Assembly: GCF_024397915.1 (NCBI RefSeq)
Contig: NZ_CP073347.1
Coordinates: 2,820,058 to 2,860,057, forward strand
Source of the DNA: Marinobacterium rhizophilum
GTDB lineage: Bacteria; Pseudomonadota; Gammaproteobacteria; Pseudomonadales; Balneatricaceae
Direction: 5' to 3'
Length of the DNA stretch: 40,000 nucleotides
Shown: piece after piece, positions 1-40,000 of the stretch
How the letters are laid out: every line of letters begins with the position of its first letter
How positions within the stretch are numbered: the stretch's first letter is position 1
The notes under the pieces: model-generated
What the model was told of the DNA's origin: nothing
What the model saw: only the letters and a program-made list of their open reading frames with translations
Databases searched by the model: none
Position numbers and translations under genes: made by a program

Positions 1-30
1 GGGCGCCGTGTAACCCACCAGATGCTTCCC

Positions 31-142
31 GCACGTCCACCGCTCATGCACATCCCTGTATCCGCGGTATTAATGCATCCATGCACGTCCACCGCTCCTG
101 CACATCCCTGTGCTCGCGGTATTAGTGCATCCATGCACGTCA
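31..142. repeat. 52-bp tandem repeat: 2 full units (31-82, 83-134) plus a 7-nt partial unit, running into the stop codon of the ThDP-enzyme gene
   Basis: GCACGTCCACCGCTC recurs at 31, 83 and 135, giving a period of 52. The two full units differ at about 5 positions. The third start reads GCACG-TCA, and that TCA (140-142) is the TGA stop of the minus-strand gene. The array may continue left of the window. Confidence 0.85.
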
Positions 143-1783
143 ATACAGCTTCTTCTGTGGGGGGCCGGCGAAGTTGAGCGGGCCGACCCGGTGCATGTCG
201 ACTTCGATCACCGCCGGGCCCTCGATGGCGATGGCGTCCCGGATGGCGGAATCAAACTCTTCGACCGAGCCCACCTGCCAGCTCGGCATGCCCATTGCGG
301 TGCCGACATCCCGGTAGTTGGGGGTATGCAGTTCGTTGTAGTACTGCCGACCGTCGAAGTAGTTGTTCTGGATGCCGCGCATTACACCGTAGCCGCTGTC
401 GTTCATGACGATCAGCACCAGGTCGGTGTTTTCCTGCACCATGGTGGCCATTTCGCCGATGCCGAGCATCAGGCCGCCGTCACCCACCAGACCCACGACC
501 TTGCGGGTCGGGTTGGCAATGGCGCTGCCGATGGCGTGGGCCAGGCCCAGGCCGATGGCACCGGCCAGTGAGTGGATATTGCGGTTGGCCCCGTTAACCT
601 CGAATAGGCGGCTGCCCCAGGTGCTGCCGGACATGGTGATGTCCCGCACCAGGATGCCATCCTCGGGCAGAGCGTCACGCAGTGCGTTGCAGATACCGGC
701 ATAGTTGCCCACCTGGTCGCTCAGGGCCGCCACCGACTGCTCAACCACAGTCGCAATGGCGCGGTCATAGTCCGCATCGACCTTTTCAGCCTCGCCCAGG
801 GCATCGGCCAGGTACGCCAGCGCGACTTTGGCATCGGCGCAGATAAAACGGTCAGCACGGTAGTTGCGGTTCTGCGCCGCCGCGAAGGCATCAATCTGTA
901 CCAGCGGCTTGCCGAACTCCAGCGAGTAGGTCAGGGTCTCGTTGCTGCGCAGGCGCGAGCCCGCCACGATCACCAGGTCGCTGTCCTTGCACAGGTCCTT
1001 GAAGGACGCGCTGTTGTGAAAGGCCCGCAGGCTGCGCGGATGACTGTCCGGCAGGATGCCGCGACCGTGAGTGCTGGACACCACCGGCACCCCCTTGTCG
1101 GCCAGCGCCTTTACTTGCGCTTCACAGCCGGCGGCACCGCCACCGATCCACAGCAGCGGGCGTCTGGCGCTTTTCAGCTGCGCCGCCAGGCTTTCCAGCT
1201 CGGCGGATGCCGGCACCGGCAGCACGGCGGGCTCGATGGGGCCCAGATCCAGCGGCAGTTCGATGGTTGCGGCCTGTACATCGATGGGGATCTCGATGCT
1301 GACCGGGCCCATGGGGACGCTGCGGGCGACACGGATGGCTTCACGCACAATGCCGGCGGCACTTTCCGGATGGCTGATGCGGTACGCCGCCTTGCTGCTG
1401 GCCTTGAGGAAGGTCAGTTGGTCCCTGGCTTCATGGATAAAGCTGGCATCGCGGTCCAGGTATTCGCGCTCCACCTGGCCGGTAATATGCAGCACCGGGC
1501 TCGCGGCATTGCCAGCCTCAATCAGGGAGCCAATGGCATTGCCGGCGCCGGCGCCGGTGCTGGTCAGGGCCACGCCCAGACCTGCAAAGCGGGCATGGGC
1601 ATCGGCCATGGTGACGCAGCCGGCTTCGCCGCGGGCCGGCACAAAGGCGATCTCGCCGCGACGGCCAATGGCATCGGCCACCGGCAGGTTATGGATGGAA
1701 ATCACGCCGTAGACGTTGGCAACGCCATGGGCTTCTAGAATGCGGGCGACGACTTCGCCGACGGTAACTTGTTCAGACATCAT
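140..1783 (-). CDS. Thiamine-diphosphate-dependent enzyme (acetolactate synthase large subunit / benzoylformate decarboxylase family)
   Basis: The ORF is 549 aa. The N-terminal Pyr domain reads GVANVYGVISIHNLPVADA. The C-terminal PP domain has the ThDP motif GDGGLMLGIGEMATMVQENTDLVLIVMNDSGYG. The track ORF starts at GTG 1789; ATG codons at 1783 and 1780 follow an AGGTGA Shine-Dalgarno, so the exact start is uncertain by 1-3 codons. Confidence 0.88.
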   Translation of the reverse strand: MMSEQVTVGEVVARILEAHGVANVYGVISIHNLPVADAIGRRGEIAFVPARGEAGCVTMADAHARFAGLGVALTSTGAGAGNAIGSLIEAGNAASPVLHITGQVEREYLDRDASFIHEARDQLTFLKASSKAAYRISHPESAAGIVREAIRVARSVPMGPVSIEIPIDVQAATIELPLDLGPIEPAVLPVPASAELESLAAQLKSARRPLLWIGGGAAGCEAQVKALADKGVPVVSSTHGRGILPDSHPRSLRAFHNSASFKDLCKDSDLVIVAGSRLRSNETLTYSLEFGKPLVQIDAFAAAQNRNYRADRFICADAKVALAYLADALGEAEKVDADYDRAIATVVEQSVAALSDQVGNYAGICNALRDALPEDGILVRDITMSGSTWGSRLFEVNGANRNIHSLAGAIGLGLAHAIGSAIANPTRKVVGLVGDGGLMLGIGEMATMVQENTDLVLIVMNDSGYGVMRGIQNNYFDGRQYYNELHTPNYRDVGTAMGMPSWQVGSVEEFDSAIRDAIAIEGPAVIEVDMHRVGPLNFAGPPQKKLY

Positions 1784-1876
1784 ATTCACCTGTTCTTGTT
1801 CGTAGGAGCTGCGCCTCGCAGCGAATGCTCCCGTGCCAAATTTGTTCGCCGCGGGGGCGCGGCTCCTACGGAAATA

Positions 1877-3343
1877 TTATTCGGCCCAGGGGTTCGGCGT
1901 GTCGCTCAGCCCCAGATAGACGCTCTTCTGTTGCATGTACTCGAGCACGCCCAGGCGTCCCTTTTCGCGACCCAGACCGCTCTCCTTGAAGCCGCCAAAG
2001 GGCGCCGATATGGAGAATTTCTTGTAGGTGTTGATCCAGATGGTGCCGGCCTCCAGCTGGCGACCGATGCGCCAGGCACGGCGGAAATCCTCGCTCCAGA
2101 TGCCGGCCGCAAGACCGAAGACGCTGTTGTTGGCGCGGGCCAGCAGGTCAGCCTCGTCATCGAACTTCAGCACCACCAGCACCGGCCCGAATATCTCTTG
2201 CTGACAGACGCTGGCCCCGTTATCCAGCCCGGCAATGATGGTTGGCGGGTAGTAGCTGCCCTGGGCCATGTGCCCCTCGGCCAGGCGGGTACCGCCACAG
2301 AGGATTTCGCCGCCCTCGGCGCGGGCCTGGTCGACAAAACCGGCCACCGACGCCAGGTGCGCCTCGCTGATCAGCGGTCCCATATGGGTGCCGGGCTCCT
2401 CCGGATGACCGACCCGCAAGTTGGCGGTCAATTCCAGCAGGCGGCCCATGAAGCGGTCATACACCTTGGCATGCACAAACAGGCGCGAGCCGGCGATGCA
2501 GGCCTGGCCCGAGGAGCTGAAGATGCCGTAAACGACACCCCTGGCCGCCAGCTCGATATCCGCATCCTCGAACACGATGGTGGGTGACTTGCCACCCAGT
2601 TCCAGCGACGTCGGAATCAGCTTTTCAGCGGCGACATGGGCCAGGTGGCGCCCGGTGCCGGTGCCGCCGGTAAAGGAGATCTTGCGCACCAGCGGGTGGG
2701 CCGCCAGGGCCTCACCCACCACCGAACCCCGGCCCGGCAGTACACTGAGCAACCCCTTCGGCAGGCCGGCTTCCTCGAACAGTTCGGCCAGAGCCAGCGC
2801 CGCCAGGGGCGTGGCATCGGCGGGCTTGACGATCACCGCATTGCCTGCCGCCAGTGCCGGGGCGATTTTCTGCATTTCGCTGGCAATGGGCGAATTCCAG
2901 GGCGTGATAGCGGCAATAACGCCCAGCGGCTCATGCACGCTCAGGGTCATGAACTCGCTCGAGCGCTGCGCCGGCAGCTGCTCATCCAGGGTTTCGCAGG
3001 CGGCGGCAAAATAGCGCGCAGTAGCCGCGGCACTCATGACCAGGCCGCGGGTTTCGGCCAGTGGCTTGCCGTTGTCCCGGGTCTGCATGGAGGCCAGTTC
3101 ATCGACACGCTGGCTGATCAGGTCCGCCACGCGGTACAGCACCGCCGCCCGCTCGTGGGGCATGCGGTTGCGCCACTGCGGTTCGCGCCAGGCACGTTCC
3201 GCCGCCTGTACGGCCTCTTCCACATCCTCTGCACTGGCCGTGGCGATTTCGGCATTCAGGCTGCCATCGGCCGGAAAATAGGTCGCGCGCACCGGGCCGC
3301 CCCCCTGCTTCCACTGGCCGGCAATAAAGATAGGTTTGGTCAT
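1877..3343 (-). CDS. NAD(P)+-dependent aldehyde dehydrogenase
   Basis: ALDH family motifs are present: ELGGKSP and the catalytic-Cys region FSSSGQACIAGSR. I placed the start at internal ATG 3343 (MTKPIFIAGQW) because GAGGAGA lies 6 nt upstream. The 20 extra N-terminal codons of the track ORF have no RBS. Confidence 0.92.
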   Translation of the reverse strand: MTKPIFIAGQWKQGGGPVRATYFPADGSLNAEIATASAEDVEEAVQAAERAWREPQWRNRMPHERAAVLYRVADLISQRVDELASMQTRDNGKPLAETRGLVMSAAATARYFAAACETLDEQLPAQRSSEFMTLSVHEPLGVIAAITPWNSPIASEMQKIAPALAAGNAVIVKPADATPLAALALAELFEEAGLPKGLLSVLPGRGSVVGEALAAHPLVRKISFTGGTGTGRHLAHVAAEKLIPTSLELGGKSPTIVFEDADIELAARGVVYGIFSSSGQACIAGSRLFVHAKVYDRFMGRLLELTANLRVGHPEEPGTHMGPLISEAHLASVAGFVDQARAEGGEILCGGTRLAEGHMAQGSYYPPTIIAGLDNGASVCQQEIFGPVLVVLKFDDEADLLARANNSVFGLAAGIWSEDFRRAWRIGRQLEAGTIWINTYKKFSISAPFGGFKESGLGREKGRLGVLEYMQQKSVYLGLSDTPNPWAE

Positions 3344-3369
3344 GATTATTCTCCTCGAAGCCCAAGGCT

Positions 3370-4161
3370 TCAGATCAACAGGGACGCGGTGCTGTGCCGG
3401 CACGCCCGGACAACGCTCAGCGCCGCCAGGGTCGACGTCTTGGGATTGCTCGGCAGCGGCAGGCCGCTCAGCTCGAGCTTCATTTCACCGAAACGGCCGC
3501 GGGCGCAGATCAGGTGCTGGTTGCGCTCGATTCCGGGGTCCGCCATCAGCTCGACCCGGGTATCGTCCATGCCGACACCGGCCAGGGCGATGGTCGCCGC
3601 CACATTGGCATTGGCCGGGAACCGCAATGCCGCCTCCCGGGCCGTGCCGCGATAAAACACCGTGGCTTCGGTAATGCTGTCCAGGTCGATCAGGGTTTCG
3701 GCCGGGCTGCCTTTCCAGCTTTTCGGGCTCTTGCGCGCGCAGTACACCACCTCATCCAGCCCCCCTTCTTTCGCCGCCGCCAGGCCATCGATACCGGCGA
3801 TGGCACCGGCCAGCGCATGGATGCGGGCCCGGCCCGCCACCGCCGCGCTCTGCAGCCGGTCCAGCAGCGCATTGTCGGCAAAGGCACCGACCGAAATCAC
3901 GCCCAGGTCCCAGCCCCGTGCCAGCACTGCCTCGCCGTGCTGACGAATTGCGCCCTGGCCGGCACATTCAACCACCAGGTCCGGCGTGCCGTTGCAGGCT
4001 TCGATATCACTGATCACCTGGACACCGGCGGCCACCTGGCCGCGCGCCGCCGCAACGCTAGTTACCGGTACCAGCAGCCACTGCAGGCTGAGGTCTTCGG
4101 GCAGCAGGGCGAGCACTTCGCGGGCCATGGCGCCAAAACCGATCATCATTAACTGTTTCAT
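3370..4161 (-). CDS. Aspartate dehydrogenase domain protein (NadX-like)
   Basis: The protein is about 263 aa. It has an N-terminal Rossmann segment MMIGFGAMAREV, and the C-terminal part (ANANVAATIALAGVG...NPKTSTLAALSV) is typical of L-aspartate dehydrogenase. The start is ATG 4161, preceded by GAGGAAA. Confidence 0.8.
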   Translation of the reverse strand: MKQLMMIGFGAMAREVLALLPEDLSLQWLLVPVTSVAAARGQVAAGVQVISDIEACNGTPDLVVECAGQGAIRQHGEAVLARGWDLGVISVGAFADNALLDRLQSAAVAGRARIHALAGAIAGIDGLAAAKEGGLDEVVYCARKSPKSWKGSPAETLIDLDSITEATVFYRGTAREAALRFPANANVAATIALAGVGMDDTRVELMADPGIERNQHLICARGRFGEMKLELSGLPLPSNPKTSTLAALSVVRACRHSTASLLI

Positions 4162-4172
4162 GCAGGCTTTCC

Positions 4173-4967
4173 TCAAAGATGCCGGTTAAAGCCGCCGGAC
4201 ACATCCAGTGCCGCGCCGGTGGTGAAAGACGCCAGGGGCGATGCCAGGAACACCAGCGCACGGGCCGGCTCCTCGGGCTTGCCCAGGCGGCCCAACGGGA
4301 TGCCGCGCTTGGCGGCGATGGCGGCGATCCAGCTGTCCCAGTCCATGCTCTTGTCGCTGCGATCTTCGAAGCGACGGCGCCACTGGCCGGATTCCACCAT
4401 GCCCAGCAGGATGGAATTGACGCGGATGCCCCTGGCGGCAAATTCGTGGGACAGCGAGTGGCTCAGGTTCAGCAGGCCCGCCCGTGCCGCCGAGGTGGCG
4501 ATCATGTGGGGTTCGGGCTGCAACGCCAGCAACGAGTTGACGTTGGTAATGGAGGCGCAGTCCGAGGCTTCCAGCATGGGCTGGAAAGCCCTTACCGGGT
4601 TGATCACGCTGAACAGTTTCAGTTCAGCCTCGGCCAGCCAGTCCTCATCCGCCGTTTCGGCGAACGAACTGACACGGCCCTGGCCGGCATTGTTGATCAG
4701 GCAGTCGACGCCACCGAAAGCCTCCCGGACCTGGGCGGCAAAGGCCTCAACCTGGCCGCGGTCCAGCACATCGCAGCACAGCGACAGCATTTGACCCGCC
4801 GGAAAGGCTTCACGCATCAGGCGCTCGGACTCGGCCAGGCGCGCGGGATTGCGGCCGCACCAGGCGACTTTTGCACCTTCTGCCAGCAGCAGACGCACGG
4901 TTTCCAGACCGATGCCGGAGGAACCCCCGGTCACCACGGCAACCCTGGCTGTCAGGTTAAAGCTCAT
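4173..4967 (-). CDS. Short-chain dehydrogenase/reductase family protein, atypical active site
   Basis: It has TGGSSGIG, NNAG and the NVNS serine. The position 13 residues after that serine reads TSAAR instead of the canonical YxxxK. Confidence 0.85.
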   Translation of the reverse strand: MSFNLTARVAVVTGGSSGIGLETVRLLLAEGAKVAWCGRNPARLAESERLMREAFPAGQMLSLCCDVLDRGQVEAFAAQVREAFGGVDCLINNAGQGRVSSFAETADEDWLAEAELKLFSVINPVRAFQPMLEASDCASITNVNSLLALQPEPHMIATSAARAGLLNLSHSLSHEFAARGIRVNSILLGMVESGQWRRRFEDRSDKSMDWDSWIAAIAAKRGIPLGRLGKPEEPARALVFLASPLASFTTGAALDVSGGFNRHL

Positions 4968-5830
4968 TGTTCGCCTCCAGTAATAACGGCCGGGCCCTGT
5001 AGCAGGACCTGTGCATAATCGTCGATGGCGGCGGCGAAGGCCGCCGGCGCATCGATATAGCTGGCGTGCCCGGCACCGGACAGCGCCACGTAGCGCGCCG
5101 CACCACAGTGCTGCGCCAGCGCCATTGCAGACTCAGGCGGCGTAATGCGGTCTTCATCACCACAGAGCACCCAAACGCTGCCCCGATAATCCGGCAGGTA
5201 ACGCCCGATATCATCGTGGGCCAGCAGCCAGGACGCGGCGCTGAAACCGGCCAGGCCCAGGCGTCGCATGCCATCGGCCACCAACGCCACCTTGTCGTCA
5301 CTGGCATCCGCCGCCAGCAGTGCCGGCGCGCGCTCCCGCGCCAGCCCCTCGGGCCCGAGCGCCTCAAGCAGGGCCGGGCGCTTGCGAAACACATCCTGCT
5401 GCGTGGCCGCGTCCGCCTGACCGTAGCCTTGAGCCGGATCCGCCAGCACCAGGCCCGCCAGGCGCTCGCCGTGCAGGCTGGCAAAGGCCGCTGCCTGCAG
5501 GGCGCCAAGGGAATGTCCCACCAGCAGCGGGCTTTGCAGCTCCAGCGCCTGTACCAATTCCAGCAGCGCCGCCGCATAGTCCAGCGCCGTCGGGGTATCG
5601 GTATCCAGCGCATCGCTGCCGCCGTAGCCCGGCGCATCCCAGGCGATCACACGAAAGCGGTCGCTCAGGGCCTCGAGCTGGCAGACCCAGGAGCCGGAGC
5701 CGGAACTGATACCATGCAACAACAGCAGCACCGGGCCTTCCCCCGCCTCGCGATACGCCAGGCGACGGCCATTGAGCTGCAGCGTTTGCAGCGGGAACTG
5801 GCTCAGCTTGTCGGTCAGAACGGACGCCAT
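4964..5830 (-). CDS. Alpha/beta-fold hydrolase (meta-cleavage-product hydrolase-like)
   Basis: It has HGISSGSGSW (oxyanion region) and the GHSLGA nucleophile elbow. The start is taken at ATG 5830 (MASVLTDKL), 5 nt after the cupin stop. Its 3' end overlaps the SDR start by 4 nt. Confidence 0.85.
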   Translation of the reverse strand: MASVLTDKLSQFPLQTLQLNGRRLAYREAGEGPVLLLLHGISSGSGSWVCQLEALSDRFRVIAWDAPGYGGSDALDTDTPTALDYAAALLELVQALELQSPLLVGHSLGALQAAAFASLHGERLAGLVLADPAQGYGQADAATQQDVFRKRPALLEALGPEGLARERAPALLAADASDDKVALVADGMRRLGLAGFSAASWLLAHDDIGRYLPDYRGSVWVLCGDEDRITPPESAMALAQHCGAARYVALSGAGHASYIDAPAAFAAAIDDYAQVLLQGPAVITGGEQ

Positions 5831-5835
5831 CCTCT

Positions 5836-6357
5836 TCAGCCCCGCTTGATCTGCGACAGCGGGTGATCCTCGGGGTAGGTCGGGATCTGCGGCCTGGGCG
5901 TACCCAGCATCACGCACATCAGCGCATCTTCCTGCCCCGGGTTGAACAGGCCACGGTAGATGCCGGGCGGGATCGAGATCAGGTCGCGCTCGCGCAGGGT
6001 CGTCTCGAAACGCTCGCCGTTGTGCTCGACAAAGAGGTTGATGGTGCCGCGCAGCATGAAGAACACTTCCTCGACATCGTCATGCACATGCAGCGGGCCT
6101 TCGCACTGGGCCGGCAGCATCATGGTCGAAAAGGTGAAGTGCTCGGCCTGTACGGTATTGTTGTCCGCCCCCACGCCGGTAGCACCGGTTCCCATGTAGC
6201 GCATTTGCGCACGGCGGTACTTGGGGTCGTAGTCGGCCTGGAATTTCAGGGCGTCGAAATCGTAGGTGCGATCCTCAAAGCGGGCAATGCGACCACCGAG
6301 CCAATCACCCAGGGACTTGTCTTCCGGCTTTACCCAACCTTCGAACTTAAGCGTCAT
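5836..6357 (-). CDS. Cupin-domain protein
   Basis: The cupin metal motif PLHVHDDVEEVFFMLRG is followed by the second motif IPPGIYRG. The start is ATG 6357 (MTLKFEGW), preceded by GAGAGGA. Confidence 0.8.
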   Translation of the reverse strand: MTLKFEGWVKPEDKSLGDWLGGRIARFEDRTYDFDALKFQADYDPKYRRAQMRYMGTGATGVGADNNTVQAEHFTFSTMMLPAQCEGPLHVHDDVEEVFFMLRGTINLFVEHNGERFETTLRERDLISIPPGIYRGLFNPGQEDALMCVMLGTPRPQIPTYPEDHPLSQIKRG

Positions 6358-6436
6358 TTTCGTATCCTCTCGCTTATTTAAGGCAGCAGTAACCCCTGCC
6401 TGCCCGGTACCGGGCAGGCGAAACAGCATGCGGGGT

Positions 6437-7693
6437 TCAGTATTTTTTCAGTAGCGGCAGTAGCACCAAGGAACCGATCACGGCAATGATCACCAGGAAC
6501 ATGATGCCATTGTCGAAGTTGCCGCTGCTGGTGACGATATAACCCATGATCACGGGTGCGGCGGCACCGGCAAAGTTGCCGAAACCGTTGAACACGCCAC
6601 CGGCCGTGGCGCTGACATTATCCGGGCTGACCCGGCTCAGCAGGGCGAACACCGATGCCACCCCAAAACCCCAGCTCATGGCACTGACCGACATGGCCAG
6701 GATCGCCAGCAGCGGATCATTGATCTGCGGTACGGCGGCCATCGCCAGGCCCGCCAGCAGCAGCCCGCCGAACACCTGGGCGGCGCGCTTGCCGGTCTTG
6801 TCCGACAGAAAGGCTCCAGCGACTTCCCCAATCAGCATGGCCACAAAAGGCAGTGACGACAGGGTGCCAAACTCCTTCAGGTTGATGCCCTTGGCTTCGA
6901 TCAGGTAGCTCGGCAGCCAGCCATTGAGGCCCCAGAGGTAGGTCAGCAGTGCGGTGTTGAACAGGCACACCGCCCAGAAGGCCGGAGCGCTGAACAGCAG
7001 GCGGCAGTTGGCCAGATGCTCCGACATACCCAGCCGGCGCTTGCCGGCATTGAGCTGGGCGCCGGTCTTGAGCTGCACATTGCGCAGACCCGAGATCACC
7101 ACCATGACCACCACCAGGGTAAAGGCCGCCATGACAAAGAAGGTACTCTGCCAGCCATGATTGGCCAGTACGTAGGCGGTCACCGGAAAGCCGATCGCGG
7201 CACCCACCGGTGTTCCGAGCAGGAACATGGTGCTGGCACGGGCAATCTGATGGGGCTGGTAGCATTGCTTGACGATGGTATAGGCCAGGGCGAACAGCGG
7301 GCCTTCGGCAATGCCCAGCAGCACGCGCAGGAACAGCATCTCGGCGTAGCTGTCGGCAAAACCCATGGCGGCCATCAGCAGGCCCCACATCAGGATGCAG
7401 GCCACCAGGCATTTCTTGGGGTTGATCAGATCTCCCAGAAAACTCAGGAAGATCGACGAAAAGCCGTAGGCCAGCAGGAAGCTGGTCATCAGCCAGCCCA
7501 GCAGCGTCTTGTCGCTGCCAATCCCCATGGCATTCTGGAAGGCGGTATCGGAAAACAGCACGGCAATACTGATCTTGTCAAAAAAGGCCAGTACCACACA
7601 GAGCATCAGAATGGCGGAAATGGACCACAGACGGACGCTGGAGTTCGGTACTGCCAGGGGCTCCGCCGCCATGTCACCTTTAAGCGTTTGCAT
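6437..7693 (-). CDS. MFS transporter
   Basis: The protein is 418 aa and highly hydrophobic, with about 12 predicted TM segments in a two-halves architecture separated by a central loop (LKTGAQLNAGKRRLGMSEH). Confidence 0.85.
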   Translation of the reverse strand: MQTLKGDMAAEPLAVPNSSVRLWSISAILMLCVVLAFFDKISIAVLFSDTAFQNAMGIGSDKTLLGWLMTSFLLAYGFSSIFLSFLGDLINPKKCLVACILMWGLLMAAMGFADSYAEMLFLRVLLGIAEGPLFALAYTIVKQCYQPHQIARASTMFLLGTPVGAAIGFPVTAYVLANHGWQSTFFVMAAFTLVVVMVVISGLRNVQLKTGAQLNAGKRRLGMSEHLANCRLLFSAPAFWAVCLFNTALLTYLWGLNGWLPSYLIEAKGINLKEFGTLSSLPFVAMLIGEVAGAFLSDKTGKRAAQVFGGLLLAGLAMAAVPQINDPLLAILAMSVSAMSWGFGVASVFALLSRVSPDNVSATAGGVFNGFGNFAGAAAPVIMGYIVTSSGNFDNGIMFLVIIAVIGSLVLLPLLKKY

Positions 7694-7737
7694 ATTTTTC
7701 TACCCGTTTATTCTTGTGGGGTGCGCTAGCCGGCCTT

Positions 7738-8958
7738 TCAGGGCTTAAGCTGCATCAGATTTTGTGCGGGATCTGCCAGAATCTCAGCGGGCAGCTGCAT
7801 CCTGGCCTTGATCCAGCGCTTGCCCAGCTTTATCAGTTTGGCATCGTTCACCGCGATCATCGACTCGAGCCGGTTGTCGGCACCCAGCCGGATAAAAGAG
7901 ACCTTGCCGTCACCGCAGTCGCGGCGGATCTCGGTGCCCTCGCCGTTGCCGGGCGCGCCCAGGATCTGGATATTGCAGTGGTACTGATCCGACCAGAGCC
8001 AGGGCACATCGGCATAGGGCGTTTCCTGACCCAGCAGGGAGAGCGCCGCCGAAATCGCCTGGTTCTGGGCATTGGCCCAGGACTGGATGCAGTAACCCAG
8101 CTCAGGGTGGATGGCGACATCGCCGGCGGCATAGATATCGGGGTCCGAAGTCTTGCCGCAGGCATCGACCACCAGCCCGGAGGTGGTATCCAGGCCCGCT
8201 TCGCGACCGAGTTCCGAGGCAATTTCCGCCCCGGCCCCAACCACTACCGCATCGAACCGGCCCGCGGCAATCCCGTCCAGAGACAGCTGCACCGCACCCT
8301 GTTCGGTGCCGGCCAGGTCGATGGCGCCGCAGCTCAGGCGAACATCGACACCCTGGTCACTGTGCAGCTGATGCAGGAAATCCGACACATCCGGCACGAC
8401 GCTGCGGGCACACAGACGCTCGCCCAGCTCGAACACCGTCACATCCAGGCCCTGCTTGCGGGCCGTGGCGGCCACTTCGAGACCGATCCAGCCGCCGCCG
8501 ATGATCGCCAGTCGACGCCCCGGCAGCAGCGTTTCGCCCAGGCGCTTGGCGTCGGCAAGGGTGCGCACCGTGTGGACGCCGTCGATCTCGCTCCAGGCCC
8601 TGACCGGCACCCGGGCACGGCTGCCGGTGGTGAGCATCAGCTTGTCGTAACCCAGCACCTTGCCACTGGCCAGGCGTACTTCCCGGCGCACCCGGTCGAT
8701 GGCCACCGCCGTATCCGGCTTGTGCCACTCGATGTTCATCGCCTCGATGACCTCGGAGGGAAACAGCTGAGTGGCGGCGGCATCCATTTCGCCGGCCAGC
8801 ACCTGCTTGGACAGCGGCGGACGCTCGTAAAACACCTGATCTTCGTTGGAGACCAGGGCCAGCTCGCCCTCGAAGCCGTTCTGGCGCAGGGTATGGGCCG
8901 CCCAGGCGCCGGCCTGGCCGGCACCGATAATCAGAATGCGGGAAATGCGGTTAGTCAT
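7738..8958 (-). CDS. FAD-dependent ferredoxin-NAD(P)+ reductase (glutathione-reductase-type oxygenase component)
   Basis: The N-terminal FAD fold is ILIIGAGQAGAWAA and a second dinucleotide fold is LAIIGGGWIGLEVA, with GD at AAGDVA. This is typical of the reductase in three-component Rieske/P450 systems. Confidence 0.88.
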   Translation of the reverse strand: MTNRISRILIIGAGQAGAWAAHTLRQNGFEGELALVSNEDQVFYERPPLSKQVLAGEMDAAATQLFPSEVIEAMNIEWHKPDTAVAIDRVRREVRLASGKVLGYDKLMLTTGSRARVPVRAWSEIDGVHTVRTLADAKRLGETLLPGRRLAIIGGGWIGLEVAATARKQGLDVTVFELGERLCARSVVPDVSDFLHQLHSDQGVDVRLSCGAIDLAGTEQGAVQLSLDGIAAGRFDAVVVGAGAEIASELGREAGLDTTSGLVVDACGKTSDPDIYAAGDVAIHPELGYCIQSWANAQNQAISAALSLLGQETPYADVPWLWSDQYHCNIQILGAPGNGEGTEIRRDCGDGKVSFIRLGADNRLESMIAVNDAKLIKLGKRWIKARMQLPAEILADPAQNLMQLKP

Positions 8959-8962
8959 GAGG

Positions 8963-9895
8963 TTAACCTCCGGTTACGACCTGGCGACGGGTATTGCCGT
9001 CGAGACCACCCTCCACCGCCCACTCGGTGAAGAGCTCCAGGCGGTGTTCAAGGGTGCGGGGCTGCCAGGCTGCGGTCAGGTAGTCGTCGTTGGTGTAGTA
9101 CTCGAAGGCACCGCCCAGCGGGCTGTTCACATACCAGAAGTAGGCCGAGGAGATCGGATGGCGCCCGGGGCCAATAAAGGTGGACCAGTCCTTGCGGTTC
9201 ATCGCCATGCCGCCACCGATGACCTCGTGGATATCCCGCACGGTGAAGGCCACATGGTTCAGGCCGGCCGGCTTGCTGGGAACCTTGAGCAGGAAAAGAT
9301 CGTGGTGGTGGCCCTCAGCGGCGGCACGCATGAAAACGCCCTTGCCGATGTAGCGGTCCGACACCTGGAAGCCCAGCTTTTCTCGGTAGAAAGCCTCGAC
9401 GCCCTCGAGATCCTCGACAAAGAACACCACGTGACCGATACCGATGGGCTGGGCACGCTCGTACACGGGGCTCGGCGCATCGACGCGGCGGATATCACCG
9501 TGCTGATTGATGCCCGGCACCTCGAGTTCCACCGCCACCTGGCTGGACAGTTCAAACCGCAGCCACATGCCGTTGGGGTCCTGGCAGCGCACGGAGTCGG
9601 CATCGCGGGCAAAACCCGGCACATCCGCCAAACGCTCAGCCAGTGCATCGAGATCGGCCGCCTGTGCAACAGCCCACACCAGGGTACGCAGCGTGGAGCC
9701 CTGCTCGAAGGCCGGCGGCAGGCGGCTGTCATTGCTGTCGAACAGATAAAGACGGCTCTGGTTCTGGGTGCGGTACAGGTCCGCGTCCTGGATGTCGGAG
9801 GGGGCCGCGTCAAGACCGAAGTCCGCCAGAAAGCGGCGGGCCTTTGCAACATCCTCGACGCCGAACAACAGTTTTTCGATACCCTTGATAGTCAT
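8963..9895 (-). CDS. VOC-family extradiol ring-cleavage dioxygenase-like protein
   Basis: The protein is 310 aa with two glyoxalase/bleomycin-resistance/dioxygenase modules (GIGHVVFFVEDLEGVEAFY and LNHVAFTVRDIHEV). It lies within an aromatic-type operon. Confidence 0.78.
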   Translation of the reverse strand: MTIKGIEKLLFGVEDVAKARRFLADFGLDAAPSDIQDADLYRTQNQSRLYLFDSNDSRLPPAFEQGSTLRTLVWAVAQAADLDALAERLADVPGFARDADSVRCQDPNGMWLRFELSSQVAVELEVPGINQHGDIRRVDAPSPVYERAQPIGIGHVVFFVEDLEGVEAFYREKLGFQVSDRYIGKGVFMRAAAEGHHHDLFLLKVPSKPAGLNHVAFTVRDIHEVIGGGMAMNRKDWSTFIGPGRHPISSAYFWYVNSPLGGAFEYYTNDDYLTAAWQPRTLEHRLELFTEWAVEGGLDGNTRRQVVTGG

Positions 9896-9916
9896 AAACT
9901 CATCTCTCCTGGCCGT

Positions 9917-10693
9917 TTAGTTGAAGACGAAGCCGCCATTGACCGGCAGCGTCTGACCGGTGACAAAACCCGCCAGATCCGACAGCAGATAAAGCACGCT
10001 GCCGCTGACATCTTCGGGCATCTGCTCGCGCTGAATCGCCCGGCCATTGATGTAGTGGTCGTGACGCTCCCTGGGTACGTAGGCCGTCGCTTCCACCAGG
10101 GTCAGCCCCGGGCAGATGCAGTTGACGCAGATATTGCGCTCACCCAGCTCCCGCGCCATGGATCGGCTCATGGAAATGACCGCACCCTTGCTGGCGACAT
10201 AGGCCATCAGCCGCGGTGCGCCCCAGAGCGCGGTATCCGATGCAATATTGACGATCCTGCCGGCACCCGATGCCGCCAGGTGGGGCACCATCGCCCGGCT
10301 CATCAGCCAGGTGCCGCGCACGTTCACGCTCATCACCCGGTCCCAGGTATCGATTTCCAGCTCGCACATGTCCGGGCCGCCGATGCCCGTGGCAATGGCA
10401 CCGCAGTTGACCAGGCCATCCACCGCTCCGAGGGTTTGCGCGCTGAATGCCGCCACCGCCTCGACGGACGCGGGGTCTGCCAGGTCCAGCTTCACGGCAA
10501 CGGCCTCGAAACCCTGCTCCGCCAGCGCGGCCGCCTCCTGCGCCACCAGCTCGTCGAGAATATCCGCCATCACCACCCGGGCACCGGCGGCGCAGGCGGC
10601 CTGGGCAAAGTCCAGCCCCAGCCCGCGGGCGGCACCGGTAATCAGCAGGCGCTTGCCCGCCAGCAGCGGCTTGGCAACGCGCGGGCTAGTCAT
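9917..10693 (-). CDS. Short-chain dehydrogenase/reductase (cis-diol dehydrogenase-like)
   Basis: It has TGAARGLG and the canonical S...YVASK catalytic motif. Its start overlaps the oxygenase stop by 8 nt. Confidence 0.88.
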   Translation of the reverse strand: MTSPRVAKPLLAGKRLLITGAARGLGLDFAQAACAAGARVVMADILDELVAQEAAALAEQGFEAVAVKLDLADPASVEAVAAFSAQTLGAVDGLVNCGAIATGIGGPDMCELEIDTWDRVMSVNVRGTWLMSRAMVPHLAASGAGRIVNIASDTALWGAPRLMAYVASKGAVISMSRSMARELGERNICVNCICPGLTLVEATAYVPRERHDHYINGRAIQREQMPEDVSGSVLYLLSDLAGFVTGQTLPVNGGFVFN

Positions 10694-11726
10694 GGGTGGC
10701 CTCTTTCGGCTGTGCCGCGGCTTCGATCCGGGCCAGCTGTTTCTGGGCCAGTTTTTTCATCAGCCGACGCAGCCGCGACAGGCCCACATCGTGCTGGTAA
10801 AGGAACTCGTGATCGCGGGCAGCCGGCGCCATCTGCTCGAGAATGACCTGGTCCTGCAGCAGTACATCCCAGTGCAGTTTTTCCAGCCGGTTGCGGTAGA
10901 GAAAACGCCAGGTGTCGCGCTGCCAGCCCTGCACCTTGCGGGCACGCCAGAAGAACACGCGGGTGTTGTGTTCATCGATCGGCGTGGCCTGGCCTACGAT
11001 CCAGAACTCGCCGCCGGGGCCGAACTTCTGCTGATAGGGAATCGACAGGCGCAACCAGAAGGTGCCGCTGTCGCCGAACTCGACCCAGTCGAAGTTGACG
11101 CCGCTCTGGCCAACCTTCTCGAACCGGAAGCCGTGCTCGGTATCGACAATGCGCATGTCGGCGCTGCGCTCGCCCTCGGCCATGGAGTGGGACGTGCAGT
11201 GCAGGTAGCTGCCGTGCATCGGGTCCATCACATTGTCGATGGCATAACGGTGGTTGCAGGCCCAGTCGGCACTGCAGAGGAAGCTGCTCCACTGCTCGCT
11301 TTCGAGCTGCTCCGGCAGTACCAGGTCATCGGGAGCCGCCTCGGCCTCTAGGCCGAACCAGACGAAGACGGCACCGTGCTTTTCGATAACCGGGTAGGAA
11401 CGCACGCACTTGCTGCCGCTCATGGGGCAGTTGCTGACGGCCGGCACATCGGCCACTTCGCCGTCGCCTTTTACCTCGACGCCGTGATACCAGCAGGCCA
11501 CGCGGTCACCCAGGTTCCAACCCAGGGACAGGCGCGCACCACGGTGCGGACAGCGATCTTCCAGCGCATGCACCTGGCCATCGCGGTCACGCCACAGCAC
11601 GATATTGTCCCCCAGGCGGGTAATGCCCACCGGACTGGTGGCCACTTCCCAGCTGGCCACCACGGGATACCAGCGGTCGCGCAGCCCAAGATCCAGATAG
11701 TTTTCGATTGTTTGCTTGTCGTTCAC
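10686..11726 (-). CDS. Rieske [2Fe-2S] non-haem-iron oxygenase, alpha subunit (alpha-only type)
   Basis: The Rieske motif is CPHRGARLSLG...CWYHG and the mononuclear-iron motif is NVMDPMHGSYLH. I placed the start at GTG 11726 (VNDKQTIENY), 13 nt after the stop of the upstream 99-aa gene and preceded by GGGGG. The longer track ORF would overlap that gene. Confidence 0.88.
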   Translation of the reverse strand: MNDKQTIENYLDLGLRDRWYPVVASWEVATSPVGITRLGDNIVLWRDRDGQVHALEDRCPHRGARLSLGWNLGDRVACWYHGVEVKGDGEVADVPAVSNCPMSGSKCVRSYPVIEKHGAVFVWFGLEAEAAPDDLVLPEQLESEQWSSFLCSADWACNHRYAIDNVMDPMHGSYLHCTSHSMAEGERSADMRIVDTEHGFRFEKVGQSGVNFDWVEFGDSGTFWLRLSIPYQQKFGPGGEFWIVGQATPIDEHNTRVFFWRARKVQGWQRDTWRFLYRNRLEKLHWDVLLQDQVILEQMAPAARDHEFLYQHDVGLSRLRRLMKKLAQKQLARIEAAAQPKEATHD

Positions 11727-11739
11727 GGTAACCCCCTGT

Positions 11740-12039
11740 TCAGTAGCCCAGTCGCGCCATCTCGGCCTGGAAGCTGTCGGTGCTCCAGAGCGCGGCGGCT
11801 TCAGTACGTGAACCGCGCGCATTCAGCGCGGCAACCAGGTCATCCAGTTCCACCACCCCGGTGGCGAAGACCGCTTCAAGGTGCTCCACCAGGGCTTCTT
11901 CATAACGGCTGGGTTCGCGGTGACGCGTCTGCCAGACAATATTCTGTGCCTGGCCCGGCACCTGGATGTTGTTGATGCCGGCTTCGCTATTGGGCTCGTT
12001 CCTGAACCAGGTGGCGAGCTTGGGGTTGTACTCGGTCAT
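11740..12039 (-). CDS. Small conserved-looking protein of unknown function (99 aa)
   Basis: It is tightly embedded between the ferredoxin and oxygenase genes, with gaps of 11 and 13 nt. There is no recognisable catalytic motif. The C-terminal segment VVELDDLVAALNARGSRTEAAALWSTDSFQAEMARLGY looks helix-turn-helix-like. Confidence 0.6.
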   Translation of the reverse strand: MTEYNPKLATWFRNEPNSEAGINNIQVPGQAQNIVWQTRHREPSRYEEALVEHLEAVFATGVVELDDLVAALNARGSRTEAAALWSTDSFQAEMARLGY

Positions 12040-12050
12040 GGTGCGTCTCC

Positions 12051-12368
12051 TCAGGCCAGTTGCAACTGAATGTCGTCGCCGTCAACCCGCACCGCATAGG
12101 TGTTCAGGTTGCGACAACCCGGGCCGCTTTCCAGCTTGCCGGTGGGAATGTCAAAGATCGCTTCGTGCAGCGGACATTCGACGGTGCGGCCTTCAACGAA
12201 GCCCTGAGTCAGGAGCGCATAGGCATGGGGGCAGATGTCTTCGATGGCAAAGAAGTTCTCTTCCACCTTGAACACACCCAGTTCCTTGTCTTCGACCTTG
12301 ACTGAAAACGGGCTGTCTTCCGATACCTGCCCCACTTTGCAAACTGAAACCCAGTTCATCTCGACCAC
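12051..12368 (-). CDS. Rieske-type [2Fe-2S] ferredoxin component
   Basis: The protein is 105 aa with CPHAYALL...CPLHEAIF (CxH...CxxH). The RBS AAGGTGG lies 6 nt upstream of the ATG. Confidence 0.9.
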   Translation of the reverse strand: MVEMNWVSVCKVGQVSEDSPFSVKVEDKELGVFKVEENFFAIEDICPHAYALLTQGFVEGRTVECPLHEAIFDIPTGKLESGPGCRNLNTYAVRVDGDDIQLQLA

Positions 12369-12373
12369 CTTTT

Positions 12374-12438
12374 GTTTTGTATATAAACACTCGTCTTATA
12401 TGCAAACAAAGACTACCCCCAGCCCAAACCCAAGTCAA
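12374..12438 (-). promoter_or_regulatory. Candidate sigma70 promoter plus operator-like inverted repeat of the Rieske operon
   Basis: On the minus strand, TTGACT (12438-12433) is followed by a 17-nt spacer and TAGTCT (12415-12410). Immediately downstream lies an imperfect inverted repeat, TTGTATATAA (12377-12386) / TTATATGCAA (12396-12405), matching at 9 of 10 positions with a 9-nt spacer. It covers the expected transcription start. Confidence 0.4.
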
Positions 12439-12889
12439 CCCCGCAGAATTCACAGGGGTATGTCATGAAAAGCCTCTGAAAAACACCGAGAATGACTGCA
12501 AAAAATGAATAAAAACAAAAATTAAGCAATTTTTACATGACCCTTAAACCTGGAATCAAAGGGACTCCGAGCCCCCGGAACTCAAAAAAAACATAAAATG
12601 GCAGCGGAAAAATGCACCGGAACTTGGATAAAGCGATAGTTCAAATATGATCAAGTAGCGCGCACGGCAATGCTCGCCTCAACCGCCGGGCGATATGCAG
12701 ACAGGAGAAAAGCCAGCCAGATGGCGACTGTACGCAGGGGCGTTACAGCAAAAACGACAGGAACAGTAACCAGGGAAGTACAACAGGCCAGGCAGGGGTG
12801 CATACAGGCCGCCGGGATCGACAGGATGGGCGACTATCCCGGGCAATTCCGGGCAATCCCGGCGATTTCAGCAAGCGCTATGAAAGCGA

Positions 12890-13080
12890 TCAGAACTGGG
12901 ACGAATGCAGCCCCAGGGTGCGGGACAGGTCTTTGGAGGCCTTGACCACCTCCTCTCGGATGCGGCCGTCGAACGCGTCACGGGACAGGCTTCCCAGCGG
13001 GCAACTTACGCAGCTCGTGTCCACAAAGGCGCAGCGACAATACGCCCAGCTGTTTCAGGAGCTCCAGGCTCAGCACCTAA
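12890..13080 (-). pseudogene. Silent copy A of the iclR 3' end
   Basis: It keeps the TGA stop and the frame for about 39 codons. It differs from the live end at about 4 positions in the first 120 nt; beyond that it is decayed with indels. Confidence 0.85.
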
Positions 13081-13168
13081 GCCGGGATTGGCAGGATGGG
13101 CGACTATCCCGGGCAATCCGGGCAATTCCGGGCAATCCGGACTATTTCAGCAAGCGTTATGAAAGCGA

Positions 13169-13359
13169 TCAGAACTGGGACGAATGCAGCCCCAGGGTGC
13201 GGGACAGCTCTTTGGAGGCCTTGACCACTTCCTCACGGATGCGGCCGTCGAACTCGTCACGGGACAGGCTTCCCAGCGGGCAACTTACGCAGCTCGTGTC
13301 CACAAAGGCGCAGCGACAATACGCCCAGCTGTTTCAGGAGCTCCAGGCTCAGCACCTAA
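13169..13359 (-). pseudogene. Silent copy B of the iclR 3' end
   Basis: As for copy A. There are 4 differences from the live end in 120 nt: one D-to-E change and three synonymous changes. Confidence 0.85.
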
Positions 13360-13447
13360 GCCGGGATTGGCAGGATGGGCGACTATCCCGGGCAATCCGG
13401 GCAATTCCGGGCAATCCGGACTATTTCAGCAAGCGTTATGAAAGCGA

Positions 13448-13638
13448 TCAGAACTGGGACGAATGCAGCCCCAGGGTGCGGGACAGCTCTTTGGAGGCCT
13501 TGACCACTTCCTCACGGATGCGGCCGTCGAACTCGTCACGGGAGAGGCTTCCCGGCGGGCAACTTACGCAGCTCGTGTCCACAAAGGCGCAGCGACAATA
13601 CGCCCAGCTGTTTCAGGAGCTCCAGGCTCAGCACCTAA
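13448..13638 (-). pseudogene. Silent copy C of the iclR 3' end
   Basis: As for copy A. It carries a private L-to-P change (CTG to CCG). Confidence 0.85.
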
Positions 13639-13706
13639 GCCGGGATTGACAGGATGGGCGACCATCCCGGGCAACCCCGGGCAATCCGGACTATTTCAGA
13701 AAGCGA

Positions 13707-14495
13707 TCAGAACTGGGACGAATGCAGCCCCAGGGTGCGGGACAGGTCTTTGGAGGCCTTGACCACCTCCTCACGGATGCGGCCGTCGAACTCGTCACGG
13801 GAGAGGCTTCCCAGCGGGCAACTCACGGAAACCGCAGCCACAATACGCCGGTCATCCACGCTCAGTACCGGTGCCACACAGGCTGCCATGCCGGGATTGA
13901 AGTGCCCCCAGGCAATCGCGGCATCCTTGCCACGGTAACTGCGCACCCGCTCGAGCAAGGCCTCGGGCGTGGCCGGAGTGGTTTCGGTAAAACGCTCGAA
14001 GCCGTAATCCTGGTACAGCTCCAGGATGGCATCATCCGACAGCGTGGACAGCATGAGCTGACCGGTCACGGTAGCATGGGCCGGCCAGCGTGTGCCCACC
14101 GATACGGTACTGGTGAAGGGGCCGGTGGCCTGGAAGCATTCGACAATTACCGTGTTGTGGCCATCGCGAATCAGCAGCTGACTGGCCAGGGTTGTCTGGT
14201 TGCGCAGGTGCTCCAGTATCGGCCGCGAAGGCTCCAGCAACTCCAGGCTGGAGAGGTACTGGAAACCCAGATCCAGGATGCGGGAACTCAGGGTATAGCG
14301 GTTGCTGTCACCGACACGGCGCAGAAAGCCGCAGTTTTCCAGGGTGTACACCAGGCGGAAGGTACTGGAACGGTTCACCCCGATCGCCTCGGCCAGTTCG
14401 GATATCGATTGTTCCCGCTTGTGCTTGCTGAACTGCTGCAACACAGCCAGCCCCCGCACCAGGCCCGGGACTATATAACGGTCATCTGTTTCCAT
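13707..14495 (-). CDS. IclR-family transcriptional regulator
   Basis: It has an N-terminal winged HTH (VPGLVRGLAVLQQF...ISELAEAIGVNRSSTFRLVYTLENCGFL) and a C-terminal IclR effector domain. The start is taken at ATG 14495 (METDDRY); the 41 upstream codons of the track ORF are not IclR-like. Confidence 0.9.
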   Translation of the reverse strand: METDDRYIVPGLVRGLAVLQQFSKHKREQSISELAEAIGVNRSSTFRLVYTLENCGFLRRVGDSNRYTLSSRILDLGFQYLSSLELLEPSRPILEHLRNQTTLASQLLIRDGHNTVIVECFQATGPFTSTVSVGTRWPAHATVTGQLMLSTLSDDAILELYQDYGFERFTETTPATPEALLERVRSYRGKDAAIAWGHFNPGMAACVAPVLSVDDRRIVAAVSVSCPLGSLSRDEFDGRIREEVVKASKDLSRTLGLHSSQF

Positions 14496-15004
14496 GATCT
14501 GCCTGTACCCACTGCGAACACTGCCAAAACGACCTGCGATTGGATCATGCGCCCCTGGAGCTGTCAATTGAAGCCGCCGGTACGCCGCACGGCCTGGTGT
14601 CACCGGAAACGCCCTCAATTTTTTACCTATTGGAAAAATAATCTTGCCTGCCCGGTTCCCAGGTTATATATTGACCAGAAGGTAAAACAACAACAATAAC
14701 AGCAGACAGGTCCTGCCCGTGCTTCAGCTTGCAGGCAGCCAGGTACCGGATCTGCAGAAGACGGAGACAGGATCGTGATCAGAACCTCATACCGCACCAC
14801 GCCCTCGCTGCCCGGCAGCTTCCACTGCGCCACCACCACTCGAACTCCTGCCCCACCGGGCTTCGTGTCCTGAAGATACACCGGGGCTGCCCTATCGGCG
14901 ACCCTGACTCAAAGCGTTCCCCCTAGCGATCTCCGACAGATACCCGGCTGCCTGGCAGTGCCCGGCGGTAACGGGATCATTAATAACAAGAAAGAGGATG
15001 CATC

Positions 15005-16507
15005 ATGAGTACCGAGCCCAACCGTACCTCAACCGCCGTCCAGGTTGGCGAGTTCTACGAGCTCAACACCGGCGCCGACGTGCGAGACAGTGTCCACTAC
15101 AACGAGGACATCGCCCCCACCAGAATCCGCGAGCGCACCTGGTCAACCTGGAACGTCGCCGCCCTCTGGGTCGGCATGGCCATTTGCGTCCCGACCTATA
15201 CCCTGGGCGGCGTGCTGACCGCCTACTTCGGACTGTCGGTATCCGAGGCCCTTGTCACCATCCTGCTGGCCAACGTCGTGGTGCTGATACCGCTCACGCT
15301 GAACGCCTACGCCGGCACCAAGTTCGGCATTCCGTTCCCGGTGCTGCTGCGCTCATCCTTCGGTGTTCTGGGCTCCAACATTCCCTGCCTGATTCGAGCC
15401 CTGGTGGCCTGTGGCTGGTTTGGCATCCAGACGCTGTTCGGTGGTGTCGCCATCCATATACTGTTCTCGGCCCTGATACCGGGCTGGGAGAACCTGGGCA
15501 GCAGCGGCGAAGTCATCGGCTTCTTCCTGTTCCTGGCCATGAACCTCTATATCGTTATCAAGGGTTCCGAGTCGATCAAGATCCTGGAAACCCTGTCGGC
15601 CCCCCTGCTGCTGGGTGTCAGCATCGGCCTGATGATGTGGGCCATGCCGCAGATCTCGATGACCGAATTGCTGGCCACGCCGGCCAACCGTCCCGAGGGC
15701 GCCTCTTTCTGGGGGTACTTCTTCGGCGGCCTCACCGCCATGGTCGGCTTCTGGGCCACGCTGTCGCTGAACATCCCGGATTTCAGCCGCTACGTTAAAT
15801 CCCAGAAGGACCAGATTACCGGCCAGATTATCGGCCTGCCCCTGACCATGTTCTTCTTCGCCTCTCTGGGCGTTGTACTCACCGCCGCCTCCGCCAGCCT
15901 GGTGGGCGAGACCATCTCGGATCCGGTCAACCTGATCGGCAAGATCGACAGCCCCGTCTGGGTCGTGATCGCCATGATCATGATCATTATCGCGACACTG
16001 TCCACCAACACCGCGGCCAATATCGTCTCGCCCACCAACGACTTTCAGAACATCGCTCCCAAGAAAATCAACCAGACCCGCGGCGTGTTGCTGACCGGAG
16101 CCCTGGGCATCCTCCTGATGAGCTGGGAGCTGCTGAAAAAACTCGGTGTGATCGATTCGGATGTCAGTGTCGAGGCCATGTACACCGGCTGGCTGCTGGG
16201 CTATTCCAGCCTGCTGGGCCCGATCGCCGGCATCATGATCGTCGACTACTTCGTGATCAAGCGTCAGTTCCTCAACCTGCCTGAACTGTACAAGACCCAC
16301 GGCATCTACCGCGGCTTCAACCCCGCGGGCCTCACCGCCTTTGGCTTGCCGGTGGCACTGACACTGTTTTCCATCAGCACCGGCTACCTGGACTGGTTTT
16401 ACCAGTACGGCTGGTTCACCGGGTCCATCCTGGGGGGGCTGGTGTACTGGGTTGCCGCCAGCAAACTGCCGGCTCCCGCATCCCAGGGCCTGGCCCAGGG
16501 CAACTGA
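15005..16507 (+). CDS. NCS1-family nucleobase/hydantoin/allantoin:cation symporter
   Basis: The protein is 500 aa. The typical NCS1 N-terminus is NEDIAPTRIRERTWSTWNVAALWVGMAICVPTY, and there are 12 hydrophobic segments. The RBS AGAGGA lies upstream of the ATG. Confidence 0.9.
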   Translation: MSTEPNRTSTAVQVGEFYELNTGADVRDSVHYNEDIAPTRIRERTWSTWNVAALWVGMAICVPTYTLGGVLTAYFGLSVSEALVTILLANVVVLIPLTLNAYAGTKFGIPFPVLLRSSFGVLGSNIPCLIRALVACGWFGIQTLFGGVAIHILFSALIPGWENLGSSGEVIGFFLFLAMNLYIVIKGSESIKILETLSAPLLLGVSIGLMMWAMPQISMTELLATPANRPEGASFWGYFFGGLTAMVGFWATLSLNIPDFSRYVKSQKDQITGQIIGLPLTMFFFASLGVVLTAASASLVGETISDPVNLIGKIDSPVWVVIAMIMIIIATLSTNTAANIVSPTNDFQNIAPKKINQTRGVLLTGALGILLMSWELLKKLGVIDSDVSVEAMYTGWLLGYSSLLGPIAGIMIVDYFVIKRQFLNLPELYKTHGIYRGFNPAGLTAFGLPVALTLFSISTGYLDWFYQYGWFTGSILGGLVYWVAASKLPAPASQGLAQGN

Positions 16508-16542
16508 TACAACGCGCGGCCTGGGCGCCTGATACCGACTAG

Positions 16543-18078
<1,536 letters not shown>

Positions 18079-18150
18079 ACCTGCCCCCGGAAGGGGGCCA
18101 TTGACCGGCCATCAATGCAGACGTCCGCTGCAGCCACGAGGACAAACAGC

Positions 18151-18597
18151 ATGCACTGGCTCGCCATACCCTTCACACTGCTGGCAGGTACCGTTCTGGC
18201 AATGCAGATCGGCGTCAACAGCACCCTGGCTCGCCATGCAGGCTCCGCACTCTGGGCCTCGGGGGCATCCTTCGTGGTGGGCAGCCTGGCACTGCTCATC
18301 ATCTGTATTCTATACCTGCGCCAGCCCTGGCCCGGGCTGGACGCGCTGCGCGCGGCGCCCATCTGGTCCTGGGCAGGCGGTCTGCTCGGCGCCTTCTATG
18401 TCACCACCCTGATCATCTTTGCGCCGCGCATCGGCGCGACCCTTGCGCTGGCACTGGTCATCGCCGGGCAATTGACCGGCGCCCTGCTGCTGGACCGTTT
18501 CGGCCTGTTCGGCTTTGCGCCTCAGGCTATCACCCCGGGCCGCCTGGCCGGCATCGCGCTGATACTGGCCGGTGCCATCCTCGTCCGGCGCTTCTGA
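18151..18597 (+). CDS. DMT-superfamily small membrane transporter (YdcZ/DUF606-like)
   Basis: The protein is about 148 aa with 5 TM segments and an N-terminus like LLAGTVLAMQIGVNSTLA. I chose ATG 18151 as the start because GAGGA lies 9 nt upstream. Confidence 0.7.
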   Translation: MHWLAIPFTLLAGTVLAMQIGVNSTLARHAGSALWASGASFVVGSLALLIICILYLRQPWPGLDALRAAPIWSWAGGLLGAFYVTTLIIFAPRIGATLALALVIAGQLTGALLLDRFGLFGFAPQAITPGRLAGIALILAGAILVRRF

Positions 18598-18889
18598 CCT
18601 GCCCCAAGCCGTTACAGCGCACTGGGCTGGCAGGCAGGGATGGCCAGCGCCTGGCGTGGCGGCCCCGCTTCTGCCTCCGGACTTTGCGCCGGCCACAGGC
18701 AACTCTAAAAAGCGCTTTCTAATCAAATGGTTGATACCAGCCATGAACATTTAACGCACAACTGTTTCCTCCGCGCATACTGCTATACTTATGACTGCTA
18801 TAAGCAGCAGCATATAGACTGCTGCTTGCCAGCGACGCAACAGTCTTTTGAGACAGGGGGATCTCAGCCCAACTCGATGGAGGTGTGTC

Positions 18890-19444
18890 ATGCAACGGCA
18901 CTATTACATCAGTGATAACCTCGACGAACTCGAAACCGTCGAACATGAACTGGAAGCCAGCGGCATCAGCGTTGAGCAGATCCATGTACTCAGTGAAAAT
19001 GATGCAGCTATCGAACAACACCACCTGCCGGAAGTGGTGTCATTTATGAAGCAGGACGTTGTGCACTCCGGCGAGATTGGCGCCGTCGTTGGTGTCGTGC
19101 TGGCCGCACTGATGCTGGGCGTGGCCTACATGATGGGCTGGACCGAAACCGCCGCCGGCTGGATACCCTTTGCATTCCTTGCGGTCGTCATACTGGGCTT
19201 TTGTACCTGGGAGGGTGGCTTCTTTGGCATTCAGGAACCGAACGCGCATTTTCGCCGCTTCAAACGCCTGTTAAAGCACGGCAAGCACATCTTTTTTGTC
19301 GATGTTGAGCCGGAGCAGGAGGATATTCTCAACAAGGTGGTCAAACAGCACCCGCGGCTCAAGCTTGCCGGCACCGGTGATGCCGCGCCGCACTTCGTGG
19401 TCGCCTGGTTGCAAAAGTGGCACCAGTTCAAGCGCACCATCTAG
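18890..19444 (+). CDS. Hypothetical membrane protein (two central TM helices)
   Basis: The start ATG 18890 (MQRHYYISDNL) is preceded by GGAGGTG. The central hydrophobic segments are GAVVGVVLAALMLGVAYMMGW and WIPFAFLAVVILGFCTW. It is followed by a terminator hairpin. Confidence 0.65.
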   Translation: MQRHYYISDNLDELETVEHELEASGISVEQIHVLSENDAAIEQHHLPEVVSFMKQDVVHSGEIGAVVGVVLAALMLGVAYMMGWTETAAGWIPFAFLAVVILGFCTWEGGFFGIQEPNAHFRRFKRLLKHGKHIFFVDVEPEQEDILNKVVKQHPRLKLAGTGDAAPHFVVAWLQKWHQFKRTI

Positions 19445-19456
19445 ATCCTCTGATCC

Positions 19457-19490
19457 CGCCCGGCAACCCCTGGTAGCCGGGCGTTTTCGT
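19457..19490 (+). terminator. Rho-independent terminator of the 18890-19444 gene
   Basis: There is a perfect 8-bp stem, CGCCCGGC (19457-19464) / GCCGGGCG (19476-19483), with an 11-nt loop, followed by TTTTCGT. Confidence 0.7.
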
Positions 19491-19800
19491 CCCCGCCCTT
19501 ACCGAAAAACAGCAAGCGGCTGAAGAAGGCACAAGACAAGGGCCGGCTTGCGCCGCCATCAGCCCCATTAGTGCCATCAGCACTACGAAAGATCACTGCA
19601 ATGCTGCCCCTGCCCCTGCCCGCCAGTATCCTGGTAGCCCTGATTTTTAGCCCCCGCTTTTACCGAAAACAGCAAGCGATTGAGGAAGGTACATGACAAG
19701 GGTCGGCTTGCGCCGCCATCAGCCCCATTACTTCCGTACGCACTACGAAAGACCGCTGCAGTACTGCCGCTGCCCGCCAGTATCCTGGTAGCCCTGATTT
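19486..19800. repeat. Two degenerate tandem copies (161 and 154 bp) of the 3' end plus flank of the cox subunit-IV-like gene
   Basis: TTAGCCCCCGtCTTTTcCGAAAA (live, 19801) aligns with TTAGCCCCCGCTTTTACCGAAAA (19647) and TTCGTCCCCGCCCTTACCGAAAA (19486). The shared motifs CGCCATCAGCCCCAT and CCCGCCAGTATCCTGGTAGCCCTGATTT recur with the same spacing. Confidence 0.8.
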
Positions 19801-20139
19801 TTAGCCCCCGTCTTTTCCGAAAAATAATAGGCGACTGAGGAAGACGTAATCAGCTTCAACCGCCATCAGCCCCATCAGTACCAGCAGGCACAGGGGGGGA
19901 ACCAGGATGGCATACACAATGGCCAGCCTTTCCCACGCCATGTGCATGAAAATCGACACGATCAGGCCGGCCTTGAGCAGCATGAAAATAAGAATCAGGG
20001 CCCAGCGCAACGGGCCCTCGAAATGAAAATAGTCCACCAGGTAAGACAGGGTACTGAGGATAAACAGCAACCCCCATATTTTCAGATAGAGGCTCACGGG
20101 ATGCTGCTGCCCCTGTTTAATCTCGTGCATAGATTCCAT
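19801..20139 (-). CDS. Small haem-copper oxidase subunit (bacterial cytochrome oxidase subunit IV-like, 3 TM)
   Basis: The protein is 112 aa from ATG 20139 (MESMHEIKQG), 11 nt after the subunit III stop. It has three hydrophobic helices and lies last in the oxidase cluster. Confidence 0.7.
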   Translation of the reverse strand: MESMHEIKQGQQHPVSLYLKIWGLLFILSTLSYLVDYFHFEGPLRWALILIFMLLKAGLIVSIFMHMAWERLAIVYAILVPPLCLLVLMGLMAVEADYVFLSRLLFFGKDGG

Positions 20140-20149
20140 TGCCGGCACC

Positions 20150-20860
20150 TCACCAGAGATAAAAGAACGCGAAAATAAAGACCCAGACCAGGTCCACGAA
20201 ATGCCAGTAGAGCCCGGCGATCTCGACCACCTGGTAGTCCCCGCTGCTTTCGTAGTGCCCACGCATTACCTTGTAGGCCACCACGCTGAGGTAAATTACA
20301 CCAATGGAAACATGCAGCCCGTGAAAGCCCGTGATCATGAAAAAACTGGCACCAAACTGCGCCGCGCCCTCGGGGTTTCCCCAGGGTCTTACACCCTCTT
20401 CAATCAGCTTGCTCCACTCGAATGCCTGCATGCCGACAAAGGCCGCGCCCAGCAGCGCCGTCGCCAGTATCAGCAGCCCTGTTCTGAGCCGCGCCCGGCG
20501 GTAGGCGAAATTGACGGCCATGGCCATGGTGCCGCTGCTGCTGATCAGTACAAAGGTCATGATCGCGATCAGAATCAGCGGTATCGAGTGCCCCCCAAGG
20601 GTCAAGGCAAAGACTTCGCTGGTATTGGGCCAGGGTGCGGTGGTGGTCATGCGCACGGCCATGTAGCCGATCAGAAAGCAGGAAAACACAAAGGTATCGC
20701 TGAGCAGGAAAATCCACATCATGGCCTTGCCCCAGGACACCTGCCTGAAGGCCTCCTTGTCCGACGACCAGTCGCGGTACAGACCTTCCCAGCCACCGGG
20801 TGCGGCGGCTTCTGTCGGGGGCCGCTCGGCTAGCGGCGCATCTCTTGAAGACCGGGCCAT
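20150..20860 (-). CDS. Haem-copper oxidase subunit III family protein
   Basis: The protein is 236 aa with multiple TM segments and a typical subunit III C-terminus (GLYWHFVDLVWVFIFAFFYLW). The RBS GAGGTGA is present. Confidence 0.88.
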   Translation of the reverse strand: MARSSRDAPLAERPPTEAAAPGGWEGLYRDWSSDKEAFRQVSWGKAMMWIFLLSDTFVFSCFLIGYMAVRMTTTAPWPNTSEVFALTLGGHSIPLILIAIMTFVLISSSGTMAMAVNFAYRRARLRTGLLILATALLGAAFVGMQAFEWSKLIEEGVRPWGNPEGAAQFGASFFMITGFHGLHVSIGVIYLSVVAYKVMRGHYESSGDYQVVEIAGLYWHFVDLVWVFIFAFFYLW

Positions 20861-20864
20861 ATCA

Positions 20865-21539
20865 TCACCTCAGGCCACAGAAGGCGGCGATTACTTGATA
20901 GGTTTGCGGGCTGCTGCTGAGGACGACAAAGAGCACCAGCCAGAGCGCCAGCAGGTAGTGCCAGTAGATCGCACAGAGCGCGAGGCTTCGGCTCAGCTGC
21001 GCCAGCGGCAGGCCACAGCCGTAGCGCCAGAGGGTTCTGGCCCAGACAACGAGCCCGCCCAGCAGGTGCAGACCATGCAGCCCGGTCAGCAGAAAAAAGA
21101 AACTGTTGGCCGGGTTCACCGAGAAGCCGTACCCCAGAACGACGAAAGTCCGCCATAGCCACAGCTGCCCGGCGATAAAGCCCAGCGCACAGAACCCGCC
21201 CAGCAAAAAGCCGGCGAAGCTTTCCAGTCGGCGACCGTGCCGGGCAACCACCCGGGCCCACTGCAGCGCCAGGCTGCCCATCATCAGCACCAGGGTGTTC
21301 AACAGCAGCGGCTCGACCCGGTAAAGTGGCGCCGCAGGTTCGGTCAGCGGACGCCAGTCACCCAGCTGGGAGCGCGCAATAAAGGCGATCAGGAACAGAA
21401 AGAAAAACGAACTGACGACGGCCAGGAAGATGCGCAATCCAAGGATCGCGGCACGGCTGCGTTCATCCTGGTCCCGCTGTGCTTCCTGCCCTCCGCCCTC
21501 GGGGTAAGCGTCTGCCATTTTCAGTAATGAGCTGCTCAT
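20865..21539 (-). CDS. Second haem-copper oxidase subunit III-like protein
   Basis: The protein is 224 aa with a subunit III-like signature (LTGLHGLHLLGG...YWHYLLALWLVLF). Its start overlaps the subunit I stop in an ATGA arrangement. Confidence 0.82.
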   Translation of the reverse strand: MSSSLLKMADAYPEGGGQEAQRDQDERSRAAILGLRIFLAVVSSFFFLFLIAFIARSQLGDWRPLTEPAAPLYRVEPLLLNTLVLMMGSLALQWARVVARHGRRLESFAGFLLGGFCALGFIAGQLWLWRTFVVLGYGFSVNPANSFFFLLTGLHGLHLLGGLVVWARTLWRYGCGLPLAQLSRSLALCAIYWHYLLALWLVLFVVLSSSPQTYQVIAAFCGLR

Positions 21540-23302
21540 GGGGCGACCTCCGGCTCGCGGCGACGGGGCAGCGCGGCCAGATCCTGCTCCGACAGGGTCT
21601 GGGGCACGTAATCCTGCTCCAGCCCGGGCATGCTGTAATCATAGGCCCAGCGGTGCACCACCGGCAGCTTCGGCCCCCAGTTGCCATGGGCCGGCGGCGT
21701 CTGCGGGGTCTGCCACTCGAGACTGGTGGCCTTCCAGGGATTGGGACCCGACGGTGGCCCGCGAAAGGCGCTCCAGGCCAGGTTGCCGAGAAACAGCAGC
21801 TGGCTCACGCCGACAATCAGCGCCGCCACCGTGATAAAGGCATTCAGGTCCTGCGCCGAGGGGGGAATAAAGTCGTACCCCTCGAAGGCGTAATAGCGGC
21901 GCGGCACGCCCAGAAAACCCAGGTAGTGCATGGGAAAGTAGATGGCATAGGTGCCCAGGAAGGTGATCCAGAAATGCAGCTGACCGACGGTATCGTTCAG
22001 CATCCGGCCAGTGACCTTCGGGAACCAGTGGTAAATGGCCCCGAAGACCACCAGTATCGGCGCTACCCCCATGACCATGTGGAAATGCGCCACCACGAAG
22101 TAGGTATCCGACAGCGGGATATCGACGATCACGTTGCCAAGAAAGAGCCCGGTCAGCCCGCCCACCAGGAAGGTCAGGATAAACGCCAGCGCGAACAGCA
22201 TCGGCACCCGCAGATGGATGTCGCCCCGCCAGAGCGTCAGCACCCAGTTGTATACCTTGAGCGCCGTGGGTACCGCGATAATCAGGGTGGTGGTGGCAAA
22301 GAAAAAACCGAATTTCGGATTCATGCCGCTGACATACATATGGTGCGCCCAAACCACAAAACTCAGCACGCCGATGGCCACTATCGCCCACACCATCATG
22401 CGGTAGCCAAAGATATTCTTGCGGGCATGGGTGCTGATCAGGTCCGACACCAGGCCAAAGGCCGGCAGCGCGACTATATAGACTTCCGGATGGCCGAAAA
22501 ACCAGAACAGGTGCTGGAACAGTATGGGACTGCCGCCTTCGTGATCCAGCGCTTGCCCCATGGACATCATCGCCGGCATAAAGAAGCTGGTACCCAGCAG
22601 GCGGTCACACAGCATCATGATGGCGCTGACAAAGAGCGCCGGGAAAGCCAGCAGCGCCAGCACCGTTGCCATGAAGATGCCCCAGACGGTCAGCGGCATG
22701 CGAAACAGCGTCATGCCGTAGGTGCGCGCCTGCAGCACCGTGGTGACATAGTTCAGCCCCCCCATGGTGGCGGCGACGATGAAGATCGCCAGCGATACCA
22801 GCATCAGCACGATGCCCCAGTCCGCCCCGGGGGTGCCGCGGGTGATGGACTGGGGCGGATACAGCGTCCAGCCGGCGCCCGTGGGGCCACCGGGCACGAA
22901 GAAACTGGCCAGCAGCACCAGCACCGACAGCAGGAAAAACCAGTAACTCAGCATGTTGAGATAGGGAAACACCATGTCCCGAGCGCCCACCATCAGCGGG
23001 ATCAGGTAGTTGCCGAAACCGCCGAGGAACAGCGCGGTCAGCAGGTAGATCACCATGATCATGCCGTGCATGGTCATGGCCTGGTAATAGGCCGCGGGGT
23101 CCATGAACTCGAGGCTGCCGGGAAAGCCGATCTGCATGCGCATCAGCCCGGACAGCACCAGGCCCACCAGGCCGACAAAGATGGCCGTCAGGCCATACTG
23201 AACAGCGATAACCTTGTGATCCTGGCTCCAGATATAACGGGTCAGGAAACTGCGCGGTACATGCACAGGATCCCGTTCCGCCTGTTCTGCATAGGCCATC
23301 AT
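21536..23302 (-). CDS. Cytochrome c oxidase subunit I
   Basis: Canonical motifs are present: WFFGHPEVYI, the HHMY region (WAHHMYVSG) and VAHFHMVMG. The start is taken at ATG 23302/23299 (MMAYAEQ) after GAGGAGG; the track ORF adds 34 codons that overlap the subunit II 3' end. Confidence 0.93.
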   Translation of the reverse strand: MMAYAEQAERDPVHVPRSFLTRYIWSQDHKVIAVQYGLTAIFVGLVGLVLSGLMRMQIGFPGSLEFMDPAAYYQAMTMHGMIMVIYLLTALFLGGFGNYLIPLMVGARDMVFPYLNMLSYWFFLLSVLVLLASFFVPGGPTGAGWTLYPPQSITRGTPGADWGIVLMLVSLAIFIVAATMGGLNYVTTVLQARTYGMTLFRMPLTVWGIFMATVLALLAFPALFVSAIMMLCDRLLGTSFFMPAMMSMGQALDHEGGSPILFQHLFWFFGHPEVYIVALPAFGLVSDLISTHARKNIFGYRMMVWAIVAIGVLSFVVWAHHMYVSGMNPKFGFFFATTTLIIAVPTALKVYNWVLTLWRGDIHLRVPMLFALAFILTFLVGGLTGLFLGNVIVDIPLSDTYFVVAHFHMVMGVAPILVVFGAIYHWFPKVTGRMLNDTVGQLHFWITFLGTYAIYFPMHYLGFLGVPRRYYAFEGYDFIPPSAQDLNAFITVAALIVGVSQLLFLGNLAWSAFRGPPSGPNPWKATSLEWQTPQTPPAHGNWGPKLPVVHRWAYDYSMPGLEQDYVPQTLSEQDLAALPRRREPEVAP

Positions 23303-23342
23303 GTCCTCCTCGGCCGCAGCGCCGCCCGGGCGCCGGCCACTC

Positions 23343-24767
23343 TCAGGGTGCGCCCTTGTCTGCCAGGGCTGCGATAAAGGCGCCCAGAGCCTGTAACTGG
23401 GCATCGTTCAGGCTGTAGGCCGGCATCACGGACGCATAGCCCTTCACCGTCTGAGCCGCCGGGCTGACAATCGATTCCCGTACATAGGCATCGTCAACCT
23501 GAACCTCGCGGCCATCCATCAGGGTCTCGGTAGCGCCGTAAAGTCCTTTCCAGCTGGGGCCAACACCCGGGCTGCCATCGAGGCTGTGGCAGGCCAGGCA
23601 TCCCAGGGTTTCGGCCAGCTGCTGTCCGTCCGACACCCGCTGCTCCTGCGCGGCATCAGTGGCCTCGGGCCCCAGCGAGCGAATCAGTGCAACCAGCGCC
23701 TCCAGGTCGGCATCCGCCAGCGCATAGGGCACCATGACCGCCGCATAGCCCTGTACCATACGGGCACCGGGCTGCAGGATGGATTCCTTCAGATAGTCCT
23801 CATCGACGCGAACCTGGCTGCCATCGGCCAGGGTCTCCAGGCTGCCATATAGCCCCAGCCAGCCGGGCCCCAGACTCTTGCTGCCATCCAGGCTGTGACA
23901 GGCAACACAGCCATGCTGCTGGGCCAGCGCACGACCGCGCTCCACCTCAGGATCAAGGCCCGAGCGCTGCGCCGACGCCTCCTGCGTCTGTGCGAAGGTA
24001 GGCTGCTGTCCCAGCCACTGCTCGAAGGCCTCGGGCGCTTCGACGATCATTCGTCCGCGCATGTTGTAGTGACCCAGGCCGCAGAACTCGGCACAGAGGA
24101 TTTCATAGGAGCCCGTCACCATGGGGGTAAACCAGAAATAGGACACCAGGCCCGGCACCATATCCATCTTGCTGCGAATCTGCGGAATGTAGAAGTTGTG
24201 CAGCACATCGTTTGAACGCTGCAGCACCTTGACTGGCAGGCCCACCGGCAAGCGCACCTCGTTACCCCGCACGATAACGTCATCCTGACCGCTGGCGTCC
24301 TCGGGGTTCAGCCCCAGCGGGTTGGCGGCGCTGATCCACTCCACGCTCGAGGTGCCCAGCCGACCGTCGGCGCCGGGCAGGCGAAATGCCCATTGCCACT
24401 GCTGGCCCACGACCTCGAGTTCATAGGCATTGTCGGGCACCCGGACAAAATCGTTATAGACCACCAGGCCCGGCGCCAGCAGCCCCGCGATGGCCACAGT
24501 GGTCACGCCAATCAGCCACCATTCCAGGGGTTTGTTTTCCGGCTCGTACTGGGCCCTGAGACCCTTGCGGTGACGAAAGCGAATGAGGGCCAGGGCCATG
24601 AACAGGGTAATGGCGACGAAGAATACGCCGGTGATCAGCAGGGTAAGAAACAGGGTATCGTCAATCGAGCCCCAGTTTGAAGCCGCTTCGGTCGCACGCC
24701 AGGGATTGAACAGATGAAACAGAACTGACGCGATAACGATAAAGATAAAAACGATTGCCAATGCCAT
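23343..24767 (-). CDS. Cytochrome c oxidase subunit II fused to two c-type cytochrome domains
   Basis: There are two N-terminal TM helices, the CuA motif CAEFCGLGHYNM, and then two CxxCH haem-binding sites (CVACH and CLACH). Confidence 0.92.
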   Translation of the reverse strand: MALAIVFIFIVIASVLFHLFNPWRATEAASNWGSIDDTLFLTLLITGVFFVAITLFMALALIRFRHRKGLRAQYEPENKPLEWWLIGVTTVAIAGLLAPGLVVYNDFVRVPDNAYELEVVGQQWQWAFRLPGADGRLGTSSVEWISAANPLGLNPEDASGQDDVIVRGNEVRLPVGLPVKVLQRSNDVLHNFYIPQIRSKMDMVPGLVSYFWFTPMVTGSYEILCAEFCGLGHYNMRGRMIVEAPEAFEQWLGQQPTFAQTQEASAQRSGLDPEVERGRALAQQHGCVACHSLDGSKSLGPGWLGLYGSLETLADGSQVRVDEDYLKESILQPGARMVQGYAAVMVPYALADADLEALVALIRSLGPEATDAAQEQRVSDGQQLAETLGCLACHSLDGSPGVGPSWKGLYGATETLMDGREVQVDDAYVRESIVSPAAQTVKGYASVMPAYSLNDAQLQALGAFIAALADKGAP

Positions 24768-25209
24768 CGATAATCACCCTCGCCCGCCGCCACGCTGACA
24801 GCCTGCTGCAGTCGCCTGCGACAGGCTCGGCACGGCGACCAGCACAGTTGCGCGAGTCGGCCGACCTGAGATGGCATCGGGGCGCGACAGCCGGACGGCA
24901 CCCGAATGGAAACGACACAGGATTGCGCTCAACAGGACCCGGCCAAACCTCTAAAAGCGTAGTGCTGAAGGCAAAAATATGCGAACCCGGCCGCGACGCC
25001 GGTCCGCGATCACAGGCCCGCTCGCCTCTCCCGGACTGTGCATAAGCTGTGGCCAGTTATACAGACGCGATCTTCGAAACAACCCGGCGGCCCGATTTGC
25101 CCACCGCACACTCAAAAATCATGCAGCTTCACAGGAAGCCTGATTTACGGGACCTCTAGCAAAGTACGCGGAGCTTATCCCCAGACTGACCACAGCCTTG
25201 TACAGCCAT

Positions 25210-25254
25210 TCTGTGTGTAACATTCGCGTATCGGAGACACCATTTACACACAGA
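25210..25254. promoter_or_regulatory. Perfect 11-bp inverted repeat with a 23-nt spacer
   Basis: The arms are TCTGTGTGTAA (25210-25220) and TTACACACAGA (25244-25254). It lies in a non-coding region about 450 nt upstream of the oxidase subunit II start. Confidence 0.35.
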
Positions 25255-25404
25255 GACTTATACACAGCGGGAAAAGACGGCCCGGAACAGCAGGGCCAAT
25301 GCCAAGGATCAGCCCTGCGCAAACCGCGCCCACGGCAGAACGTACATCCTGTATAGACCGCTCCTGCGCATCCATGCGCCCGCGGCATACCGTTGTGCCC
25401 TTGC

Positions 25405-25500
25405 TCACACCGTCTCGTTGACCGCCTTTGTCAGTTCCATGATGGCCTTCTTGCCATCACTGAAGCGCATCAGGCAGTTGTCCAGGGCAAAGAACGGCCA
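25405..25500 (-). pseudogene. Silent copy 1 of the pntB 3' end (most diverged)
   Basis: It has a TGA stop and the frame is kept. It carries four private non-synonymous changes (T-to-K, G-to-S, R-to-L, L-to-F). Confidence 0.85.
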
Positions 25501-25572
25501 ATTGTGGATAGCGCAGGCCCGAACCGCACGGCCAGGGACGACCCACCAGGCGGCAGACCGTCGTTCCCTTGC

Positions 25573-25668
25573 TCACACCGTTTCGTTGACCGCCGTTGTC
25601 AGTTCCATGATGGCCTTCTTGCCATCGCCAAACAGCATCAGGCAGCTGTCCCTGGCAAAGAGCGTCCT
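25573..25668 (-). pseudogene. Silent copy 2 of the pntB 3' end
   Basis: It has a TGA stop. Its differences from the live end are mostly synonymous (GTG, GAA, TTT, CTG), plus one N-to-S change. Confidence 0.85.
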
Positions 25669-25740
25669 GTTGTGGATAGCGCAGGCCCGAACTGCACGGC
25701 CAGGGACGGCCCACCAGGCGGCAGACCGTCGTTCCCTTGC

Positions 25741-25836
25741 TCACACCGTTTCGTTGACCGCCGTTGTCAGTTCCATGATGGCCTTCTTGCCATCACCGAA
25801 GAGCATCAGGCAGTTGTCCCGGGCAAAGAGCGTCCT
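25741..25836 (-). pseudogene. Silent copy 3 of the pntB 3' end
   Basis: It has a TGA stop and encodes LFARDNCLMLFGDGKKAIMELTTAVNETV, identical to the live C-terminus. It is embedded in the ATG-initiated 62-codon track ORF 25741..25929. Confidence 0.85.
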
Positions 25837-25962
25837 GTTGTGGATAGCGCAGGCCCGAACCGCACGGCCAGGGACGGCCCACCAGGCGGCAGCCCGTACA
25901 TCCTGTATAGACCGCTCCTGCGCATCCATGCGCCCGCGGCATACCGTACATCCTGTACATAC

Positions 25963-26058
25963 CTAAACCGTTTCGTTGACCGCCGTTGTCAGCTCCATGA
26001 TGGCCTTCTTGCCATCACCGAAGAGCATCAGGCAGCTGTCCCTGGCGAAGAGCGGCCA
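25963..26058 (-). pseudogene. Silent copy 4 of the pntB 3' end (TAG type)
   Basis: It shares the TAG stop and the GTT and GAG codon states with the live gene. Like the live gene, it is directly preceded by the ~50-nt X element. Confidence 0.85.
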
Positions 26059-26130
26059 ATTGTGGATAGCGCAGGCCCGAACTGCACGGCCAGGGACGGC
26101 CCACCAGGCGGCAGACCGTCGTTCCCTTGC

Positions 26131-26226
26131 TCACACCGTTTCGTTGACCGCCGTTGTCAGTTCCATGATGGCCTTCTTGCCATCGCCGAAGCGCATCAGG
26201 CAGTTGTCCCGGGCAAAGAGCGCCCT
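26131..26226 (-). pseudogene. Silent copy 5 of the pntB 3' end
   Basis: It has a TGA stop, three synonymous differences and one L-to-R change. Confidence 0.85.
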
Positions 26227-26294
26227 GTTGTGGATAGCGCAGGCCCGAACTGCGCATCCATGCGCCCGCGGCATACCGTACATCCTGTACATAC

Positions 26295-27689
26295 CTAAAC
26301 CGTTTCGTTGACCGCCGTTGTCAGCTCCATGATGGCCTTCTTGCCATCGCCGAAGAGCATCAGGCAGTTGTCCCTGGCAAAGAGCGGGTTGGGCAGGCCC
26401 GCAAAGCCCGGGCTCAGGCTGCGCTTGACCACCACCACGGTACGCGCCTTGTCGACGTTCAGGATCGGCATGCCGTAGATCGGGCTGCCCTTGTCTTCCC
26501 GCGCCATGGGATTGGTGACATCGTTGGCGCCGATCACAATGGCCACGTCCGTCTGTTCGAACAGCGCATTGACCTCCTCCATCGGCTGCATCTTGTCGTA
26601 GGCGACCTCGGCTTCGGCCAGCAGCACGTTCATGTGGCCGGGCATGCGCCCCGCCACCGGATGCAGGCCATAGATCACCTCGATGCCGCGCCGCTCCAGC
26701 GAGTCGGCCAGGTCGCGCACCGCGTGCTGCGCCTGGGCCATGGCCAGGCCAAAGCCCGGCACGATCACCACGCGGCGGGCGCTCTCGAGCAGCATGCCCA
26801 CTTCCTCCGGCGAGGACGACTTCACCTTGCCGGCATAGACCTCATCGGCATCCATCACGGCCCCACCGGCCTCGGCAGCCGAACCAAAGAGTACCGCGGT
26901 GAGGGAACGGTTCATGGCCACGCACATGATGCGGGTGAGGATAATGCCCGACGCCCCCACCAGGGCACCGGACACCACCAGCACGCTGTTACCCATGATG
27001 AACCCCGCCGCCGCCGCCGCCAGCCCCGAGTAGGAATTCAGCAGGGCTATCACCACCGGCATGTCAGCACCACCAATGGGCATGACCAGGGTTACCCCCA
27101 GCACCAGGGCCAGCACTGTGAGCAATACCAGGGTGCTGCTGTCACCGCTGCCGCTGATAAGTGAGCCCGCCAGTGCCAGCACGGCGGCAAAGAGCGCCAG
27201 GTTCAGGCCGCCCATGCCCCGGAAACCCAGCGGCCGACCCGGCAGCAGTTCCTGCAGCTTGGCAAAGGCCACCGCACTGCCGCTGAGGGTAACCGCGCCA
27301 ATCAGCAGCGTCAGGCAGATGGCCACCAGTGCCACCAGCCCCTGGGGGCCTGCGGTCGCGGTCTGGCCCAGAAAACTGGCCGCCGCCACGCAGAGCGATG
27401 CACCGCCACCAAAGCCGTTGAGCAGCGCCACCATCTGCGGCATCGCCGTCATCTGGATGCGGATCGCCAGCACCGTGCCGACCAGCGACCCCAGCACCAC
27501 GCCACCGAGTATCCATTCATAGGACAGGATCGACCGATCCAGCAGGGTCACCACCACCGCCACCAGCATGCCGATAGCCGCCATCTGGTTGCCACGCACC
27601 GCGGTACGCGGCCGGGTCAGGCCCTTGATGCCACCGACGAACAGCATGGCCGCCAGCAGGTAAAAACCATCAACCAGCAACAGATTCAT
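26295..27689 (-). CDS. pntB: NAD(P) transhydrogenase subunit beta
   Basis: The protein is 464 aa, with a membrane domain followed by a dIII NADP(H) domain (VIIVPGFGLAMAQAQH...GANDVTNP...VVVKRS). It lies in pntAA-pntAB-pntB order. Confidence 0.95.
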   Translation of the reverse strand: MNLLLVDGFYLLAAMLFVGGIKGLTRPRTAVRGNQMAAIGMLVAVVVTLLDRSILSYEWILGGVVLGSLVGTVLAIRIQMTAMPQMVALLNGFGGGASLCVAAASFLGQTATAGPQGLVALVAICLTLLIGAVTLSGSAVAFAKLQELLPGRPLGFRGMGGLNLALFAAVLALAGSLISGSGDSSTLVLLTVLALVLGVTLVMPIGGADMPVVIALLNSYSGLAAAAAGFIMGNSVLVVSGALVGASGIILTRIMCVAMNRSLTAVLFGSAAEAGGAVMDADEVYAGKVKSSSPEEVGMLLESARRVVIVPGFGLAMAQAQHAVRDLADSLERRGIEVIYGLHPVAGRMPGHMNVLLAEAEVAYDKMQPMEEVNALFEQTDVAIVIGANDVTNPMAREDKGSPIYGMPILNVDKARTVVVVKRSLSPGFAGLPNPLFARDNCLMLFGDGKKAIMELTTAVNETV

Positions 27690-28011
27690 GACTCACACCT
27701 CCCCTGTTAGCAGCTGGGGCAGTATTCTGGCGGGGCCGGAACATGCGCAGCATTCTGTTGGTCACGAGGAAACCACCGACGACATTAATGGTTGCCAGGG
27801 TCACGGCGATCATCCCCAGCACGGGCACCCATAGACCGTTGCCATCGCCGGCGCCGGCGCTGAGCAAGGCCCCCACCAGGGTGATGCCGGAGATGGCATT
27901 GCTGCCGGACATCAGCGGCGTATGCAGGGTGGCCGGCACCTTGGTGATAAGCTCGACGCCCAGAAAGACCGCCAGCACGAAGAGTGAAATTTGCAGTATC
28001 AGAATTTCCAT
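27670..28011 (-). CDS. pntAB: NAD(P) transhydrogenase subunit alpha part 2 (membrane)
   Basis: The protein is 113 aa with three TM helices (LHTPLMSGSNAISGITLVGALL). Its start shares one nucleotide with the pntAA stop (TGATG). Confidence 0.9.
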   Translation of the reverse strand: MEILILQISLFVLAVFLGVELITKVPATLHTPLMSGSNAISGITLVGALLSAGAGDGNGLWVPVLGMIAVTLATINVVGGFLVTNRMLRMFRPRQNTAPAANRGGVSHESVAG

Positions 28012-29174
28012 CAGGCCACCTCCTTCAGCGCCCGCTCACCAAGCCCCAGGCGTTCACGCACGCGAGGGGCGCAGATCTCGCCCTGGTGACTCACCAGGGT
28101 GTCGGCAACAATTTCATCGTCAAAATCCAGCTGCAGGCGGGCATCCGCGTTCAGCAGGTGCAGCAACAGGTTCTCGATATTGCGGCCGTGCATCTGGCTG
28201 GCATGCATGGGTACAGTAGCGGCCAGGTTCAACGGCCCCATGATGGTGACGCCCTCGACCTGACGGGTTTCCCCGGCCCGGGTGAGTTCACAGTTGCCAC
28301 CGCGCTCCGCCGCCAGATCCACAATTACGGCACCGGGCTTCATCGCCGCCACCATCCCCGCACTGATCAGCACCGGCGCCTGGCTGCCGGGAATCGCCGC
28401 CGTGGTAATGACAATATCCTGCTGTGCCAGCACGGCGGTCATCTGTTCGCGCTGACGGGTCAGAAAATCCGCGTCCTGTGCGGCGGCATAGCCGCCCTGG
28501 CCTTCAGCTGCGGCCGTGGGCAGGTCCAGCTCGATGGGTCGCGCACCGACGGAAATAATCTGCTCACGGGCAGCCGCGCGCACATCATAGGCTTCCACCA
28601 CGGCCCCCAGGCGCCTGGCGGTGGCCGCCGCCTGCAAGCCGGCAACACCGGCGCCCATGACAAAGACCCGGGCCGGATTCAGGGTACCGGCTGCAGTCAT
28701 CATCATCGGGAAAATGCGCGGCGCCGCCTCGGCGGCCAGCAGCACCGCCTTGTAACCTGCGATGGTGGCGATGGACGACAGCACATCCATGCTCTGGGCC
28801 CGGCTGATGCGCGGCACCAGCTCCAGCGCCAGCAGCGACAGTCCGCGCTCGGCCAGCGCCTTAAAGCGCGCGCTATCGCTCAACGGGTCCATCAGGGCGA
28901 TGCACAGCTGACCGGCACAGAATCCGTCCAGATCCTCGTTGCGGCTGGCATTGACGCACAACAGTACCTCGCTGCCCGCCAGGGCCTCACTGCGCGTCAT
29001 CACGATGTCGGCGCCGGACTCGATATAGAGCTCATCGGCGAAGCCGGCCTGTTCACCGGCCCCGGCCTCCACCCGAATATCACAGCCACGGGCACAGAGC
29101 GCCGCGACATTGGCCGGTGTCAGCGCTACGCGCCGCTCACCGGGATACAGATCCTTGAGTACAGATAATTTCAT
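28011..29174 (-). CDS. pntAA: NAD(P) transhydrogenase subunit alpha part 1 (dI, NAD(H)-binding)
   Basis: The protein is 387 aa and alanine-dehydrogenase-like, with ERRVALTP and the dinucleotide fold VFVMGAGVAGLQAAATARRLGA. Confidence 0.93.
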   Translation of the reverse strand: MKLSVLKDLYPGERRVALTPANVAALCARGCDIRVEAGAGEQAGFADELYIESGADIVMTRSEALAGSEVLLCVNASRNEDLDGFCAGQLCIALMDPLSDSARFKALAERGLSLLALELVPRISRAQSMDVLSSIATIAGYKAVLLAAEAAPRIFPMMMTAAGTLNPARVFVMGAGVAGLQAAATARRLGAVVEAYDVRAAAREQIISVGARPIELDLPTAAAEGQGGYAAAQDADFLTRQREQMTAVLAQQDIVITTAAIPGSQAPVLISAGMVAAMKPGAVIVDLAAERGGNCELTRAGETRQVEGVTIMGPLNLAATVPMHASQMHGRNIENLLLHLLNADARLQLDFDDEIVADTLVSHQGEICAPRVRERLGLGERALKEVA

Positions 29175-29448
29175 TATTTTTCTCCTGTACGATTGAATAA
29201 ATATTTAAACAGCGAACGCGGTTTAATTTAACATCAGGATTTTAAACTCATTAATATTCAGACCAGCGCTTGCATAAAGTTGCGCAACAACTTACCCATA
29301 CTGCATTTGAATATTTTCAAATAAACATCAACCAGCATTAACCCCCGACAGCCACACCAGGCCTTAAATACAACTAGAATATGACTGTATTTTTATTTTC
29401 GACTCAAAACAGAAGATTTTATCTTTGCAAGGAACCTTTTTTATTCGC

Positions 29449-29503
29449 TTTTACCTTTCACCTTTCACCTTTACCCTTGCCCCTTGCCCCTTGCCCCTTT
29501 TAC
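29449..29503. repeat. 7-nt-periodic microsatellite; the minus strand reads (AAGGGGC)x3-AAGGGTA-(AAGGTGA)x2
   Basis: The plus strand reads TTTTACCTTTCACCTTTCACCTTTACCCTTGCCCCTTGCCCCTTGCCCCTTTTACC. C-runs at 29474-76, 29480-83, 29487-90 and 29494-97 give a G3+N3 x4 motif on the minus strand. Confidence 0.85.
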
Positions 29504-29538
29504 CAATAACTAGTTACTAGTCACCAATCACTTCTTTC

Positions 29539-29567
29539 AAAAACAACCCGGCACTCCATGCCGGGTT
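29539..29567 (-). terminator. Rho-independent terminator of the F420 / M20 hydrolase operon
   Basis: On the minus strand there is a 9-bp stem, AACCCGGCA / TGCCGGGTT, with a 5-nt loop, followed by GTTTTTG. It lies 17 nt after the stop at 29584. Confidence 0.8.
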
Positions 29568-29583
29568 ATCCGCAGCCATTGCT

Positions 29584-30816
29584 TCAGTCGTTGGCGCGCT
29601 CCAGCACCGCCTGCAGCAGTACGTTGCAGCCGGCAGCCAGATCTTCCGCCTTGGCGTTTTCCGCTTCGTTGTGGCTGATGCCGTTCTCGCAGGGCACAAA
29701 GACCATGGAGGTCGGTGCCACCCGGGAGATATAGCAGGCATCGTGACCGGCGCCGCTGACGATATCGCGGTGGCTGTAGCCGAAGCTTTCAGCGGCCTGG
29801 CGCACGGAGTTCACGCAGGCGGTGTCGAAGGGCACCGGTGGCGAATACCAGATCTGCTCGAACTTCATTTCGAGCCCCAGCTCGCCGGACACCCGGTCAG
29901 CCAGCTCGCGCAGCGCCTGATCCATGCCCGACAGCACGTCGGCGTCGGGGTGACGGAAGTCCACGGTAAAGAACACCTGGCCCGGAATGACGTTGCGCGA
30001 ATTCGGGAAGACCTGCACCAGGCCCACGGTCGCGCAGGCGTTGGGCTGGTTGTCCATGCCGATGCGATTGACGGCGTCGATCAGGCGCGCAGCCCCCACC
30101 AGGGCGTCGCGACGCCGTGTCATGGGGGTGGGGCCGGCGTGGGATTCCTGTCCGGTGAGGGTGATTTCGTACCAGCGCTGTCCCTGGGCATCGGTCACCA
30201 CGCCAATCTGCTTGTCCTCGTCCTCCAGGATCGGCCCCTGCTCGATATGGGCTTCGAAGAAGGCCTTGAAAGGTCGCCCGCCGACATCGTCAGGGCCTGC
30301 ATAACCGATGCGTGCCAGTTCCTCGCCCATGGTCTTGCCATCCAGGTCCGCCCGGCTGAGGCCGTACTCCAGATCGAACACACCGGCAAAGACCCCGGAG
30401 GCCACCATGGCTGGCGGAAAGCGCGAGCCTTCCTCGTTGGTCCAGACCGAGGCCTCGATGGGGGCACGGGTTTCGATACCCTGGTCATTCAGGCTGCGAA
30501 TCACCTCAAGGCCCGACAGCACGCCATAGATGCCGTCGAATTTGCCGCCGGTGGGTTGGGTATCCAGGTGGCTGCCCATGACCACCGGCGGCAGGGAATC
30601 GTCTGTGCCTGCACGGCGGGCAAAGATGTTGCCCATCTTGTCGATGCGAATGCTGCAGCCGGCCTCTTTGCACCAGCGGACAAAGAGGTCACGGCCCTGC
30701 TTGTCCAGGTCGGTCAGCGCCAGGCGGCAGACGCCGCCCTTTTCGGTGCCGCCGATCTCGCCCATCTGCATCAGGCTGTCCCACAGGCGTTGCTGGTTAA
30801 CGGTTATTTTCTGCAT
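29584..30816 (-). CDS. M20-family Zn amidohydrolase (N-carbamoyl-amino acid / beta-ureidopropionate / allantoate amidohydrolase type)
   Basis: It resembles the AmaB/HyuC/AllC family: GGVCRLALTDLDKQGRD, GSHLDTQPTGGKFDGIYGV, WTNEEGSRF, GAGHDA. The start is taken at ATG 30816 (MQKITVNQQRLW). Confidence 0.85.
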   Translation of the reverse strand: MQKITVNQQRLWDSLMQMGEIGGTEKGGVCRLALTDLDKQGRDLFVRWCKEAGCSIRIDKMGNIFARRAGTDDSLPPVVMGSHLDTQPTGGKFDGIYGVLSGLEVIRSLNDQGIETRAPIEASVWTNEEGSRFPPAMVASGVFAGVFDLEYGLSRADLDGKTMGEELARIGYAGPDDVGGRPFKAFFEAHIEQGPILEDEDKQIGVVTDAQGQRWYEITLTGQESHAGPTPMTRRRDALVGAARLIDAVNRIGMDNQPNACATVGLVQVFPNSRNVIPGQVFFTVDFRHPDADVLSGMDQALRELADRVSGELGLEMKFEQIWYSPPVPFDTACVNSVRQAAESFGYSHRDIVSGAGHDACYISRVAPTSMVFVPCENGISHNEAENAKAEDLAAGCNVLLQAVLERAND

Positions 30817-30926
30817 GTTTAAACTCTCTCTGATCTGAATGCCGGCACCTGAAACTGTGGCAGGTGCGGTGAAAGAAAAGGGGGCCATTTAGCCCCCTGC
30901 GGCTATCTTCCCTTTGCGGCGCTTCG

Positions 30927-31931
30927 TCAGTTCTTGAAGCGCGGAATAATATGCTCGCCGTACTGGGCGATAATATTTTCCTCGTCGCCGTTATCCAGAT
31001 AGATATTGAACTGGGTGGTACCGGCTTCTTTCAGGTGTTTTAGTTTGGCGATATGCTGCTCGGCTTCGCCCAGTACACAGAAGCTCTCGACAATTTCCGG
31101 TGTAATGAAGTCCAGGTAGGGGTTATCGCTCTGGCCATGTTTGGAGTAATCGTAGCCTTTGCGCTTCTCGATATAGTCGGTCAGGCTTTTGGGCACCAGG
31201 CCACTGTCGGTACCGTATTTTTCGACGATATCGGCCACATGGTTGCCCACCATGGCCGGGAACCACTTGGTGGACTCGACGCAGCTGGCCCTGTCGCCGA
31301 AATAGGCCGGCGCTGCCGCGATGACCTTGAAGTTCGACATGTCACGACCGGCCTCGACCCCGGCGGCGATGGCCTGGTCGGCCAGCCACTTGATCAGCGA
31401 GGGTTCGCCGATCTGCAGGATCACGCCATCCCCCACTTCGCCCGCGGTCTTCAGCGCCATCGGGCCGTAGGCCCCGATATGCACCGGCAGCTCGTAACCC
31501 TCGGCCCAGGGAAACTGCACCGGTTCCGGGCATTCCCCATACATCACTTCCTCGCCACGGACCATGGCTTTCACCTTGGTGGTGAACTCGGCCACGCGGG
31601 CCAGGGTGGCGGGCTTCTTGCCCATCACCCGCACCGAGCTGTCGCCGCGCCCCAGGCCCACTTCAAAGCGGCCACCGCTCTGCTTGGCCAGGCTGCCGAA
31701 CAGGCTGGCCGCCAGTGACCAGTCCCTGGCATTGGGGTTGGTGACGCAGGGCGCGAACTTGATGCGCGAGGTGTGCTCCATGCACATGGCGATGGCCGGA
31801 TAGCACTCGCGCCACAGGATATGGGAGTCGTAAAACCAGCAGTAATCGAAGCCGGCCTCTTCGGCCTGTTTTACCAGGCTGCGGGCACGGTCGTGGCTGA
31901 CAAAACCTTTAAAGCAGATACCAAATTCCAT
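30927..31931 (-). CDS. Luciferase-like (LLM-class) oxidoreductase, probably F420-dependent
   Basis: It has the LLM fold N-terminus MEFGICF...AEEAGFDYCWFYDSH. It sits directly between fno and the M20 hydrolase in the F420 operon. The start ATG 31931 lies 6 nt after AGGAGA. Confidence 0.75.
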   Translation of the reverse strand: MEFGICFKGFVSHDRARSLVKQAEEAGFDYCWFYDSHILWRECYPAIAMCMEHTSRIKFAPCVTNPNARDWSLAASLFGSLAKQSGGRFEVGLGRGDSSVRVMGKKPATLARVAEFTTKVKAMVRGEEVMYGECPEPVQFPWAEGYELPVHIGAYGPMALKTAGEVGDGVILQIGEPSLIKWLADQAIAAGVEAGRDMSNFKVIAAAPAYFGDRASCVESTKWFPAMVGNHVADIVEKYGTDSGLVPKSLTDYIEKRKGYDYSKHGQSDNPYLDFITPEIVESFCVLGEAEQHIAKLKHLKEAGTTQFNIYLDNGDEENIIAQYGEHIIPRFKN

Positions 31932-31971
31932 AGTCACTCTCCTGGGTCTTTGTTTTTATCGAGGATGAAAA

Positions 31972-32643
31972 TTAATGCGCATCCGGCGGGCAAATACGGA
32001 TACCGGCGTGGCTAAAGGGCACTTTCTTGGAAATATTCAGGCGGATCAGAATGGGGGTAATGGCCTCGATGCAGCGGGCGCTTTCGGCCGGGCCACAGTT
32101 GTAGGCGGCGACATCCAGCTTGCGGATCAGCTCGATAACCTTCTCCTTGGCCGCCAGGTCGTTGCCGCACACCAGCACATCACAGTTGATGCCGTGATCC
32201 AGGTCGTTCAGTACCGTGGCCGAGACGTTGTGCAGTGCACCCACCACCGGAATGCCCTCGCCCAGCAGCGCCTGGGCCGCTTCGGTGGCAGAACCGGCCG
32301 CCGGCATGTCCACCCGCTTGGGGTCGCCCTGGGCCAGGGGTACGGCGATATCGACCAGCACCTTGTCCACCAGCAGATCCCTGATGGACTCGAGGGTGGC
32401 GTCATGGGCACTGTAGGGCACCGCCAGGATGACCAGCTCGTCGGCGGCAATCACGGCGCTGCGGATATCATGACCACTGATCGCGGCGGCACCCGGCTTC
32501 AGCAAGGCGCCTAGCTGTGCGGCCGCCTCTGCCGCCCGGGCCGCTTCGCGCGAGCCTATCGCGACCTCGATGCCGGCGCGGGCAAAGCGCAGCGCCAGAC
32601 CCCGCCCCTGCGGGCCTGTACCACCCAGTATGGATATTTTCAT
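31972..32643 (-). CDS. npdG: NADPH-dependent F420 reductase
   Basis: The protein is 223 aa with the N-terminus [32 protein letters not shown], typical of Fno/NpdG. The F420 operon context supports the call. Confidence 0.82.
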
Positions 32644-32750
32644 CGACTCAGATCCTCTTGTTCTTGTTGTTTCAAATGACTGTCGGTTGCGCTTTTGTCG
32701 TTTCAGGAAGCCGTTGCTGCGGCCCGTCCAGGCCTCAGGCCCGGCGGGGT

Positions 32751-33611
32751 TTAGCGGAACAGGTCCTCCTGCGGCGGGCGCACCAGGTCGCGCGCCGAGC
32801 TGTTGTCCGGCGCCCAGTCGATGCCGCGGAACAGGATCGCCGGGGTCTTGCCGTCCTTGCTCATCAGCAGGCCCGAGGCCGCCGCGAGCTCATCGGCCAG
32901 CGCCGGCACCGTGACCGAAAGTTCACGCCCAAAGGCATCGCGCTCGCCCACCAGGTCGATCTGGCTCGGCACCCTGGCCAGCCCCACCGCCACATTCACC
33001 AGCCCCATGCGCCAGGGACGGCCGAAGGTATCGGTAATCACGACCCCCAGACGCACGCCACTGGCGCGCTCCAGTACGGCGCAGATTTCCCGCGCGCTGC
33101 GGTCCGGGTCTTCGGGCAGCAGGATCACGGTTTCCTCGGCACCGACATTGGATTCATCCACCGCGGCATTGGCGCAGATAAAGCCCAGCCGGTGCTCGGC
33201 AATCAGGGTGCCCTCGAGCTGGCCGGGGCGCTTGAGGGCCCGCACCACGCGGCTGGACTCTCCCAGTATCACTTCCACCTTGCGCGGGTCCTTGTTCAGC
33301 TCCAGCCCAAGTTCGCGCGCCCTGGCGCCGGGCTGCACATCCGCCAGCCGTGTAATCCGGCCTTCGGCCTTGGAGACCACCTTGTGGGCGATGACCAGGA
33401 TGTCACCGTCCTGCAGTACCAGGGCCGCCCGTTCGATGGACTCCAGCAGCAGCGCGGCCAGGTCATCCCCCGGCGCGATATCCGGGATACCCGGCAACAC
33501 CTGCATGGAGATGGATTCGGTACGGGCCCCGTCGGCCTGCCGGACAGTACTGCCGCCGAAGTCGCCAAACAGCGAAGACGGCTCCGGGGTGTGATGGCTT
33601 ACAAATTCCAT
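32751..33611 (-). CDS. cofE: Coenzyme F420-0:L-glutamate ligase (single-domain CofE)
   Basis: The CofE core is PGDDLAALL...[18 protein letters not shown]...DESN...[12 protein letters not shown] 33611 overlaps the cofC stop by 13 nt. An alternative start at ATG 33506 ([10 protein letters not shown]) would remove a 35-aa N-terminal extension. Confidence 0.85.
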
Positions 33612-34240
33612 AGGGTCACCAGTTCTCGCGACAAATCGCCGCTGGGTTGATGCATCAGGTTGTGAAGGTCATCCGGGGTATCCAGATCGAACCGCATGTG
33701 CTCGAAGTGCAGCAGCTGGCACGGCAGCGAACGCCGCCGCGCCGACGCCTGGTGCGCTTCGCTGGAGCGCTCACCAAAACTGAACGGCAGCACATCCGGC
33801 GGCGTGGTCAGCAACGCATTGGTACCGGCATCGCTGGCCGGGCAGATCAGCACCGACGGGACGGCTCTGGGCTGGCCAAGCAGGCAGCCAAACTCGGCCG
33901 CATCGAGGCGGGCAATGTCCGCCGGCACCAGCAGCTGGGAATCAAAGCCGTGCCTTTTGCTCCAGTGAGCCGCCAGGGCCGCGGCCCCCGACAACCCGGC
34001 CGGGCGCAGCTCGCGCAGCACCGAGGCACCGTAGCCGCGGGCCAGCTCGCCAATGGCGGCAGACGCCGTGACCACCAGCAGCGGGTAGTCGGGAAAGTGG
34101 CACTGGAAAAAGCGCAGGGTGCGTTCGCACAGGCGCCGGGCCAGCTGGCTGCGGTCGCTGTCATCCAGCACCGGGCGCAGTCGGCTCTTGGCCGCACTGA
34201 AATCCTTCACCGGAATCACGATCAGGGTTTTCAGGGTCAT
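33599..34240 (-). CDS. cofC: 2-phospho-L-lactate (or PEP/3-PG) guanylyltransferase
   Basis: The N-terminus LIVIPVKDFSAAKSRLRPVL is characteristic of CofC/FbiD. The start ATG 34240 forms an ATGA overlap with the cofD stop. Confidence 0.85.
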   Translation of the reverse strand: MTLKTLIVIPVKDFSAAKSRLRPVLDDSDRSQLARRLCERTLRFFQCHFPDYPLLVVTASAAIGELARGYGASVLRELRPAGLSGAAALAAHWSKRHGFDSQLLVPADIARLDAAEFGCLLGQPRAVPSVLICPASDAGTNALLTTPPDVLPFSFGERSSEAHQASARRRSLPCQLLHFEHMRFDLDTPDDLHNLMHQPSGDLSRELVTLWNL

Positions 34241-35220
34241 GCCGGCACCCTCCACAGCGGAGCCCTGGCAGGCGCCACCGGCTCCAGGCCCGCCAGGGCC
34301 AGCAGCTCCCGTGCCAGGCAGGCCTTGTCGGCATCACTGCACATCAGGGTCTGGGTCACGGCGGTATTCAGGCCCCGCGCTTGCAGGGCCGTCACATCGG
34401 CGCTGTCGCCGGTATCGATCACCAGGCTGTCGATCAGGCCCCGGTAGCAGTCGGCCACACCCAGGTTGCTGGCGCTGTAGCCTGCGGCCTTGAGCATGCT
34501 ATTGGCCGGCCCCTTCACGGTCTGGCCAGCAATCAGCGGCGAAACGGCGATGCGGGTTGCACAGGTCTTTTCCAGGGCCGCGCGAATGCCGGGCAGCGCC
34601 AGTATCGGCCCGATGCTCACCAGCGGGTTGCTGGGACCGAGGATCACCAGGTCCGCATCGCGGATGGCGGCCAGCGCTTCCTCGGTCGGGCGCGCGTCTT
34701 CCAGCCCCTGAATCCGCAGTTCCAGCACCTGTGGCCGGCACTGCTCGCGTACAAAGTACTCCTGAAACGACAGCCAGCCGCGGGCGGTCTTGACCTCGGT
34801 CTGCATGCGGTCATCGCTGGGCAGCAGGATATTGGTGCTGACCCCCAGCGCCCGGGCGATCGTCTGGGCAATGGCGCTGGGGCGCACGCCCTGGCGACGC
34901 AGCTCGGTGCGGTAGATATGGGTAGCGAAATCCTGATCGCCCAGGTACATCCAGTCGTCGGCCCCCAGCCGGGCCAGCCCTTGCAGCGTGCGGCTGGTTT
35001 CGTTCGCCAGCCCCCAGCCCTTGTTGCGATCGATCAGGCCGGCCAGGCTGTAGGTCAGGGTATCGATATCCGGGGACACCCAGAGACCATGAAACTCCTG
35101 GTCGTCCGCCACGTTGCCGATGACCGACAGCTGTCCTGGCTCCAGCACGGCGGCAAGACCCACCGCCAGCTTGGCACCGCCACCGCCGCCGGCCAGCAGG
35201 GTCACTTTCGGCGCACTCAT
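34237..35220 (-). CDS. cofD: 2-phospho-L-lactate transferase
   Basis: The protein is 327 aa with VTLLAGGGGGAKLA...GNVADDQEFHGLWVSPDIDTLTYSLAG, typical of CofD/FbiA. There is an ATGA overlap with the cofH stop. Confidence 0.9.
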   Translation of the reverse strand: MSAPKVTLLAGGGGGAKLAVGLAAVLEPGQLSVIGNVADDQEFHGLWVSPDIDTLTYSLAGLIDRNKGWGLANETSRTLQGLARLGADDWMYLGDQDFATHIYRTELRRQGVRPSAIAQTIARALGVSTNILLPSDDRMQTEVKTARGWLSFQEYFVREQCRPQVLELRIQGLEDARPTEEALAAIRDADLVILGPSNPLVSIGPILALPGIRAALEKTCATRIAVSPLIAGQTVKGPANSMLKAAGYSASNLGVADCYRGLIDSLVIDTGDSADVTALQARGLNTAVTQTLMCSDADKACLARELLALAGLEPVAPARAPLWRVPA

Positions 35221-36437
35221 GCCAGACCTCCTGCCAGCAGCGATTGCGGCAGCGGCTCGACGCTGTCGAAGAACTCCAGCGGGCGGTAAAGGGTGTTGCG
35301 ACGCACCGGTTCGCGCCCCATCGCACGCATCATGCCGATCAGTTCCTGCGGCTGCATTTCCTGGCCATGCTCGCCACCGGCGGCGCGGGAAATGCTCTCG
35401 TTCATCAGGGTGCCACCCAGGTCATTCACCCCGGCGGCCAGCATCTGCTGGGCAAGCTCGGTACCGAGCTTGACCCAGGACGCCTGGATGTTGTCGATCC
35501 AGCCATTGAGCATCAGCCGGGCCACGGCGTGCATGCGGATATGTTCATGCCGCGTGGGGCCGGGCCGCACGCCCTCCACTTCCAGGTAGAGCGGTGTCTT
35601 GTAGTGAATAAAACCCAGCGGCACGAATTCGGTAAAGCCGCCGGTTTTCTGCTGAATGGTGCGCAGCAACGCCAGGTGCGCCGCCCAGTGCTCGGGGCCG
35701 TCGATATGGCCGTACATGATGGTCGCGGTGGTCGGCAGGCCCAGGCGGTGGGCGGTCTGGATAATCTCGACCCACTGCTCGGTGCTGAGCTTGTCTTTGG
35801 TCAGCTGCTTGCGGATATCGGTATCCAGAATCTCGGCGGCGGTACCGGGCATGGAGCCCAGGCCGTGGTCCATCAGGTCCTGGATAAAGTCGGCGTAGGA
35901 CATCTTGCTTTTGCGGGCGCCAAACCAGATCTCGAACGGCGAGAACGCATGGATATGCATGCCCGGCAGCACGCTCTTGATCGCCTTGAGCATGTCGCGA
36001 TAGAAATGCACCGGCAGGTCCGGGTGCAACCCGCCCTGGATGCACACCTCGGTGGCTCCCCTGTCCCAGGCTTCCTGGGCGCGACGCACGATTTCATCCA
36101 GATCGAAAAACTCGGCCTCGGGGTCGTCCTTGCGCTTGGCGAAGTTGCAGAACTTGCAGCCCATGTAGCAGACATTGGTGTAGTTGATATTGCGGGTGAT
36201 CACGAAGCTGGCGCGATCGCCCACACGCTGGCGACGCACGGTATCGGCGGTGGCGGTGAGCGCATCCAGCTCGGCGCCTTCGGTGCCAAACAGCACCACG
36301 CCTTGCGCCTCGCTCAGCTCCTCACCGTTCAGGGCCTGCTGCAAGATGGCACGAACCTCTGTGCTCACAGCCGGGTTGAAAAGCTCCTGCGGCACGCCTT
36401 GTGCCAGCGCAATGTTATGAGGGACGGCGGCATTCAT
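35217..36437 (-). CDS. cofH: FO synthase subunit 2 (radical SAM)
   Basis: The signature is NINYTNVCYMGCKFCNFA (CxxxCxxC). I placed the start at ATG 36437 (MNAAVPH), 5 nt after AGGAGAA; the track start at 36461 would overlap cofG. Confidence 0.9.
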   Translation of the reverse strand: MNAAVPHNIALAQGVPQELFNPAVSTEVRAILQQALNGEELSEAQGVVLFGTEGAELDALTATADTVRRQRVGDRASFVITRNINYTNVCYMGCKFCNFAKRKDDPEAEFFDLDEIVRRAQEAWDRGATEVCIQGGLHPDLPVHFYRDMLKAIKSVLPGMHIHAFSPFEIWFGARKSKMSYADFIQDLMDHGLGSMPGTAAEILDTDIRKQLTKDKLSTEQWVEIIQTAHRLGLPTTATIMYGHIDGPEHWAAHLALLRTIQQKTGGFTEFVPLGFIHYKTPLYLEVEGVRPGPTRHEHIRMHAVARLMLNGWIDNIQASWVKLGTELAQQMLAAGVNDLGGTLMNESISRAAGGEHGQEMQPQELIGMMRAMGREPVRRNTLYRPLEFFDSVEPLPQSLLAGGLA

Positions 36438-36451
36438 GGCTTTTCTCCTGT

Positions 36452-37582
36452 TCAGTGACATTGCGCCAGCGCCAGACCATCGCCACGGGCGATACCGGCC
36501 AGGCGGGCAGCGATGGGGGCGGCGAAGAAACGATCCGGGTATTGCTGGTAATGGGGATAAACGGCCAGGCGCTCATGCAGGCCATAGCCGCAGTCCGCCG
36601 TGGCCTGCCGCAGGGATTCAATCTGCGGCCAGGCACGTTCCGGATTGATGTGATCCAGGGTGAGCGGAGAAATGCCGCCCCAGTCATTGATGCCCGCGGC
36701 TATATAGGCGCCAAAGCGCTGCTGCAGATTAGGCGGCGCCTGCACGCTGATACTCGGGTCCAGCAACAGGCGCGCCAGCACCAGGGTGCGCACCATGTCG
36801 TCCAGGTCCGGCTCGGGATGATGCGCCATGGCGGTGCCTGGCTTGGCACGGAAGTTCTGCACGATCACTTCCTGGATATGGCCGTAGCGCCGGTGCAGGT
36901 TATTGATGGTGATCAGGCTGTCGACGCGCTCGGCCCAGTTCTCGCCGATACCTATCAGAATGCCGGTGGTGAAAGGCACGCCCTGCTCGCCGGCACGCTC
37001 CAGCGTGCGGATGCGCTGCACGGGCACCTTGTCGGGGCAGGCATAATGCGCCTGGCCGCGCTGAATCAGGCGCCGGCTGACGTTCTCGAGCATCATGCCC
37101 ATGCTGGCGCTGACCGGCTTGAGCCTGTGGATATCCTCAGCGGACAGGGTGCCGGCATTGACGTGGGGCAGCAGGCTGGATTGCGCCAGCACGCGCTCAC
37201 ACATCTGTGCCAGGTAATCCACCATGCTGCCGTGCCCCAGTTGCGCCAGCGCCTCGCGGGCCTCGGGGTAACGCAGCTCCGGCTTCTCGCCGAGGCTGAA
37301 CAGCACTTCCTTGCAGCCCAGGCGCTCGCCCTCCTTCACCACGGCCATGACTTCGTCGGGCGTCATCACGCGGGCATTGGGGGAGCCGGGTTTCTGTACG
37401 AAGGTGCAGTAGCCGCAGTCGTCGCGGCACATGTTGGTCAGGGGTACGAAAACCTTGCGCGAATAGGTCAGGGTCCGACCCCAGTGCGTATCGCGCAGGG
37501 CAGCGGCCTGCAGACTCAGGTCCTTGAATTGGGCATCTGTGGCCTTTTCCAGCGCCAGCGCCTGGGTGCGGCTCAGCATCAT
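36452..37582 (-). CDS. cofG: FO synthase subunit 1 (radical SAM)
   Basis: The signature is YSRKVFVPLTNMCRDDCGYCTF. I placed the start at ATG 37582, 8 nt after GGAGG; the track ORF begins at GTG 37588. Confidence 0.9.
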   Translation of the reverse strand: MMLSRTQALALEKATDAQFKDLSLQAAALRDTHWGRTLTYSRKVFVPLTNMCRDDCGYCTFVQKPGSPNARVMTPDEVMAVVKEGERLGCKEVLFSLGEKPELRYPEAREALAQLGHGSMVDYLAQMCERVLAQSSLLPHVNAGTLSAEDIHRLKPVSASMGMMLENVSRRLIQRGQAHYACPDKVPVQRIRTLERAGEQGVPFTTGILIGIGENWAERVDSLITINNLHRRYGHIQEVIVQNFRAKPGTAMAHHPEPDLDDMVRTLVLARLLLDPSISVQAPPNLQQRFGAYIAAGINDWGGISPLTLDHINPERAWPQIESLRQATADCGYGLHERLAVYPHYQQYPDRFFAAPIAARLAGIARGDGLALAQCH

Positions 37583-37736
37583 GATCACAGCCTCCGTTAT
37601 TGTTTTTGGTGGGGCCTTGTAGAGTTCAGGTCAAAGGTCGCCGTGCCTGCACAACAACTTTTTACCAAACGGTAAATTTAACTTACACCATATTTTGCCA
37701 AGTGGTCAAATATTTTTACAGGCATCGAAAGAAGCA

Positions 37737-37831
37737 GGGGGAAGGGGGAAGGGGGAAGGGGGAAGGTTCAAGGGACAAGGGACAAGGGACAAGGGACAAG
37801 GAGTGTAAGGAGCAAGGGGCACGGGGCAAGG
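37737..37831. repeat. 7-nt-periodic G-run microsatellite: (GGGGGAA)x4, (GGGACAA)x4, and degenerate GGGGCAx units
   Basis: G5 runs lie at 37737-41, 37744-48, 37751-55 and 37758-62. G3 runs lie at 37772-74, 37779-81, 37786-88 and 37793-95. The sequence GGAGCAAGGGGCACGGGGCAAGG follows. Confidence 0.9.
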
Positions 37832-38118
37832 CAGGCGCCAGCCGGCCGGCGTTCTTGTGATGCCCGGGCGGCAGTCTTGGGTGACCAGTACGGCAGGAGA
37901 AGAACACACGAGGAAGGCGGGGCTGCCCACTCGGAGCCGGCCTGGGGCTGAACGGACCGACTGCAAGCGGGCTCTGGGCGCCCAAAGAGGCGAAAAAGTA
38001 ATCAGCAGGCAAGCGGCAACGAGACTGCCAGATCACCTTTGCATGACTGCAGAAACAGTTACAAATTCGCTCGCGCTCGGAGCAGGTTGTAACTATTTCT
38101 GGCGTGAACCCTGGCCTG

Positions 38119-38691
38119 TCACGGCGCTTCGCGGCCGATGACAATACCCGGGGCTATTCCGGTGAAGGAGAGCTCCGCCCGGTAGCGCTTCCATCGCTCG
38201 CAATAGGCCTCGGCCCCCCGGCGAATATCAGCTTCGCCTTGCGGCCCGATCTCGCGTTTGGGCTTCGCAGGACTGCCCACGACCAGCGTGTTATCGGGAA
38301 TGACCATGCCTTCGGTGACGAGGGCACCGGCACCGATCAGACAATTACGGCCGATTTTTGCGCCATTCAGCACCATGGCACCCATGCCGACAAGACTGTT
38401 ATCGCCAATGGTGCAGCCGTGCAACATTGCCCGGTGGCCGATGGTGCAGCCCTTGCCGATCCGCAACGAAAAGCCGGGATCGACATGCAGCACCGCATTG
38501 TCCTGCACGTTGCTGCCTTCGCCGATCTCGATGGTGGCGTCATCGGCGCGCATGACGACCCCAAACCATATGCTGGCGTCGCGGGCGAGACGCACGTCTC
38601 CGACCAGGATGGCGCCAGGTGCGACCCAGGCCTCCCCGTCGTCAGGCCCCTGAACGCTCATGTTGTCTAGGTCAAATAGCCAGCCGGTCAT
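38119..38691 (-). CDS. Gamma-carbonic-anhydrase-like / left-handed beta-helix hexapeptide-repeat protein
   Basis: The sequence AWVAPGAILVGDVRLARDASIWFGVVMRADDATIEIGEGSNVQDNAVLH has hexapeptide periodicity, as in the YrdA/PaaY family. Confidence 0.82.
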   Translation of the reverse strand: MTGWLFDLDNMSVQGPDDGEAWVAPGAILVGDVRLARDASIWFGVVMRADDATIEIGEGSNVQDNAVLHVDPGFSLRIGKGCTIGHRAMLHGCTIGDNSLVGMGAMVLNGAKIGRNCLIGAGALVTEGMVIPDNTLVVGSPAKPKREIGPQGEADIRRGAEAYCERWKRYRAELSFTGIAPGIVIGREAP

Positions 38692-38789
38692 CGTGCCAAC
38701 TCCTCCTGTTCTATGACGTTGAGTGCACCGTCTGCGCTATGCTGGCGGCACGAAGGCCGCGGCAACGCAAGGCCGCCGCGGCAGCGGGC

Positions 38790-39722
38790 TCAGAAAGCAA
38801 CCTTGTCGGCGCCCTTGAGTGCGAGTATTTCGCGCGCCTCATCGGGGGAGGCGATTTCCAGCCCAAGCCCCTCGATGATCTTGCGAACAGCCTGTACCTG
38901 TTCGGCGCTGCTGGTCGCCAGGCGGCCGGCCGATGCCCAGAGCGAATCCTCCAGACCCACCCGCACGTGGCCACCCATGGCAGCCGACATCGCTGCGATC
39001 GGCAACTGGTGGCGCCCTGCCCCCAGCACCGACCAGCGGTAATTGTCGCCAAACAGTCGGTCAGCGGTGCGCTTCATGTGCATCACATCATCAGGATGCG
39101 CACCGATACCGCCCATCAGGCCAAAGACCGTCTGGATGAACAGCGGCCCCTTGACCAGTCCTGCATCCATAAAATATTTAAGGTTATACAGGTGGGCCGT
39201 GTCATAGCACTCAAACTCAAATCGCGTGCCGTTGGCGCCCAGGGTGGTGATGATGTGCTCGATATCCTCGAACGTATTGTGAAACAGGATGCCCTTGTCG
39301 CCGATATAGTTGCGTTCCCACTCGTGCTTCAGTTTCCCTTCAAAGCGCTTGAGCATCGGAAAGAGACCAAAATTCATGGAGCCCATGTTCAAGGACGCCA
39401 GTTCAGGTTTCCATTTGGCAGCAGGACGGACCCTGTCCTGGATACTCATGGTAGGGGCGCCGCCGGTAGTGATGTTGACCACGCAATTCGAGTGCTGCTT
39501 GATATCGTCAAGAAAAGGCTGGAAGGCCTCGGCGGTTTGATCGGGGCGACCATCCTCGGGGTTACGGGCGTGCAGGTGCACAATCGCGGCCCCTGCCTCA
39601 ACCGCACCGGTTGCCGCTTCGGCGATCTCACGGGCCGTAACGGGCAGGTATTCCGACATGGATGGCGTGTGGATCGCACCGGTGACGGCACAGGTGATAA
39701 TAACTTTGCGCTTGGTGGTCAT
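38790..39722 (-). CDS. 3-keto-5-aminohexanoate cleavage enzyme family protein (BKACE/DUF849)
   Basis: The signature is KVIITCAVTGAIHTPSMSEYLPVTAREIAEAATGAVEAGAAIVHLHARNPEDGRP. The start ATG 39722 is preceded by AGGAGA; the track ORF adds 58 unsupported codons. Confidence 0.88.
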   Translation of the reverse strand: MTTKRKVIITCAVTGAIHTPSMSEYLPVTAREIAEAATGAVEAGAAIVHLHARNPEDGRPDQTAEAFQPFLDDIKQHSNCVVNITTGGAPTMSIQDRVRPAAKWKPELASLNMGSMNFGLFPMLKRFEGKLKHEWERNYIGDKGILFHNTFEDIEHIITTLGANGTRFEFECYDTAHLYNLKYFMDAGLVKGPLFIQTVFGLMGGIGAHPDDVMHMKRTADRLFGDNYRWSVLGAGRHQLPIAAMSAAMGGHVRVGLEDSLWASAGRLATSSAEQVQAVRKIIEGLGLEIASPDEAREILALKGADKVAF

Positions 39723-39741
39723 GTGTACAGTTCTCCTGATG

Positions 39742-40000
39742 TTATTCGTTGTTGTCGCGTAGAAACCGGCCCAGCTCGGCCAGCCGTGCATCCCGCCGGC
39801 GGCTGAGCTCCGGCACCTGCGCAGGCCCTGGCAGGTCCGCCGCGATGATTTCGGCGGCACGTTCAGTGAATGCCTCTCCCCGTGCCGAGCTGTCACTCAG
39901 TCGGGCCATGGTGGGGCCGTAGCGGTCAAGGTAATCCTTCACCCCACCCGGCGCGTTCAGGTTGATCGTTGCCATCGGCCCCAGCAGCGCCCAGCGCCGC
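39742..40000 (-). CDS. 3-hydroxyacyl-CoA dehydrogenase family protein, C-terminal part (gene continues beyond the window)
   Basis: The frame stays open through the window edge (..RRWALLGPMATINLNAPGGVKDYLDRYGP..), which resembles the C-terminal domain of HADH / carnitine-dehydrogenase-type enzymes. The internal ATG at 39975 is probably not the start. Confidence 0.6.
   Translation of the reverse strand, partial: RRWALLGPMATINLNAPGGVKDYLDRYGPTMARLSDSSARGEAFTERAAEIIAADLPGPAQVPELSRRRDARLAELGRFLRDNNE

Follow-up and report, generated by a model that had tools for sequence, protein, structure and literature searches.

The 40-kb window analysed here (40,000 nt of the Marinobacterium rhizophilum genome, NZ_CP073347.1:2820058-2860057; positions are counted within this stretch, and features lie on the minus strand unless stated otherwise) contains four tandem arrays. 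These most likely arose as independent, recent duplications in the M. rhizophilum lineage through slipped misalignment and subsequent unequal crossing-over, with hairpins, survivorship or both accounting for their bias towards gene 3' ends. TRF and a direct-repeat search of the assembly sequence revealed head-to-tail units with periods of 52 nt at a gene for a ThDP-dependent enzyme, 279 nt at iclR, 154–160 nt at cox4 and 164–168 nt at pntB, where one 222-nt unit holds an insertion. At iclR, cox4 and pntB, alignments resolved the unit into the gene's last ~95–190 nt, the stop codon and 35–150 nt of flank, reiterated directly downstream of the live gene. TRF, the repeat search, Pfam and alignments thus confirm the structure given in the initial annotation, namely repeats of 3' flank plus gene 3' end behind these three genes. 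Its further observation that no array covers a gene start also holds: direct repeats of ≥28 nt within 1.5 kb spanned none across the whole window, and the same search returned no further plausible array beyond the four. Two plus-strand ORFs of 283 and 301 aa that cross the arrays were rejected as spurious.

The iclR-family regulator gene (13707..14495; Pfam HTH_IclR and IclR_C) encodes 262 aa, as in its homologues. Its array (12839..13843; TRF 12839–13827, 279 nt × 3.6, 95% matches) consists of the live terminal core at 13699–13843 followed by three 279-nt units with cores at 13440–13584, 13161–13305 and 12882–13026. Each unit comprises ~190 nt of gene-derived sequence, the stop codon and ~90 nt of flank including (ATTGCCCGG)n, and the junction lies at an 8–10 nt microhomology, CAATCCCGGC. 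The inner two units have derived SNPs in common, while the live copy and the distal unit retain the ancestral bases, with L002 as the reference. The 3' part of the units is 92–97% alike; the gene-internal 5' part, at iclR as well as at cox4, is far more diverged, with indels of 8–17 nt, and a nearby search for a template of the stretches inserted in this part of the iclR unit gave only chance 11-mers. The gene part is collinear with the single-copy locus of relatives, the flank evolving too fast to be aligned. A hairpin at the distal breakpoint reached a z of about −2 (DNA fold), and a terminator-like hairpin was found downstream of the array (12714..12730; hairpin scan).

The pntB gene (26295..27689, 464 aa; Pfam PNTB), whose product is 100% identical to PntB of M. 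rhizophilum, terminates with a TAG at 26295–26297, inside an array at 25360..26387 (TRF 25382–26386: 168 nt, about six units in two TRF rows). The live terminal segment is followed by five units of 164–222 nt, each with ~95 nt of gene end, the stop codon and ~70 nt of flank. At the junction, flank ending in ...CGCT meets gene sequence beginning with CTTTGCC..., with a microhomology, CGCT(C/G)T, of 4–5 nt. In units U2, U4 and U5, the flank shows homology to its single-copy counterpart in M. profundum; by the same comparison, patchy similarity at the unit boundary represents ancestral flank, and its interpretation as diverged gene sequence was rejected. In the window, pntB and COX2 are 1528 nt apart, about 5 × 168 nt more than the 672 nt that separate them in L006. 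The breakpoint hairpin is weak (z = −1.1), and a terminator-like hairpin lies beyond the array (25125..25140; hairpin scan).

The third gene-end array (19469..19887; TRF 19469–19823, 160 nt × 2.3, 84% matches) belongs to cox4, a COX4_pro (cytochrome oxidase subunit IV-like) gene at 19801..20139 (Pfam PF03626) whose encoded C-terminus was aligned to the L002 and L003 orthologues. Here, the live 3' end precedes two decayed units of ~154–160 nt, 80–84% alike and carrying a frameshifting 8-nt insertion. The distal unit bears the ancestral flank adjoining the convergent gene's stop codon, and the distal breakpoint coincides with the apex of a 12-bp terminator hairpin between the convergent genes (19457..19483, no strand assigned; inverted repeat, DNA fold −15.5 kcal/mol, z = −3.8), the equivalent of which is conserved in L002. 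The junction is too decayed for its microhomology to be defined. Distal breakpoints in or adjoining flank hairpins were found at two of the three gene-end arrays.

The fourth array differs in content. The ThDP-dependent enzyme gene (140..1783; Pfam TPP_enzyme_N/M/C; stop TGA at 140–142) encodes 547 aa from the first ATG, a C-terminus of normal length given that homologues measure 544–547 aa. Its repeat (31..141; TRF 52 nt × 2.1, 91% matches; copies at 90–141 and 38–89) starts at the GA of the TGA and overlaps the stop codon by 2 nt. The unit contains no gene-derived sequence and has a 7-nt direct repeat, GACGTGC, at both ends. TRF bore out the 52-bp tandem repeat at the stop codon that had been noted initially; grouping it with the other three arrays is justified by process, that is, lineage-specific tandem duplication, and not by content. 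The unit is a tandem duplicate of an ancestral two-hairpin element with GGA loops, one copy of which sits at the same position in L131 and L132, starting inside the stop codon. With a covariance model of this GGA-loop element, the two copies scored 73.9 and 60.5 bits, and the pntB locus yielded three more matches: directly after the live stop (26242..26293, 28.4 bits; truncated at a GCAG microhomology), as 1.5 units after the stop of unit U3 (25910..25961, 54.3 bits), and as an insertion within the flank of U6, the distal unit (25356..25399, 44.8 bits). Though present at the ThDP and pntB stops, the element did not create the gene-end arrays.

A comparison with related genomes, as proposed in the initial annotation, showed all four loci to be single-copy in relatives at 78–96% protein identity: pntB in M. 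profundum (L001), the 96%-identical L006 and L007; iclR and cox4 in L002 (94% IclR identity), L003 (78%) and L005; and the ThDP-locus element in L131 and L132. The repeated units and the ancestral gene end with its flank are collinear, as judged for pntB against M. profundum and L006 and for cox4 against L002 and L003, and the ThDP element is likewise collinear with the single copy of L131 and L132. The gene order from pntB to the Rieske operon is identical to that of the relatives. Since the arrays are absent from relatives at 94–96% protein identity, we consider them young and not conserved. No comparable gene-end array occurred in 160,458 nt of congeneric DNA, as opposed to three in the 40-kb window (P = (0.2)^3 = 0.008, a value that assumes evenly spread events, is based on small numbers and sets the window against a non-random sample of relatives), which agrees with the initial view that the arrays exceed chance. 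Nothing in the window accounts for more duplication in this lineage than in its relatives.

In the scenario we favour, a nascent strand or broken end would have re-annealed at a short direct repeat (4–10 nt), one member of the repeat pair lying in the 3' flank and the other 50–250 nt upstream—inside the gene in three cases and overlapping the stop codon in the ThDP case (for mechanism classes by microhomology length, see bioRxiv preprint 10.64898/2026.05.22.727201). Between the two resulting copies, unequal crossing-over or slippage could then have taken place, raising the copy number to about six at most and homogenising the inner units; the pntB array may later have been remodelled by small microhomology deletions and by insertion of the small hairpin element. 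These duplications were probably close to neutral, because the upstream gene stays intact and only dead gene-end copies are added to a 3' untranslated stretch. As for the 3' bias, terminator-like inverted repeats concentrate in 3' flanks and may stall synthesis there, 5'-spanning or intragenic duplications would more often be harmful and lost, or both may apply; this bias and any genome-wide propensity are gauged from four events in 40 kb of this genome. Uniform neutral decay does not predict the uneven divergence within the iclR and cox4 units, for which either gene conversion templated by the live copy or a complex first event would be needed.

The initial annotation had listed three rival explanations and chosen none. 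Local duplication at microhomologies followed by unequal crossing-over was one of them and draws support from the absence of arrays in relatives, the collinear units, the junction microhomologies and the SNP pattern of the inner iclR units. A second saw in the arrays the footprints of small site-specific elements that integrate at gene 3' ends and bring along a new end, the repeats being attL/attR-type duplicates. Integration into a 3' end would indeed leave the gene end duplicated downstream of the live gene, and a small dispersed element is present at two stop codons, those of the ThDP gene and pntB. The units, however, hold only local sequence, no foreign DNA separates one repeated gene end from the next, the pntB–Rieske gene order is that of the relatives, and the units of the iclR, cox4 and pntB arrays have no core sequence in common, each junction representing a different short microhomology. 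Consistent with the annotation's failure to recognise a recombinase, reverse transcriptase or transposase, no integrase, transposase or RT domain was found among the ten ORFs scanned against Pfam, which lie next to the arrays and cover part of the window. We thus regard integration as a very improbable origin of the gene-end arrays, and what is left of the proposal is the dispersed hairpin element itself. Even less credible is a retro-duplication, in which cDNA of mRNA 3' ends, made by an RT encoded elsewhere (DGR- or retron-like), was re-inserted beside the gene. The unit does correspond to the 3' part of a transcript, and a gene 3'-end copy near the gene resembles the template/variable repeat pairs of DGRs. 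Yet the units do not end where an RNA would: their ends fall within the flank, at a microhomology or a hairpin that precedes the terminator-like sites. The copies differ by mixed substitutions (T/C, C/G, G/A, A/C) with no adenine specificity; the ten ORFs yielded no RT domain; and several copies arranged head-to-tail, the inner ones homogenised, accord with unequal crossing-over.

The remaining proposal of the initial annotation was that the arrays serve a function, either as a reservoir of alternative 3' ends, which would mean C-termini swapped in by recombination, or as 3'-UTR, terminator or insulator modules stacked in front of the next operon. In line with its description, the iclR and pntB arrays do sit between their gene and the next co-oriented operon. 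Their units are probably transcribed, as they lie upstream of the nearest terminator-like hairpins, and the periods of 279 and 168 nt are multiples of three. Against this, the cox4 period is not, the arrays are missing in relatives at 94–96% protein identity, and the encoded C-termini differ by 0–2 conservative residues, with the iclR and cox4 copies frameshifted by their 14-nt and 8-nt insertions, respectively. No promoter- or terminator-like site was detected inside the units, and the array-crossing plus-strand ORFs reached no family's whole-protein cut-off, bar one marginal, repeat-driven P22_Tail-4 score without a significant stretch. A function for the arrays hence appears improbable. That the repeats were mis-expanded in a long-read assembly is scarcely plausible. 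In its favour, the metagenomes scanned lacked the junction sequences of the pntB and iclR arrays. Against it, the copies differ by 2–20% according to a pattern that assemblers do not invent, with derived SNPs in common, indels particular to one unit and an element in some units only, and spacer differences relative to the relatives amount to whole numbers of units.

Among known systems, bacterial minisatellites (VNTRs) formed by slipped misalignment, microhomology-mediated joining or template switching and then by unequal crossing-over resemble the arrays most, with a constant period, junction microhomology, a single-copy ancestor, homogenised inner units and hairpin-side breakpoints; unlike these, the present case comprises four events clustered at gene 3' ends over a stretch of 26 kb. 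To our knowledge, clustered gene-3'-end tandem duplications have not been described as a lineage trait, and literature searches by sequence string, organism or phenomenon returned no earlier account. Mycobacterial MIRUs are tandem units of 40–100+ nt between genes that overlap stop codons and vary in copy number between strains; they form one dispersed sequence family, whereas the units described here, except for the ThDP element, come from their own gene end and flank. Orphan C-terminal cassettes of rhs/cdiA and silent cassettes of the pilS type likewise stack promoterless gene 3'-end copies downstream of a live gene. The tips encoded there are divergent, come with immunity genes and serve in switching, in contrast to the near-identical or frameshifted copies of housekeeping genes found here, which close relatives lack. 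Diversity-generating retroelements, too, have a second gene 3'-end copy near the gene, as TR/VR pairs with adenine-specific differences and a nearby RT; here, substitutions are mixed, several copies stand head-to-tail, and no RT was seen among the ten ORFs scanned.

The GGA-loop element is an undescribed, widespread small hairpin element. A contig pattern scan located it in at least 120 loci of other taxa, across many Gammaproteobacteria among the matches listed, with at least four loci in M. aestuariivivens and at least three in M. ramblicola. It forms tandem clusters in L059, L074, L076 and L041, and M. ramblicola has a five-unit array between rpoS and fdxA that points in the direction of rpoS. 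Searches of the window against Rfam at gathering thresholds, and of the element at permissive thresholds too, gave no match. Each 51–52-nt unit has three GGA motifs (ACAGGAUGU, CAUGGAUG and GCAGGAGC), that is, two AGGA/AGGGA and one AUGGA, with the GGA placed in the loops of predicted covarying hairpins. Covariation was strong: in an alignment of 135 matches fitted to the model, 95.3% of cells were paired, compared with 83.5% in shuffles, and double-sided changes affected 11 of 15 pairs (slid controls, 10–42%). As a rule, the element begins immediately behind the terminator or stop codon of the gene upstream, with only 0–47 nt in between; terminators precede it, and at the ThDP locus the terminator lies ~200 nt further downstream.

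In being extragenic, imperfectly palindromic, dispersed, often clustered and co-oriented with the upstream gene, the element is reminiscent of REP/BIME sequences, yet a single sequence family here spans many orders among the matches listed, a spread atypical for REPs, which are species-restricted in sequence and associated with a RAYT (Y1 transposase). Its resemblance to CsrB/RsmZ-type sRNAs lies in the GGA displayed by the loops of covarying hairpins, in three GGA motifs to each unit and in tandem copies, and the M. ramblicola array matches the position and orientation of Pseudomonas rsmZ. Features that define CsrA/RsmA-titrating sRNAs comprise an intergenic site, dense AGGA/ARGGA motifs and GGA in hairpin loops, along with an own rho-independent terminator, an own promoter and a conserved upstream GacA/UvrY-type site (PMC1488887). 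Unlike the Csr/Rsm sRNAs, the GGA-loop arrays of L059 and L074 were not followed by a rho-independent terminator of their own.

It is conceivable, if speculative, that two wider, related readings apply here: genome-wide, hairpin-triggered 3'-end duplication in M. rhizophilum, and an undescribed class of modular CsrA/RsmA-binding RNA elements to which the 52-nt unit would belong. Were the former true, hundreds of arrays would be expected in M. rhizophilum, making it a natural system in which to ask why some lineages form short tandem duplications at a high rate and whether terminator hairpins steer them to gene 3' ends. Hairpin-steered duplication would bear on the origin of C-terminal extensions and new 3' UTRs; in practice, such arrays mislead gene callers into long spurious ORFs and break short-read assemblies. 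Were the latter true, such elements, each with two covarying hairpins plus three GGA motifs and situated either in a 3' UTR or immediately past a terminator, would act by titrating or recruiting CsrA/RsmA and would expand through tandem duplication, with the rpoS–fdxA array of M. ramblicola as a functional counterpart of RsmZ. Conserved, structured, present in many orders among the matches listed and absent from Rfam, this by-product may matter more than the arrays: with the features of a CsrA/RsmA ligand, it is a tangible candidate for the Csr-type decoys that are missing in Oceanospirillales and other Gammaproteobacteria.

TRF resolved four long-period arrays, all within the first 26.4 kb of the window and each at a minus-strand gene: the ThDP array (31-141; 52 nt, 2.1 copies) at a ThDP enzyme gene (140-1783), the iclR array (12839-13827; 279 nt, 3.6 copies) at an IclR regulator gene (13707-14495), the cox4 array (19469-19823; 160 nt, 2.3 copies) at the gene of a COX4_pro protein (19801-20139), and the pntB array (25382-26386; 168 nt, ~6 units) at the PntB gene (26295-27689). 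Pfam agrees with the initial annotation on all four genes and their strand. An independent repeat search of the window reproduced the array families and registers, and a low-stringency rescan returned no additional array and, as had been claimed, none across any gene start. The earlier description of these repeats as reiterated gene 3′ ends held for iclR, cox4 and pntB, whose units comprise, in gene sense, ~95-190 nt of the gene's 3′ end, its stop codon and a 3′ flank of 35-150 nt, and follow immediately downstream of the live gene. The ThDP array is of another kind: nothing in it derives from the gene, and its overlap with the TGA stop is two bases only. Plus-strand ORFs of 283 and 301 aa running over the arrays were rejected as genes, being by-products of in-frame periods.

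All four loci are single-copy in every relative examined, namely M. profundum (L001; 94% aa identity), a metagenome contig (L006; 96%) and a third locus (L007) for pntB; L002 (IclR 94%), L003 (78%) and M. aestuariivivens (L005) for iclR and cox4; and L131 (94%) and L132 (90%) for the ThDP gene. The pntB-to-COX2 spacer measures 1528 nt in the window versus 672 nt in L006, an excess of about five 168-nt units that agrees with a single-copy pntB locus in the latter. Screening 16 loci from Marinobacterium relatives (160,458 nt) for direct repeats of at least 60 nt within 800 nt revealed none, the sole exception being an array of the GGA-loop element described below. Three gene-end arrays in 40 kb versus none in 160 kb corresponds to P ~0.008 if evenly spread, a value that is only rough because the sample of relatives is non-random. 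The arrays are real and lineage-specific.

As to their origin, the repeat units consist purely of local sequence. In the pntB array, whose successive downstream units we number U2 to U6 (most distal), the flanks of U2, U4 and U5 are homologous to the single-copy M. profundum flank. At the new junction, flank ...GGCGCT runs into gene CTTTGCC..., in place of the ancestral flank ...GGCGCTGTCTCC, with a microhomology of 4-5 nt; at the iclR junction, CAATCCCGGC is common to flank and gene. In cox4, the distal unit retains the ancestral flank, which, as in L002, borders directly on the convergent gene's stop. Within the iclR array, the two ends (live copy and outermost unit) have ancestral bases, as in L002, while derived SNPs are common to the two inner units, the pattern typically left by expansion through unequal exchange. 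The pntB array was remodelled further: an insertion brought one unit to 222 nt, and the live unit was shortened to 164 nt at a GCAG microhomology. Together, the local units, junction microhomologies and iclR SNP pattern match a course in which a microhomology-mediated or template-switch duplication would have founded each array and homologous unequal crossing-over would later have expanded the duplicated units. Mechanism classes of such duplications are summarised in a bioRxiv preprint (10.64898/2026.05.22.727201). Ordinary slipped-misalignment duplication with unequal crossing-over is, in our judgement, quite probably the best explanation, which makes the arrays a fresh instance of an already known kind of event.

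The initial annotation had offered the same mechanism alongside two others. Local units, junction microhomologies, single-copy relatives and the inner iclR SNPs speak for it, and neither alternative fared as well. Had integrative elements left these footprints, foreign DNA or a core common to the units of the different arrays would be expected; neither was seen, the ORFs scanned beside the arrays with Pfam held no recombinase domain, and gene order from pntB to the Rieske operon is as in relatives, which makes this origin very improbable. A functional role, be it as a store of alternative 3′ ends or as stacked regulatory modules, is slightly less remote but still unlikely: the encoded C-termini vary by only 0-2 conservative residues, frameshifts are present in the iclR and cox4 units, units contain no site resembling a promoter or terminator, and close relatives do without the arrays.

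Two further readings are hardly credible. DGR-like or retro-duplication of gene 3′ ends is contradicted by substitutions between copies that are not A-specific and by unit ends that coincide with microhomologies within the flank rather than with RNA ends, and an assembly artefact would not readily yield copies differing in structured ways.

Divergence within units is uneven. The gene-internal 5′ part of the iclR and cox4 units (13568-13650 and the corresponding stretch of every iclR unit; 19620-19700 for cox4) differs strongly from its live counterpart and contains indels of 8-17 nt, whereas the 3′ part and flank of the iclR units are still 92-97% identical. No nearby template was found for the stretches inserted in the diverged part of the iclR unit. 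On these alignments, uniform neutral decay does not account for the contrast; either gene conversion from the live gene preserves 3′ similarity, or the founding event was complex.

For two of the three gene-end arrays, the distal breakpoint lies in or beside a stable inverted repeat. In cox4, a 12-bp terminator hairpin (19457-19483; DNA fold -15.5 kcal/mol, z = -3.8) that is kept in L002 has the breakpoint at its apex; in iclR, a CCGGGAT...ATCCCGG hairpin (-14 to -15 kcal/mol, z ~ -2) has the junction at its 3′ base; the ancestral pntB hairpin is weak (z = -1.1). Because hairpins concentrate in 3′ flanks, stalling at them would, we infer, steer duplications to gene ends. Survivorship would contribute, as a gene stays intact after a 3′-spanning duplication. 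The copies are upstream of the nearest terminator-like sites and thus lie within the 3′ untranslated stretch. By a rough count on the gene map, both events in co-oriented spacers used the 3′ option; the third fell in a convergent spacer, ancestrally ~41 nt, and the ~510-nt divergent spacer (14496-15004) carries no array. This suggests a real 3′ bias, on a post hoc count of n = 3.

Other repeats occur nearby. Upstream of pntAA, the window holds eight copies of CTTTCAC (29448-29504; GTGAAAG on the gene-sense strand) and M. profundum carries a 28-mer/7-mer array with GGTGAAAGG (L001 8074-8183), so that a GTGAAAG-like repeat motif is conserved in the pntA leader/promoter region. Thirteen AGGGGCA heptamers (37736-37831) lie in the spacer that follows a minus-strand ORF of 378 aa (36452-37588). 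The spacer that harbours the 160-nt cox4 array in M. rhizophilum contains a 15-nt tandem repeat, CCGGTGGAACGCCAC, in relatives (L003 3645-3713, 4.6 copies; L005 1454-1487, 2.3 copies), and appears repeat-prone in several lineages. In the M. aestuariivivens assembly, COX3 and iclR each appear as two separate ORFs (L005 1-1010 and 10001-10788); these are not arrays, and frameshift errors or pseudogenes are the probable cause.

Two hairpins make up the 52-nt unit at the ThDP stop, here termed the GGA-loop element. On the gene-sense strand, hairpin A (variable stem, (N)GGA loop) is followed by a short linker and hairpin B (GCCGC-GG-GCGCA-NGGA-TGCGC-AGGA-GCGGC). Both L131 and L132 carry one copy at the identical position, starting at the GA of the TGA stop, with compensatory changes in hairpin B and a terminator ~200 nt further on, indicating that the element is ancestral there and within the 3′ UTR. 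In M. rhizophilum, it has simply been doubled between direct repeats of 7 nt (GACGTGC), and the ThDP array is a fourth lineage-specific tandem duplication. The element has likewise entered the pntB array, where it follows the live stop and U3 and lies inside the U6 flank; the pntB flanks of relatives lack it; the window copies lie on the minus strand at 38-141, 25356-25399, 25910-25961 and 26242-26293. The pntB 3′ flank of L006 contains a hairpin element of another kind, GGTTTCCTGAAAACGGYTCCTGYGTTTTCAGGAT, in two copies (3225-3350), and a similar hairpin, CAGAAAA..GCTCCTGC..TTTTCTG, precedes the GGA-loop element at two other loci (L020, L030); these hairpins may be a related element family.

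A pattern scan recovered the GGA-loop element at at least 120 loci (L011-L130) across many gammaproteobacterial orders and Mariprofundus, and a covariance model 135 copies in 100 sources. Paired cells formed pairs in 95.3% of cases versus 83.5% in shuffles and 10-42% in slid controls, with double-sided changes in 11 of 15 pairs, in an alignment that was fitted to the model and so favours the structure. The element spans ~51 nt, has three GGA motifs per unit, is often tandem, and is co-oriented with its upstream gene (rpoS, efp, rplI, lysS and an aldehyde dehydrogenase gene among others); in other genomes, it usually starts directly after that gene's terminator T-run or stop codon. Further loci include L059 4514-4754, L074 4863-5220 and L076 1429-1582. 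The largest sampled array of identical units, five of 51 nt, lies between rpoS and fdxA in M. ramblicola (L059 4487-4763), co-oriented with rpoS.

The loop motifs ACAGGAUGU and CAUGGAUG resemble CsrA/RsmA ligands. Unlike the Csr-type sRNA genes for which five criteria have been published (PMC1488887), the element has no terminator of its own and appears to lack a recognisable upstream site, and would thus depart from two of the five. The M. ramblicola array shares the position and orientation of Pseudomonas rsmZ (Table 1 of PMC1488887). No Rfam family matches the element, and our literature search found no paper with its sequence. It may represent either a CsrA/RsmA-binding module or a REP-like element. 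Within this region, the GGA-loop element is more novel than the arrays, whose clustering and 3′ bias merit genome-wide attention.

Follow-up and report, generated by a model that had tools for sequence, protein, structure and literature searches.

The 3' end of the iclR gene of Marinobacterium rhizophilum is followed by further copies of itself, and this raises the question of how such an arrangement arose and whether it does anything for the gene. We analyzed the locus within its window, the whole stretch of 40,000 nt (40 kb) from this genome. The array is probably a lineage-specific tandem duplication (macrosatellite) produced by replication slippage and harmless to the cell, rather than a device or a gene switch. 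An event of this kind is ordinary, yet it is unusually frequent in the M. rhizophilum genome.

Anatomy of the tandem iclR 3' ends

The tandem copies of the iclR 3' end are real. A first, sequence-only reading of this DNA had claimed that the end of the gene is present four times, and find_repeats indeed returned four copies of a 145-nt core at spacings of 279, 279, and 259 nt. Tandem Repeats Finder called an array at 12839–13827 (period 279, 3.6 copies, 95% matches), and a blastn self-comparison aligned 12811–13568 with 13081–13827 at 93.7% identity (E = 0). The copies are arranged head to tail with a constant period, which is a feature of tandem duplication. Successive tails are separated by a spacer of 68–88 nt and 71 nt of gene-derived junction zone, with nothing else between them. 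The features of the array are listed in Table 1.

Most of the earlier description agreed with our analysis. TGA codons are located at 12890, 13169, and 13448 in the silent copies and at 13707 in the live gene, and each silent copy retains the reading frame over 39 homologous codons with the stop intact. Conservation is divided into two zones, a near-identical tail of 120 nt, in which each silent copy carries 4 mismatches to the live tail, and a region of about 70 nt broken by indels. The 9-nt sub-repeat CCGGGCAAT varies from about 2 to 3.4 copies depending on the spacer, and the array lies between the iclR stop and the promoter of the Rieske operon, as had been stated. Two small corrections were needed: the iclR CDS occupies 13707..14495, and the gene-side boundary repeat AATCCCGGC is at 13890–13898. 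The encoded IclR of 262 aa is 100% identical to the annotated M. rhizophilum protein UTW10169.1.

Table 1. Positions of the iclR array and the two sister arrays in the window
Feature	Position	Strand	Description
First terminator-like site 3' of iclR	12714..12730	(-)	past the array; L001 has a similar T-rich site at the aligned position
Distal spacer	12811..12889	(-)	holds the flank-side bracketing repeat 12811-12863; array end is ATCCCGGC (12811-12818)
Silent unit A, distal	12890..13080	(-)	junction zone Z 13010-13080; tail 12890-13009; most private changes
Spacer past unit B, 88 nt	13081..13168	(-)	3.4 copies of CCGGGCAAT
Silent unit B	13169..13359	(-)	Z 13289-13359; tail 13169-13288
Spacer past unit C, 88 nt	13360..13447	(-)	88/88 identical to the spacer past unit B
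Silent unit C	13448..13638	(-)	Z 13568-13638; tail 13448-13567; TGA 13448-13450
Spacer past the live stop, 68 nt	13639..13706	(-)	shorter than the other spacers by an 11-nt segment and one 9-nt sub-repeat
Live tail T0	13707..13826	(-)	last 39 codons and TGA; 116/120 identical to each silent tail
Live zone Y	13827..13888	(-)	coding counterpart of Z, the scrambled junction zone in the silent units; matches orthologues in L001-L003
Gene-side bracketing repeat	13890..13922	(-)	GCCGCGATTGCCTGG...CAATCCCGGC; core AATCCCGGC 13890-13898; homology between live gene and unit stops here
iclR CDS, 262 aa, intact	13707..14495	(-)	Pfam PF09339 and PF01614 (IclR HTH and C-terminal domains)
cox4 (subunit IV) sister array	19469..19887	(-)	2 silent units, period 160
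pntB sister array	25333..26386	(-)	last 90 nt and flank; 5 silent units, period 168; live tail 26295-26384
pntB silent tails	26131-26220, 25963-26052, 25741-25830, 25573-25662, 25405-25494	(-)	

Short direct repeats were found at both unit ends, AATCCCGGC at 13890–13898 and (G)ATCCCGGC at 12811–12819. Both are part of a longer, imperfect direct repeat (about 30 nt; exact core AATCCCGGC) that bounds the founding unit, one copy being in the gene and the other in a hairpin of the flank. The gene-side and flank-side copies show 13/15 and 10/10 collinear matches, placed exactly where the homology ends. The flank-side repeat sits in an imperfect hairpin with arms at 12810–12826 and 12848–12864, and the DNA fold of this distal-spacer hairpin gave −19.4 kcal/mol (z = −1.6). 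The array is likely to extend the iclR 3' untranslated region by about 0.8–0.9 kb, up to the first terminator-like site.

For annotation, the array is a hazard, as it yields three 44-codon ORFs and one 283-codon antisense ORF.

The junction zone and the history of the units

The 71-nt junction zone (Z) has the same sequence in silent units A, B, and C. Comparison with L001–L003 showed that the live gene carries the orthologous sequence (Y) and the silent units the derived Z, which consists of the live sequence with three replacement indels. The alignment of Y with Z contains 44 matches, 6 mismatches, and 33 gap columns, and the collinear blocks kept in this zone of about 70 nt (GGCGTATTGTsGCTGCG, 16/17; CTGAGCsTGGA, 10/11) reached a score that was attained by 0 of 500 shuffles. 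We rejected the idea that Z is an old, slowly decayed copy, as the blocks that can be aligned match the live gene at 35/37 positions. Because these blocks are as conserved as the tail, Z differs from the live sequence by three indels and not by age. Derivation of Z from the downstream flank was also rejected; there was no similarity, and 376 of 500 shuffles scored equally well.

A search for templated filler in the indels of Z found no words of ≥10 nt from nearby sequence beyond the collinear blocks. The silent coding copy is 182 nt long, and all three replacement indels fall within the 62 nt closest to the junction (P ~0.04 if they are independent). Such clustered junction-proximal indels with untemplated filler are not predicted by plain slippage and count against it. 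Scrambling close to the junction was rejected as a general rule, since the units behind cox4 are best conserved at their junction.

The array is missing at the iclR loci of all five relatives examined, and the iclR-to-Rieske intergenic gap is 1339 nt in the window compared with 545–750 nt in the relatives. The array amounts to an 817-nt insertion, corresponding to three units, into intergenic DNA that would otherwise measure 520–750 nt. With 3.3% divergence of the silent tails from the live tail, against a dS of 0.59 to the nearest relative, the iclR array is young. The tails of B and C differ at 2 sites and their spacers are identical; A differs from B at 4 tail sites and, in the spacer, by 6 mismatches and one 9-nt indel, and the most diverged unit is this edge unit A. 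Because all three units have the same Z and B shares its spacer sequence with C, the branching order reads as A,(B,C), which places the B/C split as the latest duplication.

Units of 279 nt with 96–100% identity should be prone to deletion, and their persistence could mean either a high rate of formation or selection.

Sister arrays and exchange among units

The sequence-only reading had treated the array as specific to iclR, and this did not hold, as two other genes of the window, pntB and cox4, are followed by the same structure. The cox4 unit is composed of the cox4 tail, intergenic DNA, and the end of a convergent gene, and this array is older and more decayed. The pntB and cox4 arrays are missing in relatives (L009 and L001), and no gene-tail arrays were found in about 87 kb of the relatives' DNA. 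The 40 kb thus contains three gene-tail arrays of differing ages, all at operon ends behind minus-strand genes, with no junction motif common to the three. The pntB spacers contain a REP-like palindromic element, which occurs again 3' of the gene at 140..1789. The iclR spacer shows no relationship to this element. Three arrays per 40 kb is far above the expectation for a typical bacterial genome. This excess counts against ordinary slippage.

Mosaic variation among the iclR copies had previously been taken as evidence of exchange, and only part of this argument survived when the tail variants were polarised against three outgroups. The two sites shared by copy A and the live gene (GAG and GAC) are ancestral states, for which exchange need not be invoked. 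The remaining site fits the argument: CTC at 13803 is common to the live tail and copy C, the outgroups have CTG, and this site is behind both four-gamete failures in iclR. In iclR, it is the one site that calls for conversion or parallel mutation. The pntB array contains 11 four-gamete incompatible site pairs, and its inner units carry 7 synonymous vs 2 non-synonymous changes (P = 0.002 against neutrality). This pattern argues strongly for exchange among the pntB units, including the live tail. At the protein level, the silent tails differ from live IclR by 1–2 residues per 39-residue tail (E236A; D251E; L229P and D251E).

Origin of the array and alternative explanations

In the slippage reading, a nascent strand that had copied the hairpin-forming iclR 3' flank would have re-paired about 270 nt upstream, inside the gene. 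The anatomy suggests that pairing took place between the two bracketing repeats (about 30 nt, imperfect, sharing the exact core AATCCCGGC), and the final ~190 nt of iclR together with ~80 nt of flank would thereby have been duplicated. As the stop codon lies within the duplicated segment, the gene is still completed by the first copy while the second stays silent, and the event would be harmless. The silent copy would then have gained the three replacement indels in its junction-proximal 62 nt, an outcome that is visible in Z. Unequal homologous exchange may subsequently have given rise to three silent units in the order deduced above, with slippage altering the number of 9-nt sub-repeats in the spacers. 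Sequence may also have been exchanged occasionally among the units and the live tail, as faintly indicated in iclR and strongly in pntB, and with such exchange the tail variants would be filtered by selection on the protein. The same process would have acted at least three times in this 40 kb, at different times. Duplications of this size would persist only where an intact gene is left, that is, across stop codons at operon ends. The iclR array is most likely a neutral structural variant with no demonstrated function.

A comparable process is known from E. coli, in which tandem repeats bordered by 4–15 bp of homology are formed via template switching and expanded by unequal crossing-over (PMC1428787). 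Within a single fork, template switching usually covers distances of hundreds to thousands of bp (PMC1428787), a range that includes the ~270 nt between the founding partners at iclR. The arrays described here resemble E. coli lac amplification in their head-to-tail repeats, in a short G/C-rich founding homology (for iclR, 8–10 nt exact within ~30 nt), and in later shifts of copy number by homologous exchange. The iclR junction indels, however, are more complex than the 1–3-bp changes of the E. coli system (PMC1428787). The units are also far smaller (160–279 nt vs 7–32 kb), the arrays have existed long enough for their units to diverge, and no dosage selection is evident.

The recurrence of the arrays could alternatively reflect a dedicated, lineage-specific mechanism that builds them at operon 3' ends and leaves the scrambled junction zone as its signature, which we consider unlikely. 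It might employ enzymes bound to hairpins or REP elements or a RAYT-type transposase, or it might work through error-prone break-induced replication or by reverse-transcribing the 3' ends of mRNAs. The occurrence of three arrays at operon ends in 40 kb, against none in ~87 kb of relatives' DNA, would suit such a mechanism, but the neutral filter described above also predicts the restriction to 3' ends, and no transposase, integrase, reverse transcriptase, or RAYT gene was found in the 40-kb window. The iclR unit terminates at the 3' arm of the hairpin, and a REP-like element lies within the pntB spacers; against this, the arrays lack a common junction motif and the iclR spacer is unlike the REP-like element. 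The complex replacement indels adjoining the iclR junction would also fit, although their filler has no templated source and the cox4 junctions are the best conserved parts of their units. We likewise give a small chance to the view that a process in M. rhizophilum, perhaps triggered by hairpins or REP elements, repeatedly builds and keeps operon-terminal tail arrays whose silent tails recombine with the expressed gene enough to be under purifying selection.

Retention of the array for a role in cis is improbable. The array could provide a structured iclR 3' UTR, insulate the Rieske promoter from read-through, or supply mRNA-stabilising hairpins; it separates iclR from the conserved promoter/operator region of an operon that is probably regulated by iclR, every spacer has a hairpin, and the array persists although such repeats are expected to be unstable. 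However, the RNA fold of the iclR unit was no better than that of shuffles (z = 0.2), no terminator-like site was found within the iclR array, and no Rfam family was matched in the window at the gathering threshold. Relatives also do without the array, and the same structure is located behind two unrelated genes, one of which faces a convergent gene.

A programmed C-terminal cassette system, in which silent tails recombine into live iclR, is highly improbable, although the silent/live terms of the sequence-only reading suggest one. The model for this would be Neisseria pilE/pilS, in which promoterless partial silent copies near the expressed gene exchange sequence with it for antigenic variation. 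The window arrays are likewise promoterless partial copies near the expressed copy with signs of exchange, the silent copies keep the reading frame and stop codon, one four-gamete conflict site exists in iclR and many conflicts in pntB, and the variation is skewed to synonymous changes. In contrast to pilE/pilS, there is almost no amino-acid diversity, the targets are housekeeping proteins of the cytoplasm or membrane, and the copies are strictly tandem, including the stop codon and flank. Silent tails only 1–2 residues away from the live protein do not provide a substantial difference in the segment, and it is not evident why any of the targets (a cytoplasmic regulator, a transhydrogenase subunit, and an oxidase subunit) should vary. 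Of the three "mosaic" sites, two represent ancestral states, and a synonymous bias is also expected from occasional unequal exchange with a selected gene.

It is equally hard to credit that the array is an assembly artefact and that the real genome has a single unit. Substitutions and indels distinguish units A, B, and C from one another and from the live copy, differences that no assembler could generate from one template; two more arrays with diverged units lie nearby, and the uncertainty is limited to the count of the near-identical B and C.

Three further candidates were rejected. Diversity-generating retroelements pair a template repeat with a variable repeat at a gene 3' end, and the iclR locus resembles them in having a near-identical copy of the 3' end close to the gene. 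Unlike in these elements, the iclR copies include the stop codon and non-coding flank, the 40 kb has no reverse transcriptase (no RT domain among the 30 large ORFs of the window), and the mismatches are not confined to template adenines (A is present in a silent copy at only 3 of 7 iclR variable sites). The remnant of an integrative element with a duplicated attachment site was rejected, as there is no integrase and no cargo DNA between the tails. The sequence-only reading had itself raised the possibility of a dispersed mobile repeat (such as REP or MITE); the spacer and junction zone gave no matches above shuffles elsewhere in the 40 kb on either strand, and a metagenome scan with a 22-nt junction-zone word gave only two chance matches, in an unrelated coding sequence ending ...QQRELLKQLGELR and a stop. 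The iclR locus resembles REP/BIME in having a spacer hairpin 3' of the stop codon, and a true REP-like element lies inside the pntB array, whereas the iclR unit is confined to a single locus within the window and is mostly coding sequence of the adjacent gene.

A literature search on tandem arrays of gene 3' ends and on Marinobacterium repeats found no description of such structures. Bacterial VNTRs or minisatellites, such as the MIRU of Mycobacterium tuberculosis, are intergenic, lie at gene boundaries in operons, and may overlap ORF ends; MIRU units form a dispersed family of 40–100 bp at many loci. The window arrays are similarly intergenic and lineage-specific, with a copy number that is probably variable, whereas each is built from the tail and flank of its own gene with no common unit.

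By itself, the iclR array is usable as a strain marker and calls for caution in annotation. The point of note is the recurrence: three arrays of different ages in 40 kb, none of them in relatives, with the pntB variation being mosaic and mostly synonymous. If the phenomenon extends across the whole genome, M. rhizophilum would offer a natural system in which to study the origin of tandem duplications at terminators and hairpins, and also the exchange between silent partial copies and their parent gene. If the silent tails do act as a recombining reservoir, this would be an undescribed concerted evolution between the 3' end of a bacterial gene and downstream copies of itself.

Layout and age of the iclR array

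The tandem array of iclR 3' ends proposed in the sequence-only reading is real and lies where it was placed, as Tandem Repeats Finder, a blastn self-comparison of the window and a repeat search agree. The self-comparison aligned 12811-13568 with 13081-13827 at 93.7% identity, and the repeat search found a 145-nt core four times, at spacings of 279, 279 and 259 nt. Behind the live gene lie silent units C, B and, most distal, A. Each silent tail matches the live one at all but 4 of 120 positions, and the silent tails differ from one another at 4 (A-B), 6 (A-C) and 2 (B-C) sites; the protein changes encoded are E236A in A, D251E in B, and L229P and D251E in C, with nothing further. The spacers behind B and C are identical (88/88), the distal spacer shows six mismatches and a 9-nt gap, and the one behind the live stop is without 11 nt and one 9-nt sub-repeat. 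Each silent ORF spans only 44 codons because the indels in junction zone Z disrupt the frame, and the 283-codon antisense ORF, to which we give no weight, exists because the period of 279 is a multiple of three. Such repeat-made ORFs are potential annotation traps.

Features of the gene-tail arrays and of other loci in the window
Feature	Position	Strand	Description
iclR CDS	13707..14495	minus	262 aa, IclR HTH and C-terminal domains
iclR array	12839-13827		period 279, 3.6 copies, 95% matches (Tandem Repeats Finder)
TGA stops	12890 (A), 13169 (B), 13448 (C), silent; 13707, live	minus
Tail			120 nt: 39 codons VSCP...HSSQF plus TGA; one per unit
Spacer			79-88 nt; 68 nt behind live stop
Junction zone Z			71 nt, before next tail
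Live zone Y	13827-13888		corresponds to Z
ORFs of silent tails	12890-13024, 13169-13303, 13448-13582	minus	44 codons each
Antisense ORF	12798..13649	plus	283 codons, spans three units
End of live gene-unit homology	13890-13898		AATCCCGGC
Distal array end	12811-12819		GATCCCGGC; unique sequence beyond
Direct repeat, gene copy	13890-13922		GCCGCGATTGCCTGG...CAATCCCGGC
Direct repeat, flank copy	12811-12863		GCCGGGATTGCCCGG...CGATCCCGGC
Hairpin arms	12810-12826, 12848-12864		imperfect
Terminator-like site	12730-12714		first past iclR
pntB	26295..27689	minus
pntB array	25333-26386		five silent units, each with the final 90 nt and flank; period 168
REP-like element	31-141; 25333-25400; 25887-25960; 26250-26294		core GYRCATCCWTGYRC with CCGCGG and ACCGCTCC modules; unit about 52 nt
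TPP-enzyme gene	140..1789
cox4	19801..20262	minus
cox4 array	19469-19887		two decayed copies, period 160
Gene convergent to cox4	18848..19444
cox2/cytochrome c fusion gene	23343..24767
Internal direct repeat of fusion gene	23416-23903		180 nt, 70% identity
PF20552 ORF	11740-12039		99 aa, 'recombinase-like HTH' domain
Heptamer arrays	29448-29504 and 37736-37831		CTTTCAC x8, AGGGGCA x13; intergenic
F420-related cluster	30927-36461		luciferase-like monooxygenase, F420-dependent NADP oxidoreductase-family protein, F420 ligase, CofC, CofD, CofH-like radical SAM protein

The PntB and IclR of the window are identical to the annotated Marinobacterium rhizophilum proteins. The iclR array was found in none of five relatives' iclR loci: L001 (a MAG, 94% amino acid identity), L002 (M. 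profundum), L003 (M. sedimentorum), L004 and L005. Between the iclR stop and the Rieske ferredoxin gene lie 1339 nt in the window and 545-750 nt in the relatives; the window's gap exceeds that of L001 by close to 817 nt, which equals three units. About 87 kb of the relatives' loci contained no repeat with a period above 100 nt; L001 carries TTCAGGG x5 (locus coordinates 5867-5901) some 100 nt ahead of the start of its iclR gene. With dS to the nearest relative at 0.59 but a divergence of only 3.3% between silent and live tails, the array would be either young relative to that split or recently homogenised.

Junction zone, boundaries and substitutions at iclR

Zone Z has the same sequence in A, B and C. 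Aligned with live zone Y, it gives 44 matches, 6 mismatches and 33 gap columns, and the similarity is genuine despite the gaps: the score of the collinear blocks GGCGTATTGTsGCTGCG (16/17) and CTGAGCsTGGA (10/11) was reached by 0/500 shuffles. Together with the boundary AATCCCGGC, these blocks are 35/37 identical, equal to tail identity, which rules out Z as an older copy: it is zone Y with three replacement indels (24 to 7, 5 to 16 and 6 to 20 nt). No template for the indel filler was detected in nearby sequence. Since the live gene agrees with its orthologues in Y, the silent version is the derived one.

Both array boundaries fall within a longer imperfect direct repeat, whose gene and flank copies match collinearly at 13/15 and 10/10 positions, each value being met by 2-3% of shuffles. 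The flank copy also supplies both arms of an imperfect hairpin, whose DNA fold has -19.4 kcal/mol (z=-1.6). This layout is the substrate expected for misalignment (template-switch) duplication, and we infer the duplication step itself from it.

The seven variable sites of the iclR tails were polarised with L001-L003. GTA is derived and common to all silent units, and GAA and GAG(E) are derived and common to B and C; private changes number two in A and one in C. The sequence-only reading had argued for exchange from mosaic sharing between units and the live gene. The GAG and GAC common to A and the live gene are ancestral, which removes that part of the argument; what stands is CTC at 13803, common to the live tail and C (outgroups CTG), the sole site in conflict with the tree A,(B,C) and the source of both four-gamete failures. 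The evidence for exchange is much stronger at pntB.

Further gene-tail arrays at pntB and cox4

The design first described at iclR is not specific to that gene and occurs twice more in the window. The pntB array has a higher-order structure; its units are S1-S5, S5 being the most distal. The closest relatives lack it. In L009, the closest pntB relative (PntB 96% identical, pntB-to-cox2 synteny kept), the gap is 671 nt versus 1528 nt in the window, and no tail array lies behind pntB; in its place, at 3230-3350, is a different palindromic direct repeat present twice, GGCGGTTTCCTGAAAACGGyTCCTGyGTTTTCAGGAT. The pntB tails are strongly mosaic, with 11 incompatible site pairs within 90 nt. Two tail types, GTT TAG and GTG TGA, coexist, their differences all synonymous or stop-preserving, and S2 is close to the live tail, sharing its GTT TAG ending and REP-bearing spacer. 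The REP-like element follows immediately on the TPP-enzyme gene stop and is also inserted in some pntB spacers; these two loci are 26/32 identical, a score reached by 0/1000 shuffles.

The live pntB tail and S1-S4 show 7 synonymous and 2 non-synonymous changes, against a neutral expectation of 22-28% synonymous (P=0.002). Pooled with iclR, 11/16 changes are synonymous (P=0.0006, or P=0.02 if units are modelled as snapshots taken from an evolving live tail). The private changes of S5 (4 non-synonymous, 1 synonymous) are as expected from free decay. Variation in the inner units thus appears to have passed through selection on the protein, which suggests that the expressed end has served as a source of tails or has exchanged sequence with them.

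Each cox4 unit takes in the tail, the intergenic DNA and the convergent gene's end. In L001, where the array is absent, about 45 nt separate the two stops, versus 356 nt in the window; the distal unit adjoins ancestral flank. The silent units retain ancestral codons (TTG CTG ... GGT), and it is the live tail that has changed, by synonymous drift, the pattern expected of an old duplication in which only the live copy is under selection. Conservation is strongest beside the junction, which rules out junction scrambling as a general feature. Unit divergence is about 3% at iclR, 6-10% at pntB and 20-25% at cox4; the array-forming process therefore recurred over time.

Other features were observed separately. 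The repeat in the cox2 fusion gene coincides with two Pfam cytochrome c domains and is therefore probably an old domain duplication, not a gene-tail array. The PF20552 ORF, within the Rieske oxygenase operon, is probably unrelated to the arrays because it is kept in place in relatives without them. M. profundum (L010) carries CGAGGTG x13 (4093-4183), which TRF also reads as a 28-nt unit AGGTGAAAGGGGCG..., in the matching intergenic gap that separates pntA from the M20 peptidase gene. Heptamer repeats seem to be typical of the genus. The coenzyme F420-related cluster, here in a gammaproteobacterium, is present in M. profundum (L010) too.

Explanations for the arrays

The best reading, which we consider likely, begins with a template-switch tandem duplication between the gene-side and flank-side direct-repeat copies, harmless because the stop codon lies within the duplicated span. 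The first silent copy would then have gained three indels, unequal exchange would have enlarged the array, and the live tail would occasionally take part in exchange. Tandem arrays are documented to form in two such steps, first a microhomology junction made by template switching and then unequal crossing-over (PMC1428787); here the same route would act over a few hundred bases. At this size, a duplication can persist only if it leaves one copy of the gene intact, and this alone accounts for the presence of gene tails, at operon ends, in the arrays.

A lineage-specific mechanism linked to hairpins or to REP-like elements is unlikely, yet some room is left for it by three features that the main reading does not account for: the clustering and origin of the three Z indels, the two pntB stop types and the number of arrays in so little sequence. 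The other alternatives are less likely still. A function of the array in cis is quite improbable; no Rfam family reaches the gathering threshold anywhere in the window, the RNA structure of one iclR unit is no better than shuffles (z=0.2), and no terminator-like site lies inside the iclR array. The first such site past iclR aligns with a T-rich site in L001; iclR transcripts probably run through about 0.9 kb of array to reach it. Thirty large ORFs of the window are metabolic genes of ordinary kinds, and none encodes a transposase, integrase or reverse transcriptase. Cassette switching and an assembly artefact are both highly improbable.

No published description of such arrays was found in the literature, and the kind of event is already well known. 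The iclR array itself is of modest interest, and the recurrence of such arrays is somewhat more so.

Follow-up and report, generated by a model that had tools for sequence, protein, structure and literature searches.

Organization of the pntB 3' region

In Marinobacterium rhizophilum, the minus strand of the window (the whole 40-kb stretch of DNA analyzed here) encodes the NAD(P) transhydrogenase beta subunit PntB (26295..27689; Pfam PNTB, E=4.4e-175), which terminates at a TAG codon (26295-26297) and is 100% identical to M. rhizophilum UTW10179.1. Beyond this live gene the end of pntB recurs in five extra copies, arranged head-to-tail in units of 168 bp that each combine 92 nt of pntB tail (T) with 76 nt of flank (S). 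The repeated part of the live gene (T0, 26295..26386, minus strand) comprises 92 nt from a CGCTCT motif through GTT-TAG. Every copy keeps the stretch of 92 nt between CGCTCT and its stop codon, both included (put at about 95 nt in the initial annotation), and encodes the final 29 residues of PntB with 0-5 substitutions. The silent stops are located at 25405, 25573 and 25741 (TGA), 25963 (TAG) and 26131 (TGA), and the stop-to-stop periods, ending at the live TAG at 26295, are 168, 168, 222, 168 and 164; these positions and periods, reported in the initial annotation, agree with TRF (period 168, 92% matches, score 892, plus a second row) and with self-BLAST (E=0). Repetition of the pntB tail is far above chance level. 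The six tails are in register with no foreign DNA intervening, as in a minisatellite or tandem array, and the inter-tail spacers consist of 76-130 nt of native flank plus an element termed X. The copy number is that of one public assembly, and exact look-ups of PntB, PntA and CoxB returned no second assembly carrying this locus.

Read from the gene side on the minus strand, the live stop is adjoined by X' (26250..26294), a shortened X hairpin element that, as comparison of the live unit with c4 shows, lacks 58 nt of X between GCGCAG and GTGCGG. A 27-nt remnant of S (26223..26249) then precedes silent tail c5 (26131..26222; TGA type, CGG/GAA states, one L>R change), followed by a 76-nt S segment (26055..26130) that ends at the next-tail junction and aligns to the pntB flank of two relatives (L081 and L004, see below). 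Next come tail c4 (25963..26054), of the TAG type and the closest kin of the live tail, 70 nt of X representing approximately 1.4 units of a 52-nt hairpin repeat (25893..25962), and the remaining 60 nt of S (25833..25892). Tails c3 (25741..25832) and c2 (25573..25664), both of the TGA type, are each backed by S (25665..25740 and 25497..25572, respectively). The most distal and most decayed tail, c1 (25405..25496), is succeeded by the first 16 nt of S and one 52-nt X unit inserted past ACGGT (together 25337..25404), and finally by the diverged rest of S (25255..25336), which ends in the flank copy of CGCTGT and gives way to unique DNA. Similarity between S and this distal flank scored 26.5 (shuffles 17.7±2.9, 5 of 500 equal), and the unique DNA past the distal end is conserved in the relative L082 (homology score 194). 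The order proposed earlier, X-c1-c2-c3-X-c4-c5-X'-live, therefore stands, with X at 25337-25388 and 25893-25962 and in shortened form at 26250-26294; gain of X and the 58-nt loss account for the periods of 222 and 164, respectively.

The 62-codon minus-strand ORF noted in the initial annotation (25741..25929) exists, with c3 as its 3' part, and is publicly annotated as hypothetical protein UTW10177.1. Its homologues were confined to its own cluster, and both UTW10177.1 and UTW10178.1, recorded as hypothetical proteins, are tail fragments and not genes. A promoter and terminator scan found no such sites inside the array, Rfam yielded nothing at gathering level, and the array ORFs had no Pfam match; no function could be detected for the silent tails themselves.

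The repeat unit is locally native sequence

The relatives available for comparison were M. profundum (L081), a metagenome-assembled genome (L004) and two further genomes (L082, L083), in all of which the pntB tail is single. Segment S resembles the DNA past the pntB stop of M. profundum (score 57.5 against 21.7±3.2 for shuffles, 0 of 300 shuffles reaching it) and the post-stop flank in L004 (42 against 20.7±3.0). As these alignments show, S is ancestral pntB downstream DNA, of which M. profundum and two related metagenomic genomes each still carry one copy, and the comparative check suggested in the initial annotation thus yields one tail per relative and a unit built of locally native sequence. 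That annotation had read the region upstream of GGCAAAGAGCG in the copies as diverged gene; it is instead native downstream flank, and the sharp divergence marks the duplication junction. The gene patch GCAGGCCCG, taken to be shared, is at chance level, since 38 of 500 shuffles scored as high, and diverged gene sequence is ruled out for the pntB spacer, whereas the same test was positive for the iclR spacer. The same four relatives were also examined for a decayed second tail; neither local nor semi-global alignments were significant against shuffles, and the likeness apparent by eye did not hold beyond the first 10-20 nt.

Single-copy M. profundum carries CGCTGT at 7304, in the tail, and again at 7472, in the flank, a spacing of 168 that equals the unit period, and these two points are those fused at every M. 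rhizophilum junction. The chance of a given hexamer pair within 150 nt is roughly 0.04-0.1, so that a 6-nt pair alone could be accidental; it is the position and the exact spacing that give this pair its weight. Microhomology is present at the secondary breakpoints as well, namely ACGGT at X and GCGCAG/GTGCGG at the 58-nt loss.

Variation among the tails

Tail c4 and the live end have GTT-TAG, GAG and AGG in common, which upholds the shared TAG, GTT and GAG states described earlier and adds AGG. The closest pairs, live with c4 and c5 with c3, are mutual nearest relatives two units apart; site 17 alternates between A and C through all six tails; and 294-nt blocks lying 168 and 390 nt away from the reference are 93-95% identical. 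These three observations back the two-unit block duplication proposed in the initial annotation, and from its sequence pattern the pntB array appears to be a dimeric higher-order array.

Sites 36 and 43 occur in all four combinations among the tails, pointing to exchange among copies. Of 14 variant states, 6 are nonsynonymous where 77% would be expected (P=0.005); leaving out the changes private to c1, of which 4 of 5 are nonsynonymous, the count is 2 of 9 (P=0.0007). The silent-tail states CGG, CTG, TTT and GGT are live states of the relatives, and c2 retains CTG-TTT, the state of the live genes in all four of them. Since variation is mostly synonymous and states of the relatives' live genes have been kept, the tails probably exchanged sequence with the live end. 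The part that the initial annotation gave to the live end in this exchange is supported indirectly, through the mosaic sites and the synonymous excess; alternatively, that excess could reflect selection on the copies themselves. Differences between copies amount to 2-17 substitutions per 92-98 nt; for a direct repeat without selection in a bacterium proficient in recombination, this makes the array old. In the silent units T and S diverge alike (2-5 differences per 76-92 nt), so the tail is not specially conserved relative to its non-coding flank.

The hairpin element X

The X unit is an imperfect palindrome of 52 nt that can occur in tandem (2.1 copies at 31-141). Within the window it is found at just two loci, with cores approximately 80% identical, and both sites start directly at a stop codon. 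Stem pairing is compensatory (GCGCA/UGCGC versus GCACA/UGUGC), and the predicted RNA fold at 25893-25962 has an energy of -28.6 kcal/mol (z=-2.2; z-scores over both loci, -2.2 and -3.1). X replaces the native 'G TGA GCAAGGGAACGACGGT' and provides the TAG of c4; sequence comparison shows that it now also supplies the live pntB TAG, after a microhomology deletion joining X to the last codon. In the pntB array X is present in three different states and is missing from three of the five inter-tail spacers. None of 89 related loci contained X, it belongs to no Rfam family, and no associated transposase was seen. Element X, though not the tail array, may be compared with REP/MIRU-like hairpin repeats: X too is a short imperfect palindrome, and MIRUs are described as inserting at gene boundaries while keeping reading frames coupled (PMC12548453). 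MIRUs, however, are described from mycobacteria and at start codons, and X, with its approximately 52 nt beginning at a stop codon, is unrelated to them in sequence.

Other gene-tail arrays

The window contains two further gene-tail arrays, one at iclR and one at the gene for cox subunit IV. In the iclR silent units the last 137 nt are near-identical to the gene, and the colinear 110-130 nt before them are decayed (residual homology z=6.3). The pntB, iclR and cox arrays have no common junction sequence, and X is found in one of the three. In the background, gene-tail arrays occurred in at most 6 of 1001 ORFs, a figure that is an upper bound because crude ORF picking mislabels some arrays, and there were about five large-period arrays per 1.3 Mb. 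Three tail arrays in 40 kb lie well above this background, a hint of a lineage-specific factor beyond slippage. Sporadic tail-spanning duplications were encountered at pntB in L064, at iclR in L089 and in a few of the 1001 background ORFs, while the literature search on gene-tail arrays or Marinobacterium repeats found nothing specific. Replication-transcription conflict was rejected as a cause: GC skew suggests that the minus strand is the leading strand, which makes the arrayed genes co-directional with replication.

Proposed origin of the array

We consider it quite likely that the array is a minisatellite produced by ordinary errors of replication and recombination, without any program. 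Judging from the junction anatomy, slippage or template switching in an ancestor of M. rhizophilum would have occurred between two short CGCT(G/C)T repeats, located 89 nt short of the pntB stop and 76 nt past it, duplicating the 168 bp between them. Because the duplicated segment spans the stop codon, pntB would have remained intact, and the extra tail would have come to lie silent downstream together with a copy of the native flank. The variant patterns suggest that unequal homologous exchange between the 168-bp repeats then added units, that two unit variants arose, and that their dimers were amplified to three. As sequence comparison shows, the 52-nt hairpin X inserted into the flank segment past ACGGT; a later microhomology deletion (ACGGT/GCGGT) fused X to the last codon, creating the new TAG with the protein unchanged. 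The X-TAG unit was duplicated along with its neighbour and now forms the live end, where another microhomology deletion, of 58 nt, generated X'. The silent tails would persist because frame-preserving changes at the 3' end of a gene are nearly neutral, and they probably exchange sequence with the live tail in concerted evolution.

The first of these steps has a precedent in E. coli, where it is established that rearrangements mediated by microhomology, dependent on distance and independent of recombination take place inside a single replication fork (Slack et al. 2006, PMC1428787, which also cites the slipped-misalignment work of Lovett and colleagues). There, as in the pntB array, the junction falls on a short direct repeat, here CGCTGT, which a relative with one copy already has at the two breakpoints, and the later steps need homologous exchange between repeats. 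The E. coli events were laboratory ones, on the kilobase scale and under selection, whereas the pntB array is a natural fossil of 168-bp units in which selection is not evident.

In overall form the array resembles bacterial minisatellites or VNTRs, with head-to-tail units of approximately 50-300 bp, point-variant copies, a position at the edge of a coding region and growth expected from slippage and unequal exchange; the likeness is one of array form, copy-number polymorphism being the practical hallmark of a VNTR. Comparable large-unit arrays were present in the background loci L031, L061 and L064. Unlike in the usual minisatellite, more than half of the pntB unit is authentic coding tail with a stop codon, the organization is dimeric and higher-order, and the live gene end is itself one of the units.

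Alternative explanations

A different reading, which we regard as improbable although it is the strongest competitor, is that a lineage-specific process or selection builds and maintains such arrays, either as a genome-wide tendency of M. rhizophilum to keep spare gene ends or as structured 3' UTRs or spacers separating operons that run in the same direction. Spare ends could allow the live 3' end to be repaired or exchanged by recombination, and this might help when X-like hairpins hit a stop codon. The density of three gene-tail arrays in one 40-kb window against a low background favours this reading, as do the age of the undecayed copies with their mostly synonymous variation, the live end being an X-rearranged duplicated unit, so that exchange at the live position has occurred, and the iclR silent units with their near-identical ends and decayed upstream parts. 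The synonymous excess is, however, explained by older live states retained in silent copies; T and S diverge at similar rates, distal c1 is decaying freely, expression signals were not found in the array, and the three arrays lack a common junction, with X in a single one. The corresponding possibility that M. rhizophilum has tail arrays genome-wide, continually exchanging with the live end as a reservoir of gene ends, is improbable in our estimate. If true, such a reservoir would keep essential gene ends intact during X-like insertion or deletion at stops, a previously undescribed 'spare end' maintenance.

Expansion of one tail by the assembler is very unlikely. In its favour, the sequence is known from one assembly only, but assemblers collapse repeats and do not invent diverged ones. 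Here the copies differ at many positions, by up to the 17 substitutions given above; the differences alternate in a structured way, two stop types and three X states occur among the copies, and two other arrays in the window have the same internal diversity; an assembler's invention would not account for this.

Even less probable is repeated insertion of a small mobile or integrative element that had picked up a 3' fragment of pntB and rebuilt the gene end at every insertion, in the manner of islands that target gene 3' ends. Integration in tandem at an attachment site does leave stacked gene 3' ends, a repeat element (X) is present, and attachment-site duplications at tRNA, tmRNA or protein-gene targets likewise keep the gene intact with displaced 3' copies downstream. 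The reading is already contradicted, and a foreign element carrying a pntB fragment, the counter-case named in the initial annotation, is excluded, because the material between the tails is pntB's own ancestral flank, found once in relatives. Moreover, the unit is just 168 nt, X is absent from most spacers, and no element separates one copy from the next. The Pfam-scanned ORFs of the 40-kb window, small and unscanned ORFs lying beyond that scan, include no integrase, transposase or reverse transcriptase, and the junction GCGCTATCCACAAYWGGVCGYTCTTYGCC and the tail pattern had no match in JGI metagenome contigs, a collection from which even the JGI contigs reached via protein are evidently missing.

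Programmed variation is equally remote, whether by silent cassettes donating variant C-termini, as in Neisseria pilE/pilS, or by a DGR template/variable pair: although promoterless partial copies lie downstream of an expressed gene and exchange among themselves, as in those systems, they hold no alternative coding information, repeating the same 29 residues with two shared nonsynonymous variants and the few residue changes concentrated in decaying c1, and there is no sign of a programmed silent-cassette function; the variant sites comprise A/C, A/G, T/G, C/G, C/T, G/A and T/C changes without adenine bias, and no dedicated enzyme (reverse transcriptase or recombinase) was found in the window. 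As a housekeeping enzyme of the membrane, PntB has no reason to vary its C-terminus.

Implications

The pntB tail array is a real, non-programmed minisatellite of an already known kind of repeat, most likely derived from replication slippage and unequal recombination, and it is notable mainly because two nearby genes show the same. It provides a clean natural case of the birth and growth of a tandem duplication, the sister species keeping the pre-duplication CGCTGT pair 168 nt apart, and it records what appear to be dimer amplification, invasion by a hairpin repeat, stop-codon replacement and exchange involving the live gene. For annotation, UTW10177.1 and UTW10178.1 need to be read as tail fragments in the public record, and short-read assemblies are likely to collapse or break in this region. 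Should such arrays turn out to be common across the genome, M. rhizophilum would lend itself to studying how minisatellites change and how bacterial gene ends evolve in concert.

Organization of the pntB tail array

The pntB gene (26295..27689, minus strand; Pfam PNTB, E=4.4e-175) encodes a protein with 100% identity to UTW10179.1 of M. rhizophilum, and its final 92 nt, from CGCTCT through the stop (the tail, T), are present five additional times downstream, at lower coordinates. The minus-strand silent stops are located at 26131 (TGA), 25963 (TAG), 25741, 25573 and 25405 (all TGA), the live stop is the TAG at 26295, and the periods counted from the distal end are 168, 168, 222, 168 and 164. 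The five silent tails of the initial annotation, with these stops and periods, were thus recovered from the coordinates, from TRF (period 168, matches 92%, score 892) and from self-BLAST (E=0), the last two placing the repeats far beyond chance. Silent tails are named c1 (most distal from the gene) to c5 (nearest), and the standard unit consists of T followed by a 76-nt flank segment, S.

Origin of the spacer and of the repeat unit

S aligns to the DNA directly following the pntB stop in M. profundum (L081; score 57.5 versus 21.7±3.2 for shuffles) and in a Marinobacterium MAG (L004; 42 versus 20.7±3.0). These loci, the related locus L083 and that of the closest relative (L082; PntB protein 96% identical) all have a single pntB tail, and alignments against shuffles detected no significant second copy in the flanks of any of the four. 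The match of S to post-stop DNA of single-tail relatives shows that S is the ancestral downstream flank of pntB, and not a foreign element or gene sequence that has diverged. The sharp divergence previously noted upstream of GGCAAAGAGCG is only apparent, as it marks where S ends and T begins, and the patch GCAGGCCCG, taken for residual shared sequence, scores no better than chance (38 of 500 shuffles).

In the closest relative, S is wholly absent behind pntB (3240-3360 of a JGI contig) and a unit of ~70 nt, with the hairpin CCTGAAAACG...CGTTTTCAGG, occurs there twice, while L083 carries a (CATGACTGG)n run at the corresponding place. Given these units in a locus devoid of S, the pntB-cox spacer of this clade looks like a hot spot for small repeats.

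The hexamer CGCTGT is found at 7304 within the tail (CCCGCTGTTTGCC) and at 7472 within the flank (GGCGCTGTCTCC) of the single-copy M. profundum locus, a spacing of 168 nt, the exact unit length of the window array, and these two points are the ones fused at every array junction. The distal array end is the flank motif (...TTTTCC CGCTGT GTATAAG), after which unique DNA conserved in the closest relative follows (score 194). This r-A-r-A-...-r layout is the hallmark of slipped misalignment, or of template switching, at pairs of short direct repeats, a process documented in E. coli as depending on distance and not requiring homologous recombination (PMC1428787), and we infer such an event here. 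It would have duplicated a segment spanning the pntB stop, unequal exchange and conversion would then have amplified and homogenized the units, and the array would be tolerated because pntB is left whole and the added tails are silent. This account, a microhomology-born tandem duplication across the stop codon, is in our judgement the probable one, and is held with good confidence. Judging by GC skew, the leading strand is probably the minus strand; replication forks would then travel in the direction of transcription of the arrayed genes, and this speaks against an origin by head-on collisions.

Secondary rearrangement by the X element

X belongs to a family of 52-nt imperfect palindromes with the core CCGCG..GC.CA.GGATG.GCAGGAGCGGT. 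Core sites in the window are confined to the pntB array and to a 2.1-copy tandem of an X-related 52-nt hairpin repeat at 31-141, immediately following the TGA that ends a thiamine-pyrophosphate enzyme gene (140..1789, minus strand); the core is absent from 89 related loci. The tandem is possibly cut by the window start. Both versions of X fold into the same nested hairpin (z-scores -2.2 and -3.1), with a compensatory stem change between them (GCGCA/UGCGC versus GCACA/UGUGC).

Behind c1, one X unit lies within S, after ACGGT. Behind c4 and the live tail, ~1.4 X units replace the native 'G TGA GCAAGGGAACGACGGT'; they start T-TAG-GTATG, so that the stop is now supplied by X, and the final codon remains valine. 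The X-to-gene join falls on ACGGT, a sequence that the gene end and X both contain. At the live end, the shortened X' equals X plus the following S minus 58 nt, lost between GCGCAG and GTGCGG, which accounts for the difference between the 222 and 164 periods. With ends at ACGGT and GCGCAG/GTGCGG, all three secondary changes also carry microhomology.

Variation and exchange among the tails

Nearest relatives among the six tails are two units apart (live with c4, c5 with c3), and site 17 alternates between A and C along the entire array, which together identify the array as three dimers; 294-nt blocks that are 93-95% identical, shifted by 168 and 390 nt relative to the reference block, match this reading. 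The two-unit block duplication proposed in the initial annotation is therefore supported. At sites 36 and 43 all four combinations are present, indicating exchange among the tail copies. Lineage-specific changes common to all six tails (CTC at site 10, ACG in place of GCG) place the origin or the homogenization of the array within the M. rhizophilum lineage.

Across 29 shared codons, 6 of 14 variant states are nonsynonymous (77% expected, P=0.005), or 2 of 9 when changes private to c1 are excluded (P=0.0007). This synonymous excess is explained by the silent-tail states CGG, CTG, TTT and GGT, which equal live-gene states of relatives. Silent units retain older live-tail states, and the present live tail is a unit rearranged by X and then duplicated. 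At the far edge, four of the five private changes of c1 are nonsynonymous, and this copy decays freely. T and S are similarly divergent between silent units (2-5 differences per 76-92 nt), showing that the tail is not specially conserved in silent copies.

Open reading frames and expression signals

No promoter-like or terminator-like sites were found inside the array, nor any Rfam family; a terminator-like hairpin is located beyond it, at 25140-25125. The previously described 62-codon minus-strand ORF (25741-25929) does exist, and in the public record is the hypothetical protein UTW10177.1. It starts in X and ends in a silent PntB tail, as does a second minus-strand ORF (26131-26292, ending in c5), whose 47-aa short form, with AGGA 8 nt upstream of its ATG, is annotated as the hypothetical protein UTW10178.1. 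Pfam returned no family for the 62-aa, 53-aa and 301-aa antisense ORFs, and among ~15 billion proteins the 62-aa ORF had no homologues outside its own cluster. The other window genes that were scanned all have metabolic or respiratory roles. UTW10177.1 and UTW10178.1 are almost certainly annotation artefacts. Since the unit lengths (168 and 279 nt) are divisible by three, antisense ORFs of 301 aa (25393-26298, plus strand) and 283 aa (12798-13649, plus strand) run through the pntB and iclR arrays. Neither gave a credible match in Pfam or occurs in the protein collection, and both are probably meaningless in this GC-rich DNA.

Other tail arrays and background frequency

Apart from an internal coxB domain repeat, the large direct repeats of the window are the pntB, iclR and cytochrome oxidase subunit IV arrays only. 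In the iclR array (12811-13843, minus strand; period 279), the silent copies end in TGA at 12890, 13169 and 13448, and the live stop is at 13707. The last 137 nt of its units are near-identical to the gene, and the ~130 nt preceding them survive in the spacer as a colinear copy in an advanced state of decay (semi-global score 53 versus 19.4±5.3, z=6.3); gene conversion stopping at indels may tentatively, and in part, explain this two-tier conservation. The iclR spacer also contains a 9-10-nt microsatellite (ATTGCCCGG). Between the minus-strand subunit IV gene (COX4_pro, 19801..20262) and a convergent gene, the third array (19469-19887, period ~160) holds two older silent tails, ~80% identical, one ending in TAA at 19647. 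Elsewhere in the window, the heptamer AGGGGCA is present in 13.4 copies at 37736-37831 and a 21-nt unit in 2.7 copies at 29450-29504, regions joined by a 25-nt inverted match.

An Oceanospirillaceae MAG (L089) carries a decayed partial copy of the iclR 3' end at 4079-4160, ~290-370 nt after the stop of its iclR, which ends at 3789 (score 71.5 versus 24.6±3.1). The copy is more similar in sequence to that MAG's own iclR than to the window gene, implying that iclR tail duplication is recurrent or that the copy was kept similar by conversion. In an unrelated Planctomycetota MAG (L064, 1173-1409), a 99-nt segment across the pntB stop, with 30 nt from the tail and 66 nt from the flank, has a second copy of 100% identity 138 nt downstream, which is either a tail-spanning duplication of independent origin or an artefact of MAG assembly. 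The 1.3 Mb of background loci contain ~5 arrays with periods of at least 100 nt, mostly from two organisms, and at most 6 of 1001 ORFs, by crude gene picking, have a downstream tail copy. Together, these counts and cases show that tail-spanning duplication is a sporadic, general phenomenon for which the window is enriched.

Alternative explanations and significance

Local enrichment, the age of the pntB array and the two-tier pattern at iclR favour a lineage-specific process or selective upkeep of 'spare ends'. This we consider improbable, since T and S are equally diverged and neither a signal nor a shared motif was found; that tail arrays are maintained genome-wide in M. rhizophilum is likewise improbable. 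An assembly artefact is very unlikely, being contradicted by the structured diversity among copies. Hardly credible are capture by an integrative element, contradicted by the native spacer and by the lack of integrases and transposases among the scanned window genes, and programmed cassette or DGR-like variation, against which stand cassettes encoding the same residues, substitutions without adenine specificity and no reverse transcriptase among the scanned genes.

The locus has the behaviour of a bacterial minisatellite whose higher-order repeat is satellite-like, and its birth matches laboratory microhomology duplications; its likeness to attachment-site duplications and silent cassettes is one of looks only. 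The pntB array is an unusually legible example of its kind, it corrects two annotated 'hypothetical proteins', and it points to a possibly repeat-prone genome in M. rhizophilum.

Follow-up and report, generated by a model that had tools for sequence, protein, structure and literature searches.

A tandem array of pntB gene ends downstream of the live gene in Marinobacterium rhizophilum

In Marinobacterium rhizophilum the gene pntB is followed by five further copies of its own 3' end. We analyzed a 40-kb stretch of DNA containing this locus, referred to below as the window. A preliminary description of the same DNA had noted that the silent copies differ from the live gene largely at synonymous sites, and proposed that they had spent time as the expressed end of the gene. 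The question raised by the locus is whether apparently unexpressed copies of a gene end can bear the mark of selection on an expressed sequence, and how they would have acquired it.

Gene-end arrays in the window

The pntB array contains six coding ends, the live end and the five extra copies, all arranged head-to-tail (Table 1). The array unit is 168 nt long and consists of the last 90 nt of pntB and 78 nt of native downstream DNA. TRF identifies a period of 168 (3.1 and 2.8 copies, 81–92% matches), and successive coding ends are spaced by 164, 168, 222, 168 and 168 nt. The single 222-nt period arises because approximately 1.4 copies of a REP-like element replace 16 nt in the spacer after c4. 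These REP-like insertions are secondary and are present in some units only. Divergence between units ranges from 3 to 12%. The region further downstream of the c1 spacer is orthologous to a related locus (L081), and a search for further decayed copies outside the arrays found none. ATG-initiated ORFs of 53 and 62 aa extend into c5 and c3, starting at unlike positions in the two units. We rejected these small ORFs as real genes and treat them as chance, since a 26-codon GC-rich spacer stays open about half the time.

Table 1. Coordinates of the gene-end arrays, numbered from the first nucleotide of the window
Feature	Position	Strand	Remarks
pntB (NAD(P) transhydrogenase beta subunit)	26295..27689	-	Pfam PNTB E = 4e-175; 100% identity to Marinobacterium rhizophilum protein P0001
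Live pntB end, unit 0 of the array	coding 26298-26384 (87 nt); TAG stop 26295-26297	-	
Tail of live unit, type B, 74 nt	26221..26294	-	REP-like 52-nt-family element abutting TAG, then junction motif GTTCGGGCCTGCGCTATCCACAACAGGGCG
Silent copy c5, 87 nt + TGA	26131..26220 (coding 26134-26220)	-	4/87 nt differ from live end, one non-synonymous (L to R)
Type A spacer after c5, 78 nt	26053..26130	-	native pntB-downstream DNA; GC-rich hairpin and CTATCCACA
Silent copy c4, 87 nt + TAG	25963..26052 (coding 25966-26052)	-	stop and REP-like tail haplotype as in live end; 3/87 nt differ from live end
Spacer after c4, 132 nt	25831..25962	-	type A, first 16 nt replaced by ~1.4 copies of REP-like element
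Silent copy c3, 87 nt + TGA	25741..25830 (coding 25744-25830)	-	peptide identical to live end
Silent copy c2, 87 nt + TGA	25573..25662 (coding 25576-25662)	-	ancestral CTG TTT kept at codons 10-11, by comparison with orthologues
Silent copy c1, 87 nt + TGA	25405..25494 (coding 25408-25494)	-	terminal, most decayed copy; four private non-synonymous changes
Diverged terminal spacer after c1, with REP-like insertion	25290..25404	-	runs into native intergenic region upstream of cox operon
iclR array, three silent units of 279/279/270 nt	12811..13706	-	live gene 13707-14495; Pfam IclR_C, HTH_IclR
cyoD (COX4_pro) array, two further, older copies of gene end and downstream DNA	19469..19800	-	period ~160, ~80% identity

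The type A spacer aligns with the DNA downstream of the single-copy pntB of M. profundum (L082) with a score of 25.5, compared with a null of 10 +/- 1.5. The homology ends at the junction, and the unit is one contiguous native stretch. In unduplicated M. profundum the sequence CGCTGT occurs at positions -91 and +77 from the stop, exactly 168 nt apart. Judged from sequence, this pair of direct repeats appears to be the substrate for a microhomology-mediated duplication. A single pntB end is found at all nine related loci examined (L004 and L081-L088, from four lineages with 94–96% protein identity). Eight of the nine, all but L081, also have GCAAG following the stop, and the type A tail is therefore ancestral. 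Local and semi-global alignments compared with shuffles gave no significant evidence for a hidden, decayed second pntB end in M. profundum, L004, L081 or L083. An ancient second copy in L083 was rejected, as the candidate consists only of a 13-nt exact match (AGCGGCGGTGAAC) with a nominal p = 0.01. The junction motif GGGCCTGCGCTATCCACAA was also sought in metagenomes, where the only three matches were unrelated and due to chance.

Copies of their own ends also follow two other genes in the window, iclR and cyoD. Each iclR unit has a scrambled 5' part of 82 nt, followed by the final 117 nt of the gene with a TGA stop and by a tail ending in CAATCCCGGC. The latter sequence bounds the units and is also found ahead of the first unit, inside the gene, which places the junction at a short direct repeat. 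The 117-nt coding part of the silent units is approximately 97% like the live end. The 82-nt part is the same in every copy, although scrambled with respect to the gene; its comparison with the gene gives islands only (for example GGCGTATTGTsGCTGCG, 16/17), and a global alignment has p = 0.09. This pattern needs the extra assumption that conversion is confined to the part that is still homologous. A test for a decayed iclR copy was positive in the distant relative L093, where the 5' boundary matches, and negative for a second copy in L092, L094 and L095. The copy in L093 would fit a long-lived or a recurrent process alike.

In cyoD the copies have 7 extra nt and have lost the reading frame, which shows that coding capacity is not preserved in every array. 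On both strands, the units of the three arrays resemble one another no more than shuffled controls do. Three of the roughly eight transcription-unit ends in the 40 kb carry arrays, and none of the arrays is at a 5' end.

Variation among copies and probable exchange with the live end

We compared the last 29 codons (87 coding nt) of pntB in the live end and the five downstream copies, and 39 codons of iclR in the live end and three copies. The counts given in the preliminary description were reproduced. In pntB there are eight synonymous variable sites (nt 6, 10, 30, 33, 36, 60, 81 and 87) and six non-synonymous sites (nt 1, 11, 17, 29, 34 and 68). Four of the latter (nt 1, 11, 34 and 68) are private to c1, and without this copy the ratio is 7:2; in iclR it is 4:3. 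The peptide of c3 equals that of the live end, and those of c5, c4 and c2 are each one residue off. The rise in conservation toward the stop codon is likewise real, with 10 of the 14 pntB variable sites falling within nt 1–36 of the 87 (P = 0.02) and all seven iclR variable sites within nt 1–81 of the 117. It is also true that all five copies have an in-frame stop (TAG in the live end and c4, TGA in c5, c3, c2 and c1). However, this retention is not significant, because at approximately 5% divergence roughly half of such arrays keep all of their stops by our own estimate.

Among random mutations, a fraction of 0.23–0.29 would be synonymous at transition/transversion ratios of 1–5. Against strict neutrality, the 8 of 14 synonymous sites in pntB give P = 0.005–0.024, and the 7 of 9 that remain without c1 give P = 0.0007–0.003. 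The 4 of 7 sites in iclR are not significant alone (P = 0.08–0.15), and the pooled arrays (12 of 21) give P = 0.002–0.02, all of these values resting on 14 + 7 = 21 variable sites and on a pattern noticed post hoc. When the same pntB variants are read in the two wrong frames, only 3 and 2 are synonymous, compared with 8 in the true frame. Summed over pairs, the Nei-Gojobori pN/pS comes to 0.21 in pntB and 0.25 in iclR, in keeping with the excess originally described. CpG or GC-to-AT mutational hot spots provide no explanation, as the synonymous changes that could be polarised are mostly AT to GC.

The units also exchange sequence. Of the 28 informative site pairs in pntB, 11 show all four gametes, with Rm of at least 2 within 90 nt. 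The copies are thus mosaics of one another and of the live end, rather than decaying simply in isolation. The haplotype of the live end, including the REP-like insertion abutting the TAG, recurs in c4 across an intervening type A unit. Within this one genome, the mosaicism and the haplotype common to the live end and c4 appear to show that exchange or duplication, in whichever direction, has involved the live unit. Copy c2 retains an ancestral CTG TTT that is no longer present in the live gene. As the live end occupies the first place in a head-to-tail array, every unequal crossover leaves a chimeric unit at the expressed position. The proposal that the copies spent time as the expressed end is upheld by the mosaicism, the c4 haplotype and the pN/pS of approximately 0.2, but its statistical part is weakened, as P fades to approximately 0.08–0.15 once the null allows for synonymous changes contributed by the selected live lineage. 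We regard the synonymous excess as a real yet statistically modest sign that the copies and the live end swapped places. Mean synonymous-site diversity is 0.13 among c5, c3 and c2, compared with a spacer diversity of 0.043, a gap that simple exchange does not predict unless the hairpin or motif in the spacer is under constraint of its own.

The array is probably best understood as minisatellite-like, made by microhomology duplication and reshuffled with the live end, with selection at the expressed position filtering the changes. It would have started when a 168-bp segment straddling the pntB stop codon was duplicated once in tandem through microhomology. Unequal crossing-over between homologous units, together with gene conversion, would then have expanded and reshuffled it, a two-unit block was probably duplicated, and a small REP-like element would have been inserted in some tails. 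The array is harmless to pntB because the first unit completes the gene, and the other units would be unexpressed relics. However, the live end is itself an array unit, and any expansion, contraction or conversion can therefore copy it to a silent position or attach to the gene a unit that was silent or is chimeric. The expressed position would tolerate only units free of damaging amino-acid changes. Two classes of change are expected to result, one accumulated under purifying selection, mainly synonymous and mostly AT to GC, and the other consisting of raw decay mutations, clearest in terminal c1, as edge units would exchange least. We infer both the recombination mechanism and the role of selection on the expressed position as the cause of the synonymous excess. 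The iclR and cyoD arrays were probably made by the same process as the pntB array.

Alternative explanations

The same tandem duplication could have left silent copies that are wholly neutral and never return to expression, in which case the excess would reflect noise and a selected live lineage. This explanation is possible, if doubtful. A null in which the live lineage adds synonymous changes only raises the synonymous fraction to as much as approximately 0.4, at which the pooled P is 0.085. Across null fractions of 0.33–0.40, P is 0.05–0.15 for pntB and 0.02–0.085 for the pooled arrays. Neutral decay is also consistent with the result for iclR alone, with the plainly decayed cyoD copies, with the post hoc origin of the observation, and with c1, for which pN is about equal to pS in comparisons with both c3 and c5. 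However, the 7:2 ratio without c1 has P = 0.025 even at a null fraction of 0.4, and neutral copies would not be expected to show the loss of synonymous sites in the wrong frames or a pN/pS of 0.2–0.25 in two independent arrays. The mosaicism, moreover, proves that units exchange sequence.

The preliminary description had also raised import from orthologous alleles. Recombination with related strains or species would have rewritten the live pntB end up to the stop, and turnover of the array would have moved foreign ends to silent positions. At six of the eight synonymous variable sites both alleles are indeed present in live orthologues, and a synonymous-site diversity greater than that of the spacer is expected if only the part shared with a donor was affected. 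However, the matching states that could be polarised (CTG, TTT, GAG and GTT) are ancestral, and simple retention therefore explains them. None of the six non-synonymous pntB variants is found in any orthologue. No silent copy is overall nearer to any orthologue than is the live end (8–10 differences for the live end, 8–19 for the copies), and a lineage-specific CTC at nt 3 and an Ala-to-Thr change at nt 67 are common to all six copies. Import is not needed to explain the array, and we consider it very unlikely.

Amplification might instead have been selected for the content of the spacer, as a candidate protein-binding cluster or transcriptional insulator before the cox operon, with the coding end hitch-hiking. 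The spacer contains a conserved GC-rich hairpin and the DnaA-box-like CTATCCACA, and GCGCTATCCACAA is conserved at 13 of 13 positions between species within otherwise diverged DNA. Eight DnaA-box-like sites are present in 25037-26237, compared with 3.8 expected in the whole window, and the low diversity of the spacer relative to synonymous sites is in agreement. However, the putative DnaA-box motif is one mismatch off consensus, and the iclR and cyoD arrays have no such motif in common. No canonical terminator was detected and no terminator-like site is found within the pntB array, folding z-scores are unremarkable (-0.4 to -1.4), and Rfam searches of the spacers at gathering or E <= 1 thresholds returned only a spurious miRNA match. 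Such selection is highly improbable.

The proposal that the repeats are att-site scars of successive integrated and decayed elements, which targeted the pntB 3' end and brought a replacement gene end, would account for displaced 3' ends stacked downstream of the live gene, as tandem integration yields, and for the two stop and tail haplotypes, but it is scarcely credible and was rejected as effectively refuted: type A units are purely native, with spacers that match the orthologous downstream DNA of M. profundum, the junction matches 168-nt-spaced direct repeats pre-existing in that unduplicated relative, the three arrays have no common motif or core, and Pfam scans of 34 genes and of spurious ORFs across the arrays in the window found no integrase, transposase or resolvase.

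Relation to known systems and significance

The MIRU-VNTR loci of Mycobacterium tuberculosis are bacterial minisatellites, or VNTRs. Microhomology-mediated tandem duplications (MTDs) are among the subjects of a preprint on S. pombe (bioRxiv 10.1101/2020.03.03.972455). Like both, the arrays consist of native head-to-tail units that originate between short direct repeats at a fixed distance and later expand and contract by homologous misalignment, with the edge units most diverged. Unlike them, the units here are long (160–280 nt), straddle a stop codon and each carry a complete gene end; they are mosaics diverged by 3–12% rather than near-identical repeats, and three arrays are found at operon ends within 40 kb.

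Unexpressed partial copies that trade sequence with an expressed copy by homologous recombination are characteristic of silent-cassette gene conversion, as in pilE/pilS of Neisseria, vlsE of Borrelia and the MgPa repeats of Mycoplasma. Those systems diversify surface proteins, and their variation is overwhelmingly non-synonymous. In contrast, pntB encodes a housekeeping enzyme, its array consists of simple tandem repeats with mostly synonymous variation, and its silent copies do not hold the diverse amino-acid sequences of a pilS-like store. Nothing suggests a dedicated mechanism or benefit in the pntB array.

Displaced 3' ends are similarly stacked downstream of the full gene in the orphan C-terminal toxin and immunity cassettes behind rhs and cdiA, and can recombine in through common homology. 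However, those cassettes are horizontally acquired and encode different toxins with their immunity genes, whereas the pntB ends all encode essentially the same 29 residues and are separated by native spacers. Tandem accretion of integrative elements at gene 3' ends, as for ICESt1/ICESt3 at fda and for cis-mobilisable elements, also leaves direct repeats of a gene 3' end downstream of the intact gene. Here there is no recombinase, foreign DNA or common core, and the pre-existing direct repeats explain the junction. A literature search found general work on microhomology-mediated duplication and none on gene-end arrays in Marinobacterium. The pntB array is an ordinary duplication array and not a new genetic system.

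It is conceivable, though unlikely, that duplication at operon ends is unusually active in M. rhizophilum. Replication stalling at stable hairpins or REP-like elements that follow stop codons might trigger such duplication, and concerted evolution with the live gene might keep the arrays for long periods. On this view, a local store of near-synonymous copies would constantly renew the ends of housekeeping genes. The density of such arrays would matter only if confirmed genome-wide.

The case shows how a stop-straddling microhomology duplication may persist harmlessly, grow and evolve in concert with the live end, and a sister species still displays the repeats that appear to have been its substrate. 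It also warns annotators and users of selection scans that dN/dS can be low in a fragment that is not expressed.

Structure and origin of the pntB array

The pntB gene follows pntAA and pntAB and precedes the cytochrome oxidase operon, and its product is 100% identical to an NCBI protein of Marinobacterium rhizophilum. We identified five extra copies of its last 87 coding nucleotides plus stop codon downstream of the pntB stop, designated c5 (nearest the live end) to c1 (most distal). The start-to-start spacings are 164, 168, 222, 168 and 168 nt, with the single 222-nt period due to 54 extra nucleotides in the c4 tail. Each unit joins a gene end to a downstream spacer, and two kinds of tail occur. 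In type A (after c5, c3 and c2), a TGA stop is followed by GCAAGGGAACGACGG...GCGCTATCCACAA..., and in type B (after the live end and c4) a TAG stop is immediately followed by a REP-like element (core CCGCGGGCGCATGGATGCGCA) that supplies the last base of the stop. The c1 copy ends in TGA, and its tail also contains the REP-like element. Beyond c1 the sequence is diverged with visible spacer remnants, and then gives way to intergenic DNA with an orthologous counterpart in L081, a JGI contig; of the relatives that share this synteny, L081 has the closest pntB (96% identity).

The REP-like element belongs to a 52-nt family (core CCGCGGRYRCAKGGATGYGCA) with five matches compared with 0.06 expected. 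Copies are placed directly against stop codons, both in the pntB array and next to a gene for a TPP enzyme.

Features of the window discussed in the text
Feature	Position	Strand	Remarks
REP-like element family	31-141, 25337-25388, 25890-25962, 26240-26294	minus-strand sense at 31-141	2.1 tandem 52-nt copies at 31-141, directly against the TPP-enzyme gene stop (gene at 140-1789)
iclR silent units	12811-13706		three, 279/279/270 nt
Microsatellite of iclR tails	12839-12870, 13109-13140, 13388-13419, 13665-13690		9-nt repeat
iclR	13707-14495		live gene
cyoD (COX4_pro) gene-end array	19469-19823		between convergent genes; two older copies
pntB-cox intergenic region	25037-26237		span of the eight DnaA-box-like 9-mers
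pntB	26295-27689	minus	
Heptanucleotide repeat AGGGGCA	37736-37831		13.4 copies, intergenic, after radical-SAM (CofH/CofG-like) genes

The nine related pntB loci examined (L004, L081-L088; 94-96% protein identity) come from M. profundum, from a Marinobacterium MAG and from two groups of metagenomic contigs, four lineages in all, and each has a single pntB end. In L081 the corresponding stretch (3230-3360) lacks gene-end copies, and two copies of a ~75-nt hairpin element of a different kind, GGTTTCCTGAAAACGG.TCCTG.GTTTTCAGGAT, lie downstream of pntB. The type A spacer matches the 80 nt after the M. profundum pntB (alignment score 25.5 versus 10.0 +/- 1.5 for shuffles), and the match breaks off exactly where the next coding end begins. 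M. profundum has CGCTGT hexamers at -91 (inside pntB) and at +77 from the stop, a distance of exactly 168 nt that equals the unit length in the window. Given this native spacer and these repeats, the array is a tandem duplication of native DNA between short direct repeats.

A set of attachment sites is rejected in light of the native spacer, the 168-nt-spaced direct repeats in M. profundum and the absence of any sequence common to the units of the pntB, iclR and cyoD arrays. All 34 plausible window genes are metabolic or respiratory, with no integrase, transposase or other recombinase among them. The live gene end is itself part of the pntB structure, an ordinary, if well documented, array of the microhomology-mediated tandem duplication type.

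The spacer contains a GC-rich hairpin and the motif GCGCTATCCACAA, which is one mismatch off a DnaA box and is conserved at 13/13 positions downstream of M. profundum pntB (L082 5455-5467). In the three units that can be compared in full (c5, c3 and c2), mean diversity at synonymous sites (0.13) exceeds that of the spacer (0.043), which is above that at non-synonymous sites (0.02); this order suggests that the spacer itself is constrained. DnaA-box-like 9-mers (TTATNCACA, at most one mismatch) number 16 in the whole window compared with 3.8 expected, and the CTATCCACA of the array spacers accounts for five of the eight in the pntB-cox intergenic region. Searches for Rfam families, promoters and canonical terminators found none.

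Synonymous variation and exchange between units

Codon-aware alignment of the pntB ends gives eight synonymous variable sites (nt 6, 10, 30, 33, 36, 60, 81 and 87 of the coding end) and six non-synonymous sites (nt 1, 11, 17, 29, 34 and 68). Four of the latter are private to c1, leaving 7:2 when c1 is omitted, and the iclR ends give 4:3; all of these counts agree with those made by hand in the preliminary description. Random single-base changes in the pntB ends would be synonymous in 23-29% of cases at transition/transversion ratios of 1-5.

Synonymous fraction of variable sites tested against the null
Set	Synonymous	P	Null fraction
pntB	8/14	0.005-0.024	0.23-0.29 (κ-based)
pntB without c1	7/9	0.0007-0.003	0.23-0.29 (κ-based)
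iclR	4/7	0.08-0.15	0.26-0.32 (κ-based)
Pooled	12/21	0.002-0.02	0.25-0.33

When the same variants are scored in the two wrong frames, only 3 and 2 are synonymous. Summing Nei-Gojobori pN/pS over pairs gives 0.21 for pntB and 0.25 for iclR, and pN is close to pS for c1 versus c3 and c1 versus c5. In a fairer null the live lineage adds synonymous changes only, which by our derivation raises the synonymous fraction to as much as ~0.35-0.43 under snapshot-type histories. With a fraction of 0.40, P becomes 0.085 for the pooled data and 0.025 for pntB without c1. The synonymous excess is frame-specific, is seen in two arrays and is real in the data, but with 21 sites in all it is not decisive. The retention of a stop, also remarked upon earlier, holds for every copy (TAG or TGA), and is uninformative for five copies at the present divergence.

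Units have also exchanged sequence. All four gametes are seen in 11 of 28 informative site pairs, requiring at least two exchanges within 90 nt, and nt 10 alternates between A and C along the array. On either side of the type A unit c5, the live unit and c4 have nt 60, nt 87, TAG and the REP-like tail in common, which suggests a two-unit block duplication involving the live end. Only c2 keeps the ancestral CTG TTT, which all other units, the live one included, have replaced; the ancestral GAG and GTT persist in the live end and in c4. Every one of the six units carries the lineage-specific CTC at nt 3 and the lineage-specific Ala-to-Thr change at nt 67.

The simplest account of the synonymous bias, which has moderate support, is that units pass through the live position, where selection acts, or are copies of the unit there. 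The frame-specific excess and the exchanges give partial support to the earlier proposal that the copies spent time as the expressed end. Three of the synonymous pntB sites are of the C/T-before-G type, and we know of no CpG methylation in this organism. The polarised synonymous changes (nt 6, 33, 81 and 87) run mostly from AT to GC and four of the six non-synonymous changes from GC to AT; a deamination hot spot would produce the reverse pattern. These directions fit a contrast between substitutions screened while a GC3-rich gene was expressed and raw decay mutations, but with these numbers the contrast is not significant. Silent variants exist as live alleles elsewhere: both alleles are found in orthologues at six of the eight synonymous sites, compared with none of the six non-synonymous variants. 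The live end is at least as close to the orthologues as any of the copies, so the import from orthologous alleles also proposed is unnecessary.

The iclR and cyoD arrays

The silent iclR units are bounded by CAATCCCGGC, which is also found inside the gene before the first unit. Over their last 117 coding nucleotides they match the live end at ~97% identity. The first 82 nt do not differ among the three copies but are scrambled relative to the live gene, with only islands of similarity (for example GGCGTATTGTsGCTGCG; global alignment p = 0.09), and the boundary between the decayed and maintained parts is sharp. Each unit tail includes a 9-nt microsatellite, (CCGGGCAAT)n, whose repeat number varies between units. 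An Oceanospirillaceae MAG (L093, IclR 78% identical) has a decayed second iclR 3' copy at 3579-3640, 290 nt after the stop, that starts at the CCCGGC|ATGG boundary of the M. rhizophilum units (score 34 versus 12 +/- 1.5). This copy points either to a shared duplication of ancient date or to a breakpoint that has been used repeatedly; no second iclR end was found in the closer relatives examined. In M. aestuariivivens (L094 3590-3700) the iclR orthologue is seemingly frameshifted near the FNPGMA motif and called as 230-aa and 60-aa pieces, reflecting either a pseudogene or a sequencing error.

The cyoD copies show ~80% identity, are 7 nt longer and out of frame, and the array junction lies at the direct repeat GCTGATGGC. 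Of the 34 genes, all of which were scanned, only pntB, iclR and cyoD, each the last gene in its transcription unit, have 3'-end copies downstream, and none has 5'-end copies upstream. The pntB array is a further example of an already known type of event, and the density of gene-end arrays at operon ends in this genome is the sole aspect that may be worth a genome-wide look.
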